In this document: in pieces, positions 1 through 64,000 of the stretch | Layout: each line of letters opens with the position of its first letter | How positions within the stretch are numbered: the first letter of the stretch is position 1 | From: Candidatus Moraniibacteriota bacterium | Lineage (GTDB): Bacteria; Patescibacteriota; Minisyncoccia; Moranbacterales; UBA1568 | Assembly (NCBI GenBank): GCA_016699385.1 | Contig: CP064974.1 | Location: 3,242 to 67,241 of the forward strand | Direction: 5' to 3' | Length of the DNA stretch: 64,000 nt | Program-made: the position numbers and the translations under genes | The notes under the pieces: model-generated | What the model saw: the letters and a program-made list of their open reading frames with translations, nothing else | What the model was told of the DNA's origin: nothing | Database searches by the model: none

Positions 1-674
1 ACCGTGCCGGTATTTCGGAGGAAGAGGGTGAAGGCGACGGGCGGCGTCCAGAAGAACCAGGGCGCCGAGAATTCTTCGACGCGCATTTCCTCGCGAATGT
101 CGCCCGGGATGCGCACAAGGAGGAGGCTCCCTGACCATGGTGGAGAGGGCGACCTGCGCCTCTTGGTCTTTGTCTTCGGGAGGTTTGGTGCCGAGGAAGC
201 GACGCCGTAGTGACCGCCCGGCTCGGCGTCGTCCGGCACCTTGATGCGGAAGCGGAATTCGACGACCTGTTCGGGGAGTGCGACTTTGGGGTATAGGAAG
301 GGAGACCCAGTTGGCGATCGAGAAGCGCGAGCTGCTCTCGGCGCCGTCGTCCCGATTTCATACTTGGGTTCGCCACCATCACCGGAAGAAGGTGTGAAGT
401 TTCCCGCGGAGGATAGAGCTCGATCAGGGTTCTTGGTGGGATTGGTAATCTGGATGGTATGCGCCGTTTCTTCGCCAGGCTTCAATGTCATTTCAAATGA
501 TGGCGGCGAAAGCGTGAGTCCTTCAGCCGCCACCTCAAACGGAGTCGTTTGAGCCAGTGATATTTTGGCGAAAAAGTAAAATGCTTGCCAAAAAATATGA
601 TGATGGCGAATTTTTAAATGATAAATTTCAAATTTCAAAAGAAATTTGAATGATTGAATTTCAAAATTTGTCAT
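1..674 (-). CDS. partial CDS leaving the left window edge; secreted surface protein with CARDB/DUF11-like beta-sandwich sequence patterns
   Basis: The minus-strand frame is open from position 3 up to ATG codons at 491..489 and 674..672, with no in-window stop, which is why it is absent from the ORF track. The translation includes SFEMTLKPGEETAHTIQITNPTKNP and IKVPDDAEPGGHYGV. These are KPGE..T..I.I.N and VP.DA.PG.Y patterns typical of bacterial surface beta-sandwich domains. A hydrophobic IFWQAFYFFAKISLA stretch upstream of Met-491 would serve as a signal peptide if the 674 start is used. The start codon is uncertain. Confidence 0.35.
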   Translation of the reverse strand, partial: MTNFEIQSFKFLLKFEIYHLKIRHHHIFWQAFYFFAKISLAQTTPFEVAAEGLTLSPPSFEMTLKPGEETAHTIQITNPTKNPDRALSSAGNFTPSSGDGGEPKYEIGTTAPRAARASRSPTGSPFLYPKVALPEQVVEFRFRIKVPDDAEPGGHYGVASSAPNLPKTKTKRRRSPSPPWSGSLLLVRIPGDIREEMRVEEFSAPWFFWTPPVAFTLFLRNTGT

Positions 675-741
675 TAAAACATATTTTGTAATTTAGATTT
701 TTTCATTTGAAATTATTTTAGAGCAAATACTAAAAAAAGGC

Positions 742-1657
742 TTACGCCCCTCTTTTTGAAAGTAGCGGAGAATATATTCGGCTAAAAGTTCCCGTGCAAA
801 TATACGTGATCGTGGTTGAGTAGGCGCCGGCTTGGGTGGTGGCGGCGACGTTTACGATATAGGACACGGTGAAGGTGGTGGAGGCGGTGGCGGCGTTTGC
901 TGTCGCCAGGTTGGTGGTGGTATCAGCGATGAAACGATACTCGTCGGCAGTGTTGTAATCGGAAGCGGGGGCGCCTGTGCCGCCAGAGGGCTCGGCGCCG
1001 GTATTGGGGTTGCGTTGTCTTTGAGGTTGATACCCGAACTGCTCGGTGCCGGTCGAGGAAGTGGTCTTGGTTCCCATGGCGTCAATCGTATTTGCGCCGC
1101 TCGTCAAGGTGGCGCCGTAGTAGGTGATGGTGTAGCCGCTTGTTGCATTGGTGGCGGCGGCAAGGGTATTGGCGGTGCCGTTATTGAAACCGGTGTTGGA
1201 AGAATCGGGATTCAAGACACCACCGGAACAGGTGAGAGACGGTATTTTGCGAGAGCGTGAAGGTGAGATAGGGATCAATGGTGGTTGAAACCACCACCTG
1301 ATCGTCATCGACGATTGCAGTTGCGATTTGTCCCGTGTCGCCGAAAGTACCGGTAATGGCAATGACATAGTTTGCGGCGGTTGTCGGATTGTCGATTTGA
1401 GATCGCCGCCCGGAGGCGTTGGTGCCGATTTCGACGACAACTTTCCATCCGGCGGTGATCGCGGTGCCACCGCTACTCGGATAGGTGAGGGTGAGGACGC
1501 GATTCTCGGTGCCAGAAAAGGCGGCGCCCCAGGTTGCGGCACCGGCCGATCCGGCGAGTGTTGCTTCGTTTTCATAGCCGGTCGAGGCGCCGTAGGAGAG
1601 AATCGACATCGCCAAAATCAAGACCGGTTGCATCAAAATCCGACGGGAAGGTGACAA
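742..1657 (-). CDS. secreted hypothetical protein, apparently frameshifted (two overlapping ORFs 1181..1657 and 742..1575)
   Basis: The N-terminal ORF starts with a signal-peptide-like MQPVLILAMSILSYGAS segment. The 3' part continues in another frame with a T/S/N/G-rich low-complexity sequence ending ...TITYICTGTF. One frameshift near 1200-1260 would join the two ORFs. I recognise no protein family. Confidence 0.4.
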
Positions 1658-1670
1658 TAATAGTATCCCG

Positions 1671-1898
1671 TCACTTCCGCGGCGCCGGTCGGCGATGTGA
1701 ATCCGGATCGGTGATTGGAAAACTCGTCTTTTTGACGCGACTCTGAGTGTCGGAGAGCGCGGTAAGAGAGGCGGCCTTGGCTTGATTTACGAATACGCCA
1801 AGAGAGATAACAAAAACAAGGACGACTGAGAACGCTCCGCCTAGAGCATTTTTCATTTGCGCCCAAACGGGTTTTCGCCTGCGTCTTTTGGAAGGCAT
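1671..1898 (-). CDS. small predicted signal-peptide/membrane protein upstream of the secreted protein
   Basis: 75-aa ORF with MKNALGGAFSVVLVFVISLGVFVNQAKA (hydrophobic core followed by AKA-A). It ends 14 nt before the next minus-strand ORF. It could also be a 5' remnant of that gene. Confidence 0.25.
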   Translation of the reverse strand: MPSKRRRRKPVWAQMKNALGGAFSVVLVFVISLGVFVNQAKAASLTALSDTQSRVKKTSFPITDPDSHRRPAPRK

Positions 1899-2061
1899 AA
1901 TTTTGTTTTCCAGTGAGACTCTTTTTTTGAATTCTCTATCTCAGAATCCCTTCTATGGGAAATAGTTAAAGTATTTTTGTTTTTTACGAAGGAGTCGAGA
2001 GAATTAATGTCAAATACTTAGAGCTCTTCACTTTTCTCATGCTCTCCGCTAGGATGGAAAT

Positions 2062-3697
2062 ATGAAAGAACTCTTGCAATCAGCACTCAAAGACGCATTC
2101 CAATCACTTTTCGATGAAGGAGGGAAGACTCTTTCGTGTGAAGGGGAACCTTCTTTCGATGTGACATTCCCAAAAGATGACTCGCATGGAGACTATACAT
2201 CGAACATTGCTCTTTTCGCTTGCGAGGCATTTGAAGCAATCGCCACTTGATATAGCTCACCGTCTTGAAGAGCAGTTGTCCAAGGATAATCGCTTGAGAC
2301 AATTTACTATTGAAGTTATTTGCTCGGGGTATATCAATTTTTCGGCCACTCCGGAGATGCTTGCGGAATTGTAGCGGAAATATGCGCCAAGAAGAATGAA
2401 TATGGCGCACAAGAGCTCAATGATCATGGCAAGATTCTTCTGGAATTCATCTCTGCCAACCCGACCGGACCGCTCCATATGGGGAATGCTCGCGGAGGAT
2501 TCTTTTGGTGATACGCTCTCGCGAATTCTGAAGAAGTGCGGCTATGACGTTTCAACTGAATATTATGTGAATGATGCCGGGGAGCAGGTTGCGAAGCTTG
2601 GGCATAGTGTCCTTAAAGATACTGAAGCGGTATATGGTGGTGAGTATATCGATGATCTTGGGAAGAGATGGGCGCGACAGTCGGAACTTCGAGTAGACCG
2701 ATCCGCGAGTTGTTGGAGCGTGGGCAGGGCGGATTGTTCTGGAAGAATACATTCAGAAAACCGTTTCGGAGCGAATGGGAATATCGTTTGACGATTTTAT
2801 CTCTGAAAAAAACGATATCGTCGAGGCAGGATATGTCGATCGGGCAATCTCGTTTCTCAAAGAGGAGGGACTGACCCATGAAGAGCAAGGCGCTCTTTGG
2901 CTTCGGACGACGGTATGGTGATGATAAAGACCGAGTACTCATAAAAGCAAATGGAGAAAGGACCTATTTTGCGTCGGACTGTGGGTATCTTCTCCACAAA
3001 AAGGAACGTGGCTTTGACCGAATCAGCGAGGTCTGGGGTGCTGATCACCATGGGTATGTGGCGAGGTTTCACGCGGCGGCGGAGGCACTTGGCTTTGCCG
3101 GGATCGAGTGACGTTTACACTGGTTCAATTGGTACCGCTTGGTAAAGAATGGTCAGAAGTCCGCATGTCCAAGCGCGCTGGGAATATCGTGACGGTAGAT
3201 GAATTGCTCAATCGGATTGATGTTGATGTGGTGCGATTCTTCTTTCTCATGTATTCCCTGATACACATGAATTTCGATATGGGACTTGCCGAAGAGCGAA
3301 GTCAGAAGAACCCGGTCTTCTATGTACAGTATGCTCATGCGCGTATGGCGAGTATTTTCCGGAAAGCCGAAGAAGAACTTGGTATGAATATGCAAGAATT
3401 CTCTGTCAATCAAGAAGAAATACACCTTCAGAATTCGAAAGAGATTCTTTTGGTGCGACACTTGGCGAGATTTTCAGAAGTGCTTTGCTCTGCCGTTGGA
3501 AACGTCTACTGTGCACCAGCTTCCTCAGTATGCGATTCGTCTCGCCGATCTTTTCCACTCGTTTTACAACGAATGTACGGTTCTTGATTCCGGGAATATG
3601 CCCGTGACACGATCACGTCTCGCGCTTGTCGGTGCGACCAAGAATGTGTACTCGCGGAGACGCTTCGATTGATTGGTGTCTCTGTGCCAGAGAGGAT
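2062..3697 (+). pseudogene. argS: arginyl-tRNA synthetase gene broken into at least 6 frames
   Basis: Consecutive ORF pieces carry ArgRS hallmarks: [17 protein letters not shown] (HIGH region), the YVNDAGEQV segment, GADHHGY, the anticodon-binding region RFFFLMY...VQYAHARM, and the C-terminus ...LRLIGVSVPERM* ending at 3697. At least six frame changes are needed to read through. One maps to a T-run (ctcttttcg near 2215). Confidence 0.8.
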
Positions 3698-3781
3698 GTG
3701 AGGCAATTTTCTTGTGGCGCGTTCTTTGACAGTGCTTGGCGCTTTGTTATGCTGACCAAAGTGTCAGTTTTTCTTTTCTTT

Positions 3782-5614
3782 CTATGTCCACCCCGCTTCA
3801 TATTTTGAAAACGCAGGTTTAGGTTTGATCCGTTTCGCTCTCATCAGGAGGCGATTATCGAAGCAGTGCTCGCTGGGAGAGATGCCTTTGTGCTCATGCC
3901 GACGGGCGGTGGGAAGTCGCTTTGCTATCAGATTCCAGCGCTCCTTTTGCCAAATGTCACTGTGGTTATTTCGCCACTCATCGCGCTGATGAAGGATCAG
4001 TGGATGCACTTCCGGGTGGCTGGTGTTGCGGCGGAATATCTCAATTCGTCGCTCTCGCCCGAAGAGCAGGATCGGGTGCTCGCCTCTCTTGTGCGCAGGA
4101 AGACGAAGCTCTTGCATATTGCGCCCGAGCGACTTTTGGCGCGTCATCCCTTGTTCCGTTCTTGCAAGAAGTGGGCGTGTCACTTTTTGCGGTTGATGAG
4201 GCGCACTGTATCTCGGCATGGGGACATGATTTTCGTCCGGAGTATCGCTTCCTTTCCGACCTCAAGAAATTCTTCTCTGCGACGCCGACGGTCGCGCTCA
4301 CGGCAACGGCGGACGATTTGACGAGTCAGGATATTGTCGAACGACTCGCGCTCCACTCACCGCTCTTTTTCAAATCGAGCTTTGACCGTCAAATATCCAC
4401 TATACTATCAACCGAAAGCAAAGATTTTGAGCGATTGATTCGCTATCTTGCAACGCGCCGCAATGATTCCGGTATTGTCTATACGCTGTCACGGAAATCT
4501 GCTGACAGTGTGGCAAGGCGACTTACTGAAGCAGGATTCTCGGCGCTATCCTATCATGCAGGGCTCGATGCGAGTGTACGAGACAAACATCAGGGTCGAT
4601 TTCTCCGCGATGAGACCAAGATTATTGTTGCGACGATTGCTTTTGGTATGGGAATCAACAAGTCCAATGTGCGATTTGTTGTCCATATGGATCTCCCCAA
4701 GAATATCGAGCTACTATCAGGAGACGGGGCGTGCTGGCCGGGATGGTCTTCAGAGTGAAGCGCTCCTCTTCTATTCGCCGGCAGATGTGCAGAAGCTCGC
4801 ACGGTTTGCACTCGTTGATGGGAATGAAGAGCAATCGGTCGTTATGCTCCGCAAGCTCAAACAGCTGGCAGACCTCTGCGAGGCAAATGTGTGCCGACGA
4901 CATCTCATCTTGCGCTATTTCGGTGAAGTTTTTCCAGAATCATGCGATGCCTGTGATGTGTGTCTCTCCGAACGGACGACATTTGATGGCACGCTTATTG
5001 CGCAGAAATTGCTTTCGGCAGTCTTTCGTCTCCATGAGCGAGTTGGTCTTGGCTATACTATAGGACGTGCTTCGCGGATCGAAATCCGAGAAGATCTGCC
5101 CTGAGCATCGTGCCATAAAAACTTTGGCGCGGGCACAGACACTTCTCGGGAAGCGTGGTTTCGCTATGCCAAGGATCTCATCGCATTGGGATTCCTGAAG
5201 CAAGTGGGCGAACCATACCCGACACTTTCACTGACAGAGAAGAGCGCTGCTGTACTTCGTGGTGAGACACGGGTAATGCTGACCGCTTCAGTGGAAGTCA
5301 AAAAGGAAGTAGAGGTAGTCATTCCTGCTCACGAAGCGACACTTCTCGATCAACTCAAAGCGCTTCGTACGGACTATGCGCAGAAAGAAAACGTGCCGCC
5401 CTACATTATCTTCTCCGATGCGACACTTCTCGAGCTTGCCACATTTCTTCCATCGGACATATCCGAGCTTGCGAATCTCTGGCTTCGGAGAAGTGAAGAC
5501 GCGGCGATATGGCAAAGCCTTCCTCAGTGTTGTCGCTACCTATTGTCGAGAACACGGACTGTCATCAAAATGTCGGAGAAAATTTCGGTTCGGTTCTCGC
5601 GAAAGATAAGGTGA
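3782..5614 (+). pseudogene. recQ: RecQ-family ATP-dependent DNA helicase, multiply frameshifted
   Basis: Pieces carry RecQ motifs: AFVLMPTGGGKSLCYQIPAL (Walker A), AVDEAHCISAWGHDFRPEY (motif II), YYQETGRAGRDG (motif VI), a Cys-rich RecQ-Ct zinc region (CDACDVC) and a C-terminal HRDC-like segment (5186..5614). The start MSTPLHILKTQV at 3782 is followed immediately by a frame change. The helicase core is spread over at least four reading-frame segments (3782, 3866, 3922, 4448). Confidence 0.8.
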
Positions 5615-5822
5615 CGCAGAAGTCTGTTTGCCGAGAGACAGGGGTCTCAGCGCGATAGAGACGCACTTTTGGAAAGTTGAGATTTCTCAACTTCGCTCGG
5701 AAATGGCTATGGCTTCCGCTCTATCGTTTCAAGCAAAGTATTTTCTCTCGTATTCTGCGGAGGGCGAGTTGTTTCAGAAGATGCGCGTGTGATGATACAA
5801 TGGTGATATCAAAACCCCCTCT

Positions 5823-7321
5823 ATGAAACTCTCCCTCACATTTCCTCCAGTGGGGCGGCATCGCCGCCGTGCTGCTTGTTGTCGTCGGACTCAAACTACG
5901 ATTTCGAATCCAAAGCCAGCATGCAGCTCAATGGTTCTGTCGAGAGCTCGCTCTCCCAATCCCTCCGCGGCTACTGGAAACTCGATGACGGCTCCGGCAC
6001 CAACGCGACCGACAGTAGCGGAAACACGAACACCCTCGCCATGACCGGCTCCCCCGAGTTGGACGACGGGGAATATCGGTCCATACGCTCTCGACTTCTC
6101 CGGCTCCGGACAATACCTCTCCGTCGCCGATCCCGCAAGCGGTGTCCTCGACTTTGCCGATGGCGCCGACTTCTCCATCACCGGCTGGTTCAACCGAGAC
6201 TTTTCACCGCCGATCACGATCGTCGCCAAGAAAACAGATCTAACGACCAATGCCGGCTATGTGCTATGGATAGATAACAATGGAGGAACCGATTACCTCA
6301 ACTTCGAGATCGCCGATGGAACCGATACCTACAGCGTCGCTTCCTCTACCGACTTCAGCGCGACCGGTTGGCACAACTTTGCCGCCGTCTGGGATGACTC
6401 GAACGGCATGTATCTCTATATAGATGGCGGTCTCAACAGTAGCACGACCACATCAACCGCAAGTATCGGCAGTCTCGCCAATACCAATGCCTTCCGTATC
6501 GGCGCGGAATCAGATGCGGGCGTTCCCTTTGACGGGAAGCTCCGACGATATTCGCGTCTATGGCTCCGCCCTGAGCGCAAGCGATGTCTTGAAGCTCTAC
6601 CAAACGACCGCGCCGGCACAGCCGGTCGACACAGGGCTCGTCGGGCACTGGACCTTTGACGGACCGGATATTGCGGGGACGACCGCGATCGATCGGTCAA
6701 GTTTGGGAATAATGGAACGATAACGGGAGCGGTACCGACGATCGGGAAATTGGGCCAGGGGATGGGGTTTGATGGGACGGCGTCTACCTCAATCGATGCC
6801 GGGTCGGGGAGTTCTCTCGATAATCTGCCTGCCATGACCATAGCTTTCTGGGTGCGCATTGAATCCTTCCCGACCTTAAAGAACTATGTCCTCTCGAAAG
6901 ATTTGAATTGTTGCGGCGCGTCGGTCGGATGGATAACATCATTCCATTCGTACTACAAAATGTTTGCCCTCGAAGTACAATACGATGGCGGAACGAATTT
7001 GAACGCGAGTACACCGGACAATAGTTTCACTAGCAGTGACTTCGGAGTATGGACGCATGTGGCAGTCACTTGGACAGGAGCCAGTCAACATCGGGTATGA
7101 CCTTCTACAAAAAACGGAGTCAGCTTTGACAACAAGCAATTGGGATGACGGAATAGGGGAGCCGTGCTGATGATAGCGGCTATCCGGTTACAAATTGGCG
7201 CCGCCCCAAACTACGAAGGGGAAATGGAATTGACGGCTCCCTCGACGATATACGCCTCTATACCCGCGTCCTCTCGGCGACGGAAGTAGTGAACCTCTAT
7301 ACTCTCCAGGCGGTAGGGTGA
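5823..7321 (+). pseudogene. degraded paralogue (copy A) of the 3xLamG surface protein
   Basis: Fragmented frames reproduce blocks of the intact 38066..40228 protein (SQSLRGYWKLDDGSGTNATDSSGN..., WIDNNGGTDYLNFEIADGTDTY..., DDIRVYGSALSASDV...). There are several frame changes, plus a TM-like WGGIAAVLLVVVGL segment that is out of frame with the ATG. Confidence 0.65.
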
Positions 7322-7437
7322 TAGATGGAACGAGAAGCTTAGATACCTCATTCAATCCATTCAAGCGTGTTCATTTGTAAAAAATAATTTTCTAGCCGTC
7401 ATCCATACTGCCCCTCAAAATATCGGTCAAGAAGAGA

Positions 7438-10400
7438 ATGTTTCCATCAGTTTTCTTTTCGGTCACTGCCCTTTTTCTGTTCGTCGGTATTTCTTCAAGC
7501 GCCGAAGCAACCAAACAAATATGTGCGCCAGGTGCTTCTGGGAGTGGGAGCGATTGGGCGAACGCGTATGCGACATTGCCGAGCGATCTGACCCGCGGCG
7601 ATACCTACTACATCGCGGATGGGAGTTACGGCAGCTACACCTTCGACGACAACGCCAGCGGTACAACGCCGATCACTATCAAGAAATGCACTGCGAGCGA
7701 TCAAGGACGGAGACGGGGTACAGTTCGGCTTATTGCGACGGGCAGGCGGTATTTGGGTCATTTATTTTTGCGAGTGACTACTGGATTATTGATGGTGCAA
7801 CGCGGAATGAAAGTAATTGGGCTGATGGTGGTGCGTACGGTTTCCGCGTATCAACGTTCTCGGCGAACACGTCATTCTCGCCGGGAGTGTGCGCATCTAA
7901 TCTGACAATGCAGTATGTGAACGCAGGGGGCACGCCCACGGAAACCCGCCGACAGGCGGCGTGGACGCAGCATTTTTATATAGGCGGTTTTGATGAATAT
8001 TGTCAGAATTGGACGATGTCTCACAACTATGTGCACGACACAATCACAACCTATCATATGAATGGAGTACGGGGCGGGTTGATCGAGTACAGCTATATCG
8101 TAAATGGATGGTCAAAAGGAAGCGATCCGCGGTCAAATTTGTATGAGCAATTTTCCATTCGGCATAATATCTTCAAGGATTCCTGTCAGGGGAATCCTGC
8201 CGATCCCACAGCTGGTGCTTGTACTGGGACAATTGCCCTTTTTGATGGTTTTACGAAAACTCGGCATACGGGCTAATTCGAAAATCTACGGAAATGTTTT
8301 ATGGGTAATCAATAGTGCATCTATGCAAGATGCTATCATTGTTATCGGTGGATCAAACGACAATGTTCCGGGAGTGGAAATCTACAATAATACCCTGGCG
8401 GGTTTTAAGGAAGGGAATCTCGCTGGCTTGGTCCGAGGTTCGGGTAGCGTATGCCGAAACAATCTGTCATACGATACTGCCGCATCGGTTGCCTATAGTT
8501 GCTCGTCATCGTCAAATAACATTCACAGTAATATTTCCCCGTTCGTCAACTACTCAGGAGGAGATTTCCGCCTGTCTGGAGCTACGGCGGCGGGTTATTC
8601 TGGGTTCCTACAACGCGGATTTATTGAGCAATACCCGCGGGGCCGACGGGCACCTGGGACATCGGCGCCTACGAGTACACCTCCGGCTCTAGTACCCCGA
8701 CACCACTTCTCCCACTTCTCCCACCGGCCTCGCCGCAAACGCCACGAGCCAATCGAGCATCACCGTCTCCTGACCGCCTCGACCGATCCGATAGTCGCGG
8801 GACAGACCACCTCAGGTATTTCCAATTACATCGTCGAGCGCTGCCAAGGCTCCGGTTGTTCCACCTTCACCCAAGTCGGCACTCCGACCACCTCTCCCTT
8901 CGTCGACTCCGGCCTCACGCCAAACACCTTTTACAACTACTCACGTCCGCGCTGACCGATGCCCGGGAATCTCTCCGGCTGGTCCAATGTGGTCGGTGCC
9001 ACCACGCAGTCGGGCGGAGTCAATTATTACATCCGTGACGGAGGCACATCCTCAACCTGTACCGACTGGACGAATGCCTGTGGATTCGCTTCCCGTCGAC
9101 TCTGGTGCGCGGGGCAACCTACTATATCGCGGATGGGAGTTACGGCAGCTACACCTTCGACGACGACGCGAGCGGTACGACACCGATTACAATCAAGAAA
9201 TGCATTGCGAGCGATCACGGGACGGGGACGGGATACAGTGCGGACTATTGCGACGGGCAGGCGGTATTTGGCGGTCTGTATTTGCTCTCGCCCTTACTAT
9301 GTCATCGACGGCGCCACGCGAAAATGAAAGTAACTGGAAGGACGCCGGGGCTTATGGCATTAGAGCGACTGAAGTTCGGGCGTCTCGGCTCGATGGAGGA
9401 CATTTCCCATCAGGTGAATGCTCGGCGGATAATCTGTCGTTCAGCTATTTGCACGTCGGCAATACGGGACTACTTATGCCACATACACCGGGTCGAGATC
9501 TTTTTATCTAGGCGGGTTTGGGGCGGTGCGCTAGCCTGCCAAAAATTGGTCGATCTCTCGGGTACTTATTCAGAACACGCTGGAGTTGCAGTGCGCTGGC
9601 GGCGAAGGGCTTCTTGTTGAGAAAAGCTGTTTTACAAAGGTTGGTCCAAGGAAGCAATAGGGGGCAAGTGCATTGCAAGGATGCGATTGTTCGATGGAAT
9701 ATTTTTGAGGATTCATGTCACAATCCGCAAGAGGGCTATGCTTGTACTGGTGAAATTGCTGCTTGGGATGGAAATGCCAACTCAATGGATGCGTGGCAAT
9801 CTATGGTAATGTCTTCTACAAGACAGGGCAAGACACTTATCTCAATACAGACGCTGTTGTGATGATTGGAGATACGGTTGGTCCTGGGCCGACATTAATA
9901 ATTCCGTTGCATACGACAATACTATTGCAGGAATTAAGGTTGGTTATAATTCGAGCATCCACTAAACGGTGGCACAGGCAATGTCTGTCGCAATAATCTC
10001 TGGTATGATACCAAGACCAGTGGTTGTTCCGCGAATACTTCTAGCAATAATATCCTAGCTACTAGCAATCCGTTTGTTAATTATCCGGGCGGCGATTTGC
10101 GATTGTCCGGTACCACGGCGGCGGGTTATTCTCTGGGTTCACCCTACAACGCGGATTTATTGGGCAGCACCCGCGGTGCCGACGGCACCTGGGACATCGG
10201 CGCCTACGAGTACACCTCCGGCTCTAGTACCCCTGACACCACTTCTCCCACGTCTCCCATTTTACAACTATCATGTCCGCGCAACCGATGCCGCCGGGAA
10301 TCTCTCCGGCTGGAGCAATGTGGTCGGCGCCACCACACAAGCTCCTGATACGCAAGCGCCCACAGCTCCGAGTAATCTCCAAACCTCCGTCGTCTCATCC

Positions 10401-11736
10401 TCCAGCATCAACCTCGCCTGGACGGCAAGCACAGACAATGTCGCCGTCACCAATTACACCGTCGAACGCTGCTCCGGAACTTCCTGCACCACCTTCACCC
10501 AAATCGCCACTCCAACGACCAACTCCTACTCCGACGCCGGTCTTACGGGAACGACGACCTACCGCTACCGAGTCCTCGCAACCGATGCCGCCAACAACAC
10601 TTCCCCCTACTCAAATATTGCTTCCGCCACGACCCCCGAGACACCTCCCGTCTCCCAGTATCTCCAGGCGGGCTACAACTTTGCCGAAGGCACCGGCACC
10701 ACGACCCAAGACATCTCCGGTCACAATCACACCGGTACTCTCTCCAATACCACCTGGTCGACGAGCGGCAAATACGGAAACGCTCTCGACTTTAACGGAA
10801 CGAGCAGCTCTGTCGGTATTGGAAACTGGAACATTCCCGGAAGCGCCATCACCCTAAGCGCCTGGGTACGGGCGGACGACTGGAAGACGGACGATGTCCG
10901 CATCCTCTCCAAAGCAACCGACAGTACCGAACAGGGACATACCTGGATGCTCTCCGATTCCAATAGTCTCCTCCGCTTCCGCCTCAAAACCGGTGGCACA
11001 ACCACAACCCTCGTTGCAACGAGCGGCACTCTCCAAACAAATGTCTGGACTCATGTCGCCGCGGTCTATGACGGAAGCACGATGACACTCTACAAAGACG
11101 GACTCGAAGTCGGAAGCCAAGCCAAAACCGGCACCATCGATCAAAACACCGCCAACATTTCAATCGGAGCAAACCCGAAGGCTCCAACTCCTTTGACGGT
11201 ACGATAGACGATGTCCGCATCTACAACAAGGCGCTCACGCAACAAGAAATCCAAACCGATATGAATACCCCGCTCACCCAAGGAGGAAGCGGAACCCAAG
11301 TTTGCAACACCGTGACGACCGCGAACTTCTCCGATGCCGCTTACAACAGTTACGGCGCGCCTTTCGATGCGTTTCAAACGAGTACGAATCTGATGAATGC
11401 ACTGTGCACCAGCGCCGACACGCATACCATCACGTTCACGACCGGAGTAACGGAGACACCGCGAGAATCGTCTACACCAAAGGCTACTGGTACGATGCAA
11501 TAGGAAGCGCCTGGCGACAATACACCGGCACCTGCACGGGAGCGCTCAATGGCGAGTGGTGCCAAGGCTCCGTCTCCGCGACGATCACGGATGCCAATGT
11601 CTCCACTTCCGGGACGGGCTCACCCACCTACCTGGTCGGGATGACCTGCAGTGTGCAGGGAGGTGGGTGGAAGTGTGGGTGTAGAGATACGACGTGCGCG
11701 AATTTTTCGTGGCAGATACAGGGAGCGGGGATGTAG
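7438..11736 (+). pseudogene. degraded paralogue (copy A) of the large beta-helix/FN3/LamG surface protein
   Basis: The signal peptide MFPSVFFSVTALFLFVGISSSAEA is followed by more than 10 ORF fragments. Together these recapitulate the domain order of the 40316..44951 protein: beta-helix, FN3, second beta-helix, FN3x2, LamG, then the Cys-rich C-terminal domain ending GAGM* at 11736. Confidence 0.7.
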
Positions 11737-11773
11737 AAACGAAGATTTTGCGTCCCAATTATCTTTCCAACCT

Positions 11774-13967
11774 ATGTTTTCTATCCGACTCTTTCTTGGA
11801 CAATCATTGCGCTTTTTCTTGCTGTGGGGGCGGGGTTCTACTGGAAACACCAAGGGCAGAATGAATCAAAAGCCGGGACGACGGTGAATGCGCCCGAAAC
11901 AACAATCAATACGCTCACGACCGGACTCGTCGGGCATTGGACATTTGATGCCCTCGATATCTCCGGGACGACGGTAACGGATCGGGGAACCGGAGGAAAT
12001 GACGGGACGATCACGGGAGCAGTGCCAGCCTTGGGGAAACTGGGTCAGGGGATGGGGTTTGATGGGGGTGGGGATTATGTTTGCATGGGCGATGTCCTTG
12101 CATTCGAACGTACCGACCCATTTTCGCTTTCGGCATGGGTTCATCTCGCGACAGACTCGGATGTAGACGGTTCAATAATCGGAAAGATGGGTCCTACCCC
12201 TGATCAGCGAGGATACGACATCTATGCTTCGACCGCTTCATGGAAAGCGAATATTCGAAACAGCGATTCCGGTTCCAATGGCATCACCGTGAATGGACTT
12301 TCCGATATCGCCGATGAAACATGGCACCATATCGCTGTGACGTATGACGGTTCCTCGAGCGCTTCGGGGGTCACTCTGTACGTCGATGGCGCGGATGATA
12401 CGGGCACGACTGACATGGATACGCTTTCCGCTACCATTGTCTCGAGTGCGGATTTTTCGATGGGCACACGAAACTGCACCCCTTCGCCCATCTTTGATGT
12501 TAAGGGGGTGATCTGACGATGTTCGCATCTACTCCCGCGCGCTCACCCAAGCGGAAGTCTACCAGCTCTCCACTGCCGGCGTGGCGACGGTGAACGCTCC
12601 TGTCGAAGACCCCTCTCCCAATCCCTCCGCGGCTACTGGAAACTCGATGACGGCTCCGGCACCAATGCGACCGACAGTAGTGGAAATGCAAACACCCTCG
12701 CCATGACTGGCTCTCCCGGTTGGGTGACCGGAAACATCGGTCCCTCTGCCCTCGACTTCTCCGGAAGCGGACAATACCTCTCCGTCGCCGATCCCGCAAG
12801 CGGTGTCCTCGACTTTGCCAATGGAGCCGACTTCTCCCTCACAGGCTGGTTCAATCGAGACACTTTCACCGCCGACCACACCATCGTCGCCAAGAAAACC
12901 GACCAAGCTACCAATGCCGGCTATGTCGTCTGGATAGATGCCTCTACCGATACGGTCAACTTCGAAATTTCTGATGGTACCTATACCTACGAAGCAGACT
13001 CTACCACAACATTCACATCAACCGGTTGGCATCACTTCACTGCCGTCTGGGATGATAGTCGTGGTGCCTCTGTCTATATCGACGGAGGACTCAATGGAAG
13101 CACAGAAACCTCTACCAGTAGTATAGGAGACCTCTCGAACGCCAATGCCTTCCGTATCGGAGCCGAATCCGACGCCGGAGTTCCTTTTGATGGCAAGCTC
13201 GATGATATCCGCGTCTATGGCTACGCTCTCTGCTGACGAAGTAAAGAAGCTCTACAATACCACGAGCCCCGCCCAACCCGTCGACACCTCCTTGGTTGGG
13301 CACTGGACGTTTGATGGTCCGGATATTCAGGGAGTACCGCAATAGACAGGAGTAGCTTCGGGAACAATGGGACGATAACGGGAGCGGTACCGGTGAAGGG
13401 GAAATTGGGCCAGGGGATGAGTTTTGATGGGGATGGGGATTATGTGTATGCCGGGTCGGGGTCGTCGCTTGCCAATTTGAGCGCTCTCACGATTTCATTT
13501 GGATGAATTTGGATTCGTTTGGCCAGAATAGCCAGGGAAATGTTATCAACAAAGGTTCCGATTGTTGCACGCCTTTGGAAGGATTTCTCGTGAGAGTGGA
13601 CGGAATATATAATTTTGTCGTATTTGGTGTTGATTATGATGGAGCGACAGATCTTGCAATGCAGTCCCTTGATAATTCTCTGACGAGTTCAGATTTCGGT
13701 ATCTGGAATCATATCGCGGTGACATGGACCGGATCATCCGCAGCGACGAGCGTCGTCATATACAAGAACGGACAAAATGTCACTCAGTCATCCGGCGACA
13801 ATGGCATCGGAAGTCGGAGAGACGATTCCGGATCGGGTTTCCATATTGGAGTTGATGCAGGATGGCCCATTGCGCGTGCTTTTGATGGGAAACTCGACGA
13901 TGTCCGCCTCTACAATCGTGTCCTCTCGGCAACGGAAGTAATGAATCTCTATACTCTCGGGCGGTAG
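11774..13967 (+). pseudogene. degraded paralogue (copy B) of the 3xLamG surface protein
   Basis: The ATG at 11774 is out of frame with the TM/LamG reading frame, and there are at least 5 further frame changes. The 3' part (12596..13967) is identical to 38853..40228 except for single-base homopolymer/dinucleotide deletions (cccc->ccc, ctctct->ctct, gggg->ggg, tttt->ttt). Confidence 0.7.
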
Positions 13968-14350
13968 GGCGATAGATGGAACGAGAAGCATAGATACCTC
14001 ATTCAATCCATTCAAGCGTTCATTTGTAAAAAATAATTTTCTAGCCGTCATCCTATGCTACCCCTCAAAATATCGGTCAAGAAGAGAATGCTCCGATCAG
14101 TCTTCTTTTCGGTCACTGCCCTTTTTTTGTTCATCGGTATTTCTTCAAGCGCCGAAGCGGCAAACAAATATGTGCGCCAGGGTGCTTCTGGGAACGGGAG
14201 CGATTGGACGAACGCGTATGCGACATTGCCGAGCGATCTGACCCGCGGCGATACCTACTATATCGCGGATGGGAGTTACGGCAGCTACACCTTCGACGAC
14301 AACGCCAGCGGCACAACGCCGATCACGATTAAGAAATGCACTGCGAGCGA
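12596..14350 (+). repeat. dispersed duplication: about 1.76-kb block essentially identical to 38853..40635 (26 kb away)
   Basis: Minus- and plus-strand ORF-track peptides 12633..12914, 12720..12974, 12938..13126, 13546..13737 and 13788..14051 are letter-for-letter identical to 38890..39171, 38977..39231, 39195..39383, 39807..39998 and 40049..40312. The offset drifts from 26257 to 26261 because of 4-5 single-base indels. Confidence 0.9.
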
Positions 14351-17063
14351 TCATGGGACGGAGACTGGGTACAGTTCGGCTTATTGCGACGGGCAGGCGG
14401 TATTTGGGTCATTTATTTTTGCGAGTGACTACTGGATTATTGATGGTGCAACGCGGAATGAAAGTAATTGGGCTGATGGTGGTGCGTACGGTTTCCGCGT
14501 ATCAACGTTCTCGGCGAACACGTCATTCTCGCCGGGAGTGTGCGCATCTAATCTGACAATGCAGTATGTGAACGCAGGGGGCACGCCCACGGGAAACCCG
14601 CCGACAGGCGGCGTGGACGCAGCATTTTATATAGGCGGTTTTGATGAATATTGTCAGAATTGGACGATGTCTCACAACTATGTGCACGACACAATCACAA
14701 CCTATCATATGAATGGAGTACGGGGCGGGTTGATCGAGTACAGCTATATCGTAAATGGATGGTCAAAGGAAGCGATCCGCGGTCAAATTTGTATGAGCAA
14801 TTTTTCCATTCGGCATAATATCTTCAAGGATTCCTGTCAGGGGAATCCTGCTGATCCCACAGCTGGTGCTTGTACTGGGACAATTGCCCTTTTTGATGGT
14901 TACGAAAACTCGGCATGCTGGGCTAATTCGAAAATCTACGGAAATGTTTTATGGGTAACCAATAGTGCATCTATGCAAGATGCTATCATTGTTATCGGTG
15001 GATCAAACGACAATGTTCCGGGAGTGGAAATCTACAATAATACCCTGGCGGGTTTTAAGGAAGGGAATCTCGCTGTCTTGGTCCGAGGTTCGGGTAGCGT
15101 ATGCCGAAACAATCTGTCATACGATACTGCCAGATCGGTTGCCTATAGTTGCTCGTCATCGTCAAATAACATTCACAGTAATATTTCTCCGTTCGTCAAC
15201 TACTCAGGAGGAGATTTCCGCCTGTCTGGAGCTACGGCGGCGGGTTATTCTCTGGGTTCACCCTACAACGCGGATTTATTGAGCAATACCCGCGGTGCCG
15301 ACGGCACCTGGGACATCGGCGCCTACGAGTACACCTCCGGCTCTAGTACCCCCGACACCACGTCTCCCACTTCTCCCACCGGCCTCGCCGCAAACGCCAC
15401 GAGCCAATCGAGCATCACCGTCTCCTGGACCGCCTCGACCGATCCGACAGTCGCAGGACAAACCACGTCAGGTATTTCCAATTACGTCGTCGAACGCTGC
15501 CAAGGAACAGGCTGTTCCACCTTCACCCAAGTCGGCACTCCGACCACCTCTCCCTTCGTCGACTCCGGCCTCACGCCAAACACCTTTTACAACTATCACG
15601 TCCGCGCGACCGATGCCGCCGGGAATCTCTCCGGCTGGTCCAATGTGGTCGGCGCCACCACACAAGCTCCTGATACGCAAGCGCCCACAGCTCCGAGTAA
15701 TCTCCAAACCTCCGTCGTCTCATCCTCCAGCATCAACCTCGCCTGGACGGCAAGCACAGACAATGTCGCCGTCACCAATTACACCGTCGAACGCTGCTCC
15801 GGAACTTCCTGCACCACCTTCACCCAAATCGCCACTCCAACGACCAACTCCTACTCCGACGCCGGTCTTACGGGAACGACGACCTACCGTTACCGAGTCC
15901 TCGCAACCGACGCCGCCAACAACCTCTCCCCCTATTCGAATATTGCTTCCGCGACCACGCCCGTTGCGCCTCCCGTCTCCCAGTATCTCCAGGCGGGCTA
16001 CAACTTTGCCGAAGGTACCGGCACCACCACCCAAGACATCTCCGGTCACAACCACGCCGGTACTCTCTCCAATACAACTTGGTCGACGAGCGGCAAATAC
16101 GGAAACGCTCTCGACTTTAACGGAACGAGCAGCTCTGTCGGTATTGGAAACTGGAACATTCCCGGAAGCGCCATCACCCTAAGCGCCTGGGTACGGGCGG
16201 ACGACTGGAAGACGGACGATGTCCGCATCCTCTCCAAAGCAACCGACAGTACCGAACAGGGTCATACCTGGATGCTCTCCGATTCCAATAGTCTCCTCCG
16301 CTTCCGCCTCAAAACCGGTGGCACAACCACAACCCTCGTTGCAACGAGCGGCACTCTCCAAACAAATGTCTGGACTCATGTCGCCGCGGTCTATGACGGA
16401 AGCACGATGACACTCTACAAAGACGGACTCGAAGTCGGAAGCCAAGCCAAAACCGGCACCATCGATCAAAACACCGCCAACATTTCAATCGGAGCAAATC
16501 CCGAAGGCTCCAACTCCTTTGACGGTACGATAGACGATGTCCGCATCTACAACAAGGCGCTCACGCAATCAGAAATCCAAACCGATATGAATACGGCGCT
16601 TACTTCGGGAGGAGGCGGTACGGTCGCCTGCAACACGGTGACGACCGCGAACTTTTCCGATGCCGCTTACAACAGTTACGGCGCGCCTTTCGATCCCTTC
16701 ACGAGTAACACCCCGCTTGTCAATGTGACCTGTAACAGCGCCGATACCGACACGATCACTCTCACGACCGGCATAACCGGCGACACGACCCGCATCGTCT
16801 ACACCAAAGGCTACTGGTACGATGCAATAGGAAGCGCCTGGCGACAATACACCGGCACCTGCACGGGAGCGCTCAATGGCGAGTGGTGCCAAGGCTCCGT
16901 CTCCGCGACGATCACGGATGCCAATGTCTCCACTTCCGGGACGGGCTCACCCACCTACCTGGTCGGGATGACCTGCAGTGTGCAGGGAGGTGGGTGGAAA
17001 TGCGGATGTCGGGACACGAGTTGTACGAATTTCTCGTGGCAGATTCAAGGGGCGGGACAGTGA
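14055..17063 (+). CDS. large secreted surface protein (copy B, intact): signal peptide, right-handed beta-helix (pectate-lyase-like) domain, 2 FN3 domains, LamG_3 domain and an about 150-aa Cys-rich C-terminal domain
   Basis: 1002-aa ORF. The likely true start is the second ATG at 14088 (MLRSVFFSVTALFLFIGISSSAEA), which has a GAAGAGA RBS. A beta-helix cap motif (RGADGTWDIGAYEY) and two FN3-like units (ITVSWTASTD...YNYHVRATDAAGNLSGWSN; INLAWTASTDNVAVTNYTVERC...YRYRVLATDAANN) are present. A LamG_3 signature (GNALDFNGTSSS...ITLSAWVRADDW...FDGTIDDVRIYNKALTQSEIQ) follows, then a C-terminus with 8 Cys (...GGGWKCGCRDTSCTNFSWQIQGAGQ*). Confidence 0.8.
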   Translation: MLPLKISVKKRMLRSVFFSVTALFLFIGISSSAEAANKYVRQGASGNGSDWTNAYATLPSDLTRGDTYYIADGSYGSYTFDDNASGTTPITIKKCTASDHGTETGYSSAYCDGQAVFGSFIFASDYWIIDGATRNESNWADGGAYGFRVSTFSANTSFSPGVCASNLTMQYVNAGGTPTGNPPTGGVDAAFYIGGFDEYCQNWTMSHNYVHDTITTYHMNGVRGGLIEYSYIVNGWSKEAIRGQICMSNFSIRHNIFKDSCQGNPADPTAGACTGTIALFDGYENSACWANSKIYGNVLWVTNSASMQDAIIVIGGSNDNVPGVEIYNNTLAGFKEGNLAVLVRGSGSVCRNNLSYDTARSVAYSCSSSSNNIHSNISPFVNYSGGDFRLSGATAAGYSLGSPYNADLLSNTRGADGTWDIGAYEYTSGSSTPDTTSPTSPTGLAANATSQSSITVSWTASTDPTVAGQTTSGISNYVVERCQGTGCSTFTQVGTPTTSPFVDSGLTPNTFYNYHVRATDAAGNLSGWSNVVGATTQAPDTQAPTAPSNLQTSVVSSSSINLAWTASTDNVAVTNYTVERCSGTSCTTFTQIATPTTNSYSDAGLTGTTTYRYRVLATDAANNLSPYSNIASATTPVAPPVSQYLQAGYNFAEGTGTTTQDISGHNHAGTLSNTTWSTSGKYGNALDFNGTSSSVGIGNWNIPGSAITLSAWVRADDWKTDDVRILSKATDSTEQGHTWMLSDSNSLLRFRLKTGGTTTTLVATSGTLQTNVWTHVAAVYDGSTMTLYKDGLEVGSQAKTGTIDQNTANISIGANPEGSNSFDGTIDDVRIYNKALTQSEIQTDMNTALTSGGGGTVACNTVTTANFSDAAYNSYGAPFDPFTSNTPLVNVTCNSADTDTITLTTGITGDTTRIVYTKGYWYDAIGSAWRQYTGTCTGALNGEWCQGSVSATITDANVSTSGTGSPTYLVGMTCSVQGGGWKCGCRDTSCTNFSWQIQGAGQ

Positions 17064-17097
17064 GAGTTCAAAGTTAAAAGTGAAAAATTCAAAGTTG

Positions 17098-17390
17098 AGG
17101 GAATTGCGTACGGGCGATTCCGGGTAATCGCCCTGTTCCCGTATTGTATTCCCATTTGCGCATTTGTATCCGCGCCCATTCCCGTTTTTCGTTCCCGCAT
17201 ACGGGTACGGGTACGGGGCGATTACGAAGAATCGCCCCTACCAAACGGGAACAGATACGCATCCGGGAACGGAAACGAGCCTGCATTCGGGTGCCGGCCT
17301 TGAATCATGATTTGCTTGATTAAAGGATGGAGAGGATTGCGTACGGGCGATTCCGGGTAATCGCCCCATGTTTTTGTTTTTGTCTGTTAC
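17098..17390. repeat. nested inverted-repeat element with three GGGCGATT-N6-AATCGCCC hairpins and a 31-nt direct repeat
   Basis: The 31-nt string attgcgtacgggcgattccgggtaatcgccc occurs at 17103..17133 and 17336..17366. The hairpins lie at 17112..17133, 17215..17238 (ggggcgatt-acgaag-aatcgcccc) and 17345..17366. Between the first and second hairpins are GTTCCC(G) repeats, and between the second and third the complementary CGGGAAC repeats. The third hairpin is followed by a T-rich tract (atgtttttgttttt). Confidence 0.6.
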
Positions 17391-17467
17391 GAAGCACGTC
17401 TTCTTCGCAATACGAATATGGGAATAAAGAAATTGACCGTTTGCTCGTTTTTTGTTATGATTCGCTT

Positions 17468-17671
17468 ATGACCACACGATCCATACTTGCCACATTCAGG
17501 ATTTTTCAAAAATCTCCGACTAAGAGTGCACTCCGTCGGAGCTATTTTGGCGCGTTTGAAAAGAAAATGGTCTATCGAACTACGAAGAGTGAAAACCCAG
17601 AACTCTCAATGAAAACGGTCAATGCGGTTTTCCGGAAATTGAGAACCAAAACGCATGCGTCATCTCGGTGA
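17468..17671 (+). CDS. candidate Fic antitoxin (small ORF with the [ST]xxxE[GN] inhibitory-helix motif)
   Basis: A 67-aa ORF (MTTRSILATF...MVYRTTKSENPELSMK...) contains TTKSEN, which matches the (S/T)xxxE(G/N) alpha-inh motif of class I Fic antitoxins. It overlaps the Fic start by 17 nt. It lies inside the longer, repeat-overlapping ORF 17327..17671, so the start is uncertain. Confidence 0.3.
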   Translation: MTTRSILATFRIFQKSPTKSALRRSYFGAFEKKMVYRTTKSENPELSMKTVNAVFRKLRTKTHASSR

Positions 17672-18284
17672 AACCAGCTACAAGCAAACGGCCTTTGGCA
17701 TTCTCCCGCGTTCCAAACTGATTCCCCTCGAAGTGGAAGGAATCAAACGGGCGTGGGATTTTGTTGTGAAGAAAAGCGAGGAGGGAGCGGATATGCTCAC
17801 GCTTCAATTCTTACAAGAAGCGCACCGCGAAGGTTTCGGATGGATATTCCCCGACATGGGTGGCAAATTTCGAACAATCGATGTCTCTGTTTCTCACCAT
17901 ACGCCCCCGAAATTTTACCTCGTTCCCGGACTCATGGATGATTTCCTGAAAGATGTTCACGTGAGGATGGAGAGTTTGTTGAAAGTTGAGAACGATACTT
18001 TTATAGACGAGCTTGTCACCCTTCTCGCGTGGGCGCATCACCGATTTCTCTGGATCCATCCGTTCTTGGATTACAACGGACGCATCGGTCGATTGCTTAA
18101 CAATATCATTCTCCTCTCGCTCGATTTTCCGCCAATCGAACTTAAGGTGGAGACAAAATCAGGGAGAAAGGCATATGTTGAGGCGCTTCAAGCGGCGGAT
18201 TCCGGCAACCTCTCCGCGCTGGAAGAAATGGTAAAAGCTGCTTTTACCGAAGCGGCGGAAAAAATGAAGGAGTTGCCCGAATAG
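17655..18284 (+). CDS. fic: Fic/Fido-domain protein with a degenerate active-site motif (HPFLDYNGRIGR)
   Basis: 209-aa ORF. AWAHHRFLWIHPFLDYNGRIGRLL matches the Fic core motif HxFx(D/E)GNGRxxR, except that the first Gly is replaced by Tyr. Confidence 0.75.
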   Translation: MRHLGETSYKQTAFGILPRSKLIPLEVEGIKRAWDFVVKKSEEGADMLTLQFLQEAHREGFGWIFPDMGGKFRTIDVSVSHHTPPKFYLVPGLMDDFLKDVHVRMESLLKVENDTFIDELVTLLAWAHHRFLWIHPFLDYNGRIGRLLNNIILLSLDFPPIELKVETKSGRKAYVEALQAADSGNLSALEEMVKAAFTEAAEKMKELPE

Positions 18285-18289
18285 CAACG

Positions 18290-18591
18290 ATCAGTAGTAT
18301 CGGCGACACCACCCGAATCGTCTACACCAAAGGCTACTACTATGATCCCGGTATTGCTGACTGGCATCAGTTTACCGGCACCTGTACAGGTGCCCTCAAT
18401 GGAGAATGGTGCCAAGGAAGTATCACTGCTTCCATTACCGATACCGATATCTCGACTGCGAGTGCCATAGACCCTGCCTACTTTGTCGGGATGACCTGCA
18501 GTATCCAAGGTGGTGGATGGAAGTGTGGGTGTCGGGATACAACGTGTTCAAACTTCTATTGGCAGGTGCAGGGGGCGGGGTTGTAGAGTGA
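18290..18591 (+). pseudogene. orphan 3' fragment encoding only the Cys-rich C-terminal domain of the large surface-protein family
   Basis: In-frame translation gives ISSIGDTTRIVYTKGYYYDPGIADWHQFTGTCTGALNGEWCQGSITASITDTDISTASAIDPAYFVGMTCSIQGGGWKCGCRDTTCSNFYWQVQGAGL*. This is about 75% identical to the C-termini of the 14055 and 40316 proteins. There is no start codon and no upstream domains. It begins 6 nt after the Fic stop. Confidence 0.7.
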
Positions 18592-18624
18592 GGGGTGATG
18601 GATTACTTACATCACATATCACAT

Positions 18625-18652
18625 TGACTTTCTTCTTGTTTTCGAAGATACT
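18625..18652 (+). promoter_or_regulatory. possible sigma70-like promoter for the atp operon (TTGACT-17-GATACT)
   Basis: TTGACT at 18625..18630 and GATACT at 18647..18652 lie immediately upstream of the atpB ORF. This is sequence pattern only. Confidence 0.25.
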
Positions 18653-19459
18653 GTGAGTAAGGGAAAGGTTTTTATTTCATCTGCTTTTTGGCAGAGGGTT
18701 TTTGTTTGTGTTATGAATATCTCCATTGCAGCGGAAACGCTCTTCCATCTTTGGGGGTTTCCAGTGACCAATACCATTGTACTGACACTCATTATCAGCG
18801 GTGCGCTCATCATTTTCTCAGTGCTTTTCTTTAAGAAACTCACGCTTGTGCCGGGGAAATTGCAGTCAGGTGTCGAGGCGGTGTTTGAGATGCTCTGGAG
18901 TCTTGTGGTAGATGTTGCCGGAAATGATCGTTTGGCACGGAAGTTCTTTCCAATTGTGGCGACGATTTTCCTTTTTGTGCTGTTCTCAAATTGGATTGAG
19001 TTGGTACCAGGACTTGGCACGGTGGGACTTCGCGCGGGACACGAGACGATTCCGTTTTTGCGAAGCGCTTCTGCGGATCTTAATATGACACTTGCTCTTT
19101 CTCTGGTAGTGGTATTCTTGGTGCAGTTTATCGGTATTGCGACGATTGGTGTTGCAAAATATGCGAGCAAGTTCCTCGTGAGTCCTTTTCAGAAGCCTTA
19201 TGGTGTTGGGACTTTCATGGGACTTTTGGAATTGATGGGGGAGGCGACGCGTGTTATTTCGTTCTCATTTCGTCTCTTTGGAAATATTTTTGCCGGGGAA
19301 GTACTTCTCATCGTTGTGCTCAATCTTGTGCCGTATTTTGTGCCGCTTCCGTTTCTTTTCCTGGAGCTCTTTGTGGGTGTGGTGCAGGCGGCGGTGTTCT
19401 CCATTCTGACGCTCGTATTTCTCAAGATGGCGACACTTGAGCCAGAGCACGCGCATTAG
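18653..19459 (+). CDS. atpB: F0F1 ATP synthase subunit a
   Basis: Multi-TM protein with the conserved subunit-a C-terminal region (FRLFGNIFAGEVLL...). It is the first gene of the atpBEFHAGDC cluster. The likely real start is the ATG at 18713 (MNISIAAETLF). Confidence 0.85.
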   Translation: MSKGKVFISSAFWQRVFVCVMNISIAAETLFHLWGFPVTNTIVLTLIISGALIIFSVLFFKKLTLVPGKLQSGVEAVFEMLWSLVVDVAGNDRLARKFFPIVATIFLFVLFSNWIELVPGLGTVGLRAGHETIPFLRSASADLNMTLALSLVVVFLVQFIGIATIGVAKYASKFLVSPFQKPYGVGTFMGLLELMGEATRVISFSFRLFGNIFAGEVLLIVVLNLVPYFVPLPFLFLELFVGVVQAAVFSILTLVFLKMATLEPEHAH

Positions 19460-19548
19460 GTTTGTCCAGTTGTATTTCGAATAGTCATGGGAGCAGTTCA
19501 AATATTTTAGTTTTTCAGGGGTTTTCTTTTATTGTCTTAAATAGGTAA

Positions 19549-19824
<276 letters not shown>

Positions 19825-19845
19825 GGAATTGAGAGCAGGGGAACA

Positions 19846-20358
19846 GTGGAATTTTTTGATGCATCTATGAGTGTGCTTGCAAAACTTGGCGTTGACTGGA
19901 AATTGCTTATCGCGCAGGCGGTAAATTTTCTCATTCTTTTGTGGGTGCTCCGGCGATTTGCTTATCGTCCTATGCTCGAATTTCTCGAGAAGCGAACGAA
20001 GAAAATAGAGTCTGGGCTTCGAGATGCAAAACGTGCAGCAGAAAAGCTCTCTGAAATCGAAGCGAAAGAGCGCGAAGTACTCGATGAAGCGCGCAAAGAA
20101 TCGATGGCGATTGTCGCGCACGCCCGGGAATCCGCAGAGAAAACAGCTGACAAAATCATGATTGAATCGCGCAAAGAATCAGAGCGCATTCTTGCTGAGA
20201 CGCGCAAAAAGATAGAAGCTGAGCAAGAGAGTATGCGCACGGATATGAAGCGCGAGCTTGCCGGGCTCGTGATGCTCGCGACCGAGAAAGTGCTCGATGA
20301 AAAGCTCAAAGGCATGAGTGACGATGAGCTGGTTCGCAAAGCCGTGGAGAAACTTTGA
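19846..20358 (+). CDS. atpF: F0F1 ATP synthase subunit b
   Basis: N-terminal TM helix followed by a long charged coiled-coil. Its position is between atpE and atpH. Confidence 0.8.
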   Translation: MEFFDASMSVLAKLGVDWKLLIAQAVNFLILLWVLRRFAYRPMLEFLEKRTKKIESGLRDAKRAAEKLSEIEAKEREVLDEARKESMAIVAHARESAEKTADKIMIESRKESERILAETRKKIEAEQESMRTDMKRELAGLVMLATEKVLDEKLKGMSDDELVRKAVEKL

Positions 20359-20361
20359 TCT

Positions 20362-20769
20362 ATGCGTATAACGGCGAGACAATATGCGGAGGGGTTGTAT
20401 GAGGCGGTGAAGCACGCCGAGTCGGCGAATCGCCCGAGTATGATTGATCGATTTCTCGCGTTCCTCGTGCGTGATCGGCGTCGGCGTGATATACCGCTTG
20501 TCCTTCGACATATCGAGCGGATTGCTGAGCGAGAGACGGGAGTGAAGCGGGTCGAGGTTGTGTCTGCGGTACCCCTTTCCGAAACATCGGAAACATCTCT
20601 GAAAGCGGCGGGAAAGAAAGTGTTTGGTGGAGAGAAAATGCTCCTGCAACAGAAAATAAGCAGAGCACTTCTCGGTGGCGCAGTACTTCGAACAGAAAAC
20701 GAAACATTCGATGCAAGTATCGGCGGACGACTTGGACAACTTAAGCAATTTCTCGAGAAGAGCCTATGA
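20362..20769 (+). CDS. atpH: F0F1 ATP synthase subunit delta (short form)
   Basis: 135-aa ORF between atpF and atpA, with a 4-nt overlap with atpA. It shows weak OSCP-like similarity. Confidence 0.6.
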
Positions 20770-22268
20770 CCCAAAATTCAATCGTGGAGGAGATTCGGAA
20801 ACGGATCGAACAATTTGAATCGACGGCGAAGCGCGAGGAGACGGGCGCGGTGCTTGAGGTAGGAGATGGTGTTGCGCGTGTCTCTGGACTTGCAAATGTG
20901 GCGGCGGGAGAGATGGTTGAATTTGAGAATGGTGTCTTGGGTATGGCGCTCAATCTCGAAGAAGATATGGCGGGAATCATTCTCTTGGGCGAGGCGGGTG
21001 ACCTCCGAGAAGGAAGCAGTGTCAAATCGACGGGGAAAATCCTCTCGGTTCCAGTTGGGAAAAACATTGTCGGGCGAGTAGTGAATGCGCTTGGGAACCC
21101 AATTGATGGCAGAGGGGAGATCGTGCCCGATGCCTTTCGATCGGTTGAGCGAGTGGCGCCCGGTGTAATGGCTCGCGAATCGGTAAAGCAGCCACTTCAG
21201 ACGGGTATCAAGGCGATTGACGCGCTTATCCCTGTTGGGCGCGGTCAGCGCGAACTCATTATTGGCGATCGACAGACGGGGAAAACCGCGGTAGCGATTG
21301 ATACTATTTTGAATCAAAAGGGTCAGGATGTTCTTTGTTTCTACATTGCCATTGGGCAGAAGGAGTCCAAAGTGGCTCGTATTGTTTCCGAGCTCGAGAA
21401 GGGTGGCGCTATGGAATATACGACAGTCGTTGTTGCGGGTGTGTCGGAGCCGGCAGCGCTTTCGTTTCTCTCTCCCTATTCGGGGTGTGCGATGGCGGAG
21501 TACTTTATGGAGCAGGGGAAGGATGTGCTTATTGTGTACGATGATCTCTCGAAGCATGCGACGGCTTATCGGCAGATATCGCTTATTCTTCGTCGTCCAC
21601 CGGGGCGCGAGGCATATCCGGGCGATGTGTTCTATCTTCATTCGCGACTTCTCGAGCGAAGTGCGAAGCTTTCTAAGGATTTGGATGGTGGGTCGCTCAC
21701 AGCACTCCCAATTATCGAGACACAGGCAGGCGATGTGTCGGCATATATTCCAACGAATGTTATCTCTATTACGGATGGGCAGATTTATCTCGAGTCGGAC
21801 TTGTTCTATAAGGGTATTCGTCCAGCTCTCAATGTAGGGCTTTCTGTTTCGCGTGTGGGGAGTTCGGCGCAAATCAAAGCGATGAAGCAGGTTGCCGGGA
21901 CGCTCCGCTTGGATCTTGCGCAGTTCCGCGAACTCGAAGCCTTTGCGCAGTTTGGGTCGGATCTCGACGAGAAGACGAAAGAGCAGATTGAGCGCGGGAA
22001 GCGAGGTGTTGAAGTTTTGAAACAAAAACAATACGCGCCGCTCTCGGTCGAACAGGAAGTCGCCGTGCTCTATGCGCTCACACGCGGACATCTCGACGAT
22101 GTGGCGGTTGAGAAAGTGAATGAGTGGGAAGAGAAATTCTTCGAATATCTTGATACAGACGGTGAAGATTTTTTCACAGTGCTCGGGAACAAGAAAGCGC
22201 TTGATGAAGAAGTAGAGGGGGTTTTGAAGAAGCATATCGAGACATTCAAGAAGAGTTTTGTCGTTTAG
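20766..22268 (+). CDS. atpA: F0F1 ATP synthase subunit alpha
   Basis: 500 aa, with GDRQTGKT Walker A and a DDLSKHA-containing core. Confidence 0.95.
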
Positions 22269-22271
22269 AGT

Positions 22272-24595
<2,324 letters not shown>

Positions 24596-24669
24596 TATCG
24601 ACGCATTTTAATTTCTGCTATCTTGGAAGCTGTTGAGACCGCAGGAAAAGATTTCAGCCTATAATTGCT

Positions 24670-25116
24670 ATGAAATCCATAAAATTTTCATTGGTGACGC
24701 CGGAGCGGAAGCTTCTTGAAGAAGAGGTGCTCCAAGTGACACTCCCGACAGAAGCGGGCGAGGTGACGATATTGCCGGACCATATTCCGTATATCGCGAC
24801 GCTCAAGTCTGGCGAGGCTCGCGTCGAGACTGTGCGTGGCGAGTCGCAGCACTTTGTTGTGTTGGGTGGCTTTGTCGAATTTCACGACAATGCGCTCTCC
24901 GTCTTGGCAGACGCGGCGGAGCGTGCCGATGAGATAGACCTCGAACGCGCACGAGTTGCAGAGGAAAGAGCGCGCGAAATTCGCGAGAAGAAAATCGACG
25001 TTTCTGCCGAAGAGCAGGAAGTGGCAGTTGCAGCACTTGAGCGTGCCTGGGCACGGCTTCATGTTGCCAAGAAACATCGTAGTCACCGCAGCGTGAATCC
25101 AGAAACGAGCGTGTAG
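24670..25116 (+). CDS. atpC: F0F1 ATP synthase subunit epsilon
   Basis: 148 aa, with an N-terminal beta-sandwich-like region and a C-terminal helical hairpin. It is the last gene of the cluster. Confidence 0.8.
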   Translation: MKSIKFSLVTPERKLLEEEVLQVTLPTEAGEVTILPDHIPYIATLKSGEARVETVRGESQHFVVLGGFVEFHDNALSVLADAAERADEIDLERARVAEERAREIREKKIDVSAEEQEVAVAALERAWARLHVAKKHRSHRSVNPETSV

Positions 25117-25393
25117 ACATTCTCTTTCAAAGTGAAAGCAACGTGAAAATCGCTCTACCGATGAAGGAGTTTTAGTTGAATCAATGGGAATTCTTCTTGC
25201 AGCGTTGAGATTTCTCGGTGTTGATTGAAGTGACAGCTTTTTTGTTTGGTTGCTCAAGAAAGAAGGATTGTTGTTATTTCATATACAGTGGGTTAGGAAA
25301 ACCTCCTTGATTTCCTGCTCGCGTGATACTTGTTGGAATTTTCTTTATAAATTTTCCGGTGTATACTAAAGATACAATTTGTAAACAATTCCT

Positions 25394-26509
25394 ATGAATC
25401 AAGAATTTTTTGTAAAAATGACACGATGGGTAGCATATGCTGCGGTCGGAGTGTTGTTGATAGCGATATTTCTCGTTTTCTTTGGTAGGGGAGGTTTTCG
25501 TGGGGCGCAGTATCAGCGAGGCATTGGTTCCGGTGGAGGTGTTTCCAAAGGAGCATTGTCTTGGCAGGGGATGGGAGACATGATGAGAGACGATGTTGCT
25601 GATGAAAGTGTTCCTCCTAACAGAGTGACTGCTCCTATGATGGCGGTTGACAATCTGTCTGGAACGGAGCCATCAGGAAAGATGATGGCGGAGAATCAAT
25701 CTGTATCGACTGTTGCACTAGACGTTGCGAGTCCGTCACCTCTTGATGGAGAGAAACGAGTAGTGCGAAGTGGTGCGCTTTCGATTCGCGTCGAAGACGC
25801 TGAGTGGTCGGCGGATGAGATTGATCGTATCGCGACGCGTCTCGGTGGATTTACCGCTTCTCGATCATTGAGCAGTGATGTGCCAGGGTATCCGATGCCG
25901 ATGATGCAGGATGAGTCCTTGGGATATAGCGTGTCAAAGCGCGCGTCGAATTCGGCGCAGACCGGTTTTGTGACTATCAATGTTCCATCAGAGAAATTTT
26001 CCGAGGCGAACGCGGCTATTCGAGGCATTGCGAGTGTCGTTCTGAGCGAGTCGTCGTCGGCGAGTGATGTGACGGCGCAATTTGCTGATCTCGAAGCGCG
26101 TATCAAGAATAAGTATGCCGAAGAAGAAGCTTTTACAAAAATTCTCAATACGACATCGGGGAAGGTGTCGGATGTGCTTGAAGTGACGCGTGAGCTCTCG
26201 CGTGTTCGCGGTGAAATTGAACAGCTCGAAACGCAGAAAAAGTACATGGCATCGCAAACCGACATGGCATCAATCACTATTTCTTTGAGTGAGGATGCGC
26301 AAGTGGGCACGACCACAAATACCTGGCGACCATGGCAGACGGTGAAGGCGGCAACGAACGCGCTCATATCGCAGTTTCGAAATTTCATCGATGGAGCTAT
26401 CTACTTCGTAGTCTCAGTGGTGCCAGTATTCCTTTTGTACCTTCTCGGTGTGTATGTGTTGTATCGGATCGGGAAGAGTGTATACCAGAAGATGAGGACA
26501 TCGAATTAG
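25394..26509 (+). CDS. membrane-anchored DUF4349-like protein
   Basis: N-terminal TM helix, a central coiled-coil region (RVRGEIEQLETQKKYMASQTDMASITISL) and a C-terminal TM helix. This architecture is typical of DUF4349. Confidence 0.5.
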   Translation: MNQEFFVKMTRWVAYAAVGVLLIAIFLVFFGRGGFRGAQYQRGIGSGGGVSKGALSWQGMGDMMRDDVADESVPPNRVTAPMMAVDNLSGTEPSGKMMAENQSVSTVALDVASPSPLDGEKRVVRSGALSIRVEDAEWSADEIDRIATRLGGFTASRSLSSDVPGYPMPMMQDESLGYSVSKRASNSAQTGFVTINVPSEKFSEANAAIRGIASVVLSESSSASDVTAQFADLEARIKNKYAEEEAFTKILNTTSGKVSDVLEVTRELSRVRGEIEQLETQKKYMASQTDMASITISLSEDAQVGTTTNTWRPWQTVKAATNALISQFRNFIDGAIYFVVSVVPVFLLYLLGVYVLYRIGKSVYQKMRTSN

Positions 26510-26561
26510 TTCTTGATTTCCGTGTTGACAGTGGTTCTTTTGAATAGAGAAGGAGATTGCA

Positions 26562-27017
26562 ATGAAGCGGTATGTATGGGTAGTGCCATTTCCACAGAGA
26601 TCTGACGACTGCGGTAAGCATAGTGATGAATACTGGAAGTTGTGGACGTATATCCAGGAGATTTATGGCGGAGGGGCTTGTGCTGCTGCGTATGCTCCAG
26701 AGAAAGGCTCTCGATGGACTTTAGTGGTCGAATATCTCAACAAGATATTTTTGGAGCAAAGGAATGATCCTTTCGCATTGAATTTCTTGGCTCGTTGTTA
26801 TGCTGAAGGAGAGGGTGTTGAGCGTGACATGAAAAAAGCGCGGCAGGGCTTTTTGGATGCTGGAAACCTTTTGCTCCCAGTGGCATGGTTTAATCTCGGA
26901 ATACTCCATTCTTTAGAATGCAACCCGAATTTTATTGAAGTGGTTAATTGTTTTACCATGGGGAAGCGATTGGGATGTTCTTTTTGTGCAAATAAGATAT
27001 CTGCTCTCGGAGCATAG
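26562..27017 (+). CDS. Sel1/TPR-like repeat protein
   Basis: 151-aa ORF with ALNFLARCYAEGEGVERDMKKARQGF, which resembles a Sel1-type repeat. Confidence 0.35.
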   Translation: MKRYVWVVPFPQRSDDCGKHSDEYWKLWTYIQEIYGGGACAAAYAPEKGSRWTLVVEYLNKIFLEQRNDPFALNFLARCYAEGEGVERDMKKARQGFLDAGNLLLPVAWFNLGILHSLECNPNFIEVVNCFTMGKRLGCSFCANKISALGA

Positions 27018-27113
27018 TTTGAGGGGCTCGTGAAGTAATACGAGCCCTGTTTTCATATTTGTCAACATTGAAAACTTTGCTCTGACGCGATAGGATGGGG
27101 GTATTCTTGTGAA

Positions 27114-30077
27114 ATGTCTATGAATGCAAAATACGATCCGAAAGAAGTTGAGTTTAAGTGGCAAAAACTTTGGGAAGAGGAAGAATTTTTCCATGCGAAG
27201 ACAGGTGCGGAGAAGCAGAAATTCTATGCACTCGTTGAGTTTCCGTATCCGTCGGGCGAGGGGTTGCACGTGGGGCATGTCCGACCGTATGTGGCACTCG
27301 ATGCGGTAGCACGGAAGCGTCGGATGGAGGGGTATGAAGTGATTTATCCATTTGGGTGGGATGCCTTTGGGCTTCCGACGGAGAATTACGCCGTAAAACA
27401 CAGTATTCATCCGGAGGTGGTGACGAAAAGGAATACGGATAATTTTCGCAGACAGGTTAAAAATATCGGGATATCTTTCGACTGGTTTCGGGAAATCAAT
27501 ACGACGGATCCGGCATACTACAAATGGACGCAGTGGATTTTCCTTCAGCTTTTTAAACATGACTTGGCGTACAAAACAAAGATGGATATCAACTGGTGTC
27601 CGTCGTGTCGGATTGGACTTGCCAATGAAGAGGCGATTGGCGGCGTGTGCGAGCGGTGTGGTGGATCGACGGAGAGACGCGAAAAGGAACAATGGATGCT
27701 GGCGATTACCAAGTATGCCGACCGACTCGATCGCGATCTCGATACGGTGGATTATCTTGACCGCGTGAAAACACAACAGCGCAATTGGATTGGACGGAGC
27801 GAGGGAGTGATTGTGAAATTTTACATCAGGGATATAGAAAAGGGTGTTCCCTTCTCTCACTCTGAAGTACCGGAGAGCTCCCCTCAGGCAGGGGAGCAGG
27901 AGAAATGTATCGAAGTTTTTACTACGAGAGTGGATACGATTTTCGGTTGCACGTATGTGGTTGTGGCGCCGGAGCACCCGCTTCTTAAAGAGAAAGAAAT
28001 CGGAATCGAAAATTTGGCAGAGGTTCGGGAATATGCGGACACCGTGAAGAAGAAAACCGAACAAGATCGCCTGGATGCAACGAAAGAAAAGACTGGCGTG
28101 AAGCTTGAGGGAGTAGAAGCAGTGAACCCCTTTACCGGTGAAGGCGTGCCGGTCTTTGTCGCGGATTATGTCCTCGGGAATTATGGCACGGGTGCGGTGA
28201 TGGCAGTGCCAGCGCATGATGAGCGGGACTTCGAATTTGCAAAGAAGCATGGATTACCGATTCGACAGTCAGTTGCACCGTTCTTTTCGAATACTGAAGG
28301 AAAGGATGCAATACAATCGGATAAACCGACCGTGAGGAGAAAAACAGCATTTTCTTTCGTGAGACACTGGAAGGAGGATAAGTACCTTTGTCTTAATTGG
28401 GAGAAATTCGGTTGGCATTCGGGGGTTATCGGTGGCATTGAAGAAGGGGAGTCTCCTGTTGAGGCGGCGATACGAGAAATTATTGAGGAGACAGGATATA
28501 AGCATCCGAGATTTGAGAAATTTGTCGGAGGGGAAGTGCACACGAATTTCTACGCGGCACATAAGGATGTGAATAGATATGCAGAAGGCGTTGGCATGTT
28601 GTTTATGCTTGAAAATGATGCATGGGAAAAGCCAAAAGACGAAGAGACGATACATCATGAAGCGATATGGATTGACCGAAAAGAAATGGATTCATTTTTG
28701 AATCTTCGAAACTTTCAATATATGTGGGAGATTTTGAAGACAGGGAAAGATTGTTTTATTGATGAAGGCATCCTTATCAATTCTGGTGAATTTTCTGGGC
28801 TGAAATCCGAAGAGGCGCGGGAGAAAATGACGGCGTGGCTCACGAAGGAAAAACTCGGAAAGAAACAGGTGAATTACAAATTGCGCGATTGGGTGTTCTC
28901 GCGGCAACGATATTGGGGGGAGCCGATTCCGCTGGTGTTTTGTCCTGCCTGTGCCAAAGCTACAGCGGGCAAGAAAAACTCCGGATGGATACCACTTCCC
29001 GAAGAAGAGTTGCCTCTAAAATTGCCACAAGTAAAGTCATATGTGCCGACGGAAACAGGAGAATCGCCTCTGGCGGCAATGGAAGACTGGGTGAAGACGA
29101 CATGTCCCATCTGCGGCGGTCCCGCGCGGCGTGAGACGGACACGATGCCGAATTGGGCGGGATCGAGTTGGTACTATTTGCGCTATACAGATCCGGGGAA
29201 TGTGGAGGCGCTTGCAGGCAAAGAGGCACTCGCGTATTGGACGCCAGTTGATTGGTACAATGGCGGGATGGAACATACGACATTGCATTTGCTCTACTCA
29301 CGATTTTGGCACAAATTTCTCTACGATATTGGTGTTGTGCCGACATCGGAGCCGTATATGAAGCGCACGTCACATGGACTTATTCTTGCCGAGGGCGGAG
29401 TCAAGATGAGTAAGTCCAAGGGGAATGTGGTAAATCCGGACGATATTGTCCGGCGCTTTGGTGCAGACACTCTGCGCGCCTATGAAATGTTTATGGGACC
29501 GTTTGATCAGGCGGTTGCGTGGAGTGAAGAGAGTATCGCCGGGTCGCGGCGGTTCTTGGAGAAGGTGTGGAAGATGCAATTCAACGTTAATCATAAAAAG
29601 GCACCTGTTGAAGATAAAGATCTCAACGCTTTGCTTCATAAGACGATTAAGAAAGTATCGGAAGATATCGAAGAAATGCGGTTCAATACGGCGGTGTCGG
29701 CGCTGATGATTCTGGCGAATGAGATGGAAAAACAAGAAAGCGTTTCTCTCGATGTCTATTCTACATTTTTGCTTCTCCTCTCGCCTTTTGCGCCGCATAT
29801 TGCGGAAGAACTCTGGCACTTGCTGGGAAACAAGAAATCGCTTATGTTGGGATGTTGGCCTAAAGCCGACCCTCGCTTTCTTGTTGCTGAGGCGGTTGAG
29901 GTGGTGGTGCAGGTAAACGGCAAGCTTCGCGCGAGGCTTCGGATTTCAGCAGGTACTTCGCGAGAAGATGTTGAGCGTTTGGCTCGTGAGGAAAGGACGG
30001 TCCAGCAGTACCTCGAAAACGCAACTGTTCGAAACGTAGTTTTCGTTCCGAATCGGCTGGTGAACTTTGTGATTTGA
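27114..30077 (+). CDS. leuS: leucyl-tRNA synthetase with an inserted Nudix hydrolase domain
   Basis: 987 aa, with the HIGH region (PYPSGEGLHVGHVRPY), a CP1 editing domain and KMSKSKGN. Between the editing domain and the leucyl-specific region (about nt 28270..28760) lies an insert of about 165 aa. The insert contains a perfect Nudix box, GGIEEGESPVEAAIREIIEETGY (G-x5-E-x7-REUxEExGU). Confidence 0.9.
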   Translation: MSMNAKYDPKEVEFKWQKLWEEEEFFHAKTGAEKQKFYALVEFPYPSGEGLHVGHVRPYVALDAVARKRRMEGYEVIYPFGWDAFGLPTENYAVKHSIHPEVVTKRNTDNFRRQVKNIGISFDWFREINTTDPAYYKWTQWIFLQLFKHDLAYKTKMDINWCPSCRIGLANEEAIGGVCERCGGSTERREKEQWMLAITKYADRLDRDLDTVDYLDRVKTQQRNWIGRSEGVIVKFYIRDIEKGVPFSHSEVPESSPQAGEQEKCIEVFTTRVDTIFGCTYVVVAPEHPLLKEKEIGIENLAEVREYADTVKKKTEQDRLDATKEKTGVKLEGVEAVNPFTGEGVPVFVADYVLGNYGTGAVMAVPAHDERDFEFAKKHGLPIRQSVAPFFSNTEGKDAIQSDKPTVRRKTAFSFVRHWKEDKYLCLNWEKFGWHSGVIGGIEEGESPVEAAIREIIEETGYKHPRFEKFVGGEVHTNFYAAHKDVNRYAEGVGMLFMLENDAWEKPKDEETIHHEAIWIDRKEMDSFLNLRNFQYMWEILKTGKDCFIDEGILINSGEFSGLKSEEAREKMTAWLTKEKLGKKQVNYKLRDWVFSRQRYWGEPIPLVFCPACAKATAGKKNSGWIPLPEEELPLKLPQVKSYVPTETGESPLAAMEDWVKTTCPICGGPARRETDTMPNWAGSSWYYLRYTDPGNVEALAGKEALAYWTPVDWYNGGMEHTTLHLLYSRFWHKFLYDIGVVPTSEPYMKRTSHGLILAEGGVKMSKSKGNVVNPDDIVRRFGADTLRAYEMFMGPFDQAVAWSEESIAGSRRFLEKVWKMQFNVNHKKAPVEDKDLNALLHKTIKKVSEDIEEMRFNTAVSALMILANEMEKQESVSLDVYSTFLLLLSPFAPHIAEELWHLLGNKKSLMLGCWPKADPRFLVAEAVEVVVQVNGKLRARLRISAGTSREDVERLAREERTVQQYLENATVRNVVFVPNRLVNFVI

Positions 30078-30092
30078 TCTGGAGGATGTTGC

Positions 30093-30776
30093 ATGACAAC
30101 TAAAGTAAGTAAGCAATGCGGTAAATATTGTCTTCCCAGAAAGAGTGAACTCAAATCGTTGCTTCGGAATAAGCGCTTGATTGGATTGATTCTGAGTATT
30201 GTTCTGACGGCGTATCTTGATCAAGAATCGCCAGGAAATCGTGAGTCGATGGCTTTTGCGCGAGAGTGGCTTGAAAGTCTTGCGCGTGAACAGATATGGC
30301 TCCTGCTCCTCTTGGTGAAAAGTTCGAGGCGATCAGAAAGGCTGAAACCGGGAAAAGTACAGGAAGCATTACGGGCTGATATGGTGAGTCGACCAGCGTC
30401 TCTTGCTATTTCCATTCGCAGTCCCAAAGATCATGGCAGCACAGATTTGACACTTATCGACGTCCTTCCGGAAGGAGAAGACTCAACGGACCGTATCCAG
30501 TGTGAGTATGATTGCTCCTTGCTTCGAAGGAAGATTTGGAAACGTGTTGCTGAAGCGAATCTTTCCGGTGATGAGTGTCGTCTTCTCAAAATGCTCCTCG
30601 AAGAAAATTTTGATATTCGTGATGTGAAACGAGAAGGATTCTTTGTGGAAAAGAAGGGAAAGAATGGGATAATGAAAAGAAAGAAATTTGTTTCTACTGA
30701 GGTTGATAAAATGTATCGAAGAATACTTCGGAAACTCAGGTGTCAGGAGCTTCGGGACTTTGTGGGTGAACTCTGA
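30093..30776 (+). CDS. hypothetical protein (possible C-terminal HTH, sigma region-4-like)
   Basis: 227-aa ORF directly after leuS. ANLSGDECRLLKMLLEENFDIRDV...MYRRILRKLR weakly resembles a sigma-70 region-4 HTH. Otherwise unrecognised. Confidence 0.4.
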   Translation: MTTKVSKQCGKYCLPRKSELKSLLRNKRLIGLILSIVLTAYLDQESPGNRESMAFAREWLESLAREQIWLLLLLVKSSRRSERLKPGKVQEALRADMVSRPASLAISIRSPKDHGSTDLTLIDVLPEGEDSTDRIQCEYDCSLLRRKIWKRVAEANLSGDECRLLKMLLEENFDIRDVKREGFFVEKKGKNGIMKRKKFVSTEVDKMYRRILRKLRCQELRDFVGEL

Positions 30777-30788
30777 AATATTTCGCCA

Positions 30789-30815
30789 GGCGCTTCTAGT
30801 GGAAGCGCTTTTTTC
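30789..30815 (+). terminator. rho-independent terminator
   Basis: ggcgcttc-tagtg-gaagcgc hairpin followed by tttttt, 13 nt after the 30776 stop. Confidence 0.7.
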
Positions 30816-30835
30816 TTTGGATTCTATCGCTAATA

Positions 30836-30865
30836 TTGACATCTGTACCCTGGTATCGGTAGGAT
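30836..30865 (+). promoter_or_regulatory. candidate promoter (TTGACA-18-TAGGAT) preceding a roughly 250-nt structured leader of pyrE
   Basis: TTGACA at 30836..30841. Downstream hairpins include ccccag-gaacct-ctgggg and a GAGAGGUU element. No tRNA-like fold was found in the leader. Confidence 0.3.
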
Positions 30866-31076
30866 GAAAGCGAACCCCAGGAACCTCTGGGGTGGAACTT
30901 TACCAATACAAGATGAGAGGTTGCACGGTGGGAATTGCCAGTCGTTATTGTGTGGATTGCGGGCGTTCGATTTCCGCTTGCATGAGATTTGTCTTGGCAG
31001 TAGACTTTGTTATTTTTGCTGAGTCAATGAGGAACTGAGGAAATTTTCTTGGTAGCGTTCGTGAACGATGTGACCG

Positions 31077-31775
31077 ATGTGTCGAAAAAATTCTTCAAGA
31101 AGAGGTGTTGTTCTCATGAAAGAGTATGCAAAGAAGTTCCTTGAAGTAGCGTTTGAGTACGACGCTCTTCAGCTTGGGCAATTTGAATTGAAGTCAGGGA
31201 GAATAAGCCCCTACTTCTTCAATGTAGGCATGCTTCGGAGCGGGGACGCTCTCAGGCGTATGGGAGATTGCTATGCGCAGGTTCTTTGCGCTGAGGAATT
31301 CTTTACGGAAGAGGATGCTCCGATACTCTTCGGTCCTGCCTATAAGGGACTATTGATTGCTGTGGCGACGGCGATTTCTCTCACTGAATATGGCGAAAAC
31401 GCTCTTTTCTCATCTTTACGGAAAGAGAAAAAAGAACATGGGGAGGGAGGTATCTGTATTGGACAACCTATCGACAACCGTCACGTGGTTGTTCTGGAGG
31501 ATGTTGTATCCGGAGGCGAAACGATCCGCAACGTACTGCGATACATTCGAAGTCTCCGTGGCTTTCCGGTGGGCACTGTGATTGGTTTTGATCGTCAGGA
31601 ACGCGATATGGTGGGCGGTCAACCAGTCATACAGGTTCTTCGTCGGGAGTTGGGAGTGCGAATTGAAAGTATCGCTACATTGTCGGATATGTGTGAATTT
31701 GTTCGTAATCACAGGAAGTACCGACTTTTTTTTGAACCTCTAAATGCCTATCGGGAAGAGTTCTGTGTTTCCTAG
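31077..31775 (+). CDS. pyrE: orotate phosphoribosyltransferase
   Basis: FELKSGRISPYFFN and the PRPP-binding VVVLEDVVSGGETI motif. The likely start is the ATG at 31116 (MKEYAKKF), which is preceded by a GAGGTG RBS. Confidence 0.85.
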   Translation: MCRKNSSRRGVVLMKEYAKKFLEVAFEYDALQLGQFELKSGRISPYFFNVGMLRSGDALRRMGDCYAQVLCAEEFFTEEDAPILFGPAYKGLLIAVATAISLTEYGENALFSSLRKEKKEHGEGGICIGQPIDNRHVVVLEDVVSGGETIRNVLRYIRSLRGFPVGTVIGFDRQERDMVGGQPVIQVLRRELGVRIESIATLSDMCEFVRNHRKYRLFFEPLNAYREEFCVS

Positions 31776-31798
31776 CCGAAAAGCTTTTGTGTTTTTCA

Positions 31799-31840
31799 GA
31801 CTGGACATCTTATTTATTAGGAATCCAGTCTTCTTTTTTT
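31799..31840 (+). terminator. rho-independent terminator
   Basis: gactgga ... tccagtc is a 7-bp perfect inverted repeat (17-nt loop), followed by ttcttttttt. Confidence 0.55.
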
Positions 31841-31901
31841 GAGCATGACAAGAGTTGCTTGGTCTGCTATCATGGAGGAATATTTTTGAAACTTTTGGTA
31901 T

Positions 31902-32558
31902 ATGCATTCTATTCTTCCGACGCTGATTCCATTTGAACGACCGCTTGTGGTATTTGACCTTGAAACAACGGGACTCTCAGCGGGGGAGGATAGGACGGTG
32001 GAGATTGCCTATCAGAAAATCATGCCGAGTGGGCAAGTGATTGCGGCGGTACAGCGGATTAATCCCTTGCGACCGATACCCAAGGATGCGACGGCGGTGC
32101 ATGGGATTACCGATGAGGACGTTGCGAACTCGCCTTCCTTTGCCAAACTTTGCTATGAACTCTGGAGTATTTTTGAAGGGGTGGATGTCGGTGGGTTCAA
32201 TGTGTATGGATACGATCTACCCTTCTTACGTGCTGAGTTTGCGACGGTAGGGAAGAATTTCGATTATTCGAATCGGAAAATCCTCGATGCGAAGTTTATC
32301 TTTCATAAGTTTGCTCCACGCGACATGGTGTCTCGGCGGGATTTGTCGGCGGCGACCAAAGAGTATTGTGGCGAGGTTCATACGAGTGCGCATACGGCCG
32401 AAGGGGATGTCGCTGTGACAGTCAAAGTGCTCGAAAAACAATTGGAGCGACATCCGGAATTCCGCAATTGGGATGCCGTGATGAATCTCTTGGGACGGCG
32501 GAAGTCAGTAGAAGTGGAGATGCCAGCTCCTCAGGCATCACGCGGAACGTTATTTTAG
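31902..32558 (+). CDS. DEDDh 3'-5' exonuclease (DnaQ/epsilon-like)
   Basis: The three Exo motifs are present: VFDLETTGL, YGYDLPFL and HTAEGDVAV. Confidence 0.8.
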   Translation: MHSILPTLIPFERPLVVFDLETTGLSAGEDRTVEIAYQKIMPSGQVIAAVQRINPLRPIPKDATAVHGITDEDVANSPSFAKLCYELWSIFEGVDVGGFNVYGYDLPFLRAEFATVGKNFDYSNRKILDAKFIFHKFAPRDMVSRRDLSAATKEYCGEVHTSAHTAEGDVAVTVKVLEKQLERHPEFRNWDAVMNLLGRRKSVEVEMPAPQASRGTLF

Positions 32559-32669
32559 ATAATCTTTGAAAGACCTATTTTTCTGACAAAGTTAGTTTTT
32601 TGTGGGTTTCGGATGAAGAGTGTTTATGTGGTATACTGGATGCGACAGTCTTTTTTGTAAGCGTTTTCC

Positions 32670-33815
32670 ATGACTTCGTCTTTGCATCATATTTCGGGTG
32701 ATTTTTCTAACAAAGACCGATGGATGATTGAGGCGTTTGCATCGGTGAGTGATGCAATTTTTGTGACGGATATTCATGGGGCGATATCTTTTATTAATCC
32801 GAAAGCAAGTGCTCTTTCTGGATGGAGCGTTGAAGAGGCAATTGGGCAACCAGTTGGGTTGGTCGTGAAATTTTCCATCGATGATGATTTGCAGACCGTT
32901 CTTTCCTCATCGCCCTACGCGCCTTCGGATTCGCCTCAGGAATTTACCGGCAGAATATCTCTTGTGAAGAAGGATGGTTCGTCGAGAAGTCCCGTAAAAG
33001 GGCGAGCGGTACCATTTTCCGATAAAGAAGGGACTCGTCTTGGAACAATCATTCTCTTGGGAGATGCGACAATTGAGCATCGGCTTATTCAGGCAAAGGA
33101 CCACTTTCTCTCTATCGTAGCGCATCAGTTGCGGACGCCGCTTGGAAGCGCTCGCTGGTGTATGGATATGCTCCTTTCTGGTGATCTTGGGACGCTGTCG
33201 GATGAGGCGCGACGGGCGATTATCAGTCTCCATGCAAGCAATCAACAAATGATTGAGTTGGTAAACGACCTCCTCGACATGGCGAAGTTCAATCGAACGA
33301 ATGGTGTCGAAGAATCAGTATCAGTTGATGTGGCTGAAGTGGTAGAAAGTATTTTCCGTTTCTTGGAGCTCGATGCTCAGCGACGTCGCGTAGTATTTGG
33401 TTTGAAGTCTGGCGCGGATATTCCGAAGCTTCTTGTTCCTAGGCGGCGATTTTACGAGGTAGTGCGCAATCTTGTGTCAAATGCGGTGAAATACAGCAAG
33501 CCCGGCGGACACGTGATTGTGGAAATTACAAATGTGAATGATGCATGCCGTCTCTCAGTGAAAGATGATGGAATCGGGATTCCTCTAGATGAACAGCAGA
33601 ATATATTTGCAAAATTTTTTCGTGCGAGTAATGCGGTTCACTCCCAGACTGAAGGATCGGGACTTGGACTTGCGGTGGTAAAGATATTTGTTGAATCGTG
33701 GGGCGGAAAAGTTTCTTTCGAAAGCGTCGAAGGGAAAGGAACAACGTTTTTCATCGAACTCCCCCTAAGCCGATTGTCAGCAAAAGTCTTGGAGAAGGAT
33801 CCAGGGAAGAAATAA
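32670..33815 (+). CDS. cytoplasmic PAS-domain sensor histidine kinase
   Basis: PAS-like N-terminal half, an H-box (IVAHQLRTPLGSARW) and a HATPase_c region (N, G1, G2 boxes: VSNAVKYS, DDGIGIP, GSGLGLAVV). No TM helices. Confidence 0.85.
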   Translation: MTSSLHHISGDFSNKDRWMIEAFASVSDAIFVTDIHGAISFINPKASALSGWSVEEAIGQPVGLVVKFSIDDDLQTVLSSSPYAPSDSPQEFTGRISLVKKDGSSRSPVKGRAVPFSDKEGTRLGTIILLGDATIEHRLIQAKDHFLSIVAHQLRTPLGSARWCMDMLLSGDLGTLSDEARRAIISLHASNQQMIELVNDLLDMAKFNRTNGVEESVSVDVAEVVESIFRFLELDAQRRRVVFGLKSGADIPKLLVPRRRFYEVVRNLVSNAVKYSKPGGHVIVEITNVNDACRLSVKDDGIGIPLDEQQNIFAKFFRASNAVHSQTEGSGLGLAVVKIFVESWGGKVSFESVEGKGTTFFIELPLSRLSAKVLEKDPGKK

Positions 33816-33834
33816 CTTTTTAACACGTACGCGT

Positions 33835-34284
33835 ATGACGGAAGATATGACAGGAGTCGCACCACAAGGAAATGGTATGGCAGGAGATGCGAAGAGGACG
33901 GCACTTCTCTTGGTGGCAGAAGATGACCAATTCTACGCAAACTTGTATCGGACGAAACTCGAGAAAGAAGGATTTGGCGTGGTAACGGCGGCAAATGGAA
34001 AGGAAACTCTGGAGCTTTTGAAACAACATAGTCCCAATTTGATTATTCTCGACCTTGTCATGCCGGAAATGGATGGGTTTGAAGTGTTGAAGAAAATCAA
34101 AGAAGAAAAGAATCTGCGCGATGTGCCGGTTATTATCCTGTCAAATCTCGGTCAGCAGGAAGATATCGATCGCGCTCAGGCACTTGGTGTCTTTAAGTAC
34201 ATTGTCAAGTCCAATGTTTCTATTCATCAGATGGTAGAAAGCGTCGAAGAAGCGCTCACTTCTGCCGCTGAGCATGCTCGGTAA
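33835..34284 (+). CDS. single-domain (CheY-like) response regulator
   Basis: LLLVAEDD...ILDLVMPEMDG...KS are the conserved receiver residues. There is no output domain. Confidence 0.85.
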   Translation: MTEDMTGVAPQGNGMAGDAKRTALLLVAEDDQFYANLYRTKLEKEGFGVVTAANGKETLELLKQHSPNLIILDLVMPEMDGFEVLKKIKEEKNLRDVPVIILSNLGQQEDIDRAQALGVFKYIVKSNVSIHQMVESVEEALTSAAEHAR

Positions 34285-34334
34285 ACATTGGAGTAACTCT
34301 GCGTGAGGGATTCTCGCGCATTCTTTGGTCTTCT

Positions 34335-36047
34335 ATGATTATTGATGAAGCTGCCCTTATTCATCTGATTGCAGAAATGCATTTGGTTTCAGATGAAGTA
34401 TTGAGCGGCGCACAAAAATCTGCAGCGAAAAATAAGACACCACTCCTCCCGCTCTTGGTTTCCGAGGGACATATGAGTGAGCGAGAGGCGGCGGAAATTA
34501 TCGGGGATATCCTCGGAGTGTCTGTTGTTCGTATTTCAGATATTTCAATTTCCGATTATGTGCTTCGAATGATCCCCCTTGTGGTGGCTCGTGCTCAGCG
34601 AGTCATTGCGATTTCATGTGATGAACGTGGACTTGCAGTTGCAATGGAGGACCCGACCAATCTCCAAGTATGCGATTTCCTTGTCAAGAAGACAGGTATG
34701 CCACTTCGGGTATTTCTCGCAACGGCATCTGATATCGACTTGGGACTCAGTCTCTATACCAAAGATATTGGCAAAACATTTGACGAGATGATGGCATCGC
34801 ATGTCGAGATGGCTGAGCGACGTGCAGAGAAAGGTGAAGAAACATCAGATGCACCAATCATTCGCATTGTGGATGCACTTTTTCTTTATGGATATCAGAA
34901 TAAGTCATCTGATATCCACATTGAACCCCGCGAGGAAGCGGCAATCGTTCGTTTTCGCATTGACGGCATTCTCTACGATATTCTCTCATTCTCGCGGAAA
35001 ATACATGAGCAGGTGGTAGCTCGGCTCAAGGTGCTTTCGAGACTGCGCACGGATGAGCATCAAGTACCTCAGGATGGGAAAATCCGCGCATCAATCGAAG
35101 GGAATGAAAAACCAGTGGACATGCGTCTCTCCGTTGTGCCAACGACGGATGGTGAGAAGATTGTCTTGCGACTCCTTGCTGAGCATGTGCGACAGTTTTC
35201 TCTCTCGACACTTGGGTTTGCTTCGCAAGATCTTGAGAAAATGGCGATTGCGTATCGGAAGCCCCATGGCATGATTCTTTCGACAGGTCCTACGGGGAGC
35301 GGGAAGACCACGACGCTCTATGCGATACTGAAGATTCTTAACAAACCGAATATTAATATCATGACGATTGAAGATCCAGTCGAATATGATATGGCAGGCA
35401 TCAATCAGATTCAGGTGAATCAGCGTGCCAACCTCACCTTTGCGACGGGACTTCGCAGTATATTGCGCCAAGATCCGAATATTATTCTCGTTGGTGAAAT
35501 TCGCGATGAGGAAACTTCCGGTATTGCGATTAATCTCGCCATGACGGGACATCTCGTACTTTCGACACTGCATGCCAATGATGCTGCTACTACGATTCCT
35601 CGCCTTCTTGATCTTGGGGTTGAACCATTTCTGATTGCTTCGACGGTATCGGTTATCGTCGCACAACGATTAGTGCGAAAGATTCATGAGCCATGTCGTG
35701 TGAGTGAGGAGATTTCTTTGGAATTGCTTCGGAAGGAATTGAGCGAGGAGCTTGTGCAGAAAACTTTTCCAAAGAAGTCATCAATTCAAAAGGGGACGAC
35801 CCGTGTCTATCGAGGTAAGGGATGTCCGCTTTGTCACGGAAGCGGATATATGGGTCGTGTTGGTATTTTCGAAGTACTTTCGATGGATGAAGAGCTTCGC
35901 CATGCTATCATGGAGCGAGCAACAGCAAGTGAGATTCAAGCTATTGCAAAACGAAGTGGCATGCGCACGATGATTGAAGATGGCATTGAGAAAGTTCGAC
36001 AGGGAATAACAACACTCGATGAAGTGATTCGGGTTGCCAGAGAATGA
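34335..36047 (+). CDS. pilB: type IV pilus assembly ATPase (GspE/PilB family)
   Basis: 570 aa, with GPTGSGKTTT Walker A, an Asp box, Walker B and His box (LVGEIRD...TGHLVLSTLHAN), and CPLCHGSGY. Confidence 0.9.
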   Translation: MIIDEAALIHLIAEMHLVSDEVLSGAQKSAAKNKTPLLPLLVSEGHMSEREAAEIIGDILGVSVVRISDISISDYVLRMIPLVVARAQRVIAISCDERGLAVAMEDPTNLQVCDFLVKKTGMPLRVFLATASDIDLGLSLYTKDIGKTFDEMMASHVEMAERRAEKGEETSDAPIIRIVDALFLYGYQNKSSDIHIEPREEAAIVRFRIDGILYDILSFSRKIHEQVVARLKVLSRLRTDEHQVPQDGKIRASIEGNEKPVDMRLSVVPTTDGEKIVLRLLAEHVRQFSLSTLGFASQDLEKMAIAYRKPHGMILSTGPTGSGKTTTLYAILKILNKPNINIMTIEDPVEYDMAGINQIQVNQRANLTFATGLRSILRQDPNIILVGEIRDEETSGIAINLAMTGHLVLSTLHANDAATTIPRLLDLGVEPFLIASTVSVIVAQRLVRKIHEPCRVSEEISLELLRKELSEELVQKTFPKKSSIQKGTTRVYRGKGCPLCHGSGYMGRVGIFEVLSMDEELRHAIMERATASEIQAIAKRSGMRTMIEDGIEKVRQGITTLDEVIRVARE

Positions 36048-36176
36048 CATATACGAAAAACAGTGCGAGATGTATGGTTTTTTTGATGCCTTTTCAACTG
36101 ACTCTTAAAAAAGTTTCAAATCTCAAATTTCTGAAATCGTTTTCTCATTTCAGGTCTGGATTTTGAATTTTTTCCT

Positions 36177-37232
36177 ATGTTTTCCTCTCACATTCGACTG
36201 TCTGATCGGGCGATGTTTGCGAAGCATCTTTCTATGATGTTGAAGAGCGGGATATCTCTTCCGGAAGCGCTTCGCGTGCTCGAAATGGAGACGAAGCTCC
36301 CGATATTTCAGCGAGTGCTCCAATCAGTATGTACTGATGTTGAGCGTGGCAAGAAACTTGCGGAAGCGCTTCGGATTCATCAGAAGGATTTCGACCCGTT
36401 TTTCGTGAGTGTTGTTGAAGTGAGTGAAGAGTCGGGCACACTCTCGGAAAATCTGGAATTTCTTGCGAAACAACTTTCAAAAGAAGATGCCTTGCACAAA
36501 AAGATTCAGGGTATATTACTCTATCCGGCGCTTATCCTTGTGGTTGCGGCAATTATGGGGAGTTTCATTAGTATATTCATCTTGCCGAAGCTCATCGATC
36601 TCTTTGATTCGCTCGACGTGACACTTCCGTGGTCAACGCGTGCGCTCTTGTGGTTTGCGGCACTCATGAAGGCGCATGGATTTCTCATTATCACATCATG
36701 TATTGGTTTTTTTGCTATGCTTCGTTTCGCAGTGCATACCCGACTGGTCGAGGCAAGGTGGCATATGTTTCTTCTTTCACTTCCAATAATCGGAACATTC
36801 CTCTCGGCAGTTTCCCTCGGGCGACTCTTCCGCGGACTTGGCATTATGATGCGAAGCGGGCTTCCGCTTGTGCATGCTCTTGGCGTTGAGGAACAGAGTC
36901 TTACAAACCGCGTCTTTCAGCGCTATACTCGGGAACTCAAAGAAGGCGTCTCAACCGGTACAGAACTTTCTGTCCTCCTTGAGCGTTCAGGATTCCGGCA
37001 TGTGCCGCCGCTCGCAACCAAGATGGTCGCGGTTGGTGAGAGAACGGGGAAGCTCGATGAAAGTTTCTTCTTCTTGAGCCGATTTTTTGATGAAGAGGTG
37101 GACACCGTTGCGAAACGATTTTCGACACTCCTCGAGCCAACGCTTCTTTTTGCGATTGCTGGCATCGTGCTTTTCATCGCACTGTCTATTATCACCCCGA
37201 TTTATTCGCTGACAGGGTCGCTACAGAGATAA
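36177..37232 (+). CDS. pilC: type IV pilus platform protein (GspF/PilC family)
   Basis: 351 aa, polytopic, with duplicated GspF-type cytoplasmic domains (LSMMLKSGISLPEAL...; LGIMMRSGLPLVHAL...). Confidence 0.85.
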   Translation: MFSSHIRLSDRAMFAKHLSMMLKSGISLPEALRVLEMETKLPIFQRVLQSVCTDVERGKKLAEALRIHQKDFDPFFVSVVEVSEESGTLSENLEFLAKQLSKEDALHKKIQGILLYPALILVVAAIMGSFISIFILPKLIDLFDSLDVTLPWSTRALLWFAALMKAHGFLIITSCIGFFAMLRFAVHTRLVEARWHMFLLSLPIIGTFLSAVSLGRLFRGLGIMMRSGLPLVHALGVEEQSLTNRVFQRYTRELKEGVSTGTELSVLLERSGFRHVPPLATKMVAVGERTGKLDESFFFLSRFFDEEVDTVAKRFSTLLEPTLLFAIAGIVLFIALSIITPIYSLTGSLQR

Positions 37233-37279
37233 GCAGAGGTATAGAGTTTGTAATTCCCATTTTTTATTCCTGCTCTTCC

Positions 37280-37717
37280 ATGATTTCTCGAGGATTTACT
37301 GTTATTGAGCTTCTTCTTGTTGTGGCAATTTTCTTTGTGATCGCTGGATTTGCACCGGCTTTCTATAGTCGATTTTTGTCGCAGGATGCTGTTGCCGAGA
37401 CGGCCGATCGTCTTGCTGGCTCACTTCGAAATGCGCAGGGATATTCACTTGCAGGGAAGGGGAGTCTTCCGTGGGGGGTGGCTCTTAGTAATAGTTCCCT
37501 CGTGCTTTTTCAAGGTGCTTCATTTGCGACTCGGAATATATCGCTCGATCGGCGAGTTGCTATACCTTCGTCTGTTTCGGTAAGTGGCTTGAGTGAGACT
37601 GTCTTTGCTCGCGTTTCGGGAATACCGACAGCTCCTCTCACGGTTTCCCTCACTGCCTCGGGTGGCGCTTCACAAACGCTTGTCATGAATGCGCTTGGCG
37701 TTGTGAATCGGGAGTGA
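37280..37717 (+). CDS. type IV pilin / pseudopilin with a prepilin-type N-terminal cleavage-methylation motif
   Basis: MISRGFTVIELLLVVAIFFVIAG has G-F at the cleavage site and Glu at +5. Confidence 0.75.
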   Translation: MISRGFTVIELLLVVAIFFVIAGFAPAFYSRFLSQDAVAETADRLAGSLRNAQGYSLAGKGSLPWGVALSNSSLVLFQGASFATRNISLDRRVAIPSSVSVSGLSETVFARVSGIPTAPLTVSLTASGGASQTLVMNALGVVNRE

Positions 37718-38031
37718 GAGTCGTTTTTGCCAACGACTCTCACAAAGAAAATGCCCACCATACGCGTGGTTATTTTTTTGTAAAATCATTTTTTCTATCC
37801 CTACACCCCTCCCCCTTGCACCTGCCAGTTGAAACTCGCACACGCCGTATCCCGACACCCGCACTTACACCCGCCACCCTGCACAGAGCCCGTCATCCCC
37901 ACAAGGTAGGCAGGGTCTGTGGCGCTTGCGGTACGAGTATCAATATCTACAGTATACCACTTCTCTCTCATTTTTTTCACCGGTTGTTTTACGAGTCACT
38001 TCTCATATTTTCGTTCAAGAATTCGGGACCA

Positions 38032-38059
38032 TTGGATGCGAATTCGAGCATGGTATAAT
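38032..38059 (+). promoter_or_regulatory. sigma70-type promoter TTGGAT-16-TG-n-TATAAT, giving a leaderless transcript for the 3xLamG gene
   Basis: TTGGAT at 38032..38037 and extended -10 TGGTATAAT at 38051..38059. The ATG at 38066 is only 6 nt downstream of the -10 hexamer. Confidence 0.45.
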
Positions 38060-38065
38060 GCCCTC

Positions 38066-40228
38066 ATGCATCGGAAAACGAAACGCGCGTATTTGTTTCA
38101 ATGGATTATCATTTCCCTCTTCCTCCTCGCGGGGACAGGAGGATATTTTTGGTATCAGTCGAAGGCGGGCGTGACGGTCAGTTCGCCAGGGACCAGTGAC
38201 AATGCTCTCACGAGCGGGCTCGTGGCACACTGGACTTTCGATCAGAATCATATCGTGTGGAGCGATACGACGACGGAAATTAAGGACTCGACTGCCGGCG
38301 CACAACATGGCAATGCCGTTGGCTCTCTATCAGAGGCAAGTGTCGTCCCTGGCAAGCAGGGGCAGGCGCTCAAGTTTAATGGGACGAGCGATCAGATAGA
38401 GACTCCCTACAACACGACACTCACTTCCTACTCTTTTGCCTTTTGGTTCAAGACGGGGGACGTGCATGTGGATGATTATGATACGATTATCGCAAAGTTT
38501 TATTATGACCGTTGCGAAATACGAGGGTACGCCAATGAACTCCTCGCTTGTACAATTGATAATTCAAGTAATCTTGTGTACTCCCGCTCCTCCGTTATTG
38601 ATGATACATGGCATCACGGAGTCTTCACAGTAACAAATGGCAGTCAGAAGCTCTATGTAGATGGTATACTCAATGATTCACGGACTGATGCATTCACCTC
38701 AGCTCCTGATACAATATCCATTGGCGTTGACTATGACTTGTCGAGTGCATCTCGCTTCCCTGGCTCCATCGACGATGTCCGTGTCTACAACCGCGTCCTC
38801 TCCGCTTCCGAAGTCTACCAGCTCTACACGGCTGGCACCGCAACAGTAAATGCTCCTGTCGAAGACCCCCTCTCCCAATCCCTCCGCGGCTACTGGAAAC
38901 TCGATGACGGCTCCGGCACCAATGCGACCGACAGTAGTGGAAATGCAAACACCCTCGCCATGACTGGCTCTCCCGGTTGGGTGACCGGAAACATCGGTCC
39001 CTCTGCCCTCGACTTCTCCGGAAGCGGACAATACCTCTCCGTCGCCGATCCCGCAAGCGGTGTCCTCGACTTTGCCAATGGAGCCGACTTCTCCCTCACA
39101 GGCTGGTTCAATCGAGACACTTTCACCGCCGACCACACCATCGTCGCCAAGAAAACCGACCAAGCTACCAATGCCGGCTATGTCGTCTGGATAGATGCCT
39201 CTACCGATACGGTCAACTTCGAAATTTCTGATGGTACCTATACCTACGAAGCAGACTCTACCACAACATTCACATCAACCGGTTGGCATCACTTCACTGC
39301 CGTCTGGGATGATAGTCGTGGTGCCTCTGTCTATATCGACGGAGGACTCAATGGAAGCACAGAAACCTCTACCAGTAGTATAGGAGACCTCTCGAATGCC
39401 AATGCCTTCCGTATCGGAGCCGAATCCGACGCCGGAGTTCCTTTTGATGGCAAGCTCGATGATATCCGCGTCTATGGCTACGCTCTCTCTGCTGACGAAG
39501 TAAAGAAGCTCTACAATACCACGAGCCCCGCCCAACCCGTCGACACCTCCTTGGTTGGGCACTGGACGTTTGATGGTCCGGATATTCAGGGGAGTACCGC
39601 AATAGACAGGAGTAGCTTCGGGAACAATGGGACGATAACGGGAGCGGTACCGGTGAAGGGGAAATTGGGCCAGGGGATGAGTTTTGATGGGGATGGGGAT
39701 TATGTGTATGCCGGGTCGGGGTCGTCGCTTGCCAATTTGAGCGCTCTCACGATTTCATTTTGGATGAATTTGGATTCGTTTGGCCAGAATAGCCAGGGAA
39801 ATGTTATCAACAAAGGTTCCGATTGTTGCACGCCTTTGGAAGGATTTCTCGTGAGAGTGGACGGAATATATAATTTTGTCGTATTTGGTGTTGATTATGA
39901 TGGAGCGACAGATCTTGCAATGCAGTCCCTTGATAATTCTCTGACGAGTTCAGATTTCGGTATCTGGAATCATATCGCGGTGACATGGACCGGATCATCC
40001 GCAGCGACGAGCGTCGTCATATACAAGAACGGACAAAATGTCACTCAGTCATCCGGCGACAATGGCATCGGAAGTCGGAGAGACGATTCCGGATCGGGTT
40101 TCCATATTGGAGTTGATGCAGGATGGCCCATTGCGCGTGCTTTTGATGGGAAACTCGACGATGTCCGCCTCTACAATCGTGTCCTCTCGGCAACGGAAGT
40201 AATGAATCTCTATACTCTCGGGCGGTAG
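38066..40228 (+). CDS. membrane-anchored 3xLamG (concanavalin A-like lectin) surface protein (copy C, intact)
   Basis: The ORF track starts at 37919, but the TM anchor begins after Met-50 (MHRKTKRAYLFQWIIISLFLLAGTGGYFW) at 38066. Three LamG_3-type units each end with a DD(I/V)R(V/L)Y(N/G)xxLSA(D/S/T)E(V)...LY motif. Confidence 0.8.
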   Translation: MHRKTKRAYLFQWIIISLFLLAGTGGYFWYQSKAGVTVSSPGTSDNALTSGLVAHWTFDQNHIVWSDTTTEIKDSTAGAQHGNAVGSLSEASVVPGKQGQALKFNGTSDQIETPYNTTLTSYSFAFWFKTGDVHVDDYDTIIAKFYYDRCEIRGYANELLACTIDNSSNLVYSRSSVIDDTWHHGVFTVTNGSQKLYVDGILNDSRTDAFTSAPDTISIGVDYDLSSASRFPGSIDDVRVYNRVLSASEVYQLYTAGTATVNAPVEDPLSQSLRGYWKLDDGSGTNATDSSGNANTLAMTGSPGWVTGNIGPSALDFSGSGQYLSVADPASGVLDFANGADFSLTGWFNRDTFTADHTIVAKKTDQATNAGYVVWIDASTDTVNFEISDGTYTYEADSTTTFTSTGWHHFTAVWDDSRGASVYIDGGLNGSTETSTSSIGDLSNANAFRIGAESDAGVPFDGKLDDIRVYGYALSADEVKKLYNTTSPAQPVDTSLVGHWTFDGPDIQGSTAIDRSSFGNNGTITGAVPVKGKLGQGMSFDGDGDYVYAGSGSSLANLSALTISFWMNLDSFGQNSQGNVINKGSDCCTPLEGFLVRVDGIYNFVVFGVDYDGATDLAMQSLDNSLTSSDFGIWNHIAVTWTGSSAATSVVIYKNGQNVTQSSGDNGIGSRRDDSGSGFHIGVDAGWPIARAFDGKLDDVRLYNRVLSATEVMNLYTLGR

Positions 40229-40315
40229 GGCGATAGATGGAACGAGAAGCATAGATACCTCATTCAATCCATTCAAGCGTTCATTTGTAAAAAATAATTT
40301 TCTAGCCGTCATCCT

Positions 40316-43300
40316 ATGCTACCCCTCAAAATATCGGTCAAGAAGAGAATGCTCCGATCAGTCTTCTTTTCGGTCACTGCCCTTTTTTTGTTCATCGGTA
40401 TTTCTTCAAGCGCCGAAGCGGCAAACAAATATGTGCGCCAGGGTGCTTCTGGGAACGGGAGCGATTGGACGAACGCGTATGCGACATTGCCGAGCCGATC
40501 TGACCCGCGGCGATACCTACTATATCGCGGATGGGAGTTACGGCAGCTACACCTTCGACGACAACGCCAGCGGCACAACGCCGATCACGATTAAGAAATG
40601 CACTGCGAGCGATCATGGGACGGAGACTGGGTACGGCGCGGGGTATTGCGATGGGCAGGCGGTATTTGGTGGTCTGACTTTTAAGCGCCCCTACTATGTG
40701 TTTGATGGTGCAAAACGAAATGAAGACAATTGGCAAGAGACGCTAGCCTATGGCTTTAAGACGTCCGAAATTTACGCAAACACAGGTGATGGCGCAAATG
40801 CTCCGAACATAATAATACGCTATGTGGATATCGGCGGTCCGAACGGAGAAATATGTACCGGGAGTACGCCAGGAAGTGGTATATATGCCGTGTATGGAAG
40901 CATGCACAACTGGACCATTTCCCGAAGCCATATACATAACGTGGAAATCAGTATTCGGACTGTTAATGTAAATAATTGGACTATTGAACATACCCATCTT
41001 GGTCCGAGTTGGGCAAAAGAAAGCATTTCAAACAATGAAGCGAGCGGGTGGATTCTTCGACACAATAAATTCATCGACAATCTCATCTATCCTCCAACCG
41101 CTTGCCAACACGGTGGCGACGGCGCGACGGCAGATATGTGGACTCGTGTAACCAACGGATCGAATGATAATTGGTCAGTCTATGGAAATGTTTTCGGAGA
41201 TAGTGGCACGTACAACAACATCATGCGCACCAATGCGGTCGTATTGGGAAGTTATTGGAGCGGTCCGTCGGACGGTGTTAGTGGGTGGAAAGTGTACAAC
41301 AATGTGTTTTACAACATTCAAGGAGGACAAAATCTCGTCAAACTGGGGAACGGAAGCGGCAATGTCGTCGCGAATAATCTATGGTATAAATCGCGGGAAG
41401 CCGGTCAAAATATCGGTATCGTTACCAATGGAACAGCTTATACCTCATGGTGCAATTCTACACCCTATTCCCTCTGCCCCTCTTCGCCCGGGACGTGGCT
41501 GCAAGGAAGCGACAATCCTTTCGTCAATGTAACTGGTTTTAATTTTAATCTTAAATCTTCGATTTCTGGCGCATCTCCCATTAATGCTGGAACGGCGCTT
41601 GGCGAAGGCTTTGACTCAATTGACGGAAACGGAAATACCCGCGGTGCCGACGGCACCTGGGACATCGGCGCCTACGAGTACACCTCCGGCTCTAGTACCC
41701 CCGACACCACTTCCCCCACTTCTCCCACCGGCCTCGCCGCAAACGCCACGAGCCAATCGAGCATCACCGTCTCCTGGACCGCCTCGACCGATCCGATAGT
41801 CGCGGGACAGACCACCTCAGGTATTTCCAATTACATCGTCGAGCGCTGCCAAGGCTCCGGTTGTTCCACCTTCACCCAAGTCGGCACTCCGACCACCTCT
41901 CCCTTCGTCGACTCCGGCCTCACGCCAAACACCTTTTACAACTATCACGTCCGCGCGACCGATGCCGCCGGGAATCTCTCCGGCTGGTCCAATGTGGTCG
42001 GTGCCACCACGCAGTCGGGCGGAGTCAATTATTATATCCGTGACGGAGGCACATCCTCAACCTGTACCGACTGGACGAATGCCTGTGATTCGCTTCCGTC
42101 GACTCTGGTGCGCGGGGCAACCTACTATATCGCGGATGGGAGTTACGGCAGCTACACCTTCGACGACGACGCGAGCGGTACGACACCGATTACAATCAAG
42201 AAATGCATTGCGAGCGATCACGGGACGGGGACGGGATACAGTGCGGACTATTGCGACGGGCAGGCGGTATTTGGCGGTCTGTATTTCACTCGTCCTTATT
42301 ATGTCATCGACGGCGCCACGCGAAATGAAAGTAACTGGAAGGACGCCGGGGCTTATGGCATTAGAGCGACTGAAGTTCGGGCGTCTCGGCTCGATGGAGG
42401 ACATTCCCCATCAGGTGAATGCTCGGCGGATAATCTGTCGTTCAGCTATTTGCACGTCGGCAATACGGGGACTACTTATGCCACATACACCGGGTCGAGA
42501 TCTTTTTATCTAGGCGGGTTTGGGGGCGGTGCGCTAGCCTGCCAAAATTGGTCGATCTCTCGGGTACTTATTCAGAACACGCTGGAGTTGCAGTGCGCTG
42601 GCGGCGAAGGGCTTCTTGTTGAGAAAAGCTATTTTTACAAAGGTTGGTCCAAGGAAGCAATAAGGGGGCAAGTGCATTGCAAGGATGCGATTGTTCGATG
42701 GAATATTTTTGAGGATTCATGTCACAATCCGCAAGAGGGCTATGCTTGTACTGGTGAAATTGCTGCTTGGGATGGAAATGCCAACTCAATGGATGCGTGG
42801 CAAATCTATGGTAATGTCTTCTACAAGACAGGGCAAGACACTTATCTCAATACAGACGCTGTTGTGATGATTGGAGATACGGTTGGTCCTGGGCCGATTA
42901 CTAATAATTCCGTTGCATACGACAATACTATTGCAGGAATTAAGGTTGGTTATAATTCGAGCATCCACTTAAACGGTGGCACAGGCAATGTCTGTCGCAA
43001 TAATCTCTGGTATGATACCAAGACCAGTGGTTGTTCCGCGAATACTTCTAGCAATAATATCCTAGCTACTAGCAATCCGTTTGTTAATTATCCGGGTGGC
43101 GATTTGCGATTGTCCGGTACCACGGCGGCGGGTTATTCTCTGGGTTCACCCTACAACGCGGATTTATTGGGCAGCACCCGCGGTGCCGACGGCACCTGGG
43201 ACATCGGCGCCTACGAGTACACCTCCGGCTCTAGTACCCCCGACACCACGTCTCCCACTTCTCCCACCAACCTCGCCGCTACTGCTCCTTCATCCTCCAG

Positions 43301-44951
43301 CATCACCGTCTCCTGGACCGCCTCGACCGATCCGACAGTCGCAGGACAAACCACGTCAGGTATTTCCAATTACGTCGTCGAACGCTGCCAAGGAACAGGC
43401 TGTTCCACCTTCACCCAAGTCGGCACTCCGACCACCTCTCCCTTCGTCGACTCCGGCCTCACGCCAAACACCTTTTACAACTATCACGTCCGCGCGACCG
43501 ATGCCGCCGGGAATCTCTCCGGCTGGTCCAATGTGGTCGGTGCGACGACCCAAGCTCCTGATACGCAAGCGCCCACAGCTCCGAGCAATCTCCAAACCTC
43601 CGTCGTCTCATCCTCCAGCATCAACCTCGCCTGGACGGCAAGCACAGACAATGTCGCCGTCACCAATTACACCGTCGAACGCTGCTCCGGAACTTCCTGC
43701 ACCACCTTCACCCAAATCGCCACTCCAACGACCAACTCCTACTCCGACGCCGGTCTTACGGGAACGACGACCTACCGCTACCGAGTCCTCGCAACCGATG
43801 CCGCCAACAACACTTCCCCCTACTCGAATATTTCTTCCGCCACGACCCCCGAGACACCTCCCGTCTCCCAGTATCTCCAGGCGGGCTACAACTTTGCCGA
43901 AGGCACCGGCACCACCACCCAAGACATCTCCGGTCACAACCACACCGGTACTCTCTCCAATACCACCTGGTCGACGAGCGGCAAATACGGAAACGCTCTC
44001 GACTTTAACGGAACGAGCAGCTCTGTCGGTATTGGAAACTGGAACATTCCCGGAAGCGCCATCACCCTAAGCGCCTGGGTACGGGCGGACGACTGGAAGA
44101 CGGACGATGTCCGCATCCTCTCCAAAGCAACCGACAGTACCGAACAGGGTCATACCTGGATGCTCTCCGATTCCAATAGTCTCCTCCGCTTCCGCCTCAA
44201 AACCGGTGGCACAACCACAACCCTCGTTGCAACGAGCGGCACTCTCCAAACAAATGTCTGGACTCATGTCGCCGCGGTCTATGACGGAAGCACGATGACA
44301 CTCTACAAAGACGGACTCGAAGTCGGAAGCCAAGCCAAAACCGGCACCATCGATCAAAACACCGCCAACATTTCAATCGGAGCAAATCCCGAAGGCTCCA
44401 ACTCCTTTGACGGTACGATAGACGATGTCCGCATCTACAACAAGGCGCTCACGCAATCAGAAATCCAAACCGATATGAATACGGCGCTTACTTCGGGAGG
44501 AGGCGGTACGGTCGCCTGCAACACCGTGACGACCGCGAACTTCTCCGATGCCGCTTACAACAGTTACGGCGCGCCTTTCGATGCGTTTCAAACGAGTACG
44601 AATCTGATGAATGCACTGTGCACCAGCGCCGACACGCATACCATCACGCTCACGACCGGAGTAACGGGAGACACCGCGAGAATCGTCTACACCAAAGGCT
44701 ACTGGTACGATGCAATAGGAAGCGCCTGGCGACAATACACCGGCACCTGCACGGGAGCGCTCAATGGCGAGTGGTGCCAAGGCTCCGTCTCCGCGACGAT
44801 CACGGATGCCAATGTCTCCACTTCCGGGACGGGCTCACCCACCTACCTGGTCGGGATGACCTGCAGTGTGCAGGGAGGGAGTTGGAAGTGCGGGTGTCGG
44901 GATACGGCGTGTGCGAGTTTCAACTGGCAGGTGCAAGGGGGAGGGATGTAG
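40316..44951 (+). CDS. large secreted surface protein (copy C, long form; one frameshift near 40495): signal peptide, 2 beta-helix domains, 3 FN3 domains, LamG_3 domain, Cys-rich C-terminal domain
   Basis: The ORFs 40316..40594 and 40431..44951 overlap. The N-terminus is identical to the 14055 gene up to a one-base insertion (gagccgatc versus gagcgatc). The likely start is the ATG at 40349. The domain architecture was read from motifs as for copy B, plus a second beta-helix (GGVNYYIRDGGTSSTCTDWTNAC...). Confidence 0.75.
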
Positions 44952-45017
44952 GTGGATGGAGAATGTGGAAATTCAGAAGTGTGATACAATGGGGGCATAT
45001 ATTTTTGTGATGCGTGT

Positions 45018-46175
45018 ATGCCGCAGCCACATGGTCTTGGAAGAGGGTTGTCTTCGTTGATTCCTCAGAACCAGAAAAAGCAAGATGCGACTCCTCCGGA
45101 GAATGCTCAATCTTTTTCATCCTCAGCTTCTACTCAGAAGACGAGTCCTTTTGGCGTGAAAATGGCACCTCTTCAGAAAATGCCCACAGCGCCTCCTGTT
45201 TCCATAAAGAAAGAAGGTGAGTCCGACTCATCCGTTCAATCAAGATCTTCAGATGCGCCTCGTGAACCTCGGGAGATTTCTTCGCCAGTGTTTGATATTC
45301 CCGTGAAGACTATGCAGGAGACAGCGCCACCACTCACGAAAGATTCTGTTGCAGTGACTGCTCCAGCAGTGTCTACAGGGGAAGGTGCGGCGCTTTCGGT
45401 ACCGATAGGGAATGTGGTACCAAATCCGCATCAGCCACGCATCCAATTTAGCGAAGAAAAGCTCATGGAGCTCGCGCAGTCAATCAAGGAGCATGGTATC
45501 CTTCAACCACTCATTGTGACGCGTGTCGGGAGTAATTTTGAGCTTATTGCGGGGGAGCGTCGACTGCAGGCAGCGAAAATCGTCGGACTTACGGAAGTGC
45601 CTGTCATGATACGTGAAGCGGAAGATCAGGAAAAATTCGAGCTTGCTATTATCGAGAATATTCAGCGGCATGATCTCAATCCCATTGAGGAATCTCGCGC
45701 GTATGAACGACTTTCGAAGGAATTTCAGCTCTCTCAGGAAGCGATAGCGAAGAAGATGGGGCGAAGTCGGAGCGCTATAGCCAATACGATGCGACTCTTG
45801 CAATTGCCCATTGATATACAACGTGCGGTTGCCGATGAAACAATTTCCGAAGGACACGCTAAGGCGCTTCTCTCTATCGATAATCCTGAGAAGCAGCGAG
45901 CGCTTTTCGATTTGATTGTCCAACAGGGTCTCACGGTGCGCGAGGCGGAAATGAAGTCGCGAAACGTCTCGACTCGACCGCCAAGAAAATCCGCATCGAA
46001 AGACCCGGAAATCGAAGCTCGCGAGAGTGCTTTGTCAGAAATATTTGGCACAAAAGTGCGTATCGCAAAAACCAATGCCGGAGGCATGATTCGCATCGAT
46101 TATTTTTCCGATGAGGAATTCAGAAATATCTTCTCGAAACTCGCCAGCAAAGGCGAAGAAAATATACAAAGATAA
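45018..46175 (+). CDS. parB: ParB/Spo0J-family partition protein with a roughly 100-aa low-complexity N-terminal insertion
   Basis: The N-terminus has GLGRGLSSLI. The ParB box is GERRLQAAKIVGLTEVPVMIRE and the HTH is LSQEAIAKKMGRSRSAIANTMRLLQLP. An S/P/A-rich segment lies between them. No parA is adjacent. Confidence 0.85.
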   Translation: MPQPHGLGRGLSSLIPQNQKKQDATPPENAQSFSSSASTQKTSPFGVKMAPLQKMPTAPPVSIKKEGESDSSVQSRSSDAPREPREISSPVFDIPVKTMQETAPPLTKDSVAVTAPAVSTGEGAALSVPIGNVVPNPHQPRIQFSEEKLMELAQSIKEHGILQPLIVTRVGSNFELIAGERRLQAAKIVGLTEVPVMIREAEDQEKFELAIIENIQRHDLNPIEESRAYERLSKEFQLSQEAIAKKMGRSRSAIANTMRLLQLPIDIQRAVADETISEGHAKALLSIDNPEKQRALFDLIVQQGLTVREAEMKSRNVSTRPPRKSASKDPEIEARESALSEIFGTKVRIAKTNAGGMIRIDYFSDEEFRNIFSKLASKGEENIQR

Positions 46176-46372
46176 GTGATTCTTTAATTCACCTTGCGAG
46201 AAATGAGGTGTCACTTTCGTCGTGTCCCAAACGAAACAATCCCGCCAAGTCGAGAAGCGAGGTAGATTTTGGTTTATACAGATGTGCAGCGCTTCCGGAA
46301 AGTTGAGATTCTTTGACTCCGCTCGGAATGACATAGATTTTGTCCTGCGCGCAGCAAGTTTCTTAACAAGCG

Positions 46373-47491
46373 CTAGAGATATTCCTCGCCCTTTTCTTGT
46401 TTTATTTTTTCCAAGAGTGCTTTGATATCGGAAACTTTATCCTTGCTTGCAACGAGGATGCAGTCATTGGTTTCGACGACGACGATGTTTTCCAGACCGA
46501 TAGTGGCGATGAGTTTTTTGTCGGAAAGGATGAGGCATTTCTTGCTTCCGACATCGACATGATTGCCGCGCGCGATGATAGAAACCTCGTGTTGTTTCTC
46601 GAGGAGGTCGAATATCGCTGACCAATTGCCAACATCGCTCCACTCGAGTGGCGCGGGGATGACGGCGCGTTCTTCTGGGGGGAGTTTCTCGATAATGGCG
46701 GGTTCTATCGGGTCATTCGGGAGGCTTTCGAAGAGCGCTTGTCGTGCCTTCGGATTTTCTCGTTCTTTTTCCATATGTTCGAGGGTTTCGAACAGTGTGG
46801 GCGTAAGGGATTTCACTCGATTGAGGAGCGTTTGCACAGAAAAGATAAAGTAGCCGGCATTCCAGAGATACTCCCAATTCTTGAGATATTCTTCGGCGGT
46901 TTCTCTATCGGGTTTTTCTTTGAAAGCTTCAATCGAGAAAACACGATGATCTCGAATCGTGCCGAGATCATCACCCATTTTTATATACCCAAAACCGGTG
47001 TCGGGAGTGGTCGGATTAATACCGAGTGTCACTATTTTGTCTGGAAATGTTGACGCTGTTTCGAAGGCAGAAAGGAGTGCCGATGAAAACGCTTCGCTAT
47101 TGGCGATTACGTGGTCGGAAGCAATGGTCGCGAGGATAGCTTCTGGGTCGCGATGGAATATTTCTTGTGCCGCGAGAGCGATGGCGGCGGCAGTGCCGCG
47201 AGGGGCTGGCTCGATGATGAGGTGGTCAGAATCAATATCCGGGAGGAGACTGAGAATTTTATTACGGTAGCGGTCACTTGTTCCCACAAAGATATTCTGC
47301 ACGTTTGGAATGGTGTGGCGCACTCGTTCCCACGTGTCTTCGAGGAGCGTTGATCCGCTTTCGGAAACAAAGTTGTGGAACTGCTTCGGCAGAGACTTCC
47401 TCGAAAGTGGCCAGAGGCGGGTGCCACTTCCGCCAGCCATGATGACGGCGTAGAAATGCTTTGAATTCTTGACAAGATATTCTTCGGACAT
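46373..47491 (-). CDS. mannose-1-phosphate guanylyltransferase (GDP-mannose pyrophosphorylase) family nucleotidyltransferase
   Basis: YAVIMAGGSGTRLWPLSRKSLPKQF at the N-terminus, and 372-aa length. Confidence 0.8.
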   Translation of the reverse strand: MSEEYLVKNSKHFYAVIMAGGSGTRLWPLSRKSLPKQFHNFVSESGSTLLEDTWERVRHTIPNVQNIFVGTSDRYRNKILSLLPDIDSDHLIIEPAPRGTAAAIALAAQEIFHRDPEAILATIASDHVIANSEAFSSALLSAFETASTFPDKIVTLGINPTTPDTGFGYIKMGDDLGTIRDHRVFSIEAFKEKPDRETAEEYLKNWEYLWNAGYFIFSVQTLLNRVKSLTPTLFETLEHMEKERENPKARQALFESLPNDPIEPAIIEKLPPEERAVIPAPLEWSDVGNWSAIFDLLEKQHEVSIIARGNHVDVGSKKCLILSDKKLIATIGLENIVVVETNDCILVASKDKVSDIKALLEKIKQEKGEEYL

Positions 47492-47863
47492 AGGGGTTTA
47501 AAAATTACCAAGTAATGTCGCAATCTGAATGTTAGAAAATAATGACAAACTGGAAGTTTGAGATCCTTACCTTGCGTGGAATGAATTTTTTCTCAGTACA
47601 AGTTAAAACCTCTAACACAGCATATTCGCAAAGATAGGCATTTAGGTTTCATGAGCTTTCAGAGGGTGAACTCGTTCGTAGATGGGCTATCTTTAGCGAA
47701 TGGTACCTGGATTCTTCCTGCTAGATGGATGGGAATGACGGAAAAAATCTTTTCATTTCGTGCAAGGAAGCTAAATTTTCAAAGGATCTTTTAGGTGGGG
47801 AGCCGTTCGAACTTCTTCCAAGTACTCGCACCATAGCGCGTTTTCTGTTTTTTGCAAGGGTTT

Positions 47864-47872
47864 TGCTATAAT
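47864..47872 (+). promoter_or_regulatory. extended -10 element TGCTATAAT, 6 nt upstream of the ATG at 47879 (leaderless-type)
   Basis: tgc-tataat at 47864..47872. The ATG at 47879 begins MIEKLKAPW. Confidence 0.35.
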
Positions 47873-47878
47873 GCAAAC

Positions 47879-48640
47879 ATGATTGAGAAGTTGAAGGCGC
47901 CGTGGCGCCGGAAAGACGAGCGGTGGAATGATAATCGGGATATTCCCTCGAAATCAAAGGGAATATTTCATCGTGTCGCAATCGGCATGGCAAAGCTTTT
48001 CGCTGTTGCGGTGCTCGTGGGTTCTGTGGGCGTCTGGTTAAATGCATGGTTTGTGAATCGGTCGGAAGAGGCAAAGCTCGCGGCACTCGAACGTGAAAAA
48101 GCGCAGGAACAATCGACGAGTGCGGCACAAAGTGCGGAAACGAAATCATCTCCACCAGCCGAAGTGCTTGGTGAGAATGATTTGGGTGGTGTCGGCGTTC
48201 TCTCAAGTGAAAACTATCGCGTCGGGCAAATCGTCTTGGGCGGCGATGTCGGACTGCTCTCGCAGGGTGATGAGTTGACCGAGCTTGCTGTCGATGATAT
48301 TCGAGGTGAGACACTGGGGAGTAAGAATCAAAACGAGGGGCGAGCGCTCATTACGTGGAGAACGAGCAAAGCGGCAAAATCGACACTGAAATATAGCAAA
48401 ACTGCAGGAGGGAGCGAAAAGTCTCTTGACGAAGATGGATTTGGAATGTCACATAGTGCCGTTCTTTCGAATCTCGATCTTTCCTCGACGTATCTCTACA
48501 CCGTGACGGTTCGTGATCGTTATGGCAACGAAATTACGAGTGATCCGCATGCGGTGTATACAGGGACGCGAGTGGTGTCACTCTTTGAGCTTATCACCAA
48601 TGCTTTGCAAGAGGTCTTCGGTTGGGCAGTGAAGAAATAA
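47879..48640 (+). CDS. membrane-anchored hypothetical protein with a C-terminal beta-sandwich (FN3-like) domain
   Basis: The ORF track starts at 47852. After Met-10 there is a TM helix (GMAKLFAVAVLVGSVGVWL). A C-terminal ...ALITWRTSKAAKSTLKYSKTAGG...YLYTVTVRDRYGNEITSDP region resembles an FN3/PAP-N-type sandwich. Confidence 0.5.
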   Translation: MIEKLKAPWRRKDERWNDNRDIPSKSKGIFHRVAIGMAKLFAVAVLVGSVGVWLNAWFVNRSEEAKLAALEREKAQEQSTSAAQSAETKSSPPAEVLGENDLGGVGVLSSENYRVGQIVLGGDVGLLSQGDELTELAVDDIRGETLGSKNQNEGRALITWRTSKAAKSTLKYSKTAGGSEKSLDEDGFGMSHSAVLSNLDLSSTYLYTVTVRDRYGNEITSDPHAVYTGTRVVSLFELITNALQEVFGWAVKK

Positions 48641-48903
48641 CGGCTTGAACGAAGGGTGGATCTCAAATGAAAAATGACGAATCTTGTGAGAGTGCTTGCA
48701 GGAGAGTGAGTTTCAAATGCCGAGATATTTGAGGATTGAGAAGGTGTCTTGAATTTTTATGTGAAATTTGGAAGTGCAGCTTTGTATTTTGTTGAATAAT
48801 CGGGCATATTGATGTACTTGACAGAGTTCGAAAGAGCTTTGTTTTTTTGTGGATTTTGTAGTACTATTATGACTAGACACATGGGTGTATTTTCTTAATT
48901 TCG

Positions 48904-51900
48904 ATGCTCTCGACTGAAGTGACGAGGAGGATACGCTTTCATCCTCTCGGATTACTTCGATCCCGAATGCATTTCTTCAATCAAAACAAAAAAGTGAGTC
49001 TGCTCACAATGCTTCGCAATGTGATACAGACAGAAAAGCATTTCATCGCACTTCTTTCGGTAGGTATACTGGCAGGGGTTTGTATCTGGGGAGTAGCTTC
49101 TCCGGCTGTTTTTGCGCAGGCGATTCCGGGAACAACGCCAACACTTGGGAATGAAAAGCAAGTGAGTGCTTCGGCAATATTGCTTGACGGCAAAGGGTCG
49201 CCAGTGCCGAATGGCGAATATGAAGTCCGGTTTAGCATTTATCGCGCCGATCGTGCGACGAGCGATCCCTACCCGTCGGACACGGATGCTACGCTTCGCG
49301 TGTGGGAGGAAACACAGCAAGTGACCGTGAAGAACGGCATCATGAATGCCTACCTCGGTGTGACGACGCCATTTCCGGGGACGCTCACCTTTGAGGGTGG
49401 GGAGTATTTCCTCGGGGTCCGCGTTGGGACGGATTCGGAAATGGTGCCACGGAAAAAGTTTGGCACATTTACGAATGCGATTAATTCACAATTTTTGCGA
49501 GGGAAAACGATTGGCACGAATGCCGGTGATATCGTGACCTATGGCACGAGCGGGAAGATAGATATAAAGCAGCTCCCGACTGGGACGAGCGGAAGTAAAT
49601 TACTCCTCGCAAACAACAAAGATTTTACGGGCGTACTAAACGATGTATCCGGGCTTCTTGGGGATGTCTCCGGACTTCTCGGCGATGTCTCAAATCTTCA
49701 GGGTGACAGTCACGCGCAAAACACGGATACCGGTACGGATTCACTCACGTTTAATATTGGGTCTGGAACAGCTGTAGGGTCGAACAATTTCGACCTGACG
49801 GTCTCGAACGCGACCAATGCGCCCACACTTCGCTATAGCGGGTCGGCAGGGGAATGGCAGTTCTCGGATGATGGTACGACCTTTGCATCGCTCGGAGCAG
49901 GATCGGGCAGTGGCATAACCGGAACAGGAACGAATGGCTTTGTTTCCTACTGGACGGGAGCAAGTACGCTTGGGTCGGAAGCATACCTAGCGACATCTCG
50001 TGGTGGGACCGGACTCGACACCTCGAGCTCGACGGGTATTCCGGTGATTGCTTCTGGTACGTGGAGCGTTGCCTCTTCGCTTGGCGTTTCACAGGGAGGT
50101 ACCGGACTCACGTCTACCCCTTTGAATGGACAGCTCCTCATCGGAAATGGAAGTGATTTCTCTTTGGCAACATTGTCCGTTGGGAATGGTCTCTCGGTGA
50201 CGAATGGATCGGGGTCGGTGTCACTTGCGCTCGATGTGACGACGACGGGCACGACATCGACGACACAGTCGAATTCCGGACTCGAGCTCGTTGCATCTGG
50301 ACTCCGGTTGCTTGGTGGTTGTTCGGATGGGGAAATACTCAAGTGGGATAGTGGGAGTTCAGTATGGACATGCTCCAGCGATCTCGGTGCTACAACATCA
50401 ATTATCAACGTGAATGAAGGAGCAACAGCGTATACAGGTATTGATACGCTCACATTTGATGCCAATGACTTCAGTATCACTCAGCTCGGGAGTGAAGCAA
50501 CGGTGGCAATCGATTATGCGAATTCCGGAATCGCTCGCCTTGGTCAGGATGAGACCGTGACCGGCGCCTGGACATTTAGCGGTAACGCAACTTTTGGTAC
50601 GATTGCAGGTGGTGTCTGGAATGGCACCGCGATTGGCGCCACCTATGGCGGTACCGGTATCAATACGAGTGGCTCGACCGGCGTGCCCTATATCACAGGT
50701 GGTACGTGGAGTGTCGATACAACGGCACTGGCGGTCTCGCATGGCGGTACGGGTGCGACGAGTTTGAATAATCTCATCACTCTTGGGACGCATACTACGG
50801 GCAACTACGTCGCTGCCATCACTGCCGGAGATGGTATCTCTGGATCTGCCGGAAGCGAAGGCGCTACTCCAACCCTCTCCGTCAACCTCCTCACCTCTGC
50901 CGATGGCACCGGAAGCACTTCCTCCAACTCCGGCCTCGAATTCCAAGGCACGAGCTCCAATGAACTCTCCCTCATCCAAGGCTGTGCTGACAATGAAGTC
51001 CTCTCTTGGAATGATGGAACGAGTGTCTGGCAGTGCGCCTCTGTCTCTGGTGTTGGCGGCGTGACGGGAAGTGCAACGAGTGGGCAAGTCGCCTATTGGT
51101 CTGGCACCTCTACCATTTCCGGAGAAAACCAACTCGCGGTCTCAAGAGGAGGAACAAATATCGGTTCGTATGCCATTGGTGATATTCTCTACGCAAGCGG
51201 TGCTACCACACTTGCCAAACTTGCTGACATTGCTACGGGAAATGTCCTCCTTTCCGGTGGGGTAGGCGTGGCACCGAGCTGGGGGAAGGTGGCGCTTGGG
51301 ACGCATACCACGGGAAACTATGTCGCCAATGCGAGCACCTCGACACTCACGGGTCTCACGGGCGGATCAGGCGGATCAGCGGGCGCATCACTCTCTCTCG
51401 CACTCGACTATTCTACGGCGCTTGCGGGTGACCCGGCGCTTTCGGCGAACAATGCTATTTTCGGAACAAATGGACTTATCTTCGAAGGAGCGACAGCAGA
51501 TACTTTCGAGACATTCATCACTCTTGCTGATCCAAGTGCTGATCGAACATTTACCTTCCCGGATCTTTCGGGGACGATAGCGACGATCAATGGGGCACAG
51601 ACATTTACCAATGCCATTTGGAATGCGACAGCTATTGGCGCAACTTATGGTGGGACAGGTATCAATACTGCGAGCTCAACAGGCGTACCATATATTTCCT
51701 CCGGCACGTGGAGTGTCGACGCAACTTCGCTTGCGGTGGCACATGGAGGAACGGGTGTTGCAACTTTCGGCGGGACCAACACGCTCCTCTATACAACTTC
51801 TGCCAATACACTCGCGTCTCTGGCAACAGCGAATAGCTCCATACTTGTCACCAATGGTTCGGGTGTCCCTTCACTCGCAACAGATATCCCGACCGCCGTC

Positions 51901-54900
51901 ACTATCGGTGGCGCCTATGTCTATCGAGTGGGCGGGACAGATGTATCACTTGCCGATGGCGGCACCGGCGCCTCTCTCTCTGACCCCAATGCCGACAACA
52001 TCCTCTTCTGGGACGACTCTGCCGGAGCAAGCACTTGGCTCGCCCTCTCCTCCAACCTCTCCATCACTGCCACCACCCTCGACCTCGCCTCCTCCGTCAA
52101 CATCAACACCCTCCAACTCGGCGCAAACGGCACCGACGGTTCTTTCATTCTTTACTCCGAACAGGGCGCGACCGACTACACCACGACTTTCCAGCCCGGC
52201 ACCCAAACACAAAACATCACCTATACACTTCCAAACGATGATGGGACAAGTGGGCAGGTACTTCTCACCGATGGAAGTGGCACACTTTCTTGGTCGAGCG
52301 TCTCCGGTGCTGGCGGAGTGAGTGGAACTGGAACAAGCGGCTACGCAACATATTGGGATAGCACGAACTCTATTGCTGCCGAACAATATCTCTCCCTTAC
52401 CCGAGGAGGCACCGGTACCACACTCTCCAATCCCGGAGCCGATCGCGTTCTCTTCTGGGATAACTCTGGTGGTGCACTGACCTGGCTCGCTCCTTCTTCC
52501 AACCTCTCCATCACTGCCACCACCCTCGACCTCGCCTCCTCCGTCAACATCAACACCCTCCAACTCGGCGCAAACGGTACCGACGGTTCTTTCATTCTTT
52601 ACTCCGAACAGGGCGCGACCGACTACACTACGACTTTCCAGCCCGGCACCCAAACACAAGACATCACCTATACACTTCCGAATGATGATGGGACAAGTGG
52701 GCAGGTACTTCTCACCGATGGAAGTGGCACACTTTCTTGGTCGAGCGTCTCCGGTGCTGGCGGAGTGAGTGGAACTGGAACAAGCGGCTACGCAACATAT
52801 TGGGATAGCACGAACTCTATTGCTGCCGAACAATATCTCTCCCTTACCCGAGGAGGCACCGGTACCACACTCTCCAATCCCGGAGCCGATCGCATTCTCT
52901 TCTGGGATAACTCTGGTGGTGCACTGACCTGGCTCGCTCCTTCTTCCAACCTCTCCATCACTGCCACCACCCTCGACCTCGCCTCCTCCGTCAACATCAA
53001 CACCCTCCAACTCGGCGCAAACGGTACCGACGGCTCTTTCATTCTCTACTCCGAACAGGGCGCGACCGACTACACTACGACTTTCCAGCCCGGCACCCAA
53101 ACACAAGACATCACCTATACACTTCCAAACGATGACGGGACAAGTGGGCAGGTCTTAATTACCGATGGATCAGGAGTACTTTCTTGGACTTCAGCCGGAT
53201 CGGGAGGTATCGGAGATATCACCGCTATCGGAGATGTGACGAGCGGAGATGCTTTCACCTCAAGCGGCATCCAAGGAACCAGCTTGTATTTCTACGATGT
53301 TGATGGGAGGGGTCAACTGACCAGCGCTGATCTTTCCGCTGTTCGCACCTATACCTTGCCAGACGCAACGGGTACTATTATTACAACGGGCAATCTCACT
53401 GGCATCACAGCGACCGGCACTATAGCAAGCGGTACCTGGAACGGCACCGCAATTGGCGCCACCTATGGCGGTACCGGACTCAATACTTCTGCCTCCACTG
53501 GTGTCCCTACTATTAATAGTGGTACTTGGAGTGTGGCGAGTTCGCTTGGAGTGGCGCTTGGAGGGACTGGAACAACGGCACTCGCAAGTGGGGGCATTCT
53601 CTATGGGAATGGCACGAGTGCGATTGGTGTCTTGGGAGTGATGACAAATGGACAATTGCTCATTGGTGATGGCACCGGTGCGCCAACACTTGCGGCGCTT
53701 TCCGAAGGGAACGGTGTCACAGTGACAAACGGCGCCGGATCTATTAGCCTCTCCGTCAACCTCCTCACCTCTGCCGATGGCACCGGAAGCACTTCCTCCA
53801 ACTCCGGCCTCGAATTCCAAGGCACGAGCTCCAATGAACTCTCCCTCATCCAAGGCTGTGCTGACAATGAAGTCCTCTCTTGGAATGATGGAACGAGTGT
53901 CTGGCAGTGCGCCTCTGTCTCTGGTGTTGGCGGCGTGACGGGAAGTGCAACGAGTGGGCAAGTCGCCTATTGGTCTGGCACCTCTACCATTTCCGGAGAA
54001 AACCAACTCGCGGTCTCAAGAGGAGGAACAAATATCGGTTCGTATGCCATTGGTGATATTCTCTACGCAAGCGGTGCTACCACACTTGCCAAACTTGCTG
54101 ACATTGCTACGGGAAATGTCCTCCTTTCCGGTGGGGTAGGCGTGGCACCGAGCTGGGGGAAGGTGGCGCTTGGGACGAGTGTCTCTGGAACGCTGCCGGT
54201 TGCAAATGGAGGAACGGGAGCAACGAGTCTCAATGATCTTATCGCACTTACGACGAACACGACGGGGAATTATGTAGCGAGTATCAGTAATGGAAATGGC
54301 ATTTCTGGAGGGGATGGTGGTGGGGAAGGCTCTTCTCTCACACTCGCGTTGAGCGCGCTTACGGGTGATTGGAATCAGACAGGTGCCTATGACATCGTAC
54401 TCAACAATGCTTCATCGGAACTCAAGATTCTCGAATCAAGTGGCGCGACATTCTTCGGTATATTCGATGTTGGCGACCTGTCAAGTAATGACAAGACCTA
54501 CACTTTTCCAAATGCGACCGGCACAGTAGCGCTTGGTACGGGAGCGGCGAATGCAGTTGCCTATTGGAGTGGAGCAAACACTCTGACATCGGAAGCGCAA
54601 TTGTCCAATACGCGCGGTGGCACGGGGCAAGATAGTTCAGGATGGACTGGTGTGCCGTATGTGACCGCTGGTGCGTGGAATGTTTCGAGTACGCTCTCCC
54701 TGGCACTTGGCGGCACCGGTACCACACTCTCCAATCCCGGAGCCGATCGCGTTCTCTTCTGGGATAACTCTGGTGGTGCACTGACCTGGCTCGCTCCTTC
54801 TTCCAACCTCTCCATCACTGCCACCACCCTCGACCTCGCCTCCTCCGTCAACATCAACACCCTCCAACTCGGCGCAAACGGCACCGACGGTTCTTTCATT

Positions 54901-57900
54901 CTTTACTCCGAACAGGGCGCGACCGACTACACCACGACTTTCCAGCCCGGCACCCAAACACAAAACATCACCTATACACTTCCAAACGATGATGGGACAA
55001 GTGGGCAGGTACTTCTCACCGATGGAAGTGGCACACTTTCTTGGTCGAGCGTCTCCGGTGCTGGCGGAGTGAGTGGAACTGGAACAAGCGGCTACGCAAC
55101 ATATTGGGATAGCACGAACTCTATTGCTGCCGAACAATATCTCTCCCTTACCCGAGGAGGCACCGGTACCACACTCTCCAATCCCGGAGCCGATCGCGTT
55201 CTCTTCTGGGATAACTCTGGTGGTGCACTGACCTGGCTCGCTCCTTCTTCCAACCTCTCCATCACTGCCACCACCCCTCGACCTCGCCTCCTCCGTCAAC
55301 ATCAACACCCTCCAACTCGGCGCAAACGGCACCGACGGTTCTTTCATTCTTTACTCCGAACAGGGCGCGACCGACTACACCACGACTTTCCAGCCCGGCA
55401 CCCAAACACAAGACATCACCTATACACTTCCGAATGATGATGGGACAAGTGGGCAGGTCTTAATTACCGATGGATCAGGAGTACTTTCTTGGACTTCAGC
55501 CGGATCGGGAGGTATCGGAGATATCACCGCTATCGGAGATGTGACGAGCGGAGATGCCTTCACCTCAAGCGGCATCCAAGGAACCAGCTTGTATTTCTAC
55601 GATGTTGATGGGAGGGGTCAACTGACCAGCGCTGATCTTTCCGCTGTCCGCACCTGGACTTTGCCAAATGAAACCGGCACCATCTGTACCACCGGCAGTG
55701 TCTGTTCTGGCTACCAAGCCTCTCTCGGCTACACGGCTGCCAACGCCGCTCTCTCCAACCTCGCCTCCGTCGCCATCAATACGAGCCTCGTCTCCGACAC
55801 CGACAATACCGATGACCTTGGTTCCGCTGCGATTGCTTGGAAGGATGTATATACCCGCACTATCAAATTTGATGGAAGCACTTCTGGTACCATCACCCTC
55901 AATGCAACCGCTATCGCCGGTACCAATACCATTACGCTCCCAGCGAGTACGGGAACCGTCGCCCTCACCAGTGACCTTCATAACGCTGTCACCCTTTCCG
56001 GATCCTATGACTACATCACCCTTTCCGGTCAAGACATTGTTCGCGGACAAGTTGACCTCACAACCGATGTGACGGGGACACTGCCAGTAGGGAATGGAGG
56101 AACGGGCGCGACCACTCTCAACAATCTCATCACCCTCGGGACGCACACCACCGGAAACTACGTCGCCTCCGCAACCGCAAGCGGTGGTCTCGCTCTGACC
56201 GGCACCGAAGGCGGGAGTCTCGGCATTCTCCTCCAACCTTCAACGGATGCGCTTTCAAGTACCACGAGCTCCGGCTCTGGTATGGAACTCCTCGCAACCG
56301 GACTCACCCTCCTTCAAGGATGTACCAGTGGGGAAGTACTTGCTTGGAACGAAGCAACCGATGTCTGGGAATGTGCGAGCGTCAGTGGTATTGGTGGTGC
56401 CAACGCCGCTCTCTCCAACCTCGCCTCCGTCGCCATCAATACGAGCCTCGTCTCCGACACCGACAATACCGATGACCTTGGTTCCGCTGCGATTGCTTGG
56501 AAGGATGTATATACCCGCACTATCAAATTTGATGGAAGCACTTCTGGTACCATCACCCTCAATGCAACCGCTATCGCCGGTACCAATACCATTACGCTCC
56601 CAGCGAGTACGGGAACCGTCGCGCTCACCAGTGACCTTCATAACGCTGTCACCCTTTCCGGATCCTATGACTACATCACCCTTTCCGGTCAAGACATTGT
56701 TCGCGGACAAGTTGACCTCACAACCGATGTGACGGGGACACTGCCAGTAGGGAATGGAGGAACGGGCGCGACCACTCTCAACAATCTCATCACCCTCGGG
56801 ACGCACACCACCGGAAACTACGTCGCCTCCGCAACCGCAAGCGGTGGTCTCGCTCTGACCGGCACCGAAGGCGGGAGTCTCGGCATTCTCCTCCAACCTT
56901 CAACGGATGCGCTTTCAAGTACCACGAGCTCCGGCTCTGGTATGGAACTCCTCGCAACCGGACTCACCCTCCTTCAAGGATGTACCAGTGGGGAAGTACT
57001 TGCTTGGAACGAAGCAACCGATGTCTGGGAATGTGCGAGCGTCAGTGGTATTGGTGGTGCCAACGCCGCTCTCTCCAACCTCGCCTCCGTCGCCATCAAT
57101 ACGAGCCTCGTCTCCGACACCGACAATACCGATGACCTTGGTTCCGCTGCGATTGCTTGGAAGGATGTATATACCCGCACTATCAAATTTGATGGAAGCA
57201 CTTCTGGTACCATCACCCTCAATGCAACCGCTATCGCCGGTACCAATACCATTACGCTCCCAGCGAGTACGGGAACCGTCGCCCTCACCAGTGACCTTCA
57301 TAACGCTGTCACCCTTTCCGGATCCTATGACTACATCACCCTTTCCGGTCAAGACATTGTTCGCGGACAAGTTGACCTCACAACCGATGTGACGGGGACA
57401 CTGCCAGTAGGGAATGGAGGAACGGGCGCGACCACTCTCAACAATCTCATCACCCTCGGGACGCACACCACCGGAAACTACGTCGCCTCCGCAACCGCAA
57501 GCGGTGGTCTCGCTCTGACCGGCACCGAAGGCGGGAGTCTCGGCATTCTTCTCCAGCCTTCAACGGATGCGCTTTCAAGTACCACGAGCTCCGGCTCTGG
57601 TATGGAACTCCTCGCAACCGGACTCACCCTCCTTCAAGGATGTACCAGTGGGGAAGTACTTGCTTGGAACGAAGCAACCGATGTCTGGGAATGTGCGAGC
57701 GTCAGTGGTATTGGTGGTGCCAACGCCGCTCTCTCCAACCTCGCCTCCGTCGCCATCAATACGAGCCTCGTCTCCGACACCGACAATACCGATGACCTCG
57801 GTTCCGCTGCGATTGCTTGGAAGGATGTATATACCCGCACTATCAAATTTGATGGAAGCACTTCTGGTACCATCACCCTCAATGCAACCGCTATCGCCGG

Positions 57901-60900
57901 TACCAATACCATTACGCTCCCAGCGAGTACGGGAACCGTCGCCCTCACCAGTGACCTTCATAACGCTGTCACCCTTTCCGGATCCTATGACTACATCACC
58001 CTTTCCGGTCAAGACATTGTTCGCGGACAAGTTGACCTCACAACCGATGTGACGGGGACACTGCCAGTAGGGAATGGAGGAACGGGCGCGACCACTCTCA
58101 ACAATCTCATCACCCTCGGGACGCACACCACCGGAAACTACGTCGCCTCCGCAACCGCAAGCGGTGGTCTCGCTCTGACCGGCACCGAAGGCGGGAGTCT
58201 CGGCATTCTTCTCCAGCCTTCAACGGATGCGCTTTCAAGTACCACGAGCTCCGGCTCTGGTATGGAACTCCTCGCAACCGGACTCACCCTCCTTCAAGGA
58301 TGTACCAGTGGGGAAGTACTTGCTTGGAACGAAGCAACCGATGTCTGGGAATGTGCGAGCGTCAGTGGTATTGGTGGTGCCAACGCCGCTCTCTCCAACC
58401 TCGCCTCCGTCGCCATCAATACGAGCCTCGTCTCCGACACCGACAATACCGATGACCTCGGTTCCGCTGCGATTGCTTGGAAGGATGTATATACCCGCAC
58501 TATCAAATTTGATGGAAGCACTTCTGGTACCATCACCCTCAATGCAACCGCTATCGCCGGTACCAATACCATTACGCTCCCAGCGAGTACGGGAACCGTC
58601 GCCCTCACCAGTGACCTTCATAACGCTGTCACCCTTTCCGGATCCTATGACTACATCACCCTTTCCGGTCAAGACATTGTTCGCGGACAAGTTGACCTCA
58701 CAACCGATGTGACGGGGACACTGCCAGTAGGGAATGGAGGAACGGGCGCGACCACTCTCAACAATCTCATCACCCTCGGGACGCACACCACCGGAAACTA
58801 CGTCGCCTCCGCAACCGCAAGCGGTGGTCTCGCTCTGACCGGCACCGAAGGCGGGAGTCTCGGCATTCTTCTCCAGCCTTCAACGGATGCGCTTTCAAGT
58901 ACCACGAGCTCCGGCTCTGGTATGGAACTCCTCGCAACCGGACTCACCCTCCTTCAAGGATGTACCAGTGGGGAAGTACTTGCTTGGAACGAAGCAACCG
59001 ATGTCTGGGAATGTGCGAGCGTCAGTGGTATTGGTGGTGCCAACGCCGCTCTCTCCAACCTCGCCTCCGTCGCCATCAATACGAGCCTCGTCTCCGACAC
59101 CGACAATACCGATGACCTCGGTTCCGCTGCGATTGCTTGGAAGGATGTATATACCCGCACTATCAAATTTGATGGAAGCACTTCTGGTACCATCACCCTC
59201 AATGCAACCGCTATCGCCGGTACCAATACCATTACGCTCCCAGCGAGTACGGGAACCGTCGCCCTCACCAGTGACCTTCATAACGCTGTCACCCTTTCCG
59301 GATCCTATGACTACATCACCCTTTCCGGTCAAGACATTGTTCGCGGACAAGTTGACCTCACAACCGATGTGACGGGGACACTGCCAGTAGGGAATGGAGG
59401 AACGGGCGCGACCACTCTCAACAATCTCATCACCCTCGGGACGCACACCACCGGAAACTACGTCGCCTCCGCAACCGCAAGCGGTGGTCTCGCTCTGACC
59501 GGCACCGAAGGCGGGAGTCTCGGCATTCTTCTCCAGCCTTCAACGGATGCGCTTTCAAGTACCACGAGCTCCGGCTCTGGTATGGAACTCCTCGCAACCG
59601 GACTCACCCTCCTTCAAGGATGTACCAGTGGGGAAGTACTTGCTTGGAACGAAGCAACCGATGTCTGGGAATGTGCGAGCGTCAGTGGTATTGGTGGTGC
59701 CAACGCCGCTCTCTCCAACCTCGCCTCCGTCGCCATCAATACGAGCCTCGTCTCCGACACCGACAATACCGATGACCTCGGTTCCGCTGCGATTGCTTGG
59801 AAGGATGTATATACCCGCACTATCAAATTTGATGGAAGCACTTCTGGTACCATCACCCTCAATGCAACCGCTATCGCCGGTACCAATACCATTACGCTCC
59901 CAGCGAGTACGGGAACCGTCGCCCTCACCAGTGACCTTCATAACGCTGTCACCCTTTCCGGATCCTATGACTACATCACCCTTTCCGGTCAAGACATTGT
60001 TCGCGGACAAGTTGACCTCACAACCGATGTGACGGGGACACTGCCAGTAGGGAATGGAGGAACGGGCGCGACCACTCTCAACAATCTCATCACCCTCGGG
60101 ACGCACACCACCGGAAACTACGTCGCCTCCGCAACCGCAAGCGGTGGTCTCGCTCTGACCGGCACCGAAGGCGGGAGTCTCGGCATTCTTCTCCAGCCTT
60201 CAACGGATGCGCTTTCAAGTACCACGAGCTCCGGCTCTGGTATGGAACTCCTCGCAACCGGACTCACCCTCCTTCAAGGATGTACCAGTGGGGAAGTACT
60301 TGCTTGGAACGAAGCAACCGATGTCTGGGAATGTGCGAGCGTCAGTGGTATTGGTGGTGCCAACGCCGCTCTCTCCAACCTCGCCTCCGTCGCCATCAAT
60401 ACGAGCCTCGTCTCCGACACCGACAATACCGATGACCTCGGTTCCGCTGCGATTGCTTGGAAGGATGTATATACCCGCACTATCAAATTTGATGGAAGCA
60501 CTTCTGGTACCATCACCCTCAATGCAACCGCTATCGCCGGTACCAATACCATTACGCTCCCAGCGAGTACGGGAACCGTCGCCCTCACCAGTGACCTTCA
60601 TAACGCTGTCACCCTTTCCGGATCCTATGACTACATCACCCTTTCCGGTCAAGACATTGTTCGCGGACAAGTTGACCTCACAACCGATGTGACGGGGACA
60701 CTGCCAGTAGGGAATGGAGGAACGGGCGCGACCACTCTCAACAATCTCATCACCCTCGGGACGCACACCACCGGAAACTACGTCGCCTCCGCAACCGCAA
60801 GCGGTGGTCTCGCTCTGACCGGCACCGAAGGCGGGAGTCTCGGCATTCTTCTCCAGCCTTCAACGGATGCGCTTTCAAGTACCACGAGCTCCGGCTCTGG

Positions 60901-63900
60901 TATGGAACTCCTCGCAACCGGACTCACCCTCCTTCAAGGATGTACCAGTGGGGAAGTACTTGCTTGGAACGAAGCAACCGATGTCTGGGAATGTGCGAGC
61001 GTCAGTGGTATTGGTGGTGCCAACGCCGCTCTCTCCAACCTCGCCTCCGTCGCCATCAATACGAGCCTCGTCTCCGACACCGACAATACCGATGACCTCG
61101 GTTCCGCTGCGATTGCTTGGAAGGATGTATATACCCGCACTATCAAATTTGATGGAAGCACTTCTGGTACCATCACCCTCAATGCAACCGCTATCGCCGG
61201 TACCAATACCATTACGCTCCCAGCGAGTACGGGAACCGTCGCCCTCACCAGTGACCTTCATAACGCTGTCACCCTTTCCGGATCCTATGACTACATCACC
61301 CTTTCCGGTCAAGACATTGTTCGCGGACAAGTTGACCTCACAACCGATGTGACGGGGACACTGCCAGTAGGGAATGGAGGAACGGGGGTGGCGACTTTCG
61401 GCGGGACCAATACGCTCCTCTATACTACTTCTGCCAATACACTCGCTTCTCTGGCAACGGCGAATAGCTCCATACTTGTCACCAATGGTTCAGGTGTCCC
61501 TTCACTCGCAACAGATATCCCGACCGCCGTCACTATCGGTGGCGCCTATGTCTATCGAGTGGGTGGGACAGATGTATCCGTCGCCGATGGGGGAACAGGT
61601 TTGAGTTCATATACCGCTGGCGACATTCTCTATGCCTCTGGAACAACGACACTTGCGGGACTGAGTGATGTCGCTACTGGAAATGTTCTCCTTTCTGGCG
61701 GGATAGGCTCCTCACCGAGTTGGGGCAAGGTGGCACTTGGGACACATACGACCGGAGACTATATCGCCTCAGCAACCGCGAGTGGCGGACTCGTAATGAC
61801 GGGAACGGCTGGCGGGAGTCTCGGCATTCTTCTCCAGCCTTCAACGGATGCGCTTTCAAGTACCACGAGCTCCGGCTCTGGTATGGAACTCCTCGCAACC
61901 GGACTCACCCTCCTTCAAGGATGTACCAGTGGGGAAGTACTTGCTTGGAACGAAGCAACCGATGTCTGGGAATGTGCGAGCGTCAGTGGTATTGGTGGTG
62001 CCAACGCCGCTCTCTCCAACCTCGCCTCCGTCGCCATCAATACGAGCCTCGTCTCCGACACCGACAATACCGATGACCTCGGTTCCGCTGCGATTGCTTG
62101 GAAGGATGTATATACCCGCACTATCAAATTTGATGGAAGCACTTCTGGTACCATCACCCTCAATGCAACCGCTATCGCCGGTACCAATACCATTACGCTC
62201 CCAGCGAGTACGGGAACCGTTGCCCTTATTGATGGAGGACAGACGTTTACCTCTGCTACTTGGAATGGCACTGCAATTGGCTCCATCTATGGAGGCACTG
62301 GACTCAATACCTCTGCCTCTACTGGTGTTCCTACTATTAGTAGTGGTACCTGGAGTGTGGCGAGTTCGCTTGGAGTGGCACTTGGAGGAACGGGCACGAC
62401 CACTCAATTCACCCAAGGCTCTATCGTTTTTGCCGGTGCAAGCGGTGTGTATACACAAGACAATGCCAATTTCTTCTGGGATAATACGAATAAGAGATTG
62501 GGGATTGGGGACGCTACTCCCGACAGTGCTCTTGATATTTTGGCAGCCGATGCATCAAATACCTATCTCACTATCGGCAACACCAATGCCGGAAGTTACA
62601 ATGCAGGTATTCGCTTTGAGCTCACCGAGAACAGCGCTCTCTATTCTCTCGGTGTTGATGATACGGATTCTGATAAATTCAAAATATATGCTGGTTCAGA
62701 CTTCAGTGGCACAAGTCAATTTTCCATAGATACGACTGGTGTTACCACCATCAGTCAGCTTCAGGTTGGCGCACAGAAATTTGAAACCGATGGCGGAGTG
62801 CTCTCCTGGGTGGATATGGATGTGACGAGTAGCGCGACGGACAACACGGTGGAGAGTTATAGCGCGCAGGTTGATGGGCAGAATCTCCTGACGATCTATG
62901 CCCTCTCTGATGGGGCGGGGAGTATTGACAACAAGAAGGTACAAATTGGTTTGGGAACCGATACGACACTTCCAGTATTGTTTGGTCTTGATGTAAGGAA
63001 CACCACCAGTGATCCGAGCGAAGGCTTCGAAGGCGCCATGTACTACAATACCTTCGACAACAAATTCCGCTGTTACCAAAACACTGGTTGGACTGACTGT
63101 ATTGGTGCAGGCTCTTCCTACACCGCCGGAAACGGTCTCACTCTTTCTTCTACAACATTCAAGCTCGGTGGCACTCTTTCTGAAAACACGACCATTGCTC
63201 AGACGACCTATACTTACAATCAGACATTCACCGGGACGACTACAACCGGTCTCACTTATACCGCCAATTCACTTACTACAGGCACAGCACTCAATGTTTC
63301 TTCTACTTCAACGGTTGGAGATGGCTCCAAGCTCTTGAATCTCAGCCGTTCGGGTGCTAATAGCACGAGTGGCAAAACGAACTATGGACTCTATTCTGCT
63401 ATTACGAATACAGGGACAACATCGACAAATATCGCCGGATATTTCAGTGCAACTGGAGCGACAACAAACTTTGGTTTGCAAGTAGCTGCGCTTACGGGGG
63501 CAACATCGACGGGCGTTGATATTGGCAATCTTTCTGGATCTACGGCGAACAAGGGAATAAATATCGGAACGATTTCTGGTACCGGTACTGGCGCTGGAGT
63601 GACCGTCGGAAATATCTCAAGTACTGGTGCAAATAATTACGGCATTAACCTCGGAACATTGACCGGAGGAACGGCATCAAATTCGCAGATTACCGCTGGT
63701 GTCGTAACGGCAGTAGCGAGCGCAACGAACTATGGCATCAATCTCGGCGGTATAACGGGTACAGCCGCATCCTCTACGAACTACGGTGTATTTGTCGGGA
63801 CGATGAGTGCAACAGGGACAGCGACATACGGCGCAAAGATTACGGGTCCGACCGGAGCGGCGACATCCAATTACGGTGTCAATATAACGGATGTCTCAGG

Positions 63901-64000
63901 AGCGACGCATAATGCCAACTTGGTACTCGGTACCGTCGCGACGACGGCAGGGAGCTGGTCACTGTATTCATCGAGTACGAATCAATCGTATTTTGCGGGC
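48904..64000 (+). CDS. giant secreted repeat protein (over 5000 aa, continues beyond the window) with tail-fibre-like Gly/Thr/Ser-rich repeats; one frameshift at a C-run near 55274
   Basis: A signal peptide follows internal Met (…MLRNVIQTEKHFIALLSVGILAGVCIWGVASPAVFAQA). The ORF is continuous from 48904 to 55437. A one-base difference from the sister repeat (ccacccctcg versus ccaccctcg) changes the frame at about 55274. The shifted frame is then open to position 64000 with no stop. Only out-of-frame P/S-rich ORFs appear in the track for 55.6-62.7 kb. Confidence 0.75.
51960..55602 (+). repeat. 447-bp (149-aa) repeats inside the giant gene: three tandem copies at about 51960..53301 and two more at about 54708..55602
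   Basis: ctccaacctctccatcactgccaccaccctcgacctcgcc recurs at 52052, 52499, 52946, 54800 and 55247. A separate roughly 440-bp block (50860..51300) is repeated at 53740..54180 (offset 2874 bp). Confidence 0.85.
55737..62222 (+). repeat. 660-bp (220-aa) near-perfect tandem repeat array, about 8.5 contiguous copies, plus one further partial copy after a 420-bp divergent spacer
   Basis: The anchor string gccaacgccgctctctccaacctcgcctccgtcgccatc recurs at 55740, 56400, 57060, 57720, 58380, 59040, 59700, 60360, 61020 and 62001. Units differ by only 1-3 SNPs (gaccttgg/gacctcgg, ctcctccaacctt/cttctccagcctt). The encoded unit is ...ANAALSNLASVAINTSLVSDTDNTDDLGSAAIAWKDVYTRTIKFDGSTSGTITLNATAIAGTNTITLPASTGTVALTSDLHNAVTLSGSYDYITLSGQDIVRGQVDLTTDVTGTLPVGNGGTGATTLNNLITLGTHTTGNYVASATASGGLALTGTEGGSLGILLQPSTDALSSTTSSGSGMELLATGLTLLQGCTSGEVLAWNEATDVWECASVSGIGG. 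Confidence 0.9.

Follow-up and report, generated by a model that had tools for sequence, protein, structure and literature searches.

Mosaic LamG and beta-helix surface-protein cassettes in a Moranbacterales genome, with frameshifts that are probably consensus errors

The window analysed here, a stretch of 64,000 nucleotides (positions 3,242 to 67,241 of contig CP064974.1, Candidatus Moraniibacteriota bacterium), carries three cassettes (A, B and C), in each of which a LamG gene precedes a gene for a large modular protein. The explanation that best accounts for the data as a whole, to which we assign a probability of about 85%, is that of a real, recombining cassette family whose frameshifts are consensus errors. 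The initial annotation had described one intact set and two decayed copies, with the decayed copies as silent cassettes and the remaining one as the expressed locus. Self-BLASTN bears out the three paralogous two-gene cassettes, the start and stop codons it named are all present, and its pattern of frameshifts per copy is reproduced (one in C, only the LamG gene in B, many in A). Read literally, none of A, B and C is a fully intact cassette. The division into intact and decayed copies is not supported, because the same indel noise runs through neighbouring genes and intergenic DNA, the source is a Nanopore assembly, and indels outnumber substitutions between the window and a same-strain short-read contig.

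All six cassette genes lie on the plus strand: the small (LamG) and large genes occupy 5823..7321 and 7405..11736 in A, 11774..13967 and 14055..17063 in B, and 38066..40228 and 40316..44951 in C. Self-BLASTN finds tracts of 94-98% DNA identity between them, namely A 7241-9008 with B 13893-15664 (95.6%), A 8630-10259 with C 41634-43266 (98.0%), A 10260-11736 with C 43473-44951 (96.4%), B 12515-14471 with C 38771-40733 (97.0%) and B 15188-17052 with C 43076-44940 (94.1%). The region between the LamG gene and the large gene is conserved in A, B and C. The genome holds at least four copies of the two-gene operon, three of them in the window, and a twin large gene (QQR77521.1) with an intact RecQ (QQR77519.1) is encoded upstream in the same genome. 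The protein P0121, considered as a fragment of cassette A, was rejected, as its sequence and accession number place it in the fourth copy outside the window. Self-BLASTN also uncovered two orphan C-terminal domain (CTD) relics that had been missed: one at 18296..18587 (plus strand), directly 3' of a Fic gene and comprising the last ~97 codons of a large gene, and one at 37800..37947 (minus strand), which shares 89% identity with 44842-44952 over 111 nt, a match that places an inverted repeat around cassette C. Predicted promoters and terminators were no more numerous than expected by chance; a weak promoter-like site at 5773-5801 and hairpins that follow A and B were the only ones noted and carry no weight.

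Pfam matches above the gathering threshold support the LamG and FN3 domains proposed for these proteins. The small protein of cassette C contains Laminin_G_3 (PF13385) three times (E 2.5e-68, 229 bits over three stretches), and the large proteins match Laminin_G_3 at 115-116 bits and fn3 (PF00041) at 55-77 bits. TafC (NF052521, a haloarchaeal Tat-fimbria subunit) was discarded as a match, its E value of 1.8e-29 coming with a score of 103 against a cut-off of 410 and reflecting a resemblance at the level of the LamG domain only. The pectate-lyase-fold beta-helix predicted for the protein encoded at 14055 was confirmed by AlphaFold and Foldseek: the AF2 model (pLDDT 90.5, pTM 0.91) is a right-handed parallel beta-helix whose best PDB match is Pel9A (1ru4, E 1.4e-6, TM 0.55), followed by PL6, PL9 and GH136 entries, while the B large protein has no Pel9A-like, Beta_helix or lyase Pfam match at E<0.01. 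Invariant residues of the large-protein family include W16, R29, K59, H65, D372, R378, D385 and E390. With their beta-helix, FN3 spacers, LamG domain and terminal beta-sandwich, the cassette proteins resemble modular secreted lyases and hydrolases (PL9 Pel9A, PL6 alginate/chondroitin lyases, GH136), but they lack a Pfam or NCBIfam lyase match and are 10-15% identical to solved structures. The conserved domain suggested for the C-terminus of the large proteins is also present. This 140-aa Cys-rich beta-sandwich looks like an undescribed carbohydrate-binding module; the terminal beta-sandwich accompanies GH26, PL14 and Pel9A-like domains in distant relatives, and Foldseek returned no significant match to the CTD model (pLDDT 67.6).

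The large proteins begin with a Sec-type signal peptide (AEA-A site) and the LamG proteins with MHRKTKRAYLFQWIIISLF... or MKLSLTHFLQWGG..., and a class III prepilin signal with an N-methylation motif was found in neither; only the ORF at 37280-37717 matches N_methyl / GspH. Gene 1 would encode a membrane-anchored protein with two to three LamG lectin-like domains, and gene 2 a Sec-secreted modular protein with one or two PL9/PL6-like beta-helix modules, FN3 spacers, a LamG domain and the CTD. We infer secretion, glycan binding or depolymerisation, and a role in attachment to a host or floc. The proposed link to type IV pili is weak: cassette C does abut pilB, pilC and a GspH-like minor pilin gene (34335..37717, plus strand, directly upstream, taken as context only), but this applies to C only, and among the relatives examined, by reading the upstream genes (L003) or by a screen for pilB/pilC, L055 alone has these two genes within about 7 kb.

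The copies differ in domain content. The small gene of A (recovered as tblastn frames, being split into several frames by the assembly) encodes a signal-anchor and two LamG domains in about 499 codons, so that the description of the small protein as a triple-LamG protein stands for B and C but not for A. This divergent allele is similar in size to the 495-aa gene of the short-read contig L078 and only 78-80% identical to B and C; over the 260 nt at its 5' end it matches the L078 LamG gene at about 97% identity, with three indels (-2, +1 and +1). Its first frameshift, at 5837 (CACA to CA), is absent from the short-read contig L171, and its other shifts are specific to A because another short-read contig, L081, carries an intact A-type LamG allele. 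The large gene of A is a mosaic with two beta-helices, B-like in its 5' part and C-like in the middle, and encodes a signal peptide, a B-type beta-helix, FN3, a C2-type beta-helix, a partial FN3, FN3, LamG and the CTD; it contains about 35 small indels. There is also a 206-nt deletion within an FN3 domain (10259/10260), and ATA stands at 7405 where ATG is expected; neither is a homopolymer error, and both may be real defects.

In cassette B, the small gene encodes a signal-anchor and three LamG domains, the first unique and the second and third about 100% identical to those of C. About six frameshifts interrupt it, at about 11785, about 12510, 12606/12613, 13231, 13332 and 13500; the four from 12606 to 13500 are deletions specific to B relative to both C and L078 and fall in C5, (CT)n, G4 and T4 runs. 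Over the interval from about 12665 to 13967, B differs from C by about 3 indels and at most 2 substitutions. The large gene of B (QQR77554.1) is intact, as had been stated, with a 1002-aa ORF that specifies a Sec signal peptide, a beta-helix, two FN3 domains, LamG and the Cys-rich CTD. In cassette C, the small gene is intact (720 aa, three LamG domains), and the large gene encodes a signal peptide, a beta-helix (C1), FN3, a second beta-helix (C2), FN3, FN3, LamG and the CTD; the single frameshift assigned to this cassette is an extra C at 40495, which cuts the signal peptide off from the rest of the protein.

Patchwork identity demonstrates the exchange of sequence among copies that had been suspected: long 100%-identical tracts are common to all copies, also across strains, and the patches between them switch groupings. 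The beta-helix cores are variable (23-55% amino acid identity) and are flanked by a conserved 5' cap and conserved 3' FN3/LamG/CTD sequence. Relatives carry the family in amplified units, each consisting of an argS 3' fragment, recQ, the LamG gene and the large gene. New variants would arise through duplication of copies and homologous recombination between them (gene conversion). Such identical tracts broken by patches with switched groupings are also seen in the concerted evolution of paralogous surface-protein families, from which the present case differs in that relatives co-amplify the family together with recQ and an argS fragment, and in the orphan CTD relics left behind.

Frameshifts also occur outside the cassettes, which speaks against reading them as cassette decay. 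They form a block of roughly 60 indel sites over about 1-13.5 kb that ends inside cassette B and also breaks argS (2396..3703, plus strand, split over at least four frames, its 3' part belonging to the repeat unit of relatives), recQ (3784..5617, plus strand, split by 14 small indels) and an unrelated minus-strand surface gene. All 6 genes in this block are broken, whereas beyond it about 2 of some 30 are (Fisher p about 5e-6, with an approximate gene count). Most indels change the length of a homopolymer by 1 bp. When 1-bp indels were pooled, 20/49 lay in runs of at least 3 (chance 0.16, p 3e-5), and one T-run has a different length (T2, T3 and T4) in each of three copies. Counting copy-specific, uncompensated events (in diverged patches, global alignment adds compensated gap pairs that raise the counts), we found 18 indels and 14 substitutions between A 8630-10259 and C, and 7 A-specific indels with 9 substitutions in A 7700-8600, where B and L078 differ in the same columns by 0 indels and 2 substitutions; in intact control pairs every indel is compensated. 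Indel density follows identity to a twin elsewhere, the segment of A that is 98% identical to C being dense in indels and the 96% segment having only 2. Two frameshifts outside the block, at 40495 and 55274, are single-C extensions in repeated sequence. Frame tracking by codon usage gave a noisy signal and was taken as a qualitative map only.

The contig is EsbW_18-Q3-R4-48_MAXAC.267_cln (CP064974, BioProject PRJNA629478), with coverage of 41x Nanopore and 20x Illumina. It was built with CANU, Racon, two rounds of medaka and a single Racon round on Illumina data (--include-unpolished), and was circularised and checked by hand by its authors (PMC8012365). For a consensus polished with medaka at 41x, an error rate near 1% is high and hints at more than a plain lapse of polishing, for instance a low-coverage variant path or a misassembly. 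Aligned end to end with window positions 3038-5849, the same-strain short-read contig L171 (Logan SRR11674038) shows 11 mismatches and 27 indel events, which occur in coding and intergenic DNA alike, including the stretch downstream of recQ and the first frameshift of A. L171 encodes an intact RecQ that is exactly QQR77519.1, so that it may represent the twin unit and not the window's copy; its flanks fit both. The short-read contigs L078 (intact 495-aa LamG gene and 1002-aa large gene, open argS 3' and recQ 5' frames) and L170 (intact 612-aa RecQ) likewise carry uninterrupted frames. Four proteins (the large protein of B, P0121, Fic and the LamG protein of C) were looked up by exact sequence and matched no contigs, and a search of genome and metagenome contigs with the B protein retrieved no same-species contig besides L078-type relatives.

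After projection of the broken genes onto their reading frames, the large gene of A yields 1522 clean codons with 52 synonymous and 31 non-synonymous changes, a ratio similar to those of the intact controls (42:28 for B versus C, 82:43 for B versus L078), and the window recQ differs from that of L170 by 55 synonymous and 9 non-synonymous changes alongside 14 frameshifts. Nonsense codons number 0 in the projected 1522 (A), 482 (B LamG gene), 599 (recQ) and 205 (argS) codons. Substitutions are biased to third positions, and the relaxed selection of genuine pseudogenes was not seen; judged by these codon changes, the frame-corrected copies are under strong purifying selection. Homopolymer indels that remain in Nanopore assemblies break up ORFs, above all in repeats that short-read polishing has passed over. 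The window shares with such errors the 1-bp homopolymer and dinucleotide changes that in places equal or outnumber substitutions, their presence in coding and intergenic DNA, the breakage of unrelated neighbours and the intact short-read counterparts; it differs in a density of about 1 per 100 nt confined to a block, and the 206-nt deletion and clustered substitutions of A are atypical. On sequence comparison and provenance, the frameshifts in A, in B and at one site in C are very probably residual Nanopore consensus errors and not mutations, which is the outcome that undercuts the claim of decay. Such errors would persist in repeat copies that Illumina polishing failed to reach.

Could the recQ-A unit and the B LamG gene instead be redundant duplicates inactivated very recently by genuine small indels, as birth-and-death evolution would have it? 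The intact RecQ and twin large gene upstream in the same genome, the internal deletion and ATA start of A, and the orphan CTD relics, which show that family members do die, would fit. Yet real bacterial pseudogenes accumulate more substitutions than indels, the reverse of the 27 to 11 seen against L171 over 2.8 kb that include an intergenic stretch; the indels are enriched in homopolymers, down to the T-run read in three lengths; more than 2300 projected codons contain no nonsense codon; and compensated indels in the intact controls contrast with the excess here. We regard recent decay as very improbable. The argument that the argS frameshifts must be errors, argS being essential, is weakened by the argS fragments in the lineage and by the second, intact recQ, because of which the window recQ, and possibly argS, need not be functional. 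Also improbable is that all or part of 1-13.5 kb, including the cassette A locus, is a spurious or collapsed copy pieced together from a small or mixed set of reads that came from the upstream twin, B and C. The roughly 1% indel error despite 41x Nanopore coverage, the chimeric make-up of A from twin/B-like and C-like sequence with its odd deletion, the tandem units of relatives, which could collapse in assembly, and the compatibility of the L171 flanks with both copies point that way, but the A LamG allele and 3' flank copy nothing in the window and have orthologues in L081, L170 and L078, the full-length argS 5' part and direct A-to-B junction are unlike the argS-fragment junction of relatives, and the contig was circularised and manually checked.

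It is extremely unlikely that A and B serve as silent, decayed donors to C as the expressed locus, in a gene-conversion system of the pilE/pilS or vls type, as had been proposed. As in Neisseria pilE/pilS and Borrelia vlsE/vls, several homologous copies with patchwork identity cluster in one region, and variable cores lie between conserved flanks; moreover, the cassettes of relatives are accompanied by recQ, a gene that Neisseria pilin variation requires. In silent-cassette systems, however, the donors are truncated and have no promoter, start codon or N-terminal coding sequence, and a G4 lies upstream of pilE and an inverted repeat at vlsE. Here, every copy is a full-length gene with a start codon (ATA in A), signal peptide, full domain set and stop, and truncated promoterless cassettes were not found. 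The supposed expression locus is itself frameshifted and thereby loses its signal peptide, indels are the only kind of damage and also affect argS, recQ and intergenic DNA, the projected codons contain no nonsense and show purifying selection, and A- and B-type genes are intact in short-read assemblies. No G4 motif was found upstream of C (the G4 motifs present all lie within LamG coding sequence, except one in the C large gene), and no recombinase or reverse transcriptase was found among the window ORFs scanned. The mosaicism has no direction, and the lesions that would have silenced A and B are probably artefactual. We conclude that this is very probably an ordinary recombining family of mosaic copies and not a silent-cassette variation system.

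The main value of these observations is cautionary: a striking silent-cassette geometry in a closed CPR genome would reflect a polishing failure in repeats, and GenBank CP064974 probably carries many false pseudogenes in this region. Their biological content is smaller and makes no long-standing question directly testable. It comprises at least four mosaic, secreted proteins, predicted to bind or possibly depolymerise glycans, in an uncultivated Moranbacterales lineage; a repeat unit made up of an argS fragment, recQ, the LamG gene and the large gene; and a widespread Cys-rich module that has no Pfam model and looks like a carbohydrate-binding domain. A bolder and unlikely extension is that Moranbacterales (CPR) genomes keep an array of full-length two-gene cassettes that can expand and is co-amplified with recQ. 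Homologous recombination across the conserved 5' cap and the conserved 3' FN3/LamG/CTD segments would then exchange different beta-helix specificity modules among loci and strains, with the CTD relics and the inverted CTD repeat that surrounds cassette C left behind. If true, this shuffling would enable an episymbiont to change which glycans of host or floc it targets, switching specificity without silent donors.

Comparing the window with itself confirmed, at the coordinates proposed in the initial annotation, three + strand cassettes that are paralogous and each consist of a small LamG gene followed by a large gene, with every start and stop codon that the annotation had named (cassette A, 5823..7321 + 7438..11736; B, 11774..13967 + 14055..17063; C, 38066..40228 + 40316..44951). 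A 7241-9008 aligns with B 13893-15664 (95.6% identity), A 8630-10259 with C 41634-43266 (98.0%), A 10260-11736 with C 43473-44951 (96.4%), B 12515-14471 with C 38771-40733 (97.0%) and B 15188-17052 with C 43076-44940 (94.1%). The assignment of three LamG domains to every small gene fails for cassette A, whose small gene is a divergent allele with two such domains and 78-80% nucleotide identity to B and C. Its large gene is a mosaic, with a B-like first and a C-like second beta-helix, a 206-nt deletion within an FN3 domain and ATA at the position homologous to the start codon (7405). The large gene of cassette B is an unbroken 1002-aa ORF, that of C carries one extra C at 40495 that cuts off the signal peptide from the remainder, and the frames are split in the LamG gene of B and in both genes of A. 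This pattern of intact and broken copies holds as a description of the deposited sequence, but as biological decay it is very probably an assembly artefact.

The predicted LamG and FN3 domains were recovered with Pfam, as three Laminin_G_3 domains in the small protein of cassette C (E 2.5e-68) and as fn3 and Laminin_G_3 in the large proteins. The N-terminal 410 residues of the large protein have no Pfam match and are confidently predicted to fold into a right-handed beta-helix (pLDDT 90.5); the top solved-structure match of the model is the pectate lyase Pel9A (1ru4, E 1.4e-6, TM 0.55), followed by PL6 and PL9 lyases and GH136 enzymes, consistent with the pectate-lyase fold proposed earlier. 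The three beta-helix alleles (B-type, C1 and C2) are 88-100% identical in their N-terminal ~85 residues and C-terminal RGADGTWDIGAYEY cap, and their cores just 23-55% identical. The large proteins end in a Cys-rich C-terminal domain of 140 residues (CTD; window 16641-17060; proteins P0123-P0266), which has no Pfam or NCBIfam model, is modelled by AF2 with moderate confidence as a beta-sandwich with no significant PDB match, and is represented by 659 cluster representatives at E<=1e-3. Because the CTD always occupies the extreme C-terminus in close relatives while the rest of the protein differs, and adjoins GH26, PL14, Pel9A-like/chondroitinase-B, F5/8-C and chitobiase domains in distant ones, it behaves as a carbohydrate-binding module, and is probably an undescribed one. 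At their N-termini the large proteins have a signal peptide of the Sec type, the small ones a lone hydrophobic anchor, and a prepilin motif is absent from both.

CTD-coding sequence also occurs as orphan relics at 18296-18587 (+) and 37800-37947 (-). A 111-nt CTD-coding inverted repeat (37800-37910, -, and 44842-44952, +; 89% identical) flanks the whole of cassette C, and the 7-kb cassette C segment could invert through it. A Fic/DOC-domain gene (17655-18284, +) lies between the flank of cassette B and an orphan relic, as if substituted for most of a former large gene. Between the Fic gene and cassette B, an element of 37 nt that forms hairpins (GAGGGAATTGCGTACGGGCGATTCCGGGTAATCGCCC) and looks REP- or MITE-like occurs three times (17097-17366). 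Orphan CTD relics recur, since contig L003 from another Moranbacterales MAG has an orphan CTD fragment (13879-14000) just 3' of its large gene.

Several independent lines of evidence, namely provenance, damage beyond the cassettes, indel spectrum, selection and independent short-read sequence, argue that the frameshifts are not real. The cassette B large protein, QQR77554.1, is encoded on CP064974 (1,111,322 bp), the circular MAG EsbW_18-Q3-R4-48_MAXAC.267_cln (Moranbacterales f__UBA1568), which has 41x Nanopore and 20x Illumina coverage and was assembled with CANU and polished with Racon, two rounds of medaka and one Illumina Racon round with --include-unpolished (Singleton et al., 2021, Supplementary Data 3; PMC8012365). 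Besides the cassettes, argS (2396-3703), recQ (3784-5617) and, on the minus strand, a surface gene (742-1657) have frames broken in the same manner; the damage occupies the first 13,500 or so nucleotides of the window and stops within cassette B. Just two frameshifts were found from 13.5 to 64 kb (40495 and 55274), both single-C extensions in repeated sequence. The indels are mostly 1-bp and lie in homopolymer or dinucleotide runs, 20 of the 49 pooled 1-bp indels falling in runs >=3 (chance expectation 0.16; p 3e-5), and one T-run reads T2 in B, T4 in A and T3 in a fourth copy. Locally, indels are as numerous as substitutions or more so. Against C, A 8630-10259 has 18 indels and 14 substitutions and B 12665-13967 about three indels and at most two substitutions; A 7700-8600 has seven A-specific indels and nine substitutions.

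When the frame of an intact relative was projected onto the broken copies, more than 2,800 codons contained no nonsense codon and substitutions were skewed to third positions. Cassette A has 52 synonymous versus 31 non-synonymous changes, similar to intact controls, and the window recQ 55 versus 9, with 14 frameshifts. (A single apparent in-frame stop in the A LamG gene sits inside a compensating +1/-1 pair.) Short-read contigs of relatives have these frames open: L078 (ENA) has intact LamG (495 aa) and large (1002 aa) genes and open argS 3' and recQ 5' frames, L081 (JGI) an intact A-type LamG allele and L170 (ENA) an intact recQ (612 aa). L171 (Logan assembly, SRR11674038) aligns along its whole length to window 3038-5849, from the argS 3' end through recQ and the intergenic DNA to nucleotide 27 of the A LamG gene, with 11 mismatches and 27 indel events, in both coding and intergenic DNA and including A's first frameshift.

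CP064974 also encodes an intact RecQ, QQR77519.1, identical in sequence to the L171 product (recQ protein cluster) and 24 accession numbers ahead of the window RecQ fragment QQR77543.1; QQR77521.1, which follows it, is an N-terminal fragment of a large protein resembling that of L078. Upstream of the window there is therefore a fourth cassette unit that is nearly a twin of the recQ-A unit. In this unit, known from protein records, the large gene breaks off at codon ~281 through a T-run of different length. Across the window, indel density tracks identity to a twin copy: indels are dense in the argS/recQ stretch (twin upstream of the window), the 5' part and middle of A (twins B, the fourth copy and C; 98-99%) and the B LamG gene (twin C, about 100%), and number two in the 3' third of A, which is just 93-96% identical to any twin. 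Short reads would have mapped to the better copy, leaving the other unpolished.

We thus favour, with a confidence of about 0.85, the view that the secreted LamG / beta-helix / FN3 / CBM-like proteins form a mosaic family with multiple gene copies and that the frameshifts in these genes are leftover errors of Nanopore sequencing. An error rate of ~1% could also stem from a low-coverage variant path or local misassembly. Cassette B directly follows A in the window, a junction that may either be genuine or have arisen when the assembly collapsed; that a copy is misassembled or a phantom is improbable. Real recent decay of the copies is less probable still given the projected frames and the relatives' open ones. 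The least probable reading is the silent-cassette system (pilE/pilS-like, vls-like) of the initial annotation: if the decay is an artefact, so is the silent-donor geometry. Silent-cassette systems are defined by truncated promoterless donors feeding one expression site, whereas A, B and C all have a start site, signal peptide, full domain set and stop codon; the spacer between small and large gene is conserved among them, no G4 motif was found upstream of cassette C, and no recombinase, invertase or reverse transcriptase turned up among the window ORFs scanned. The suggested type IV pilus link is weak: cassette C comes after pilB-pilC-pilin, but among the relatives screened only L055 has pilB/pilC nearby, and the L003 cassette lies among unrelated genes.

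Two other genes deserve mention. A giant gene (48904-64000, +; at least 5,000 aa) without a Pfam hit has a listed ORF that stops at 55437 solely through a 1-nt C-run insertion at 55274, recognised against a paralogous repeat within the gene at 52969; the following frame has no stop before the window ends and includes eight 660-bp (220-aa) tandem repeats, 99.8% identical (55738-61399). In leucyl-tRNA synthetase (27114-30077, +; 987 aa), residues 433-527 match the NUDIX domain (PF00293, E 1.4e-8), which seems to be an insertion following the editing domain.

The gene family is genuine, and so are its domains and the recombination within it. Its two genes form a conserved unit, since a LamG gene lies directly 5' of a large FN3-and-CTD gene in independent assemblies (L001, L003, L005, L010, L081, L082, L078 and L170). 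Relatives' short-read contigs contain a larger repeat unit, [argS 3' fragment - recQ - LamG gene - large gene]; in L170 the order is recQ(1), cassette, argS fragment, recQ(2) and then the beginning of the following LamG gene, and its recQ copies are 99.6% identical across the 470 codons available for copy 1. L078 and L170 share the same cassette-to-argS-fragment junction at the 10-nt ATTTTGCGTC, common to the A 3' flank and mid-argS (window 11745-11754 and 2964-2974), where the large-gene stop and 18 nt of A-type 3' flank run into mid-argS (L078 4691-4716; L170 6482-6505); this fusion in two independent short-read assemblies defines the unit argS fragment + recQ + cassette. A sliding-window comparison of A, B, C and L078 gives patchwork identity: long stretches of 100% identity across the four are separated by others where the groupings change. 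In the FN3-LamG-CTD alignment, A pairs with L078 and B with C over columns 901-1000, and A, C and L078 group against B over columns 1051-1200. This patchwork is the outcome of concerted evolution of the family: full-length paralogues undergo gene conversion with one another as well as between strains.

Follow-up and report, generated by a model that had tools for sequence, protein, structure and literature searches.

Gene conversion in bacterial multigene families, such as the tuf genes, the rrn operons and outer-membrane or adhesin paralogues, leaves sharp-edged tracts of near-identity in divergent paralogues, non-coding DNA included, so that paralogues within one genome exceed between-strain orthologues in likeness. 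Neisseria pilE/pilS, Borrelia vlsE and Mycoplasma genitalium MgPa hold multiple partially homologous cassettes for surface proteins with mosaic segmental identity, in the pilE/pilS type as promoterless silent copies. In the contingency loci of Neisseria, Haemophilus and Campylobacter, changes in mono- or dinucleotide runs shift the frame of surface-protein genes, and the tracts of known loci are long, with homopolymers of about 7 nt and longer or numerous repeat units. Residual errors in R9.4.1 nanopore assemblies also appear as one-base indels, in both directions and mostly in short runs, which break genes that are intact in short-read assemblies and are private to each repeat copy (PMC8812927, PMC9262707). 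The locus described here has features of each.

The window is the whole stretch of 64,000 nucleotides that was analysed. Its proteins are identical to QQR77576.1, QQR77552.1 and QQR77554.1 on a 1,111,322-bp NCBI Moranbacteria contig. The record, CP064974, is a circular metagenome-assembled genome of Moranbacterales UBA1568, with 20x Illumina and 41x nanopore coverage, built from PromethION R9.4.1 reads with Guppy 2.2.3, CANU 1.8, Racon, two rounds of medaka and Racon with Illumina (Singleton et al. 2021, PMC8012365). With its R9.4.1 PromethION reads, it is of error-prone long-read origin and comes from the type of pipeline for which the residual errors are described. R9.4.1 assemblies require polishing of homopolymer indels (PMC9262707, Sereika et al. 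2022), and short-read polishing is unreliable in repeats (PMC8812927, Polypolish). The source organism is a candidate-phyla-radiation (CPR) bacterium from wastewater. Its genome has five or more cassettes arranged as direct repeats, each encoding a membrane-anchored multi-LamG protein and then a secreted fn3/LamG protein. Three of these, A, B and C, concern us here:

5876..11736, plus strand: cassette A, LamG gene and big gene, both heavily fragmented by one-base indels
11774..13967, plus strand: LamG gene of cassette B, transmembrane anchor followed by three LamG_3 domains; six frameshifts
14055..17063, plus strand: big gene of cassette B, intact, 1002 aa, QQR77554.1; signal peptide, fn3 domains and a LamG_3 domain
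34335..37717, plus strand: type IV pilus genes directly upstream of cassette C (PilB-type ATPase, PilC-type platform protein, pilin)
38036..40228, plus strand: LamG gene of cassette C, intact, 730 aa, QQR77576.1
40316..44951, plus strand: big gene of cassette C, with a single frameshift at 40495; internal duplication that is absent in contig L006

Farther downstream, at 55738-61386, lies a tandem array of 660-bp repeats (5.6 kb) that are 99.9% identical, in frame and without indels. For positions 1-2965 of the window, searches gave no family assignment. Scans for RNA genes, promoters and terminators returned nothing informative.

Direct alignment bore out the near-identical block that the sequence-only reading had proposed for cassettes B and C, at 12596-14372 in B (1777 nt) and 38852-40634 in C (1783 nt). 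The 3' end reaches 22 nt beyond the proposed 14350. The two copies had been described as identical apart from indels; the full list of differences holds five indel events and, overlooked before, one substitution, a synonymous C/T transition. Thus, 1 of 1777 aligned sites (0.06%) differs, and a chance origin is impossible for a repeat of this length. Mismatch density is 0-1 per 100 nt inside the block against 29-57 outside, and the transitions are abrupt. At the left edge there are about 11 mismatches in the first 96 nt outside and the sequence farther out is unalignable (55/72); at the right edge there are 29 mismatches in 100 nt, then 46 in 79. A difference of 10-25% elsewhere in the paralogues, as had been stated, is therefore a loose description: the flanks adjoining the block are essentially unalignable, whereas the distal parts of the two big genes are 94% identical. 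The block and its differences are as follows:

12596..14372, plus strand: block copy B: the final two LamG_3 domains from the LamG gene of cassette B, 87 bp of intergenic DNA, and codons 1-106 of the big gene that follows, which encode its signal peptide and N-terminus
38852..40634, plus strand: block copy C, in the same state as short-read contig L006 at indel sites 1-4
12610..12613 in B, plus strand: indel site 1, C4 in B against C5 in C (38866-38870); shifts the frame of the B LamG gene; C5 in L006
13226..13231 in B, plus strand: indel site 2, (CT)3 in B against (CT)4 in C (39483-39490); immediate stop in B; (CT)4 in L006, L084 and L085
13330..13332 in B, plus strand: indel site 3, G3 in B against G4 in C (39589-39592); G4 in L006, L084 and L085
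13498..13500 in B, plus strand: indel site 4, T3 in B against T4 in C (39758-39761); T4 in L006, L084 and L085
40495..40496 in C, plus strand: indel site 5, C2 in C against C1 in B (14234); cuts the signal peptide (40316-40495) off the rest of the C big gene; C1 in A, B, L006, L084 and L085
13140 in B, plus strand: sole substitution of the block, C in B against T in C (39397); synonymous AAC/AAT (Asn); T in L006, L084 and L085

Copy B has the shorter tract at all five indel sites, and examples of the short-allele sequences are GTCGAAGACCCCTCTCCCAATCC, TACGCTCTCTGCTGACG, ATTCAGGGAGTACCGC and TTTCATTTGGATGAATT. Two of the tract lengths given earlier were wrong, as C5/C4 had been read as C4/C3 and (CT)4/(CT)3 as (CT)3/(CT)2. 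Each block indel is private to a single copy, whose frame it breaks, in agreement with the earlier view that the indels cause the frameshifts. In the B LamG gene, sites 1-4 account for four of the six frameshifts; the other two lie outside the block, at a T3 (11792-11794) that is T4 in the near-identical copy IPJ67_05375 and at an extra base around 12512-12514 that is not in any run. C5 is the longest C-run of the block and (CT)4 its longest dinucleotide repeat, whereas the longest runs overall, T7 and A6, are invariant. Programmed frameshifting or transcriptional slippage was rejected as a source of these frameshifts because there are multiple sites with differing directions and immediate stop codons. 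A diversity-generating retroelement was likewise rejected, as the differences are indels rather than adenine-specific substitutions and the scanned ORFs included no reverse transcriptase.

Comparison with other strains bears on how the block came to be so uniform. The contigs L006, L084 and L085 are independent short-read contigs from related strains (1-8% divergent), not from the same strain, and L006 carries the orthologous C locus. Between C and L006, 22 of 1782 block positions differ (1.23%), against 2.2-2.7% in the flanks, and all 22 differences are common to B and C. The paralogues B and C within one genome are thus closer to each other than C is to its orthologue in another strain, and the recent gene conversion or homogenisation suspected from the sequence alone is upheld by the single B/C difference together with the 22 shared ones. 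The 87-bp intergenic region is identical in B and C; as identity extends to non-coding and synonymous sites, selection at the protein level is not the explanation. Moreover, B, C, L006, L084 and L085 switch partners exactly at the block boundaries, giving a mosaic between cassettes and between strains. Judged from these alignments, the B/C identity is genuine concerted evolution, a fresh example of a familiar process with no new mechanism. The cassettes share a constant module of about 1.78 kb, which reaches from the final two LamG domains through the intergenic region to the signal peptide and N-terminus encoded by the downstream gene. In the model we propose, gene conversion, by homologous recombination of the non-crossover kind, would keep this module homogeneous, and variable flanks of different kinds would join it at the same two junctions. 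B and C would then be nearly identical because a surface-protein cassette family keeps its shared module homogenised. Unlike conversion of the tuf/rrn type, the tract here runs from the 3' portion of one gene across the intergenic DNA into the 5' portion of its neighbour, forming a constant module between two variable regions in a CPR host with a reduced genome. As in the pilE/pilS, vlsE and MgPa systems, surface proteins are involved, and one copy lies beside pilus genes. However, the cassettes are complete expression units, each of which has a start codon and a signal peptide of its own behind an identical upstream region: cassette B has its own start codon, transmembrane anchor and signal peptide, and the intergenic sequence upstream is the same as in C. 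Cassette B is thus not a promoterless, 5'-truncated donor to a single expression site, and no evidence of unidirectional high-frequency switching of cassettes was found.

In searches of other contigs, the LamG protein retrieved only distant relatives from genome contigs (at most 47% identity), and a fully conserved 30-mer from the block, scanned against metagenome contigs, had no matches. Exact look-ups with three products (that of the big gene of B, the B fragment of 177 aa and the C LamG protein of 730 aa) gave no independent contig, and no short-read contig of the same strain covering the block was found.

The indels of the block have company in the window. All but one of the five are found at the margin of a zone rich in indels:

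about 2966..13500, left limit provisional, strand not applicable: indel-rich zone of low consensus quality, holding the gene for the C-terminal (DALR) part of ArgRS, recQ, cassette A and the B LamG gene

Within this zone, recQ is split over several frames, with four one-base indels against five substitutions in the 459 nt of its 5' end. Cassette A shows 18 indels and 14 substitutions relative to C and 14 indels and 31 substitutions relative to L084, the indels running in both directions and almost all being of 1 bp. The DALR gene has 33 synonymous against 11 non-synonymous changes, indicating purifying selection, yet it is frameshifted. In the clean regions, by contrast, 44925-50994 has no indels against a short-read contig, 44923-47356 is 100% identical to a short-read contig, the ORFs at 19.7-37.7 kb are intact with full-length Pfam matches, and the B big gene differs from its L084 orthologue by 183 substitutions and no indel in 3009 nt. 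The indel-rich zone straddles the start and end of CP064974, which fall within the cassette array: the locus tag of the B fragment, IPJ67_00130, is number 26 in the record, and the genes that open and close the record are frameshifted cassette pieces. Other genomic copies of the block sequence have different private frameshifts (QQR77526.1, IPJ67_05375, IPJ67_05355), such as C3 to C2 in QQR77526.1 at the equivalent of 39048-39050. The poor-quality beginning of the record might have been an untrimmed duplicate of the B locus, but the sequence after the block copy at the origin differs from that after B, which does not support this.

Taken together, it is very probable that the B/C block combines real identity through gene conversion with indels that are residual R9.4.1 nanopore/CANU consensus errors. 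That the block indels are errors we infer from the anatomy of the block, the provenance of the record, the indel-to-substitution ratios, the states of the independent contigs and the local clustering. Consensus error is expected to give indels at least as numerous as substitutions, mostly of 1 bp and in both directions, and this pattern was found, with ratios of 5:1 for the block, 18:14 and 14:31 for cassette A and 4:5 for recQ. If indels made up 10-30% of natural changes, the probability of at least five indels among six events would be 5.5e-5 to 0.011. At every alignable indel site, L006, L084 and L085 have the frame-preserving allele, and their ORFs are intact. A stretch of poor consensus would straddle the ends of the original contig within the cassette array, with the five indels at its margin, and short-read polishing would have left it unrepaired. 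Compared with typical R9.4.1 residual errors, those proposed here are unusual in that they cluster within a zone of 10 kb or more, single-copy genes included, while a perfect 5.6-kb tandem array is clean. As the 660-bp array has no indels, repeats alone do not explain where the errors lie, and multi-mapping of short reads in repeats was rejected as their sole cause because recQ is hit equally. With single-copy genes inside the zone and the array clean, the cause would be local rather than simple multi-mapping; our guess is a contig end, low coverage or strain heterogeneity. The earlier picture of a collapsed repeat does not hold, as the copies are not collapsed and the stretch of locally poor consensus takes in single-copy genes too. 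If the indels are assembly errors, the frameshifts of the B LamG gene, and probably also that of the C big gene at 40495, are absent in the organism. Site 5, which is not part of a homopolymer and has clean sequence around it, could be a true mutation.

The sequence-only reading had set slipped-strand mutation beside consensus error; the latter is favoured, and the former faces several difficulties. Phase variation would make the short tracts contingency switches that turn cassettes ON and OFF and so give each cell its own LamG/adhesin combination. The differences are indeed of the slip type, they affect surface-protein genes adjoining type IV pilus genes, and each cassette has one gene OFF. 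Nevertheless, we consider phase variation extremely unlikely: the tracts, of 1-5 nt or 3-4 dinucleotide units, are far shorter than those of contingency loci, and the longest ones in the block (T7 and A6) do not vary. Furthermore, the B LamG gene has six separate frameshifts instead of one switch tract or very few, the C1/C2 difference at 40495 and the extra base near 12512 lie outside repeats, and recQ, a housekeeping gene, behaves identically. Real decay would leave cassettes A, B and others, redundant after recent conversion, on the way to becoming pseudogenes in an indel-biased lineage, for example one without mismatch repair. In its favour, each of the five changes inactivates a gene for which intact paralogues exist, PGAP annotates the fragments as separate proteins, and two sites, the C5 run and (CT)4, would also be the most slippage-prone of the block in vivo. 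However, ratios of 5:1 (block), 18:14 (cassette A) and 4:5 (recQ) are far from any natural spectrum, and indels are as dense in recQ and in the DALR gene under purifying selection. The nonsense substitutions and larger deletions expected of true decay are absent, the neighbouring B big gene has no indels and the zone falls where the assembly record starts and ends, which together make real decay unlikely.

It may also be asked whether the identity of the block is itself an artefact, in which reads from the paralogues were pooled and diverged copies received one consensus. Near-identical repeats can lose their differences during CANU read correction and short-read polishing with Racon, and the region is demonstrably badly assembled. 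Yet a block of 1.78 kb is short enough for single nanopore reads anchored in unique flanks, and the flanks of B and C are sharply distinct, with B matching L084 and C matching L006. In addition, the cassette at IPJ67_05355 in the same genome retains its own block variant, and the block is highly conserved in three independent short-read assemblies, so that a pooled consensus appears very unlikely. A broader possibility, which we regard as doubtful, is that the LamG/fn3 cassettes serve recombination-driven variation of pilus-associated adhesins in a host-dependent CPR bacterium. The 1.78-kb module would then be a homology platform for reshuffling variable N-terminal LamG domains and C-terminal adhesin bodies within and between strains, and some frameshifts (for example, that at 40495) could be genuine ON/OFF states.

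Under the favoured reading of converted block and erroneous indels, a public CPR genome described as 'complete' would have indel errors at a rate of roughly 0.5-1% over 10 kb or more close to its record origin. Spurious pseudogenes and fragments would have resulted, with pieces of recQ, LamG and fn3 genes deposited as separate proteins, and phase variation, pseudogenisation or gene loss deduced from the origin region of CP064974 would be misleading. For the organism itself, a reduced Patescibacteria genome of 1.1 Mb devotes space to large cassettes for LamG/fn3 surface proteins, five or more in number, and one of them sits in a type IV pilus operon. Homogenisation of the cassette module, together with the exchange of flanks at fixed junctions, could bear on how such an episymbiont attaches to its host.

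Alignment of cassettes B and C, two of the direct-repeat pairs of a LamG gene and a "big gene" for a secreted fn3/LamG protein, with extension outward from the limits first proposed, placed their near-identical block at 12596-14372 in B and 38852-40634 in C. Its interior showed 0-1 mismatch per 100 nt and its edges were abrupt, with 11/96 and then 55/72 mismatches directly outside on the left, and 29/100 and then 46/79 on the right. The block holds the second and third of the three LamG_3 domains in the membrane-anchored LamG protein, an 87-bp intergenic region, and the start of the large secreted fn3/LamG protein, from its signal peptide to about residue 70 of the mature chain.

Intact genes of cassettes B and C, and all differences between the two block copies
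38036-40228, C LamG gene, intact, 730 aa (identical to QQR77576.1)
14055-17063, B big gene, intact, 1002 aa (identical to QQR77554.1)
12610-12613 in B, C4; 38866-38870 in C, C5; indel site 1
13226-13231 in B, (CT)3; 39483-39490 in C, (CT)4; indel site 2
13330-13332 in B, G3; 39589-39592 in C, G4; indel site 3
13498-13500 in B, T3; 39758-39761 in C, T4; indel site 4
14234 in B, C1; 40495-40496 in C, C2; indel site 5
13140 in B, C; 39397 in C, T; sole substitution, a synonymous transition

This list confirmed what the sequence-only reading had observed, with small corrections. The copies had been called identical apart from indels, which holds for the five indel events but overlooked the transition; two tract lengths were each one unit too short, and the 3' limit fell 22 nt short of the aligned extent. 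Sites 1-4 disrupt the B LamG gene, of which a 177-aa fragment is deposited as QQR77552.1, and site 5 interrupts the C big gene immediately after the signal peptide. The B LamG gene has two more frameshifts outside the block, at a T3 run (11792-11794) and at an extra base around 12512-12514, the latter not in a run.

We compared these sites with independent short-read contigs of related strains: L006 (ENA, SPAdes), which spans the C locus, and L084 and L085 (wastewater), whose cassette pairs a LamG gene of 495 aa with a big gene of 1002 aa. All three had the frame-preserving allele at every alignable indel site and T at the substituted position, so that each of the six block differences is private to one window copy. 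Other genomic copies of block or cassette sequence had different private frameshifts: QQR77526.1, the record's first gene, has C2 for C3 at the equivalent of 39048-39050; IPJ67_05375, its last gene, has a B-type LamG N-terminus matching B save for its own frameshifts; and IPJ67_05355, a piece of a big gene, breaks off at 290 aa.

The B indels lie at the tail end of a zone whose genes are all full of one-base indels. Cassettes A (5876-11736) and B are preceded by a gene for an ArgRS C-terminal (DALR) domain and by recQ. Positions 2966-4243 had 10 indel events against L084. Over 459 nt at the recQ 5' end, one-base indels (4) were nearly as many as substitutions (5). One-base indels split recQ (3809-5611; DEAD, Helicase_C, RecQ_Zn_bind, RQC and HRDC domains) into at least four reading-frame pieces, which are likely listed in GenBank as separate proteins or pseudogenes. 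Cassette A had 18 indels and 14 substitutions relative to C, and 14 and 31 relative to L084; its indels were of 1 bp nearly throughout and ran in both directions. The DALR gene (3045-3669; L084 4907-5443) is a stand-alone anticodon-binding gene of ∼178 aa without catalytic core; although frameshifted, it shows 33 synonymous and 11 non-synonymous codon changes, as under purifying selection between strains. Window 1-2965 yielded no long ORF, Pfam domain, tRNA or Rfam match and no homology to the cassettes or fetched loci. Its GC skew is strong, as in coding regions, and in L084 the DALR gene is preceded at this position by the 3' end of a big gene; the window may thus be rearranged here or have a very poor consensus.

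CP064974 is the circular 1,111,322-bp MAG EsbW_18-Q3-R4-48_MAXAC.267 (Moranbacterales UBA1568; Singleton et al. 2021, Supplementary Data 3, PMC8012365), with 20x Illumina and 41x nanopore coverage. PromethION R9.4.1 reads called with Guppy 2.2.3 flip-flop were assembled with CANU 1.8, trimmed at the circular overlap with nucmer, and polished with Racon, twice with medaka, and with Racon using minimap2-mapped 2x150 Illumina reads (PMC8012365). R9.4.1 assemblies are prone to homopolymer indels (PMC9262707), and short-read polishing is unreliable in repeats (PMC8812927). The B N-terminal fragment has the 26th locus tag of the record (IPJ67_00130), and the record's first and last genes are broken cassette pieces; the poor zone therefore lies on both sides of the point at which the CANU contig was linearised, inside the cassette array. 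The failure of polishing there may stem from a consensus made at a contig end, from coverage that was low or mixed between strains, or from competitive mapping. Multi-mapping in repeats does not suffice by itself, as a 660-bp (220-codon) unit repeated ∼8.6 times in tandem at 55738-61386, its copies 99.5-99.9% identical and gapless, is free of indels and in frame throughout within a giant gene.

Beyond the zone the consensus was clean. The B big gene, directly downstream, had 183 substitutions and 0 indels relative to L084; 44925-50994 had 6 SNPs and 0 indels relative to another contig, L001; 44923-47356 was 100% identical to a Logan contig; and between the ATP synthase operon and the pilin gene, a stretch of 18 kb, ORFs were intact with full-length domain matches. 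Outside the zone we found two isolated one-base insertions, both in repeated sequence: 40495 and 55271-55274, the latter a C4 run where a 97%-identical paralogous repeat has C3 (52967-52969). This second insertion divides a giant ORF that extends from 48904 past 64000 (48904-55437 in one frame, the +1 frame from ∼55232 beyond the window end) and is probably a further residual indel error, breaking up a gene of >5000 aa. The same region contains a perfect 430-bp repeat (50874-51303 and 53748-54177).

The sequence-only reading had left two explanations for the slip-type indels, consensus error and phase variation. The zone of poor consensus and the intact short-read alleles favour the former, and we consider it highly probable that the indels are errors left in the nanopore consensus, in a part of CP064974 that is poorly resolved. 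Slipped-strand phase variation would account for slip-type changes, but the tracts are of 1-5 nt or 3-4 dinucleotide units, whereas contingency loci have much longer tracts. Moreover, T7 and A6 runs in the block are invariant, six frameshifts and not a single switch break the B LamG gene, two of the indels (C1/C2 at 40495 in the block and the extra base near 12512 beyond it) fall in no repeat tract, and recQ behaves in the same way; this explanation is thus very improbable. Real pseudogene decay, by which the broken frames would be genuine, is unlikely. If indels make up 10-30% of events, five indels to one substitution has P = 5.5e-5 to 0.011, a 5:1 count that is very unlikely as natural change.

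The recent homogenisation proposed for the block stood up. B and C differ at 1/1777 aligned sites, whereas C and its orthologue L006 differ at 22/1782 (1.23%), with C sharing all 22 with B; flanking segments of the C locus diverge from L006 by 2.2-2.7%. The intergenic region is part of the B/C identity. Beyond the right edge of the block, B becomes nearly identical to L084 (0-2 mismatches per 100 nt) and C follows L006; L085 equals L084 throughout the block and takes another partner from that junction onward. On the left side, B, C and L084 part at one common point. Other genomic paralogues (P0026, P0079) share some of the module but differ in their last domains. The block is thus the part that stays constant in a family of modular cassettes, and intragenomic gene conversion homogenises it, a reading that these alignments support. 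Cassettes A and B are followed by a Fic gene and the ATP synthase operon; a direct-repeat crossover between B and C would delete this operon and leuS, so that only non-crossover events would be viable. The leucyl-tRNA synthetase (27114-30077, 987 aa) has a NUDIX match at residues 433-527, an unusual insertion between the editing domain and the remaining catalytic core.

Comparison of the B and L084 big proteins gave 89 synonymous and 50 non-synonymous codon differences, showing that the big proteins are under purifying selection; there was no sign of programmed diversification. The C big gene has an internal duplication of a ∼1.2-1.5-kb module (region 41634-43543; 41637-42004 resembles 43176-43543), which is lacking in its L006 orthologue (alignment gap across 42015-43175). 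Its last ∼120 nt (44804-44924) differ from L001 (128-248) in dense patches, and L001 is otherwise 99.9% identical (6 SNPs over the next 6 kb); the pattern resembles a short inter-strain tract of conversion or mosaic origin. Two short relics of big-gene 3' ends, at 37800-37947 (minus strand), inverted just 5' of the C LamG gene, and at 18296-18590 (plus strand), after the Fic gene, are 74-89% identical to 44842-44952, 11446-11737 and 16778-17056, and are traces of earlier cassette rearrangements.

Cassette C lies downstream of genes for a histidine kinase, a response regulator, PilB, PilC and a pilin, and upstream of parB. Across 35274-36176, compared with L006 1-1000, pilC and the pilin gene are 0-2% divergent, the pilB 3' end 6.6% and the pilB-pilC intergenic region 14%, which suggests inter-strain recombination within the pilus operon. 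Overall, the remaining biology is ordinary in kind: concerted evolution of multi-copy LamG/fn3 surface-protein cassettes near type IV pilus genes in a CPR bacterium.

Follow-up and report, generated by a model that had tools for sequence, protein, structure and literature searches.

The window, a 64,000-nucleotide stretch of Candidatus Moraniibacteriota DNA, contains a Fic-domain gene in which the first Gly of the active-site motif is replaced by Tyr. This gene follows a small overlapping ORF and is flanked by an intact surface-protein gene and by an orphan fragment of a related gene. The question raised by this locus is whether it carries a decayed enzyme or a working two-gene module and, if the latter, of which kind. 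The first-pass annotation had described a Fic toxin with a degenerate motif and a candidate antitoxin. The analyses described here make it fairly likely that the locus is a self-contained operon of two genes with the architecture of class I Fic modules, encoding a partner-inhibited enzyme in a candidate toxin-antitoxin-like cassette.

The Fic gene spans 17655..18284 on the forward strand and encodes a protein of 209 aa, as determined from the ORF call and from Pfam, AF2 and Foldseek analyses. A match to Pfam PF02661 (E=3.1e-15; 57.2 bits versus a cut-off of 24) placed the ORF in the Fic/Fido domain family. An AF2 model of the protein (pLDDT 91.6) had the Fic fold, with a Foldseek probability of 1.00 to FICD, EcFicT, EfFic, NmFic and VbhT. 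The motif HPFLDYNGRIGR was located at residues 135-146 (nt 18057-18092), in agreement with the coordinates and the motif reported at first pass. The signature residues are H135-P-F-L-D-Y140-N-G-R-I-G-R146, and comparison with the canonical signature HPFx(D/E)GNGRxxR detected a single departure, namely Tyr140 (codon 18072-18074) at the position of the first Gly, all other positions being canonical.

A Tyr at this position could have resulted from decay, the nucleotide-binding nest being wrecked, the Fic protein catalytically dead and the small ORF a product of chance. According to PMC8401265, PFxxGN is strictly conserved among the Fic domains of Bartonella and the first Gly is "required for steric reasons", so that canonical AMPylation by a Tyr-type Fic is not assured. 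A total of 461 Fic homologues were gathered independently of the motif, and motif counts were taken over the best 120. HPFxDYNGR was present in 120/120 of these, and an alignment of the homologues (A1) indicated that all catalytic motif residues other than the first Gly were invariant, with the His, Asp, Asn, second Gly and both Arg residues retained in the family. The invariance of the Tyr in the best 120 homologues and the retention of the other catalytic and phosphate-binding residues point to a selected signature and not to decay, and the description of the motif as degenerate was not borne out. Furthermore, Tyr or Phe occupied the first-Gly position in 72 of the 129 motif-showing sequences among the best 150 cluster representatives, which indicates an old, selected state. 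With the invariant catalytic residues, the confident AF2 model and the conservation of the small ORF (see below) set against it, a dead enzyme is very improbable and, on these sequence comparisons, largely refuted. As judged from the same alignments, the Tyr is a fixed feature of the family and no sign of lost function, and Tyr140 probably tunes substrate or nucleotide handling. A search of the literature on the DYNGR/DFNGR motif, on Fic proteins in CPR and on the "mobile mystery protein" found nothing relevant. The Phe form (HPFxDFNGR) was larger, occurred elsewhere and was sometimes fused to restriction-modification-like N-termini; these relatives had a conserved N-terminal "HGVR" segment.

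The small partner gene, a candidate trans-acting inhibitor or antitoxin, is located at 17468..17671 on the forward strand and encodes 67 aa; a longer 114-aa version with a start at 17327 was present in the mechanical ORF list. The gene overlaps the Fic start by 17 nt in a different frame, and the TTKSEN motif noticed at first pass was verified at residues 38-43 (T38, E42 and N43; nt 17579-17596). Of the 640 proteins in the partner family, every one was named "hypothetical" and no Pfam domain was assigned to any. The motif [ST]xxxE[GN] was kept in 119/120 of the partner homologues listed from this family, and T38 and E42 were invariant in two partner alignments (A2 and A4). Differences between the small ORF and its counterpart in relative L086 fell mainly at third codon positions (9/4/21). 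The conservation of the small ORF, its third-position-biased divergence and the size of the family argue against a chance ORF, and by these sequence measures it is a conserved gene. An AF2 model of the partner (pLDDT 85) contained helices at residues 3-15, 21-42 and 48-65, with E42 at the C-terminal end of predicted helix 2. Comparison of the partner profile with PDB and with Pfam detected only chance-level matches, as did a Foldseek search with the partner model, in which no similarity to VbhA or FicA was observed.

[quoted passage not shown] Here the motif belongs to the small protein, whose gene adjoins that of the Fic enzyme, and the AF2 model of this protein has it at a helix C-terminus. 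A partner ORF of 55-65 aa with [ST]xxxE[GN] was located directly upstream of Fic in 69/75 related loci, the overlap commonly being a 4-nt ATGA. The first-pass proposal of a real class I-type module with an inhibitory-helix motif on the upstream ORF was upheld, on comparative evidence much stronger than the sequence of the window could offer. No intramolecular inhibitory helix was detected in the Fic proteins, as 116 of the best 120 of the 461 homologues lacked [ST]xxxE[GN] and the remaining 4 had it at non-conserved positions. These features are shared with the class I modules VbhT/VbhA and FicT/FicA. In those modules, too, the gene for a small protein directly precedes and overlaps that for a Fic protein of ~200 aa without an internal inhibitory helix, the partner has (S/T)xxxE(G/N) at a helix C-terminus, and the modules are mobile and sporadically distributed. 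The class I partner binds and inhibits the enzyme, and Fic freed of its partner inhibits growth, its targets being gyrase and topoisomerase IV. The Fic fold is also held in common with EcFicT and VbhT (TMq 0.65-0.67), although the present enzyme is only 14-18% identical to them and the link was undetected by sequence. In contrast to the shared architecture, homology to FicT/VbhT and FicA/VbhA was lacking, the Fic protein being FICD-like and the partner having no PDB or Pfam relative. The first motif Gly of class I enzymes is Tyr in the present one, and the steric requirement for this Gly (PMC8401265) counts against the class I reading. Similarly, homology to FicA or VbhA could not be detected in the partner, and its motif is carried on predicted helix 2 of 3, whereas the VbhA/FicA motif is on helix 1 (PMC8401265); the absence of sequence or fold similarity and the position of the motif both count against this reading.

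Transcription of the pair was examined with a promoter scan. A sigma-70-like promoter of the two-gene operon was detected at 17433..17461 on the forward strand (TTGACC, 17-nt spacer, TG-TATGAT), with a score of 10 of 12 and an extended -10, and this predicted promoter was conserved in relatives L084-L088. The end of the -10 box and the ATG of the small ORF are 6 nt apart, which implies a leaderless mRNA. A -10 box ending ~6 nt ahead of this ATG scored at least 9/12 in 26/69 related loci, compared to 1% of background positions, and the operon mRNA is probably leaderless. Upstream of the promoter is a hairpin-rich spacer (17064..17432, forward strand; repeat families D3, I1 and I2), which confirmed the structured repeat element previously noted on the left flank of the module. 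Three copies of a GTAC-flanked palindromic repeat were present (17097-17133, 17201-17237 and 17330-17366), and the 30-nt core of the repeat was a perfect duplicate, with 0 expected by chance. The RNA fold of the spacer was better than that of every shuffle (z=-3.6), and relative L086 had hairpins at the same place with other stem sequences (z=-4.2). The last repeat copy is followed by a T-run, producing a terminator-like site at 17345-17376. An Rfam scan of 16900-18800 detected no match.

As judged by sequence comparison and by the predicted fold, the enzyme is nearest to FICD and not to FicT or VbhT. In a phmmer search of PDB the Fic ORF matched FICD (E=7e-20, about 30% identity), and no match to FicT or VbhT was observed at E<0.01. 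The top Foldseek matches of the model were to FICD (TMq 0.68-0.75), followed by EcFicT, EfFic and VbhT, with the structural matches having only 14-18% identity. FICD/HYPE and FIC-1 of Caenorhabditis elegans, which belong to class II and are bifunctional AMPylases/de-AMPylases, were the best sequence and structural relatives (E=7e-20; TMq up to 0.75), and this nearness to a bifunctional enzyme rather than to the FicT/VbhT toxins counts against the class I reading. The phmmer homology of the Fic ORF to FICD starts just after the FICD inhibitory helix. Alignment by hhalign placed VYRTTKSEN of the partner on IYHTVAIEGN of that helix, weakly (E=7.7e-4, probability 25%). The present pair, taken together, is collinear with the FICD core, the small-ORF segment YRTTKSENPELS being weakly aligned to the FICD inhibitory helix YHTVAIEGNTLT. 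In contrast to FICD, in which enzyme and inhibitory helix form one chain, the present pair has the helix on the partner and resembles a class II enzyme split in two. The N-terminal inhibitory helix in the same polypeptide that marks class II was absent, the two ORFs being separate and overlapping here and separate in 69 loci. The present pair further differs from FICD by the lack of TPR or transmembrane regions, by the Tyr in place of the first Gly, and by its bacterial host and mobile distribution. An internal PLEVEG of the Fic protein was considered as an inhibitory motif and rejected, since it is mid-helix (helix 19-42, AF2) and lacks S/T; in the phmmer alignment it was placed on the FICD helix after the inhibitory one.

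The relationship to FICD and FIC-1 suggested an alternative in which the pair is a reversible modification switch and not a toxin. The glutamate would then be catalytic for de-AMPylation, as in FICD and EfFic, the partner would be a regulatory subunit toggling between addition and removal of AMP, and the pair would constitute a regulatory post-translational-modification system rather than an addiction or defence module. This alternative is favoured by the absolute invariance of Glu42 and by the unusual conservation of the enzyme across lineages. Fic identity across several Patescibacteria lineages was 60-67%, which is high for a typical fast-evolving toxin and counts against the toxin-antitoxin reading. 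The distribution of the family points the other way. It was sporadic, 185,579 species genomes yielding 107 confirmed stretches; the family occurs mostly in Patescibacteria/CPR (ultra-small bacteria), and no neighbour family was common to more than 5 of 80 related loci. A relative with an 83%-identical Fic had DNA homology to the window over the two genes only, in an unrelated context, and in the distant relative L081 the homology was limited to the two genes at 17468-18264, beginning at the start of the small ORF. With its variable neighbours and its own promoter, the Fic/partner pair is autonomous. The earlier proposal of an addiction module stabilising the cassette array was unsupported, given the lack of a conserved neighbourhood in the 80 loci and the presence of the pair in unrelated contexts in other genomes, including that of the 83%-identical relative.

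Model searches also bear on this alternative. Among curated and candidate models, TIGR02613, PDC-S04 and SoFic scored best against the Fic ORF. PDC-S04 (E=9e-26) and SoFic (E=8e-20) are PADLOC models of defence candidates that have no curated threshold, and a defence activity of the Fic protein is putative. NCBIfam TIGR02613 ("mobile mystery protein B") matched over nearly the full model length with 54.6 bits; membership was rejected as this score is far under the 124.4-bit cut-off, and 7 relatives scored 34-83 bits, all under the same cut-off. The partner of the TIGR02613 family is the helix-turn-helix protein TIGR02612, and no helix-turn-helix partner of this kind was seen at the Fic locus. 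The sporadic spread, the lack of fixed neighbours, the self-contained unit of a promoter and two genes that moves between contexts, and the matches to defence-candidate models fit a mobile toxin-antitoxin or defence cassette better than a housekeeping regulator, and a reversible switch is rather unlikely.

For a class I-type cassette inhibited by its partner, what we infer of binding, inhibition, toxicity, chemistry and target can be set out as follows. The promoter of the operon would produce a probably leaderless mRNA, from which the 67-aa helical protein and, from the overlapping start, the 209-aa Fic protein would be translated. The enzyme retains His135 (catalytic), Asp139 (Mg-binding), Asn141, the second Gly and the two Arg residues that bind phosphate; with these kept, it should still bind a nucleoside triphosphate and transfer a phosphoryl-linked group, most likely AMP, onto a target hydroxyl. 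By analogy with VbhA/FicA and with the FICD helix, Glu42 of the partner would enter the active site, pair with Arg146 and block productive binding of ATP, so that the enzyme would be active only once the partner was lost or outnumbered. The pair would thus behave as a mobile toxin-antitoxin-like, possibly defence-related cassette, which may have landed next to a surface-protein paralogue at this locus or displaced most of it.

The chemistry of the enzyme could differ from this scheme. Doc and AnkX have an active Fic fold with Ala at the first-Gly position, and their chemistry is phosphorylation and phosphocholination, respectively, and not AMPylation. They provide a precedent for a side chain at this position, as in the present Fic protein, although they combine Ala with other motif differences whereas a bulky aromatic residue is here set in an otherwise canonical motif. 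It is conceivable, though unlikely, that the D[Y/F]NGR proteins form a Fic clade with a remodelled nucleotide pocket and a chemistry other than canonical AMPylation, comprising the Tyr form, which in Patescibacteria is paired with a Glu helix acting in trans, and the larger Phe form elsewhere. Such a clade could use a different nucleotide, bind its donor in an inverted orientation as in Doc/AnkX, or be dedicated to obligate de-modification.

The origin of the arrangement was examined in the flanking genes. The 1223 nt from 17064 to 18286 fill the exact space between the stop codon of the surface-protein gene at 14055..17063 and an orphan remnant (18287..18586, forward strand), which derives from the Cys-rich C-terminal domain of a LamG/fn3 surface-protein paralogue; this placement agreed with the first-pass description. 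The remnant begins 2 nt past the Fic stop codon, and its 300 nt form a gapless copy, 70% identical and offset by 1523 nt, of the 3' end of the intact gene (16764..17063, forward strand), so that the two copies of the duplication bracket the module. The orphan frame is open, with no start codon before 18491 (the last 31 codons), and in tblastn the fragment was 68-72% identical to three C-terminal domains (at 11446, 16782 and 44667). Of the 91 mismatches to the intact copy, 51 were at third codon positions, with no adenine bias. A DGR adjoins the module in relative P0006, and this neighbour prompted the idea that the orphan was part of such an element. A DGR template/variable repeat relationship was ruled out by mismatches that involved all four bases and were not adenine-specific, and the window ORFs that were scanned yielded neither RVT nor Avd. 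As judged from its sequence, the orphan is a diverged coding remnant and not a DGR template.

An insertion that truncated a paralogue is plausible. More specifically, it is quite possible, if short of probable, that the module, arriving by recombination or insertion, took the place of the 3' end of a surface-protein paralogue, an origin compatible with either function of the pair. Either the 14055 gene acquired its present 3' domain together with the module, the orphan then being the original 3' end, or a downstream paralogue lost most of its length by deletion. The coding-type divergence of the orphan and its position 2 nt past the Fic stop are consistent with this origin, as are the end of the module homology block at 18264, just short of the junction, and a second orphan fragment on the minus strand at 37801-37947. 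Furthermore, the last 93 codons of the 14055-17063 gene were 97% identical to the copy at 11452-11730 (tblastn), whereas the preceding 95 codons were only 79% identical, and this step indicated that recombination recurs at about residue 904-909. The count behind the original suggestion of a fourth paralogue is approximate. Homologous copies were present at 7405-9012, 9090-11730, 14055-17063 and 40431-44951, the first two being frame-broken, besides the second orphan fragment. Tandem Repeats Finder detected nothing at 55-63 kb, where the repeat period lies beyond its limit. Other observations weigh against an insertion. All close relatives recovered (L084-L088, 93-95% nt identity) share the layout of the interval, and no relative with an empty site or an intact paralogue was found. 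No target-site duplication, integrase or transposase was detected, and the GC content had no anomaly. An atpB-based metagenome scan for empty sites recovered L089 as the only close relative; it had another neighbour upstream of atpB and differed by the whole upstream block, with the surface genes missing as well as Fic, and so was uninformative about Fic alone.

At this locus, the analysis corrects the reading of the Fic motif as degenerate and identifies the orphan as a paralogue remnant and not a retroelement template. It also defines a large family that has had no specific annotation, with >460 enzymes and about 640 partners, mostly in Patescibacteria, and supplies a further candidate for a toxin-antitoxin or defence module in organisms for which genetic manipulation does not yet exist. 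Fic enzymes are a model for the use of one fold for several protein modifications and for gating by a single glutamate. In this family an aromatic residue is fixed where the literature has a sterically obligatory Gly, while the trans-acting inhibitory glutamate is kept, and this combination provides a clean test case for the role of the first Gly. If the D[Y/F]NGR chemistry is altered, the pair found in CPR bacteria would represent an as yet uncharacterised kind of two-component switch, for reversible modification or for defence.

The open reading frame (ORF) at 17655-18284 encodes a 209-aa protein in which, by the ORF list and the sequence, HPFLDYNGRIGR forms residues 135 to 146. A match to Pfam PF02661 was obtained at 57 bits (cut-off, 24), and the best solved relative was human FICD (E = 7e-20). 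An AF2 model of the protein had a pLDDT of 91.6, and a Foldseek search with this model placed FICD at the top (TMq, 0.68 to 0.75), followed by EcFicT, EfFic, NmFic and VbhT. The assignment of this ORF as a Fic protein is solid. Tyr140 replaces the first glycine of the HPFx[DE]GNGRxxR motif, and the first-pass annotation had regarded the motif as degenerate. A motif-blind HMMER search recovered 461 homologues, mostly of 205 to 213 aa and with 60 to 67% identity, whose sources span many lineages of Patescibacteria (Morani-, Uhr-, Kuenen-, Kerfeld- and Buchananbacteria among them). HPFxDYNGR was present in all 120 of the homologues listed, and tyrosine is thus a family signature and not a sign of degeneracy. 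An alignment of 28 Fic sequences had invariant His, Pro, Phe, Asp, Tyr, Asn, Gly, Arg and second Arg residues. When 50%-identity cluster representatives were searched exhaustively, the motif was visible in 129 of the 150 best matches, with the first-Gly position occupied by glycine in 54, phenylalanine in 52, tyrosine in 20, leucine in 2 and threonine in 1. This prevalence among homologues and representatives indicated that an aromatic residue is an ancient state, kept by selection, in a clade of considerable size. The nearest NCBIfam model was TIGR02613, 'mobile mystery protein B' (54.6 bits for the Fic ORF and 34 to 83 for its relatives; cut-off, 124.4), and no NCBIfam model covered this aromatic clade. 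The substitution is noteworthy, since the Fic literature describes the first glycine as 'required for steric reasons' and Bartonella Fic domains show strict conservation of PFxxGN (PMC8401265), but it does not represent decay.

Relatives with phenylalanine at this position (HPFxDFNGR; proteins P0132-P0136, P0142, P0154, P0159, P0168, P0170, P0176, P0182 and P0186) were often longer and had a conserved 'HG[VLI]R..G' segment ahead of the Fic core. Some of their N termini resembled the C-terminal end of restriction-modification/BREX methyltransferases (LYGLTEEEI) or helicase-like regions. The [ST]xxxE[GN] inhibitory motif was not seen by eye in P0132, the sole Phe-type relative inspected.

Upstream of the Fic ORF and in another frame, a 67-aa ORF extends from an ATG at 17468 to 17671, overlapping the Fic start by 17 nt, and residues 38 to 43 of this ORF are TTKSEN. 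A scan using one genome per species produced 80 loci, 75 of which had enough upstream DNA; the scan patterns included WIHPFxDYN, so that tyrosine is present in these loci by construction and its invariance rests on the motif-blind homologue set. An ORF of 55 to 65 aa ending between -23 and +40 nt relative to the Fic start was detected in 69 of the 75 loci, commonly with a 4-nt ATGA overlap at the junction. The motif segment read YRTTKTEN in close relatives, and distant ones carried RTMRLEG or RTTKLEG; most of the remaining loci had near-variants such as TTKTER and STMRLEG. A profile of these small ORFs detected 640 proteins, all annotated as 'hypothetical' and none with a Pfam domain; the 120 that were listed had a median length of 62 aa, and 119 of them kept [ST]xxxE[GN]. 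Thr38 and Glu42 were the sole invariant internal residues in alignments. Differences from a relative with 93 to 95% nucleotide identity were distributed as 9, 4 and 21 over the three codon positions and were hence mainly in the third. The AF2 model of the partner (pLDDT, 85) contained three helices, with the helix of residues 21 to 42 ending exactly at Glu42, a geometry described for Fic inhibitory helices (PMC8401265). The Fic proteins themselves had no conserved internal inhibitory motif, with none at all in 116 of 120. Overall, these comparisons indicated that the small ORF with its inhibitory motif, as proposed in the first-pass annotation, is a real and conserved partner and that the pair has the class I Fic architecture by the published definition (PMC8401265).

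The pair lies within 1,223 nt (17064-18286) between the stop of a 1,002-aa LamG/fn3 surface-protein gene (14055-17063) and an orphan copy of the 3' end of that gene. The duplication is gapless over 300 nt (16764-17063 and 18287-18586; offset, 1,523 nt); the orphan begins 2 nt past the end of the Fic ORF and lacks a start codon upstream of its final 31 codons. The 91 mismatches involved all four bases, with 51 on third codon positions, and the orphan is therefore what remains of a paralogue whose divergence took place under coding selection. The mismatch pattern also ruled out a template repeat of a diversity-generating retroelement, an idea prompted by such an element in a relative. The close relatives L084-L088 (93 to 95% nucleotide identity) had the whole layout in common, from the surface-gene end through the hairpin spacer and the pair to the orphan and atpB; in L089, the only other close atpB relative (89% aa identity), homology was lost at 18622 and a hydrolase-like ORF was present upstream. 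As no informative empty site was found among these close relatives, the proposed insertion into, or displacement of, a surface-gene paralogue is plausible, though unproven.

The hairpin spacer (17064-17432) contains three GTAC-flanked hairpin repeats within 17097-17366, and its RNA fold was better than that of every shuffle (z = -3.6). Four hairpins with different stem sequences were present at the same place in L086 (260-560; z = -4.2), with the 23-nt direct repeat CTTGAACCTTGATTTTCTTGATT on either side. In the window, the last copy and a T-run resemble a terminator for the surface gene, and there was no Rfam match to the spacer hairpins. The array may represent either a set of terminators or a palindromic element that is small and mobile.

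The Cys-rich C-terminal domain (93 aa) of the LamG/fn3 surface proteins occurs on the plus strand at 11452-11730, 16782-17060, 18287-18586 and 44667-44951, with a second orphan on the minus strand at 37801-37947, so that the two orphans, both promoterless, are on opposite strands. Between the 11452-11730 copy and the 14055 gene, identity was 97% in the domain and 79% in the preceding segment, with a breakpoint in this mosaic near residues 904 to 909 and, in one copy, a frame change exactly at the domain junction. The domain thus behaves as a separable cassette and unit of recombination. ORFs are intact from 14055 onwards; within 2396-13967, genes are split over several frames (argS-like, 2396-3587; recQ-like, 3866-5614, in three to four frames; LamG paralogues, 7405-11730 and 12610-13967), which could reflect local assembly frameshifts or a pseudogenised block. 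A long tandem repeat at 56247-61352 consists of eight 161-aa ORFs, each with an antisense ORF, and its 660-nt period is longer than Tandem Repeats Finder can handle.

No neighbouring gene family was common to more than 5 of the 80 loci. In P0006, a relative with 83% identity in the Fic protein, DNA homology to the window was confined to 17468-18264, starting at the small-ORF ATG and ending slightly short of the Fic stop codon, and the neighbours of the pair there include a T2SS ATPase gene and a diversity-generating retroelement. The side on which this retroelement (RVT_1, bAvd and a target gene with LamG_3 and Fib_succ_major) flanks the pair differs between the P0006 contigs (L081, L082; ENA contig IMX8e_cs). 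A promoter scan identified TTGACC, a 17-nt spacer and TG-TATGAT at 17433-17461, ending 6 nt before the ATG, and this promoter was kept in close relatives. A -10 box about 6 nt before the small-ORF ATG matched at least 9/12 in 26 of 69 loci, compared to 1% of background positions, and its recurrence implies a probable leaderless transcript and sets the true start at 17468 rather than 17327. Some family-bearing contigs from TPA assemblies were labelled 'uncultured Gammaproteobacteria', 'Pseudomonadales' or 'Woesearchaeota' (L003, L021, L050, L053, L059-L061, L063, L065-L067, L076, L078 and L080), the family being otherwise found in Patescibacteria, which suggests either that bins were mislabelled or that the host range is wider than assumed.

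The Fic enzyme matched the PADLOC defence-candidate models PDC-S04 (E = 9e-26) and SoFic (E = 8e-20). Variable neighbours, the two-gene homology block, the pair's own promoter and these matches favour a mobile toxin-antitoxin or defence-type cassette. A role in stabilising the surface-gene array, as first suggested, found no support. Neither in sequence nor in fold was any similarity of the partner to FicA or VbhA detected (profile searches of PDB and Pfam; Foldseek), and the Fic enzyme did not detect FicT or VbhT in a PDB sequence search; the pair instead resembled a FICD-type protein split in two. Alignment with hhalign placed partner VYRTTKSENPELSMKTV on the FICD inhibitory helix IYHTVAIEGNTLTLSEI, albeit weakly (E = 7.7e-4; probability, 25%), and FICD homology to the Fic ORF begins about 20 residues past that helix. 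Since the inhibitory glutamate of FICD and EfFic also supports de-AMPylation (PMC6408439; PMC8401265), the main rival is that this split-FICD-like pair is a reversible modification switch and not a toxin, which we consider rather unlikely beside the favoured cassette. The locus encodes a genuine Fic enzyme and its cognate partner, whose helix would inhibit the enzyme in trans, a mechanism that motif, position and conservation suggest with fair confidence. The Tyr-type Fic proteins form a large family, mostly in Patescibacteria, without specific annotation, and the importance of this family hinges on whether the aromatic substitution alters Fic chemistry.

Follow-up and report, generated by a model that had tools for sequence, protein, structure and literature searches.

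Why a leucyl-tRNA synthetase (LeuRS) should carry a Nudix hydrolase domain within its own reading frame, and what such a domain may hydrolyze there, is the question raised by the leuS gene of a Candidatus Moraniibacteriota bacterium. Bacterial aminoacyl-tRNA synthetases (aaRSs) are usually regarded as architecturally conservative. The window analyzed here is the whole stretch of 64,000 nucleotides of contig CP064974.1 in which this gene lies. A first-pass annotation, made from the letters alone, had described an otherwise canonical LeuRS interrupted by an insert with a perfect Nudix box, and had called the architecture unusual.

The leuS gene and its Nudix insert

The gene encodes a bacterial-type LeuRS of 987 aa, although translation may in fact begin with the ATG at 27120, because the identical NCBI protein (P0006) has 985 aa. 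The product matches the TIGR00396 leuS_bact model with 969.1 bits (cutoff 548.4), the match being split in two stretches by the insert. The following features were located, all on the forward strand:

27114..30077, + strand: leuS, bacterial-type leucyl-tRNA synthetase and host of the insert (987 aa, one unbroken frame)
27267..27278, + strand: HIGH signature HVGH of the aminoacylation site (aa 52-55; H52, G54 and H55 invariant, n = 61 homologues)
27780..28274, + strand: CP1 editing domain, first part (aa 223-387; PF13603 profile 1-140)
27834..27905, + strand: short disordered loop in CP1 (aa 241-264; pLDDT <50 at aa 246-261 in the model)
27921..27938, + strand: T-rich editing motif TTRVDT (aa 270-275; T271, R272, D274 and T275 invariant, n = 61)
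28185..28229, + strand: editing motif GTG...AHDERD (AHDERD at aa 367-372; H368, D369, R371 and D372 invariant, n = 61)
28275..28751, + strand: Nudix domain nested in CP1 (A388..D546, 159 aa; from Pfam, AF2 and Foldseek, with ends from insert-less orthologues)
28431..28499, + strand: Nudix box GGIEEGESPVEAAIREIIEETGY (aa 440-462; metal-binding/catalytic motif, fits GX5EX7REUXEEXGU)
28560..28577, + strand: family-specific motif HKDVNR (aa 483-488, at the turn of a long β-hairpin)
28752..28877, + strand: CP1 editing domain, last part (about aa 547-588; PF13603 positions 153-184 at aa 545-576)
29403..29417, + strand: KMSKS loop (aa 764-768; K764, S766 and K767 invariant, n = 61)
29613..29960, + strand: anticodon-binding domain (PF08264, aa 834-949)

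Apart from the insert, the synthetase is indeed canonical, as it retains HVGH, a CP1 domain with TTRVDT and AHDERD, the KMSKS loop and a TIGR00396 score of 969 bits against 548. CP1 was recognized by PF13603 (E-value = 1.3e-55), and its disordered loop falls in a second variable region (aa 220-265), which in relatives is the site of a second Nudix domain or of a serine hydrolase. The gene stands in the order ATP synthase, DUF4349, leuS, PRTase and RNase_T, and the same order surrounds the insert-less leuS of relatives. An Rfam scan of the 64-kb window gave zero matches.

Concerning the site of insertion, residues 6-387 align with residues 3-362 of the Thermus thermophilus LeuRS and residues 548-774 with its residues 377-594; therefore, about 160 aa stand, in frame, in place of a 14-aa loop (residues 363-376 of T. 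thermophilus). Similarly, the 185 positions of the PF13603 profile run from 1 to 140 on aa 223-388 and resume directly past the insert, with 153-184 on aa 545-576. Both alignments place the Nudix domain within CP1, at a hairpin loop of this editing domain. The earlier span (28270-28760, corresponding to aa 386-549) was thus rightly put inside LeuRS; its placement after the editing domain, ahead of the leucine-specific region, was wrong, since the two halves of PF13603 flank it. The best boundaries, A388..D546, were taken from the comparison with insert-less orthologues.

The Pfam NUDIX model (PF00293) matches aa 433-527 (E-value = 1.4e-8) with 35.3 bits against a gathering cutoff of 21.1. The box GGIEEGESPVEAAIREIIEETGY, correctly described as perfect, is the sole match to GX5EX7REUXEEXGU in the six frames of the window, while 200 shuffled versions of the window contained none. 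Its last U position is a Tyr, as in most relatives within this Nudix family, and across 61 homologues there is no variation at G440, G441, E446, R454, E455, E458, E459, T460 and G461. In the HKDVNR motif, K484 and N487 are invariant and R488 is conserved in at least 90%; the motif aligns with SKDTQR of the effector AvrM14 and is a candidate substrate-binding element.

Structure prediction bore out the assignment. The insert alone was modeled by AF2 with a pLDDT of 94.8, and the full-length LeuRS with a pLDDT of 88.7 and a pTM of 0.79 (90-96 in the insert region), its β-strands running on from CP1 into the insert. Foldseek matched the insert model to many solved Nudix enzymes with a probability of 1.0 (428 matches at E-value ≤ 1e-3), and the model has the α/β/α Nudix fold. 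A known LeuRS insertion of a non-Nudix kind is excluded by the PF00293 match, the AF2 fold and Foldseek.

Occurrence, loss and free-standing forms

Relatives of this LeuRS commonly share the design. Among the 120 closest LeuRSs, about 110 carry the same insert at the same site and about 104 have a strict Nudix box there. The embedded copy occurs in at least 74 GTDB species of CPR bacteria and some DPANN archaea, with a strict box in 69 of the 74 (of the remaining five, two read UGA=Gly under code 25), and the same architecture was found in more than 100 independent assemblies (NCBI, JGI, ENA and Logan). The architecture can be called unusual only against characterized aaRSs, since most LeuRSs of Patescibacteria are built in this way.

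None of the aminoacylation, editing or Nudix motifs varies over 61 aligned homologues. The insert has a constant length in relatives (161-168 aa), and the closest relatives with DNA compared have about 67% identity in it, a divergence at which saturation of synonymous sites is to be expected. Concerning annotation, NCBI names the Nudix-bearing forms "class I tRNA ligase family protein" and the insert-less orthologue "leucine--tRNA ligase"; the practical consequence is that insert-bearing LeuRSs carry only a generic name.

Insert-less orthologues are nested at three places in the tree, which indicates that close orthologues in the same synteny have lost the insert on three or more occasions. 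Their editing sites are unchanged, and no free Nudix gene was found within 10 kb of the insert-less leuS of relatives. Additionally, two LeuRSs (P0024 and P0030) have a nucleotidyltransferase at the insert's site. Repeated loss and replacement imply that the function of the insert is dispensable or supplied otherwise, and the insert is an accessory module whose gain, loss and replacement have left LeuRS intact.

The same Nudix family also exists outside this position. About 25 homologues of 160-200 aa are free-standing, those of about 160 aa also retaining the Nudix box, and a stand-alone family consists of half of CP1 plus Nudix, with the box intact, the editing residues decayed and no synthetase body. 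Within LeuRS, the family occupies at least three sites, with up to three copies per protein. Among the 148 best representatives of the family, the host was LeuRS in about 107, ProRS in two (a small DPANN clade) and another identified protein in none; aaRSs and small free proteins account for nearly all occurrences of the family.

Possible roles of the insert

The nearest relatives of the insert are the Ap4A hydrolases of Aquifex and Chlamydia, Ndx1, AvrM14 and RppH, with an identity of 22% or less to any characterized Nudix enzyme. The RppH/NudH models (NF001934-NF001938) gave the most consistent weak NCBIfam matches, in 33 of 34 family members (best E-value = 1.5e-8). The window's copy scored 16-22 bits against their cutoffs of 116-259; by these scores the insert resembles RppH/NudH, yet is no member. 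Every NCBIfam score for RppH, MutT, NudB, NudE, NudI, YtkD and ADPRase was far below the curated cutoff, and all were rejected as its subfamily. For instance, the MutT 8-oxo-dGTPase (NF008044/TIGR00586) was represented by 16.9 bits against 148, with matches in 14 of 34 members, and the NudB dihydroneopterin-triphosphate diphosphatase (NF006961) by 25.4 bits against 103. A role as an Ap4A-type hydrolase or nucleotide pyrophosphatase is compatible with the nearest structural and sequence neighbors, at a distance at which substrate inference in the Nudix superfamily is unreliable.

We propose that leuS encodes the organism's housekeeping LeuRS with three active sites, the third of which would belong to a Nudix pyrophosphohydrolase, complete within its 159 aa and seated on the tip of a β-hairpin of CP1, CP1 itself being nested in the Rossmann fold. 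The insert is probably catalytically active. It would act as a Mg2+-dependent hydrolase of diffusible nucleoside-polyphosphate-X compounds and not of the bound intermediates of LeuRS itself, the likeliest substrates being those of RppH- and Ap4A-hydrolase-like enzymes, namely dinucleoside polyphosphates, with Ap4A split to ATP + AMP, or nucleotides related to them. Tethering would keep the Nudix domain co-expressed with, and adjacent to, the enzyme making adenylate side-products. We hold with moderate confidence that the substrate is a (di)nucleoside polyphosphate or an NTP-type compound, and only tentatively that it is specifically an Ap4A-type by-product of aaRSs. Ap4A is made by aaRSs and degraded by Nudix enzymes (PMC10148737); LeuRS has been classed among the low Ap4A producers, which counts against the Ap4A reading (PMC10148737). 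Overall, a tethered (di)nucleoside-polyphosphate hydrolase, possibly clearing Ap4A-type by-products of the synthetase, is a reading that we consider reasonably plausible.

A closer coupling of the Nudix domain to aaRS chemistry, either as a third site in cis destroying adenylate-derived by-products (Ap4A/Ap4N alarmones) or as a site processing a nucleotide or an RNA end that the synthetase offers to it, is possible but less likely than not. If it existed, the ultra-small CPR and DPANN symbionts would possess a built-in, synthetase-linked control of alarmones or nucleotide quality, and the family's independent recruitment into both class I LeuRS (three or more sites, up to three copies) and class II ProRS would reflect selection for closeness to the site of adenylation, as opposed to chance fusion. 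An involvement in LeuRS editing or in aminoacyl-adenylate hydrolysis is disfavored, because close orthologues have dropped the insert at least three times, others have a nucleotidyltransferase in its place, and it persists as a free gene.

Alternatively, the domain may be a general pyrophosphatase for sanitizing or salvage of the nucleotide pool (oxidized or non-canonical NTPs, NDP-sugars), with no mechanistic link to leucylation and fused since CP1 loops tolerate insertions and fusion secures expression in a minimal genome. We regard this as possible, if somewhat unlikely. The LeuRSs of relatives also house Ham1/ITPase, a second MutT-like Nudix, serine hydrolase, HAD, ASCH and nucleotidyltransferase modules at several sites, and one of them (P0043, 1722 aa) has three Nudix domains; with such unrelated modules (Ham1, serine hydrolase, HAD, ASCH) present, LeuRS may be just a permissive host. 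At three of six free-standing loci a CYTH triphosphatase gene adjoins the homologue or lies within about 2 kb, and is therefore a pointer to general nucleotide or polyphosphate metabolism. The losses and the single replacement are in line with this view, as are the half-CP1 proteins that retain the box without a synthetase body. However, pure opportunism should give diverse hosts, whereas the family, spread over at least three LeuRS insertion sites, was found only in LeuRS and ProRS, two synthetases of unrelated classes, among the 148 best representatives, and its nearest relatives are of the RppH/Ap4A type and not of the MutT type.

A function in quality control, in which the insert, like RppH, would remove a 5'-pyrophosphate or a cap from tRNA(Leu) or from further RNAs bound to the synthetase, or would hydrolyze released non-cognate aminoacyl-adenylates, is improbable. 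It would suit a domain placed where the tRNA acceptor end is handled, with RppH as its most consistent weak match and the decapping effector AvrM14 as its best match among PDB profiles. The presence of the family in ProRS also fits, as does one free homologue directly downstream of a peptidyl-tRNA hydrolase gene, apparently in one operon with it, and near HisRS. Nevertheless, close orthologues with unchanged editing sites dispense with the insert, and no synthetase is needed by the free-standing and half-CP1 forms. RNase P processing leaves bacterial tRNAs with a monophosphate at the 5' end; aminoacyl-adenylates belong to the acyl-phosphate anhydrides and not to the NDP-X compounds, and the known enzymes hydrolyzing them belong to the HIT family and not to the Nudix enzymes.

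It is very improbable that the Nudix fold is non-catalytic, i.e., a nucleotide- or ligand-binding regulatory domain, a structural element or a tRNA contact with the box kept for binding. The box is degenerate in roughly 5-10% of copies (E to Q, R to M/A, or one residue shorter) with the domain kept, including five in which E446Q and R454M/A are expected to remove catalysis (P0090, P0098, P0104, P0111 and L018). The pTM of 0.79 suggests a fairly defined placement on CP1, and the half of CP1 retained in stand-alone forms suggests structural integration. On the other hand, more than 90% of copies keep every catalytic box residue, although the insert evolves faster than the remainder of LeuRS (mean identity 46% against 63%), and the free 160-aa homologues keep the box too.

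Finally, an artefact or a selfish element (misassembly, sequencing frameshift or intein-like mobile insertion) is a negligible prospect: the GC3 of the insert (0.424, against 0.539 in the remaining leuS) and the gain, loss and replacement at its site would agree with it, but the identical protein stands on a 1.11-Mb contig, the modeled β-strands are continuous with CP1, misassembly, frameshift and chimera are excluded by a single open frame and an architecture recurring in more than 100 independent assemblies, and a self-splicing insertion is excluded by the junctions (RQSV|APFF and TGKD|CFID), the C-terminal His-Asn being absent. Hint, intein, homing-endonuclease and LAGLIDADG models had no Pfam match in the leuS product.

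Relation to known systems

The nested LeuRS-Nudix design is real, common across the lineage and, as far as found, apparently undescribed: a literature search on Nudix domains in LeuRS, aaRSs, editing domains, CPR and DPANN did not find it described. Three papers considered as possible descriptions (PMC7824862, PMC12077802 and PMC9775027) were off this subject, and in a 2026 survey of domain insertions the LeuRS editing domain occurred as a guest throughout and in no case as a host (PMC13114784). In a whole radiation of small-genome bacteria and in some DPANN archaea, LeuRS serves as a scaffold for a conserved and apparently active Nudix domain in CP1. If the domain is linked to synthetase chemistry, for instance through Ap4A clearance, no aaRS before this one would have had a built-in means of degrading the alarmone that it makes as a by-product, and the old debate over Ap4A as a signal or as a damage metabolite could be approached directly. 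Even as a mere hitch-hiker, it exemplifies the way in which housekeeping enzymes become merged into essential genes when genomes are minimal.

The LeuRSs of T. thermophilus (1H3N/2BTE) and Escherichia coli (4AQ7) have the same domain order and motifs, from HIGH through the C-terminal domain, and the present LeuRS is matched to the canonical bacterial enzyme with a HMMER E-value of 3.5e-211 and a target-normalized TM-score of 0.82-0.85. It differs in having a 159-aa Nudix domain at the 14-aa CP1 hairpin loop of the T. thermophilus enzyme, and with it three nesting levels and a third catalytic motif. Aquifex aq_158 (3I7U), Chlamydia CT771 (4MPO), T. thermophilus Ndx1 (1VC8) and AvrM14 (8DP8) share the Nudix fold and box with the insert. 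These Ap4A/ApnA hydrolases, RppH and AvrM14 are its best neighbors (target-normalized TM-score up to 0.81, profile E-value about 1e-9), and a KDxxR hairpin motif is common to the insert and AvrM14, the best PDB profile match. Unlike the insert, which is embedded in another enzyme, the RppH/Ap4A-type enzymes and AvrM14 are free proteins, with 15-22% identity to it.

Concerning fusions, an IleRS with a GNAT domain (NCBIfam NF040702) likewise combines a class Ia synthetase with an unrelated enzyme domain, but differs in host, guest domain and position; its model gave a weak match to the present LeuRS. A further likeness is offered by NadM-Nudix, a bifunctional NMN adenylyltransferase/ADP-ribose pyrophosphatase (PMC7824862; NCBIfam NF003786), in which an adenylyl-transferring enzyme of the HIGH superfamily is joined to a Nudix hydrolase for a nucleotide product tied to its own chemistry (PMC7824862). 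In NadM-Nudix, however, the two domains are joined end-to-end, the Nudix domain belongs to another subfamily and the link to NAD/ADP-ribose is established, whereas in LeuRS-Nudix the domain is nested and we infer the link to the chemistry of its host.

The LeuRS gene and its nested Nudix domain

The window encodes a leucyl-tRNA synthetase (LeuRS) with the following features:
27114-30077, plus strand: leuS, bacterial-type LeuRS of 987 aa, one uninterrupted ORF
aa 52-55: HVGH, aminoacylation motif
aa 270-275: TTRVDT, T-rich editing motif
aa 367-372: AHDERD
aa 764-768: KMSKS
28431-28499 (aa 440-462): Nudix box GGIEEGESPVEAAIREIIEETGY

The leuS product reaches 969 bits against TIGR00396 (cutoff 548) and matches the LeuRS of T. 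thermophilus (E = 3.5e-211, HMMER); with HVGH, KMSKS, TTRVDT and AHDERD in place, the first-pass annotation of an otherwise canonical enzyme is borne out, and the host belongs fully to the bacterial LeuRSs. The start codon is ambiguous, with the ORF beginning at 27114 (MSMNAKYD...) and an ATG at 27120, the latter implied by the identical NCBI protein P0006 (985 aa). A 445-aa ORF on the minus strand (26913-28250), probably spurious, runs opposite the 5' half of leuS. Elsewhere, the window carries a tandem array (56247-61352) of at least eight near-identical units that repeat every 660 bp exactly. Every unit has a P/S-rich ORF of 161 aa on the plus strand, with 99% identity across units, and, on the minus strand, an ORF of 183 aa. 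The array was missed by Tandem Repeats Finder, whose longest period is 500.

Pfam NUDIX was matched at aa 433-527 (E = 1.4e-8, 35.3 bits, cutoff 21.1), which together with the box confirms the domain that the first-pass annotation had recognized at 28270-28760 (aa 386-549). The six frames of the window hold no other such box, and 200 shufflings of the window yielded none (0/200). The annotated placement between CP1 and the leucine-specific region was wrong. The PF13603 editing-domain profile is split around the insert (positions 1-140 at aa 223-388, positions 153-184 of 185 at aa 545-576), and thus the Nudix domain lies within CP1. Alignment to T. thermophilus LeuRS is split as well (aa 6-387 to its residues 3-362, aa 548-774 to 377-594), so about 160 residues stand in place of a 14-residue loop. 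Comparison with insert-less orthologues (...LPIKISIQGNNFNDEGCFTEDGVLVNSG...) set the boundaries at A388 and D546 (28275-28751). In the full-length AlphaFold model the insert is flanked by strands 387-392 and 552-554, a prediction consistent with insertion at a hairpin tip of CP1. The nesting has three levels, the Rossmann fold enclosing CP1 and CP1 enclosing Nudix. Third-position GC is 0.424 in the insert vs 0.539 in the remainder of 27114-30077.

Structure prediction, proposed in the same annotation, modelled the insert confidently on its own (pLDDT 94.8, pTM 0.88) and its closest matches were solved Nudix proteins. The full-length model (pLDDT 88.7, pTM 0.79; Nudix segment 90-96) is disordered only at residues 246-261 (below pLDDT 50), and its LeuRS body resembles solved bacterial LeuRSs (target-normalised TM-score 0.82-0.85). 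The structures nearest to the Nudix model, all at 15-22% identity, include 2AZW (an uncharacterised E. faecalis Nudix protein), the Aquifex Ap4A hydrolase 3I7U (target-normalised TM-score 0.81), Chlamydia CT771 with Ap4A products, AvrM14, DIPPs, ADP-ribose pyrophosphatases, RppH and Ndx1. A profile-to-PDB search was led by AvrM14, 2AZW and the lupin Ap4A hydrolase (E ~1e-9). Among 34 family members none reached the cutoff of any NCBIfam model, the most consistent weak matches being to RppH models (33/34). The domain therefore resembles the RppH/Ap4A-hydrolase/decapping group; it belongs fully to the Nudix superfamily and to none of its curated subfamilies.

When 61 full-length homologues sharing 55-78% identity with the window LeuRS were aligned, invariant residues were found for aminoacylation (H52, G54, H55, K764, S766, K767), for editing (T271, R272, D274, T275, G358, G360, H368, D369, R371, D372) and for Nudix (R409, G440, G441, E446, R454, E455, E458, E459, T460, G461, K484, N487, W519). 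The insert evolves faster (mean identity to the window LeuRS 46% vs 63% for the rest of the protein) with its invariant residues kept. Judged by sequence, this is one protein with three conserved active-site motif sets (aminoacylation, editing, Nudix). An independent GTDB sample presented the strict box in 69/74 embedded and 6/6 free copies. Of the five deviating copies, two carry in-frame UGA codons where the box has Gly, as code-25 lineages should. Such TGA codons occur at L012:4001-4498 and L046:4001-4453, the GG opening the box of L012 being encoded TGA-TGA, which fits genetic code 25 of Gracilibacteria-like lineages. A minority of copies have predicted-inactive boxes (E446Q with R454M/A) or boxes shorter by one residue.

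Spread of the architecture and hosts of the Nudix family

Misassembly joining a separate Nudix gene, a risk raised in the first-pass annotation, is excluded, as is a frameshift: the ORF is uninterrupted, the architecture recurs across loci of relatives, and the contig that carries the identical P0006, from a Candidatus Moraniibacteriota MAG, is 1.11 Mb long. An intein was also excluded. Precomputed annotation places PF00293 in 112 of the 120 best LeuRS relatives; about 104 have the strict box at the same site, and in about 113 the segment matching aa 385-550 keeps a constant 161-168 aa. Scanning GTDB species representatives yielded at least 186 loci; in the best 80, Nudix has LeuRS on both flanks in 69, is truncated by a contig end in five and is free-standing in six. 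The taxa, labelled as deposited, include Moran-, Pacei-, Sacchari-, Gracili-, Taylor-, Kaiser-, Magasanik-, Berkel-, Peri-, Buchanan- and Adlerbacteria. Bacterial-type LeuRS with nested Nudix is also found in MAGs labelled Woesearchaeota (loci L069, L080, L024, L003). The gene of L069 (2336-5659) adjoins an archaeal tRNA-splicing endonuclease, EndA (1768-2292), making the DPANN assignment plausible; a CPR-to-DPANN transfer is suggested. AlaRS is a conserved neighbour, and in L003 an HD+Nudix protein lies upstream.

When 1.84 billion representatives were searched exhaustively with the profile, 177 proteins came up at E<=1e-30, and the best 148 of them were classified. The fusions sought in relatives are lineage-wide, with about 107 LeuRSs or LeuRS fragments among these 148; about 25 are free proteins of 160-200 aa, and the domain is autonomous. 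Eleven carry two or three copies, the extra ones near residue 213-240 (second site) or 668 (third). The rest are tandem Nudix-Nudix proteins, half-CP1+Nudix proteins and, unexpectedly, prolyl-tRNA synthetases (ProRS); no further kind of host was identified among the 148. ProRS-Nudix proteins (P0246, P0274-P0277; ~641-674 aa), five among the best 120 ProRS matches, form a small clade nested among Nanoarchaeota/Woesearchaeota ProRSs, P0246 being ordered class II core, anticodon-binding domain, Nudix, ProRS C-terminal domain. Among these profile matches, the family is tied to synthetases through a narrow host range.

The stand-alone proteins of ~280 aa are built from the C-terminal CP1 half, in which Nudix occupies the same site; they are without the T-rich motif, AHDxxD has decayed and the Nudix box is kept:
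L038:3710-4573, L042:1574-2407, L064:3695-4555: half-CP1+Nudix loci
P0005, P0190, P0202, P0227, P0236, P0240, P0259: half-CP1+Nudix proteins

The MAGs they come from carry Clostridia or Bacteroidaceae labels. L038 and L042 each have a CYTH triphosphatase gene immediately upstream, and a third free-Nudix locus has one ~2 kb off. In L027 a free Nudix gene (3938-4480) overlaps the end of a peptidyl-tRNA hydrolase gene (Pth, 3397-3978) close to a HisRS gene (1416-2708, minus strand), which is a translation-related context.

Loss, replacement and other guests of LeuRS

Two insert-less LeuRSs share the gene neighbourhood of the window. P0025 (locus L082) has the full order of ATP synthase alpha-gamma-beta-epsilon, DUF4349, leuS, phosphoribosyltransferase and RNase_T exonuclease, and P0034 (L081) the upstream side up to and including leuS. 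The shared neighbourhood makes them orthologues, which differ cleanly in whether the insert is there. A quick neighbour-joining tree (627 core columns) puts insert-less proteins at three separate points within the Nudix-bearing clade near the window LeuRS. P0024 and P0030 hold a 168-aa nucleotidyltransferase (PF10706/PF14907) at exactly the same site. Given this absence and replacement, LeuRS does not need the Nudix domain, and the CP1 hairpin is a hotspot for gain, loss and replacement. NCBI names the Nudix-bearing P0006, P0018 and P0063 'class I tRNA ligase family protein' and the insert-less P0034 'leucine--tRNA ligase', a loss of specific name that appears to be caused by the insert.

Further modules were found in relatives, with four or more insertion sites:
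P0043, P0084, P0009, P0027, P0040, P0024/P0030, P0126/P0127: domain-accumulating LeuRSs

P0084 has a Ham1/ITPase between catalytic core and anticodon-binding domain; the aa 620-700 region holds an ASCH domain or alpha/beta-hydrolase, and HAD domains also occur. The aa 220-265 loop holds a serine hydrolase or a MutT-like second Nudix (inserts of 150-230 aa); in the window it includes a poorly predicted segment near the start of CP1 (27834-27905, aa 241-264). P0043 (1722 aa) combines three Nudix domains, one hydrolase and one HAD domain. LeuRS of these relatives is a putative permissive scaffold, and such variety weakens any argument for an obligatory link between Nudix and leucylation.

Putative function and known fusions

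The domain is probably an active, Mg2+-dependent pyrophosphohydrolase. A diffusible (di)nucleoside polyphosphate or NTP-type compound has about an even chance of being its substrate. Tentatively, it may hydrolyse an adenylate-derived by-product of the host such as Ap4A, an idea drawn from the nearest neighbours, the hosts being aaRSs only, the Pth/HisRS context of L027, and the biochemistry of Ap4A, which aaRSs produce and Nudix enzymes degrade (PMC10148737). Against it count the poor Ap4A production by LeuRS (PMC10148737), the repeated loss of the domain, and the CYTH and Ham1/HAD associations of the family and its LeuRSs, which point to general nucleotide housecleaning. A housecleaning enzyme hitch-hiking in LeuRS is the main rival, possible rather than probable. 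Quality control of RNA ends or aminoacyl-adenylates is less likely than such a hitch-hiker, indeed improbable, and a non-catalytic role is slightly more improbable still.

In the full-text literature covered, which leaves out most subscription journals, neither a LeuRS-Nudix nor any other aaRS-Nudix architecture is described, and a 2026 survey counts zero cases of the LeuRS editing domain as host (PMC13114784). With the sequences public and automatically matched by Pfam, databases already show the bare fact; the breadth, the conservation and the second host, ProRS, appear unreported. The nearest conceptual precedent is NadM-Nudix (PMC7824862), a fusion of a HIGH-superfamily adenylyltransferase with a Nudix hydrolase, and IleRS-GNAT is another precedent of an aaRS with an appended enzyme.

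Follow-up and report, generated by a model that had tools for sequence, protein, structure and literature searches.

The described systems closest to the gene reported here are the mosaic adhesive trimer (MAT) fibres of Bdellovibrio bacteriovorus, proteins of ~1,000 aa (Caulton et al. 2024, PMC10769870), phage fibres such as the Peptidase_S74-containing K1F endosialidase and T5 pb1 or gp28 of P-SCSP1u (PDB 8i4m), and the giant genes of Omnitrophota, which encode proteins of >30,000 aa (bioRxiv 10.1101/2023.11.21.568195). We analysed a window of 64,000 nucleotides from a member of Candidatus Moraniibacteriota (Patescibacteria/CPR), in which the stretch from 48967 to beyond 64000 is likely to be one gene encoding a giant fibre exported to the cell surface; its reading frame is interrupted by one additional C, probably an assembly error. 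All parts of the gene described below lie on the + strand.

Compared by layout, the giant protein and the MAT fibres both start with a signal peptide, which in MAT is followed by a conserved beta-rich N-domain of ~100–130 aa; the N-domain of the giant protein is a candidate counterpart. Both continue into a long, modular shaft of all-beta type whose sequence resembles tail fibres, and they finish in a variable C-terminal end with or without Peptidase_S74, which here is present in an ortholog and absent from the closest C-terminal relatives. Both occur in small bacteria that need attachment to other cells, and both N-domains are without a structural homologue in the PDB (for MAT as described in PMC10769870). 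The giant protein is, however, 5–6 times longer (at least 5,032 aa vs ~1,000 aa) and contains near-identical tandem modules, and it belongs to a monoderm-like CPR bacterium instead of a Gram-negative predator, its trimeric state being suggested by homology. With the phage fibres named above it shares a module motif and, in the ortholog, the Peptidase_S74 domain, whereas the giant gene is chromosomal without nearby phage genes. Unlike the giant fibre protein, virion proteins to our knowledge carry no Sec signal peptide, and we know of no phage fibre that approaches it in length. What links it to Omnitrophota is the combination of great gene length, repeat richness and export of the product, again in bacteria with small cells that probably depend on a host; because of their repeats, the giant genes of both groups fragment in short-read assemblies. 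Dockerin, thrombospondin and peptidoglycan-hydrolase domains are missing here, and the Omnitrophota proteins are larger by an order of magnitude.

The gene is spread over two reading frames. Frame 1 is free of stop codons from 48877 to 55434 and comprises 2,177 codons when counted from the ATG at 48904, while frame 2 is open from 55232 to 64000 (2,923 codons) and runs off the window end, with an overlap of ~200 nt between both. Joined, they encode at least 5,032 residues, so that the preliminary description of one giant exported repeat protein gene of more than 15 kb, open at the window end and split by a single lesion, is confirmed; the full-length protein probably measures ~6,000 aa, its stop codon being expected ~2.7–3.2 kb past the window end by analogy to the relatives L005 and L007. 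The 5' part of the gene (48967–55276, frame 1) is delimited by the open frame and by the gene call on L001, an independent contig, which begins at the equivalent of 48967. Homologs begin M..YVKNKN, and from sequence comparison the true start is probably the ATG at 48967 (MHFFNQNKK...), the ATG at 48904 being the start of the longest ORF. The 3' part (55278–64000, frame 2) has no stop codon up to the window's final base; no start codon and no signal peptide of its own were found, its first in-frame ATG lying at 56282 and being preceded by weak GTG/TTG candidates only. Beyond the lesion, the frame-1 ORF continues as an out-of-frame tail (55278–55437, PRPRLLRQHQH...TSE, stop at 55435–55437), which is rich in Arg, His and Pro, differs in composition from the remaining protein and is present in no homolog. 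A search for the exact 2,177-aa frame-1 product found no record. As had been pointed out, the ORF track hides the gene: since the listing drops ORFs that run off the end, only out-of-frame 161-aa ORFs and minus-strand ORFs are listed at 55.6–62.7 kb. The end of the gene was not recovered, because the GTDB species representatives gave relatives at most 72 % identical over most of the C-terminal query.

At the N-terminus, the translation shows a Sec-type signal peptide or signal anchor (48967–49119) with a basic n-region, an 18-residue hydrophobic core FIALLSVGILAGVCIWGV (49042–49095) and a c-region ending AVFAQ|A. This layout, including a conserved 'FAQ', is shared by at least 20 homologs, in agreement with the signal peptide proposed before. 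Directly after it follows a conserved beta-rich N-terminal domain (49156–49458), supported by homolog alignment, AlphaFold2 and hhalign, with the pattern NGxYxVRFxIY...WEETQxVxVxNG...LG...YYLGIRIGTDSEMVPRKK. AlphaFold2 modelled the N-terminal 280 aa at medium confidence, with a pLDDT of 70 overall and ~90 for residues 20–120, and by hhalign the domain matches another, unrelated fibre protein of 4,562 aa (P0169) at its N-terminus with 97.8 % probability and E=9e-13. A Foldseek search of the N-terminal model against the PDB returned generic beta-sandwich noise only (best E=0.04). The domain probably sits at the cell surface. Further downstream, Tandem Repeats Finder detected an in-frame 21-bp tandem repeat of ~2.4–2.8 copies, (DVSGLLG)n, at 49641–49699, which is shorter by one unit in P0145, a homolog of 86 % identity.

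The shaft is the mosaic of 149-aa and 220-aa units that the preliminary description had reported, with five copies of 447 bp and 8.6 copies of 660 bp. A 430-bp segment at 50874–51303 is perfectly duplicated at 53748–54177 (self-BLAST, 100 % identity). Self-comparison placed the 447-bp (149-aa) module in a first array of three tandem copies (51953–53293) and a second array of two (54694–55588), the second copy of which contains the extra C; the five copies are 94–96 % identical. The 660-bp (220-aa) module forms a tandem array at 55738–61399, in which copies 4–8 are 100 % identical and copies 1–3 differ by 1–4 SNPs, with no indels, and a diverged partial copy of ~95 % identity follows at 61736–62226 (both by self-BLAST). 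In total, 31 GGT(G/N) motifs, 12 Cys-x16-Cys hairpins, five 149-aa modules and approximately nine 220-aa modules were counted in the shaft. As all units are multiples of 3 nt, fibre length could vary by recombination of the identical 660-bp units with the frame kept.

Behind the shaft lies a conserved non-repeat C-proximal domain (62402–63214) with the pattern QDNANFFWDNTN...DSDKFKIY...GAMYYNTFDNKFRCY, which is the best-conserved stretch across 132 related loci and 396 proteins; in the ortholog at locus L082 the equivalent domain is found immediately upstream of Peptidase_S74. It is followed by degenerate xNYG(I/V)N(L/I)G repeats, located by sequence scan at 63380–63890. The C-terminal 1.7 kb had been described as filled with such repeats at a period of 18 residues; the repeats are indeed present, but they are confined to ~63380–63890 at an irregular spacing of 15–31 residues, and the remainder is the conserved non-repeat domain. 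AlphaFold2 predicts short regular beta strands for the repeats with a pLDDT of 55–66, and the monomer model of the C-terminal 593 aa as a whole has a pLDDT of 55.6. Foldseek gave no significant fold match for this model in the PDB, and its top matches, the phage tail fibres of T4 (gp34), T5 and Mu, are not used as evidence because of their E values of at least 0.37. The term beta-roll-like, previously applied to the repeats, had to be dropped in view of the missing RTX nonapeptides and Pfam matches, the irregular period and the low-confidence model. RTX- or beta-roll-type calcium-binding repeats are not supported, as neither GGxGxDxUx nonapeptides (Pfam HemolysinCabind) nor any Pfam match at E≤1 were found; the NYG-type repeats contain no Asp-rich motif either.

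Related loci were found in Moraniibacteriota and other Patescibacteria. Comparison with the giant proteins of related genomes, as suggested earlier, revealed uninterrupted ORFs of 4,166–5,377 aa, and P0169 comprises 13 modules in its 4,562 aa. Tandem sets of two or three giant fibre genes, each with its own start, are frequent in the relatives. The closest relative (L007) is ~50 % identical across the frameshift site, in one frame. Synteny with the closed genome CP064989 covers ParB, an NTP-transferase and a 253-aa gene, which are followed by the giant gene. The resemblance to phage tail fibres that had been noted from the sequence holds in three comparisons: the GGTG modules are matched by phrog_31660 'tail fiber protein' (E=4.3e-10); a profile of the 149-aa module matches the solved fibre gp28 of cyanophage P-SCSP1u (8i4m_e, residues 688–767, E=1.2e-6) with the aligned motif xTYTLPxxDGxxGQVLxTDGxGxLSW; and the C-terminus of the syntenic ortholog L082 carries a Peptidase_S74 intramolecular-chaperone domain (PF13884, E=9.5e-12) and also matches phrog_1980 and phrog_33119. 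Together, these matches support the reading as a tail-fibre-like surface fibre. The closest C-terminal relatives, L005 and L007, had no Pfam match, four segments of the giant protein scanned with Pfam and NCBIfam stayed at noise level, and phmmer of three segments against PDB sequences gave no match, 8i4m being reached by the module profile only. Surface location, trimeric state and binding function of the predicted fibre are what we infer from these similarities. The gene lies on the chromosome among housekeeping genes (ParB, LeuRS, ATP synthase), and no phage genes were found near it. Type IV pilus genes and large LamG/fn3 adhesins are also located nearby.

The interruption itself was localized by comparing the five 447-bp copies. 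Four of the five read ...GCCACCACCCTCGACC..., with their C-runs at 52076, 52523, 52970 and 54827, whereas the fifth reads ...GCCACCACCCCTCGACC... and has CCCC at 55274–55277 in place of CCC, the sole lesion splitting the gene. The single frame change at this position, ccc to cccc relative to the sister repeat, thus stands as first described. After the C-run, frame 2 continues with 'LDLASSVNINTLQLGANG...', which is the same as in the sister copies and conserved in the ortholog. The site is flanked by 118 nt to its left and 134 nt to its right that are identical to copy 4, while on the left side the identity to copy 2 extends over 475 nt. Since a 253-nt stretch is thereby identical to the neighbouring copy, short reads cannot polish the site. 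Contigs of the same strain spanning 55274 were not found, those from ENA and Logan ending at 50994 or before, and a JGI metagenome scan for the C3 or C4 allele gave no match. The NCBI protein P0022 is a collapsed-repeat version of the giant protein.

In our assessment, the extra C is quite probably an uncorrected one-base error in a homopolymer, left over from long-read assembly, the organism itself carrying CCC and an uninterrupted ORF. That the window derives from long reads follows from five 660-bp copies of 100 % and 447-bp copies of 94–96 % identity, which are beyond short reads; where the same strain was assembled from short reads, the contigs break off or collapse in the repeat region, with L001 breaking inside the 430-bp duplicate. 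Errors of the same type are seen elsewhere in the assembly. Region 8630–10259 differs from its intact paralog at 41634–43266 by 14 mismatches and 19 single-base gaps, region 7241–9008 differs from 13893–15664 by 26 such gaps, and the gaps in this 7.2–10.3 kb region are mostly +/−1 in runs of 2–5 bases, as is the change from CCC to CCCC. RecQ in the same window is split at 3 or more points, and two ORFs from the error-rich left part of the window or its vicinity had no exact match when looked up. Comparable lesions are found in orthologs from two other long-read assemblies: the one in CP064989 is broken elsewhere by G5 to G4 and by a +T in a CT run, and in JBBCGM010000002 the repeat copies of the ortholog differ by 8 gaps and 0 mismatches. 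At 55274, identical neighbouring copies would have left short-read polishing unable to place its reads, so that the error could persist. Raised initially as an alternative, a consensus error is therefore the best-supported explanation, given errors of the same type in the assembly and the non-unique site.

A genuine recent frameshift mutation, fixed or polymorphic, that turned the gene into a young pseudogene or null allele is unlikely by comparison, yet it is the first rival to be weighed. The surrounding 19 kb are otherwise free of indels, indicating a generally good consensus: from 44.9 to 64 kb, none were found against a short-read contig over 6 kb and none among 5 kb of repeat copies, and because of this a lone leftover error would not be expected there as routine. 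C3/C4 is moreover a short homopolymer, which suffers fewer errors than longer runs, and loss or variation of large surface-protein genes is common in natural populations. In CP064989, the final 447-bp copy of the orthologous array likewise contains a +1 insertion, only ~26 nt away from the matching position, which could mark a real mutational hot spot. The product would be a truncated 2,177-aa protein devoid of distal shaft and tip that probably could not fold or function as a fibre. Against such a mutation, frame 2 is intact over 2,923 codons, so the inactivation would have to be very recent, and both the lesion type and its non-unique location are what a polishing failure yields in an assembly with many such errors. 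We regard it as very improbable that the frameshift is not only real but recurrent, with +1 events within ~26 nt in two Moraniibacteriota species (55274 and L082:11686, both in pyrimidine-rich sequence within the final 447-bp module copy of the array) forming a hot spot or recoding site that switches off or truncates a ~6,000-aa host-attachment fibre. If this were true, episymbionts could, together with copy-number changes of the 660-bp unit, vary their largest surface structure.

Phase variation, in which slipped-strand mispairing would toggle C3/C4 and thereby switch the fibre on and off, had been put forward at the outset, as it would fit a gene for a large surface protein in which a homopolymer has changed its length, such genes being the class that typically hosts contingency loci. 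We give it only a slim chance, and the proposed switch was not borne out: homopolymer switches described so far have tracts of at least ~7 bases, while the tract here is only C3/C4, all four sister copies have C3, the ortholog reads ACAACCACTCTTGA at the site without any C-run, orthologs are broken at other positions, and the 5' coding region contains no long homopolymer. Slimmer still are the prospects of a programmed +1 ribosomal frameshift or other recoding at the C-run. Two related genomes each need a +1 shift, ~26 nt apart, in the last 447-bp copy, as recoding would have it; the context ACC-ACC-CCU-CGA, however, gives a +1 slip no chance to re-pair, neither a stop nor a rare codon is adjacent, with the frame-1 stop lying 54 codons downstream, the two sites are unlike in sequence and position, the relatives use a single frame, and the CP064989 gene has its second break (G5 to G4) elsewhere. 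A pair of adjacent genes, one for the 2,177-aa protein and the other for a giant protein of its own further downstream, would recall the tandem fibre genes of the relatives but can practically be dismissed, as the junction lies inside a repeat unit that reads through in four sister copies, and the independent downstream start on which this reading depends was not borne out, frame 2 lacking a credible start or signal peptide where the tandem genes of relatives each have their own start.

Returning to a single gene with an assembly error, the order of its parts suggests how the fibre may be built. The Sec signal would come first, followed by an N-domain likely seated at the surface, a long shaft of phage-tail-fibre-like modules and finally the C-proximal domain with the short beta repeats. 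By analogy to the MAT fibres of Bdellovibrio and to phage tail fibres, three copies of the protein probably assemble, with a binding tip reaching towards a host or partner cell.

The frameshift is probably without biological meaning; the gene itself belongs to a large protein family with thousands of representatives and no Pfam model. Giant fibre genes of this kind are routinely mis-annotated: long-read genomes list them as two to three 'hypothetical proteins', and short-read MAGs contain them in collapsed fragments. If intact, the gene would span ~18 kb, corresponding to nearly 2 % of a ~1 Mb genome (a related closed genome has 1.09 Mb), and its tail-fibre-like product could equal the length of the cell. 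Fibre size and the nearby pilus and adhesin genes would make the giant gene a strong candidate for the apparatus with which a CPR episymbiont attaches to its host.

The gene for the giant exported repeat protein lies in two overlapping open frames of the + strand. In the ORF scan of the window, frame 1 is stop-free from 48877 to 55434, its longest ORF comprising 2,177 codons from the ATG at 48904, and frame 2 is stop-free from 55232 to the last base (2,923 codons), the overlap of about 200 nt falling within a repeated 447-bp unit. All five copies of this unit were found: four read GCCACCACCCTCGACC, with CCC at 52076, 52523, 52970 and 54827, and the fifth reads GCCACCACCCCTCGACC, with CCCC at 55274–55277. 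Past this run, frame 1 continues into an Arg/His/Pro-rich tail (PRPRLLRQHQH...) up to a stop at 55435–55437, and frame 2 proceeds with LDLASSVNINTLQLGANG..., the same as in the sister copies. With one C deleted, the two frames merge into a single ORF that counts 5,032 codons or more and has met no stop by 64000, which bears out the preliminary description of one gene split by a single C-run frame change at 55274. The ORF track indeed hides this gene, showing only out-of-frame and antisense ORFs across 55.6–62.7 kb because the listing leaves out ORFs running off the end.

The start is probably the ATG at 48967 (MHFFNQNKK...) rather than that at 48904; the independent contig L001, assembled from short reads of a near-identical strain, has the gene called at the equivalent of 48967, and homologs start with M..YVKNKN. 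The translation carries the signal peptide suggested earlier, a Sec-type signal in which a basic n-region precedes the hydrophobic core FIALLSVGILAGVCIWGV and a c-region ending in AVFAQ|A. Directly after it stands a conserved beta-rich domain (N-domain alignment A1), which AlphaFold2 models with a pLDDT of ~90 across ~100 residues and for which hhalign finds homology with the N-terminus of the giant protein P0169 (97.8% probability). Close to the N-terminus, an in-frame 21-bp tandem repeat (49641–49699, + strand) encodes (DVSGLLG)n; one unit is lacking in P0145, a homolog at 86% identity, which makes this a short stretch of variable length between strains or species.

Past the N-domain the protein is modular and rich in Gly/Thr/Ser, with 31 GGT(G/N) motifs and 12 Cys-x16-Cys motifs, the latter suggesting disulfide hairpins and an extracellular protein. 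The mosaic proposed from 149-aa and 220-aa units was located on the + strand as five 447-bp (149-aa) modules (51953–53293 and 54694–55588), 94–96% identical to each other, and 8.6 tandem 660-bp (220-aa) modules (55738–61399). The same strand holds a perfect internal duplication of 430 bp (50874–51303 = 53748–54177), a partial diverged copy of the 660-bp module (61736–62226) and a conserved domain without repeats (~62402–63214). Copies 4–8 of the 660-bp array are 100% identical and copies 1–3 differ by 1–4 SNPs, with 0 indels. The five consecutive identical copies span 57718–61017 (3.3 kb); the true copy number is hard to fix even by long reads, and the reported protein length is equally uncertain. 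Of the 18-residue repeats described over 1.7 kb, degenerate NYG(I/V)N(L/I)G-type repeats do exist (+ strand), only at ~63380–63890 and at a spacing of 15–31 residues.

Pfam and NCBIfam scans of the window protein returned nothing significant, and monomer AlphaFold2 models of its N- and C-terminal parts gave no significant PDB match. The suspected likeness of the repeats to phage tail fibres was strengthened by phrog_31660 'tail fiber protein', which matches the GGTG modules (E=4.3e-10), and by the 149-aa module profile A3 (invariant core xTYTLPxxDGxxGQVLxTDGxGxLSW), which matches the solved fibre gp28 of cyanophage P-SCSP1u (8i4m_e, E=1.2e-6). The syntenic ortholog in CP064989 (locus L082, CP064989.1 740237–761904) furthermore ends in a Peptidase_S74 domain (E=9.5e-12), which serves endosialidases and tail fibres as an intramolecular chaperone for trimerisation. 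Representative relatives of the 149-aa module number 4,243 at E<=1e-3, and many of them sit in uninterrupted giants such as P0169 (4,562 aa, 13 modules); since P0169 also shares the N-domain, the combination of signal peptide, N-domain and tail-fibre-like modules defines a broad superfamily. Homologs of all parts of the protein occur mainly in Candidatus Moraniibacteriota and other Patescibacteria. Judged by sequence, the gene is real and encodes a predicted tail-fibre-like surface fibre of a large, uncharacterised, Patescibacteria-centred family. The closest C-terminal relatives, L005 and L007, in which no S74 is detectable, extend ~0.9–1.1 thousand residues past the window-end point, so the full-length protein probably comprises ~6,000 aa. 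A search of GTDB species representatives did not reach the end of the gene, yielding only relatives at 72% identity or less for most of the C-terminal query.

Among the explanations for the frame change, a consensus error, already named as an alternative, is best supported, and the extra C is quite probably an assembly artefact, given errors of the same type elsewhere in the window and a non-unique site. The window must derive from a long-read assembly, because it contains 3.3 kb of perfect 660-bp tandem copies besides 447-bp copies at 94–96%; assemblies made from short reads of the same or a near-identical strain either stop at the first internal repeat (L001, ending at 50994) or collapse the modules (protein P0022). 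Compared with its intact paralog at 41634–43266, the region 8630–10259 is 98% identical with 14 mismatches and 19 single-base gaps, and 7241–9008 differs from 13893–15664 by 26 gaps. The gaps in these comparisons are mostly +/-1 in runs of 2–5 same bases, insertions being about as frequent as deletions; decay by evolution would leave indels greatly outnumbered by substitutions. RecQ (3809–5611) is split at no fewer than three points, including an in-frame stop at 5102–5104. The lesion at 55274 is of the same type as these long-read-type errors and lies in 253 nt otherwise identical to copy 4, with the left 475 nt identical to copy 2, so that short-read polishing cannot place reads there. No independent contig spanning 55274–55277 was found.

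In two further long-read assemblies, the ortholog is broken elsewhere in the gene by the same kind of lesion. The CP064989 ortholog carries G5->G4 near L082:9850 and +T within a CT run (L082:11686), both of which look like uncorrected long-read errors, and the internal repeats of JBBCGM010000002 show 8 gaps and 0 mismatches between copies. The proposed comparison with giant proteins of related genomes gave many intact ORFs of 4,000–5,400 aa, and the L007 alignment crosses the frameshift site in one frame.

That the extra C is a real, very recent null mutation appears doubtful next to this evidence, although the rest of 44.9–64 kb is clean, with 0 indels and only six SNPs, all transitions, against L001 over 6 kb, and 0 indels among repeat copies; C3/C4 is moreover a short run, and only ~26 nt separate the equivalent position from the CP064989 lesion in the last 447-bp copy. 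The phase-variable on/off switch first envisaged is unlikely, as known slippage tracts are much longer than C3/C4 and no C-run occurs at this site in the CP064989 ortholog. Programmed +1 frameshifting at the C-run is also unlikely, the site offering no re-pairing option, no stop lying nearby and the two-frame arrangement not being conserved. Two separate genes, and with them an independent downstream start, are excluded by the junction within a repeat unit and by a downstream frame (first in-frame ATG at 56282) without credible start or signal peptide.

Some further observations concern annotation. In the CP064989 deposit, the fibre gene is annotated as three hypothetical proteins (1,980, 555 and 2,086 aa) because of the G5->G4 (L082:9840–9860) and +T (L082:11680–11700) lesions. 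Window positions 1–14200 are a patchwork of short open frames, with LamG/fn3 paralogs in pieces and only a C-terminal remnant of ArgRS recognisable (3045–3669); where intact paralogs are present, most differences are homopolymer indels of a single base, which suggests a long-read stretch with poor polishing or low coverage rather than real pseudogenes. A 485-aa ATG-started ORF (20778–22235, - strand), antisense to the entire ATP synthase alpha-subunit gene (20766–22268, + strand), is most likely a shadow ORF without function.

The window comes from the chromosome of a CPR bacterium and encodes LeuRS, an ATP synthase operon, a histidine kinase, PilB/PilC, ParB, a sugar nucleotidyltransferase and two intact large LamG/fn3 proteins; no tRNA genes were found in the 64 kb. 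The gene order of ParB, NTP-transferase (opposite strand), a 253-aa gene and the giant gene is shared with CP064989, a closed Moraniibacteriota genome of 1.09 Mb, and the N-terminal 770 residues of its ortholog are 80% identical to the window protein. In that genome, a 157-aa gene and the ATP synthase operon follow the giant gene; in the window this operon (18653–24595) lies 25–30 kb upstream, indicating a rearrangement between the two species or a misjoin in one assembly. LeuRS (27114–30077, 987 aa) has a NUDIX match (PF00293, E=1.4e-8, above gathering score) at residues 433–527, just past the editing domain, an insertion unusual for LeuRS. Type IV pilus genes for a PilB-like ATPase (34335–36047) and a PilC-like platform protein (36177–37232) stand directly upstream of the two LamG/fn3 surface proteins (769 and 1,506 aa), a few kb from the fibre gene, and the region 34335–44951 looks like a cluster of surface/attachment genes.

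In its architecture, the giant protein parallels the mosaic adhesive trimer fibres of Bdellovibrio bacteriovorus (PMC10769870), in which a signal peptide and a conserved beta-rich N-domain of ~130 aa without PDB homologue are followed by a shaft folded as a trimeric beta-prism and by a tip that is S74 or of another kind. The protein would leave the cell through Sec, with the N-domain remaining at the cell surface, the shaft trimerising by nucleation at the C-terminus as for S74-type fibres, and the distal end binding a host or partner cell. Because all repeat periods are multiples of 3 and five 660-bp units are identical, shaft length could change in frame by unequal recombination, which is more plausible than the C-run as a source of variation. 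Genes of this giant fibre family are systematically mis-annotated.
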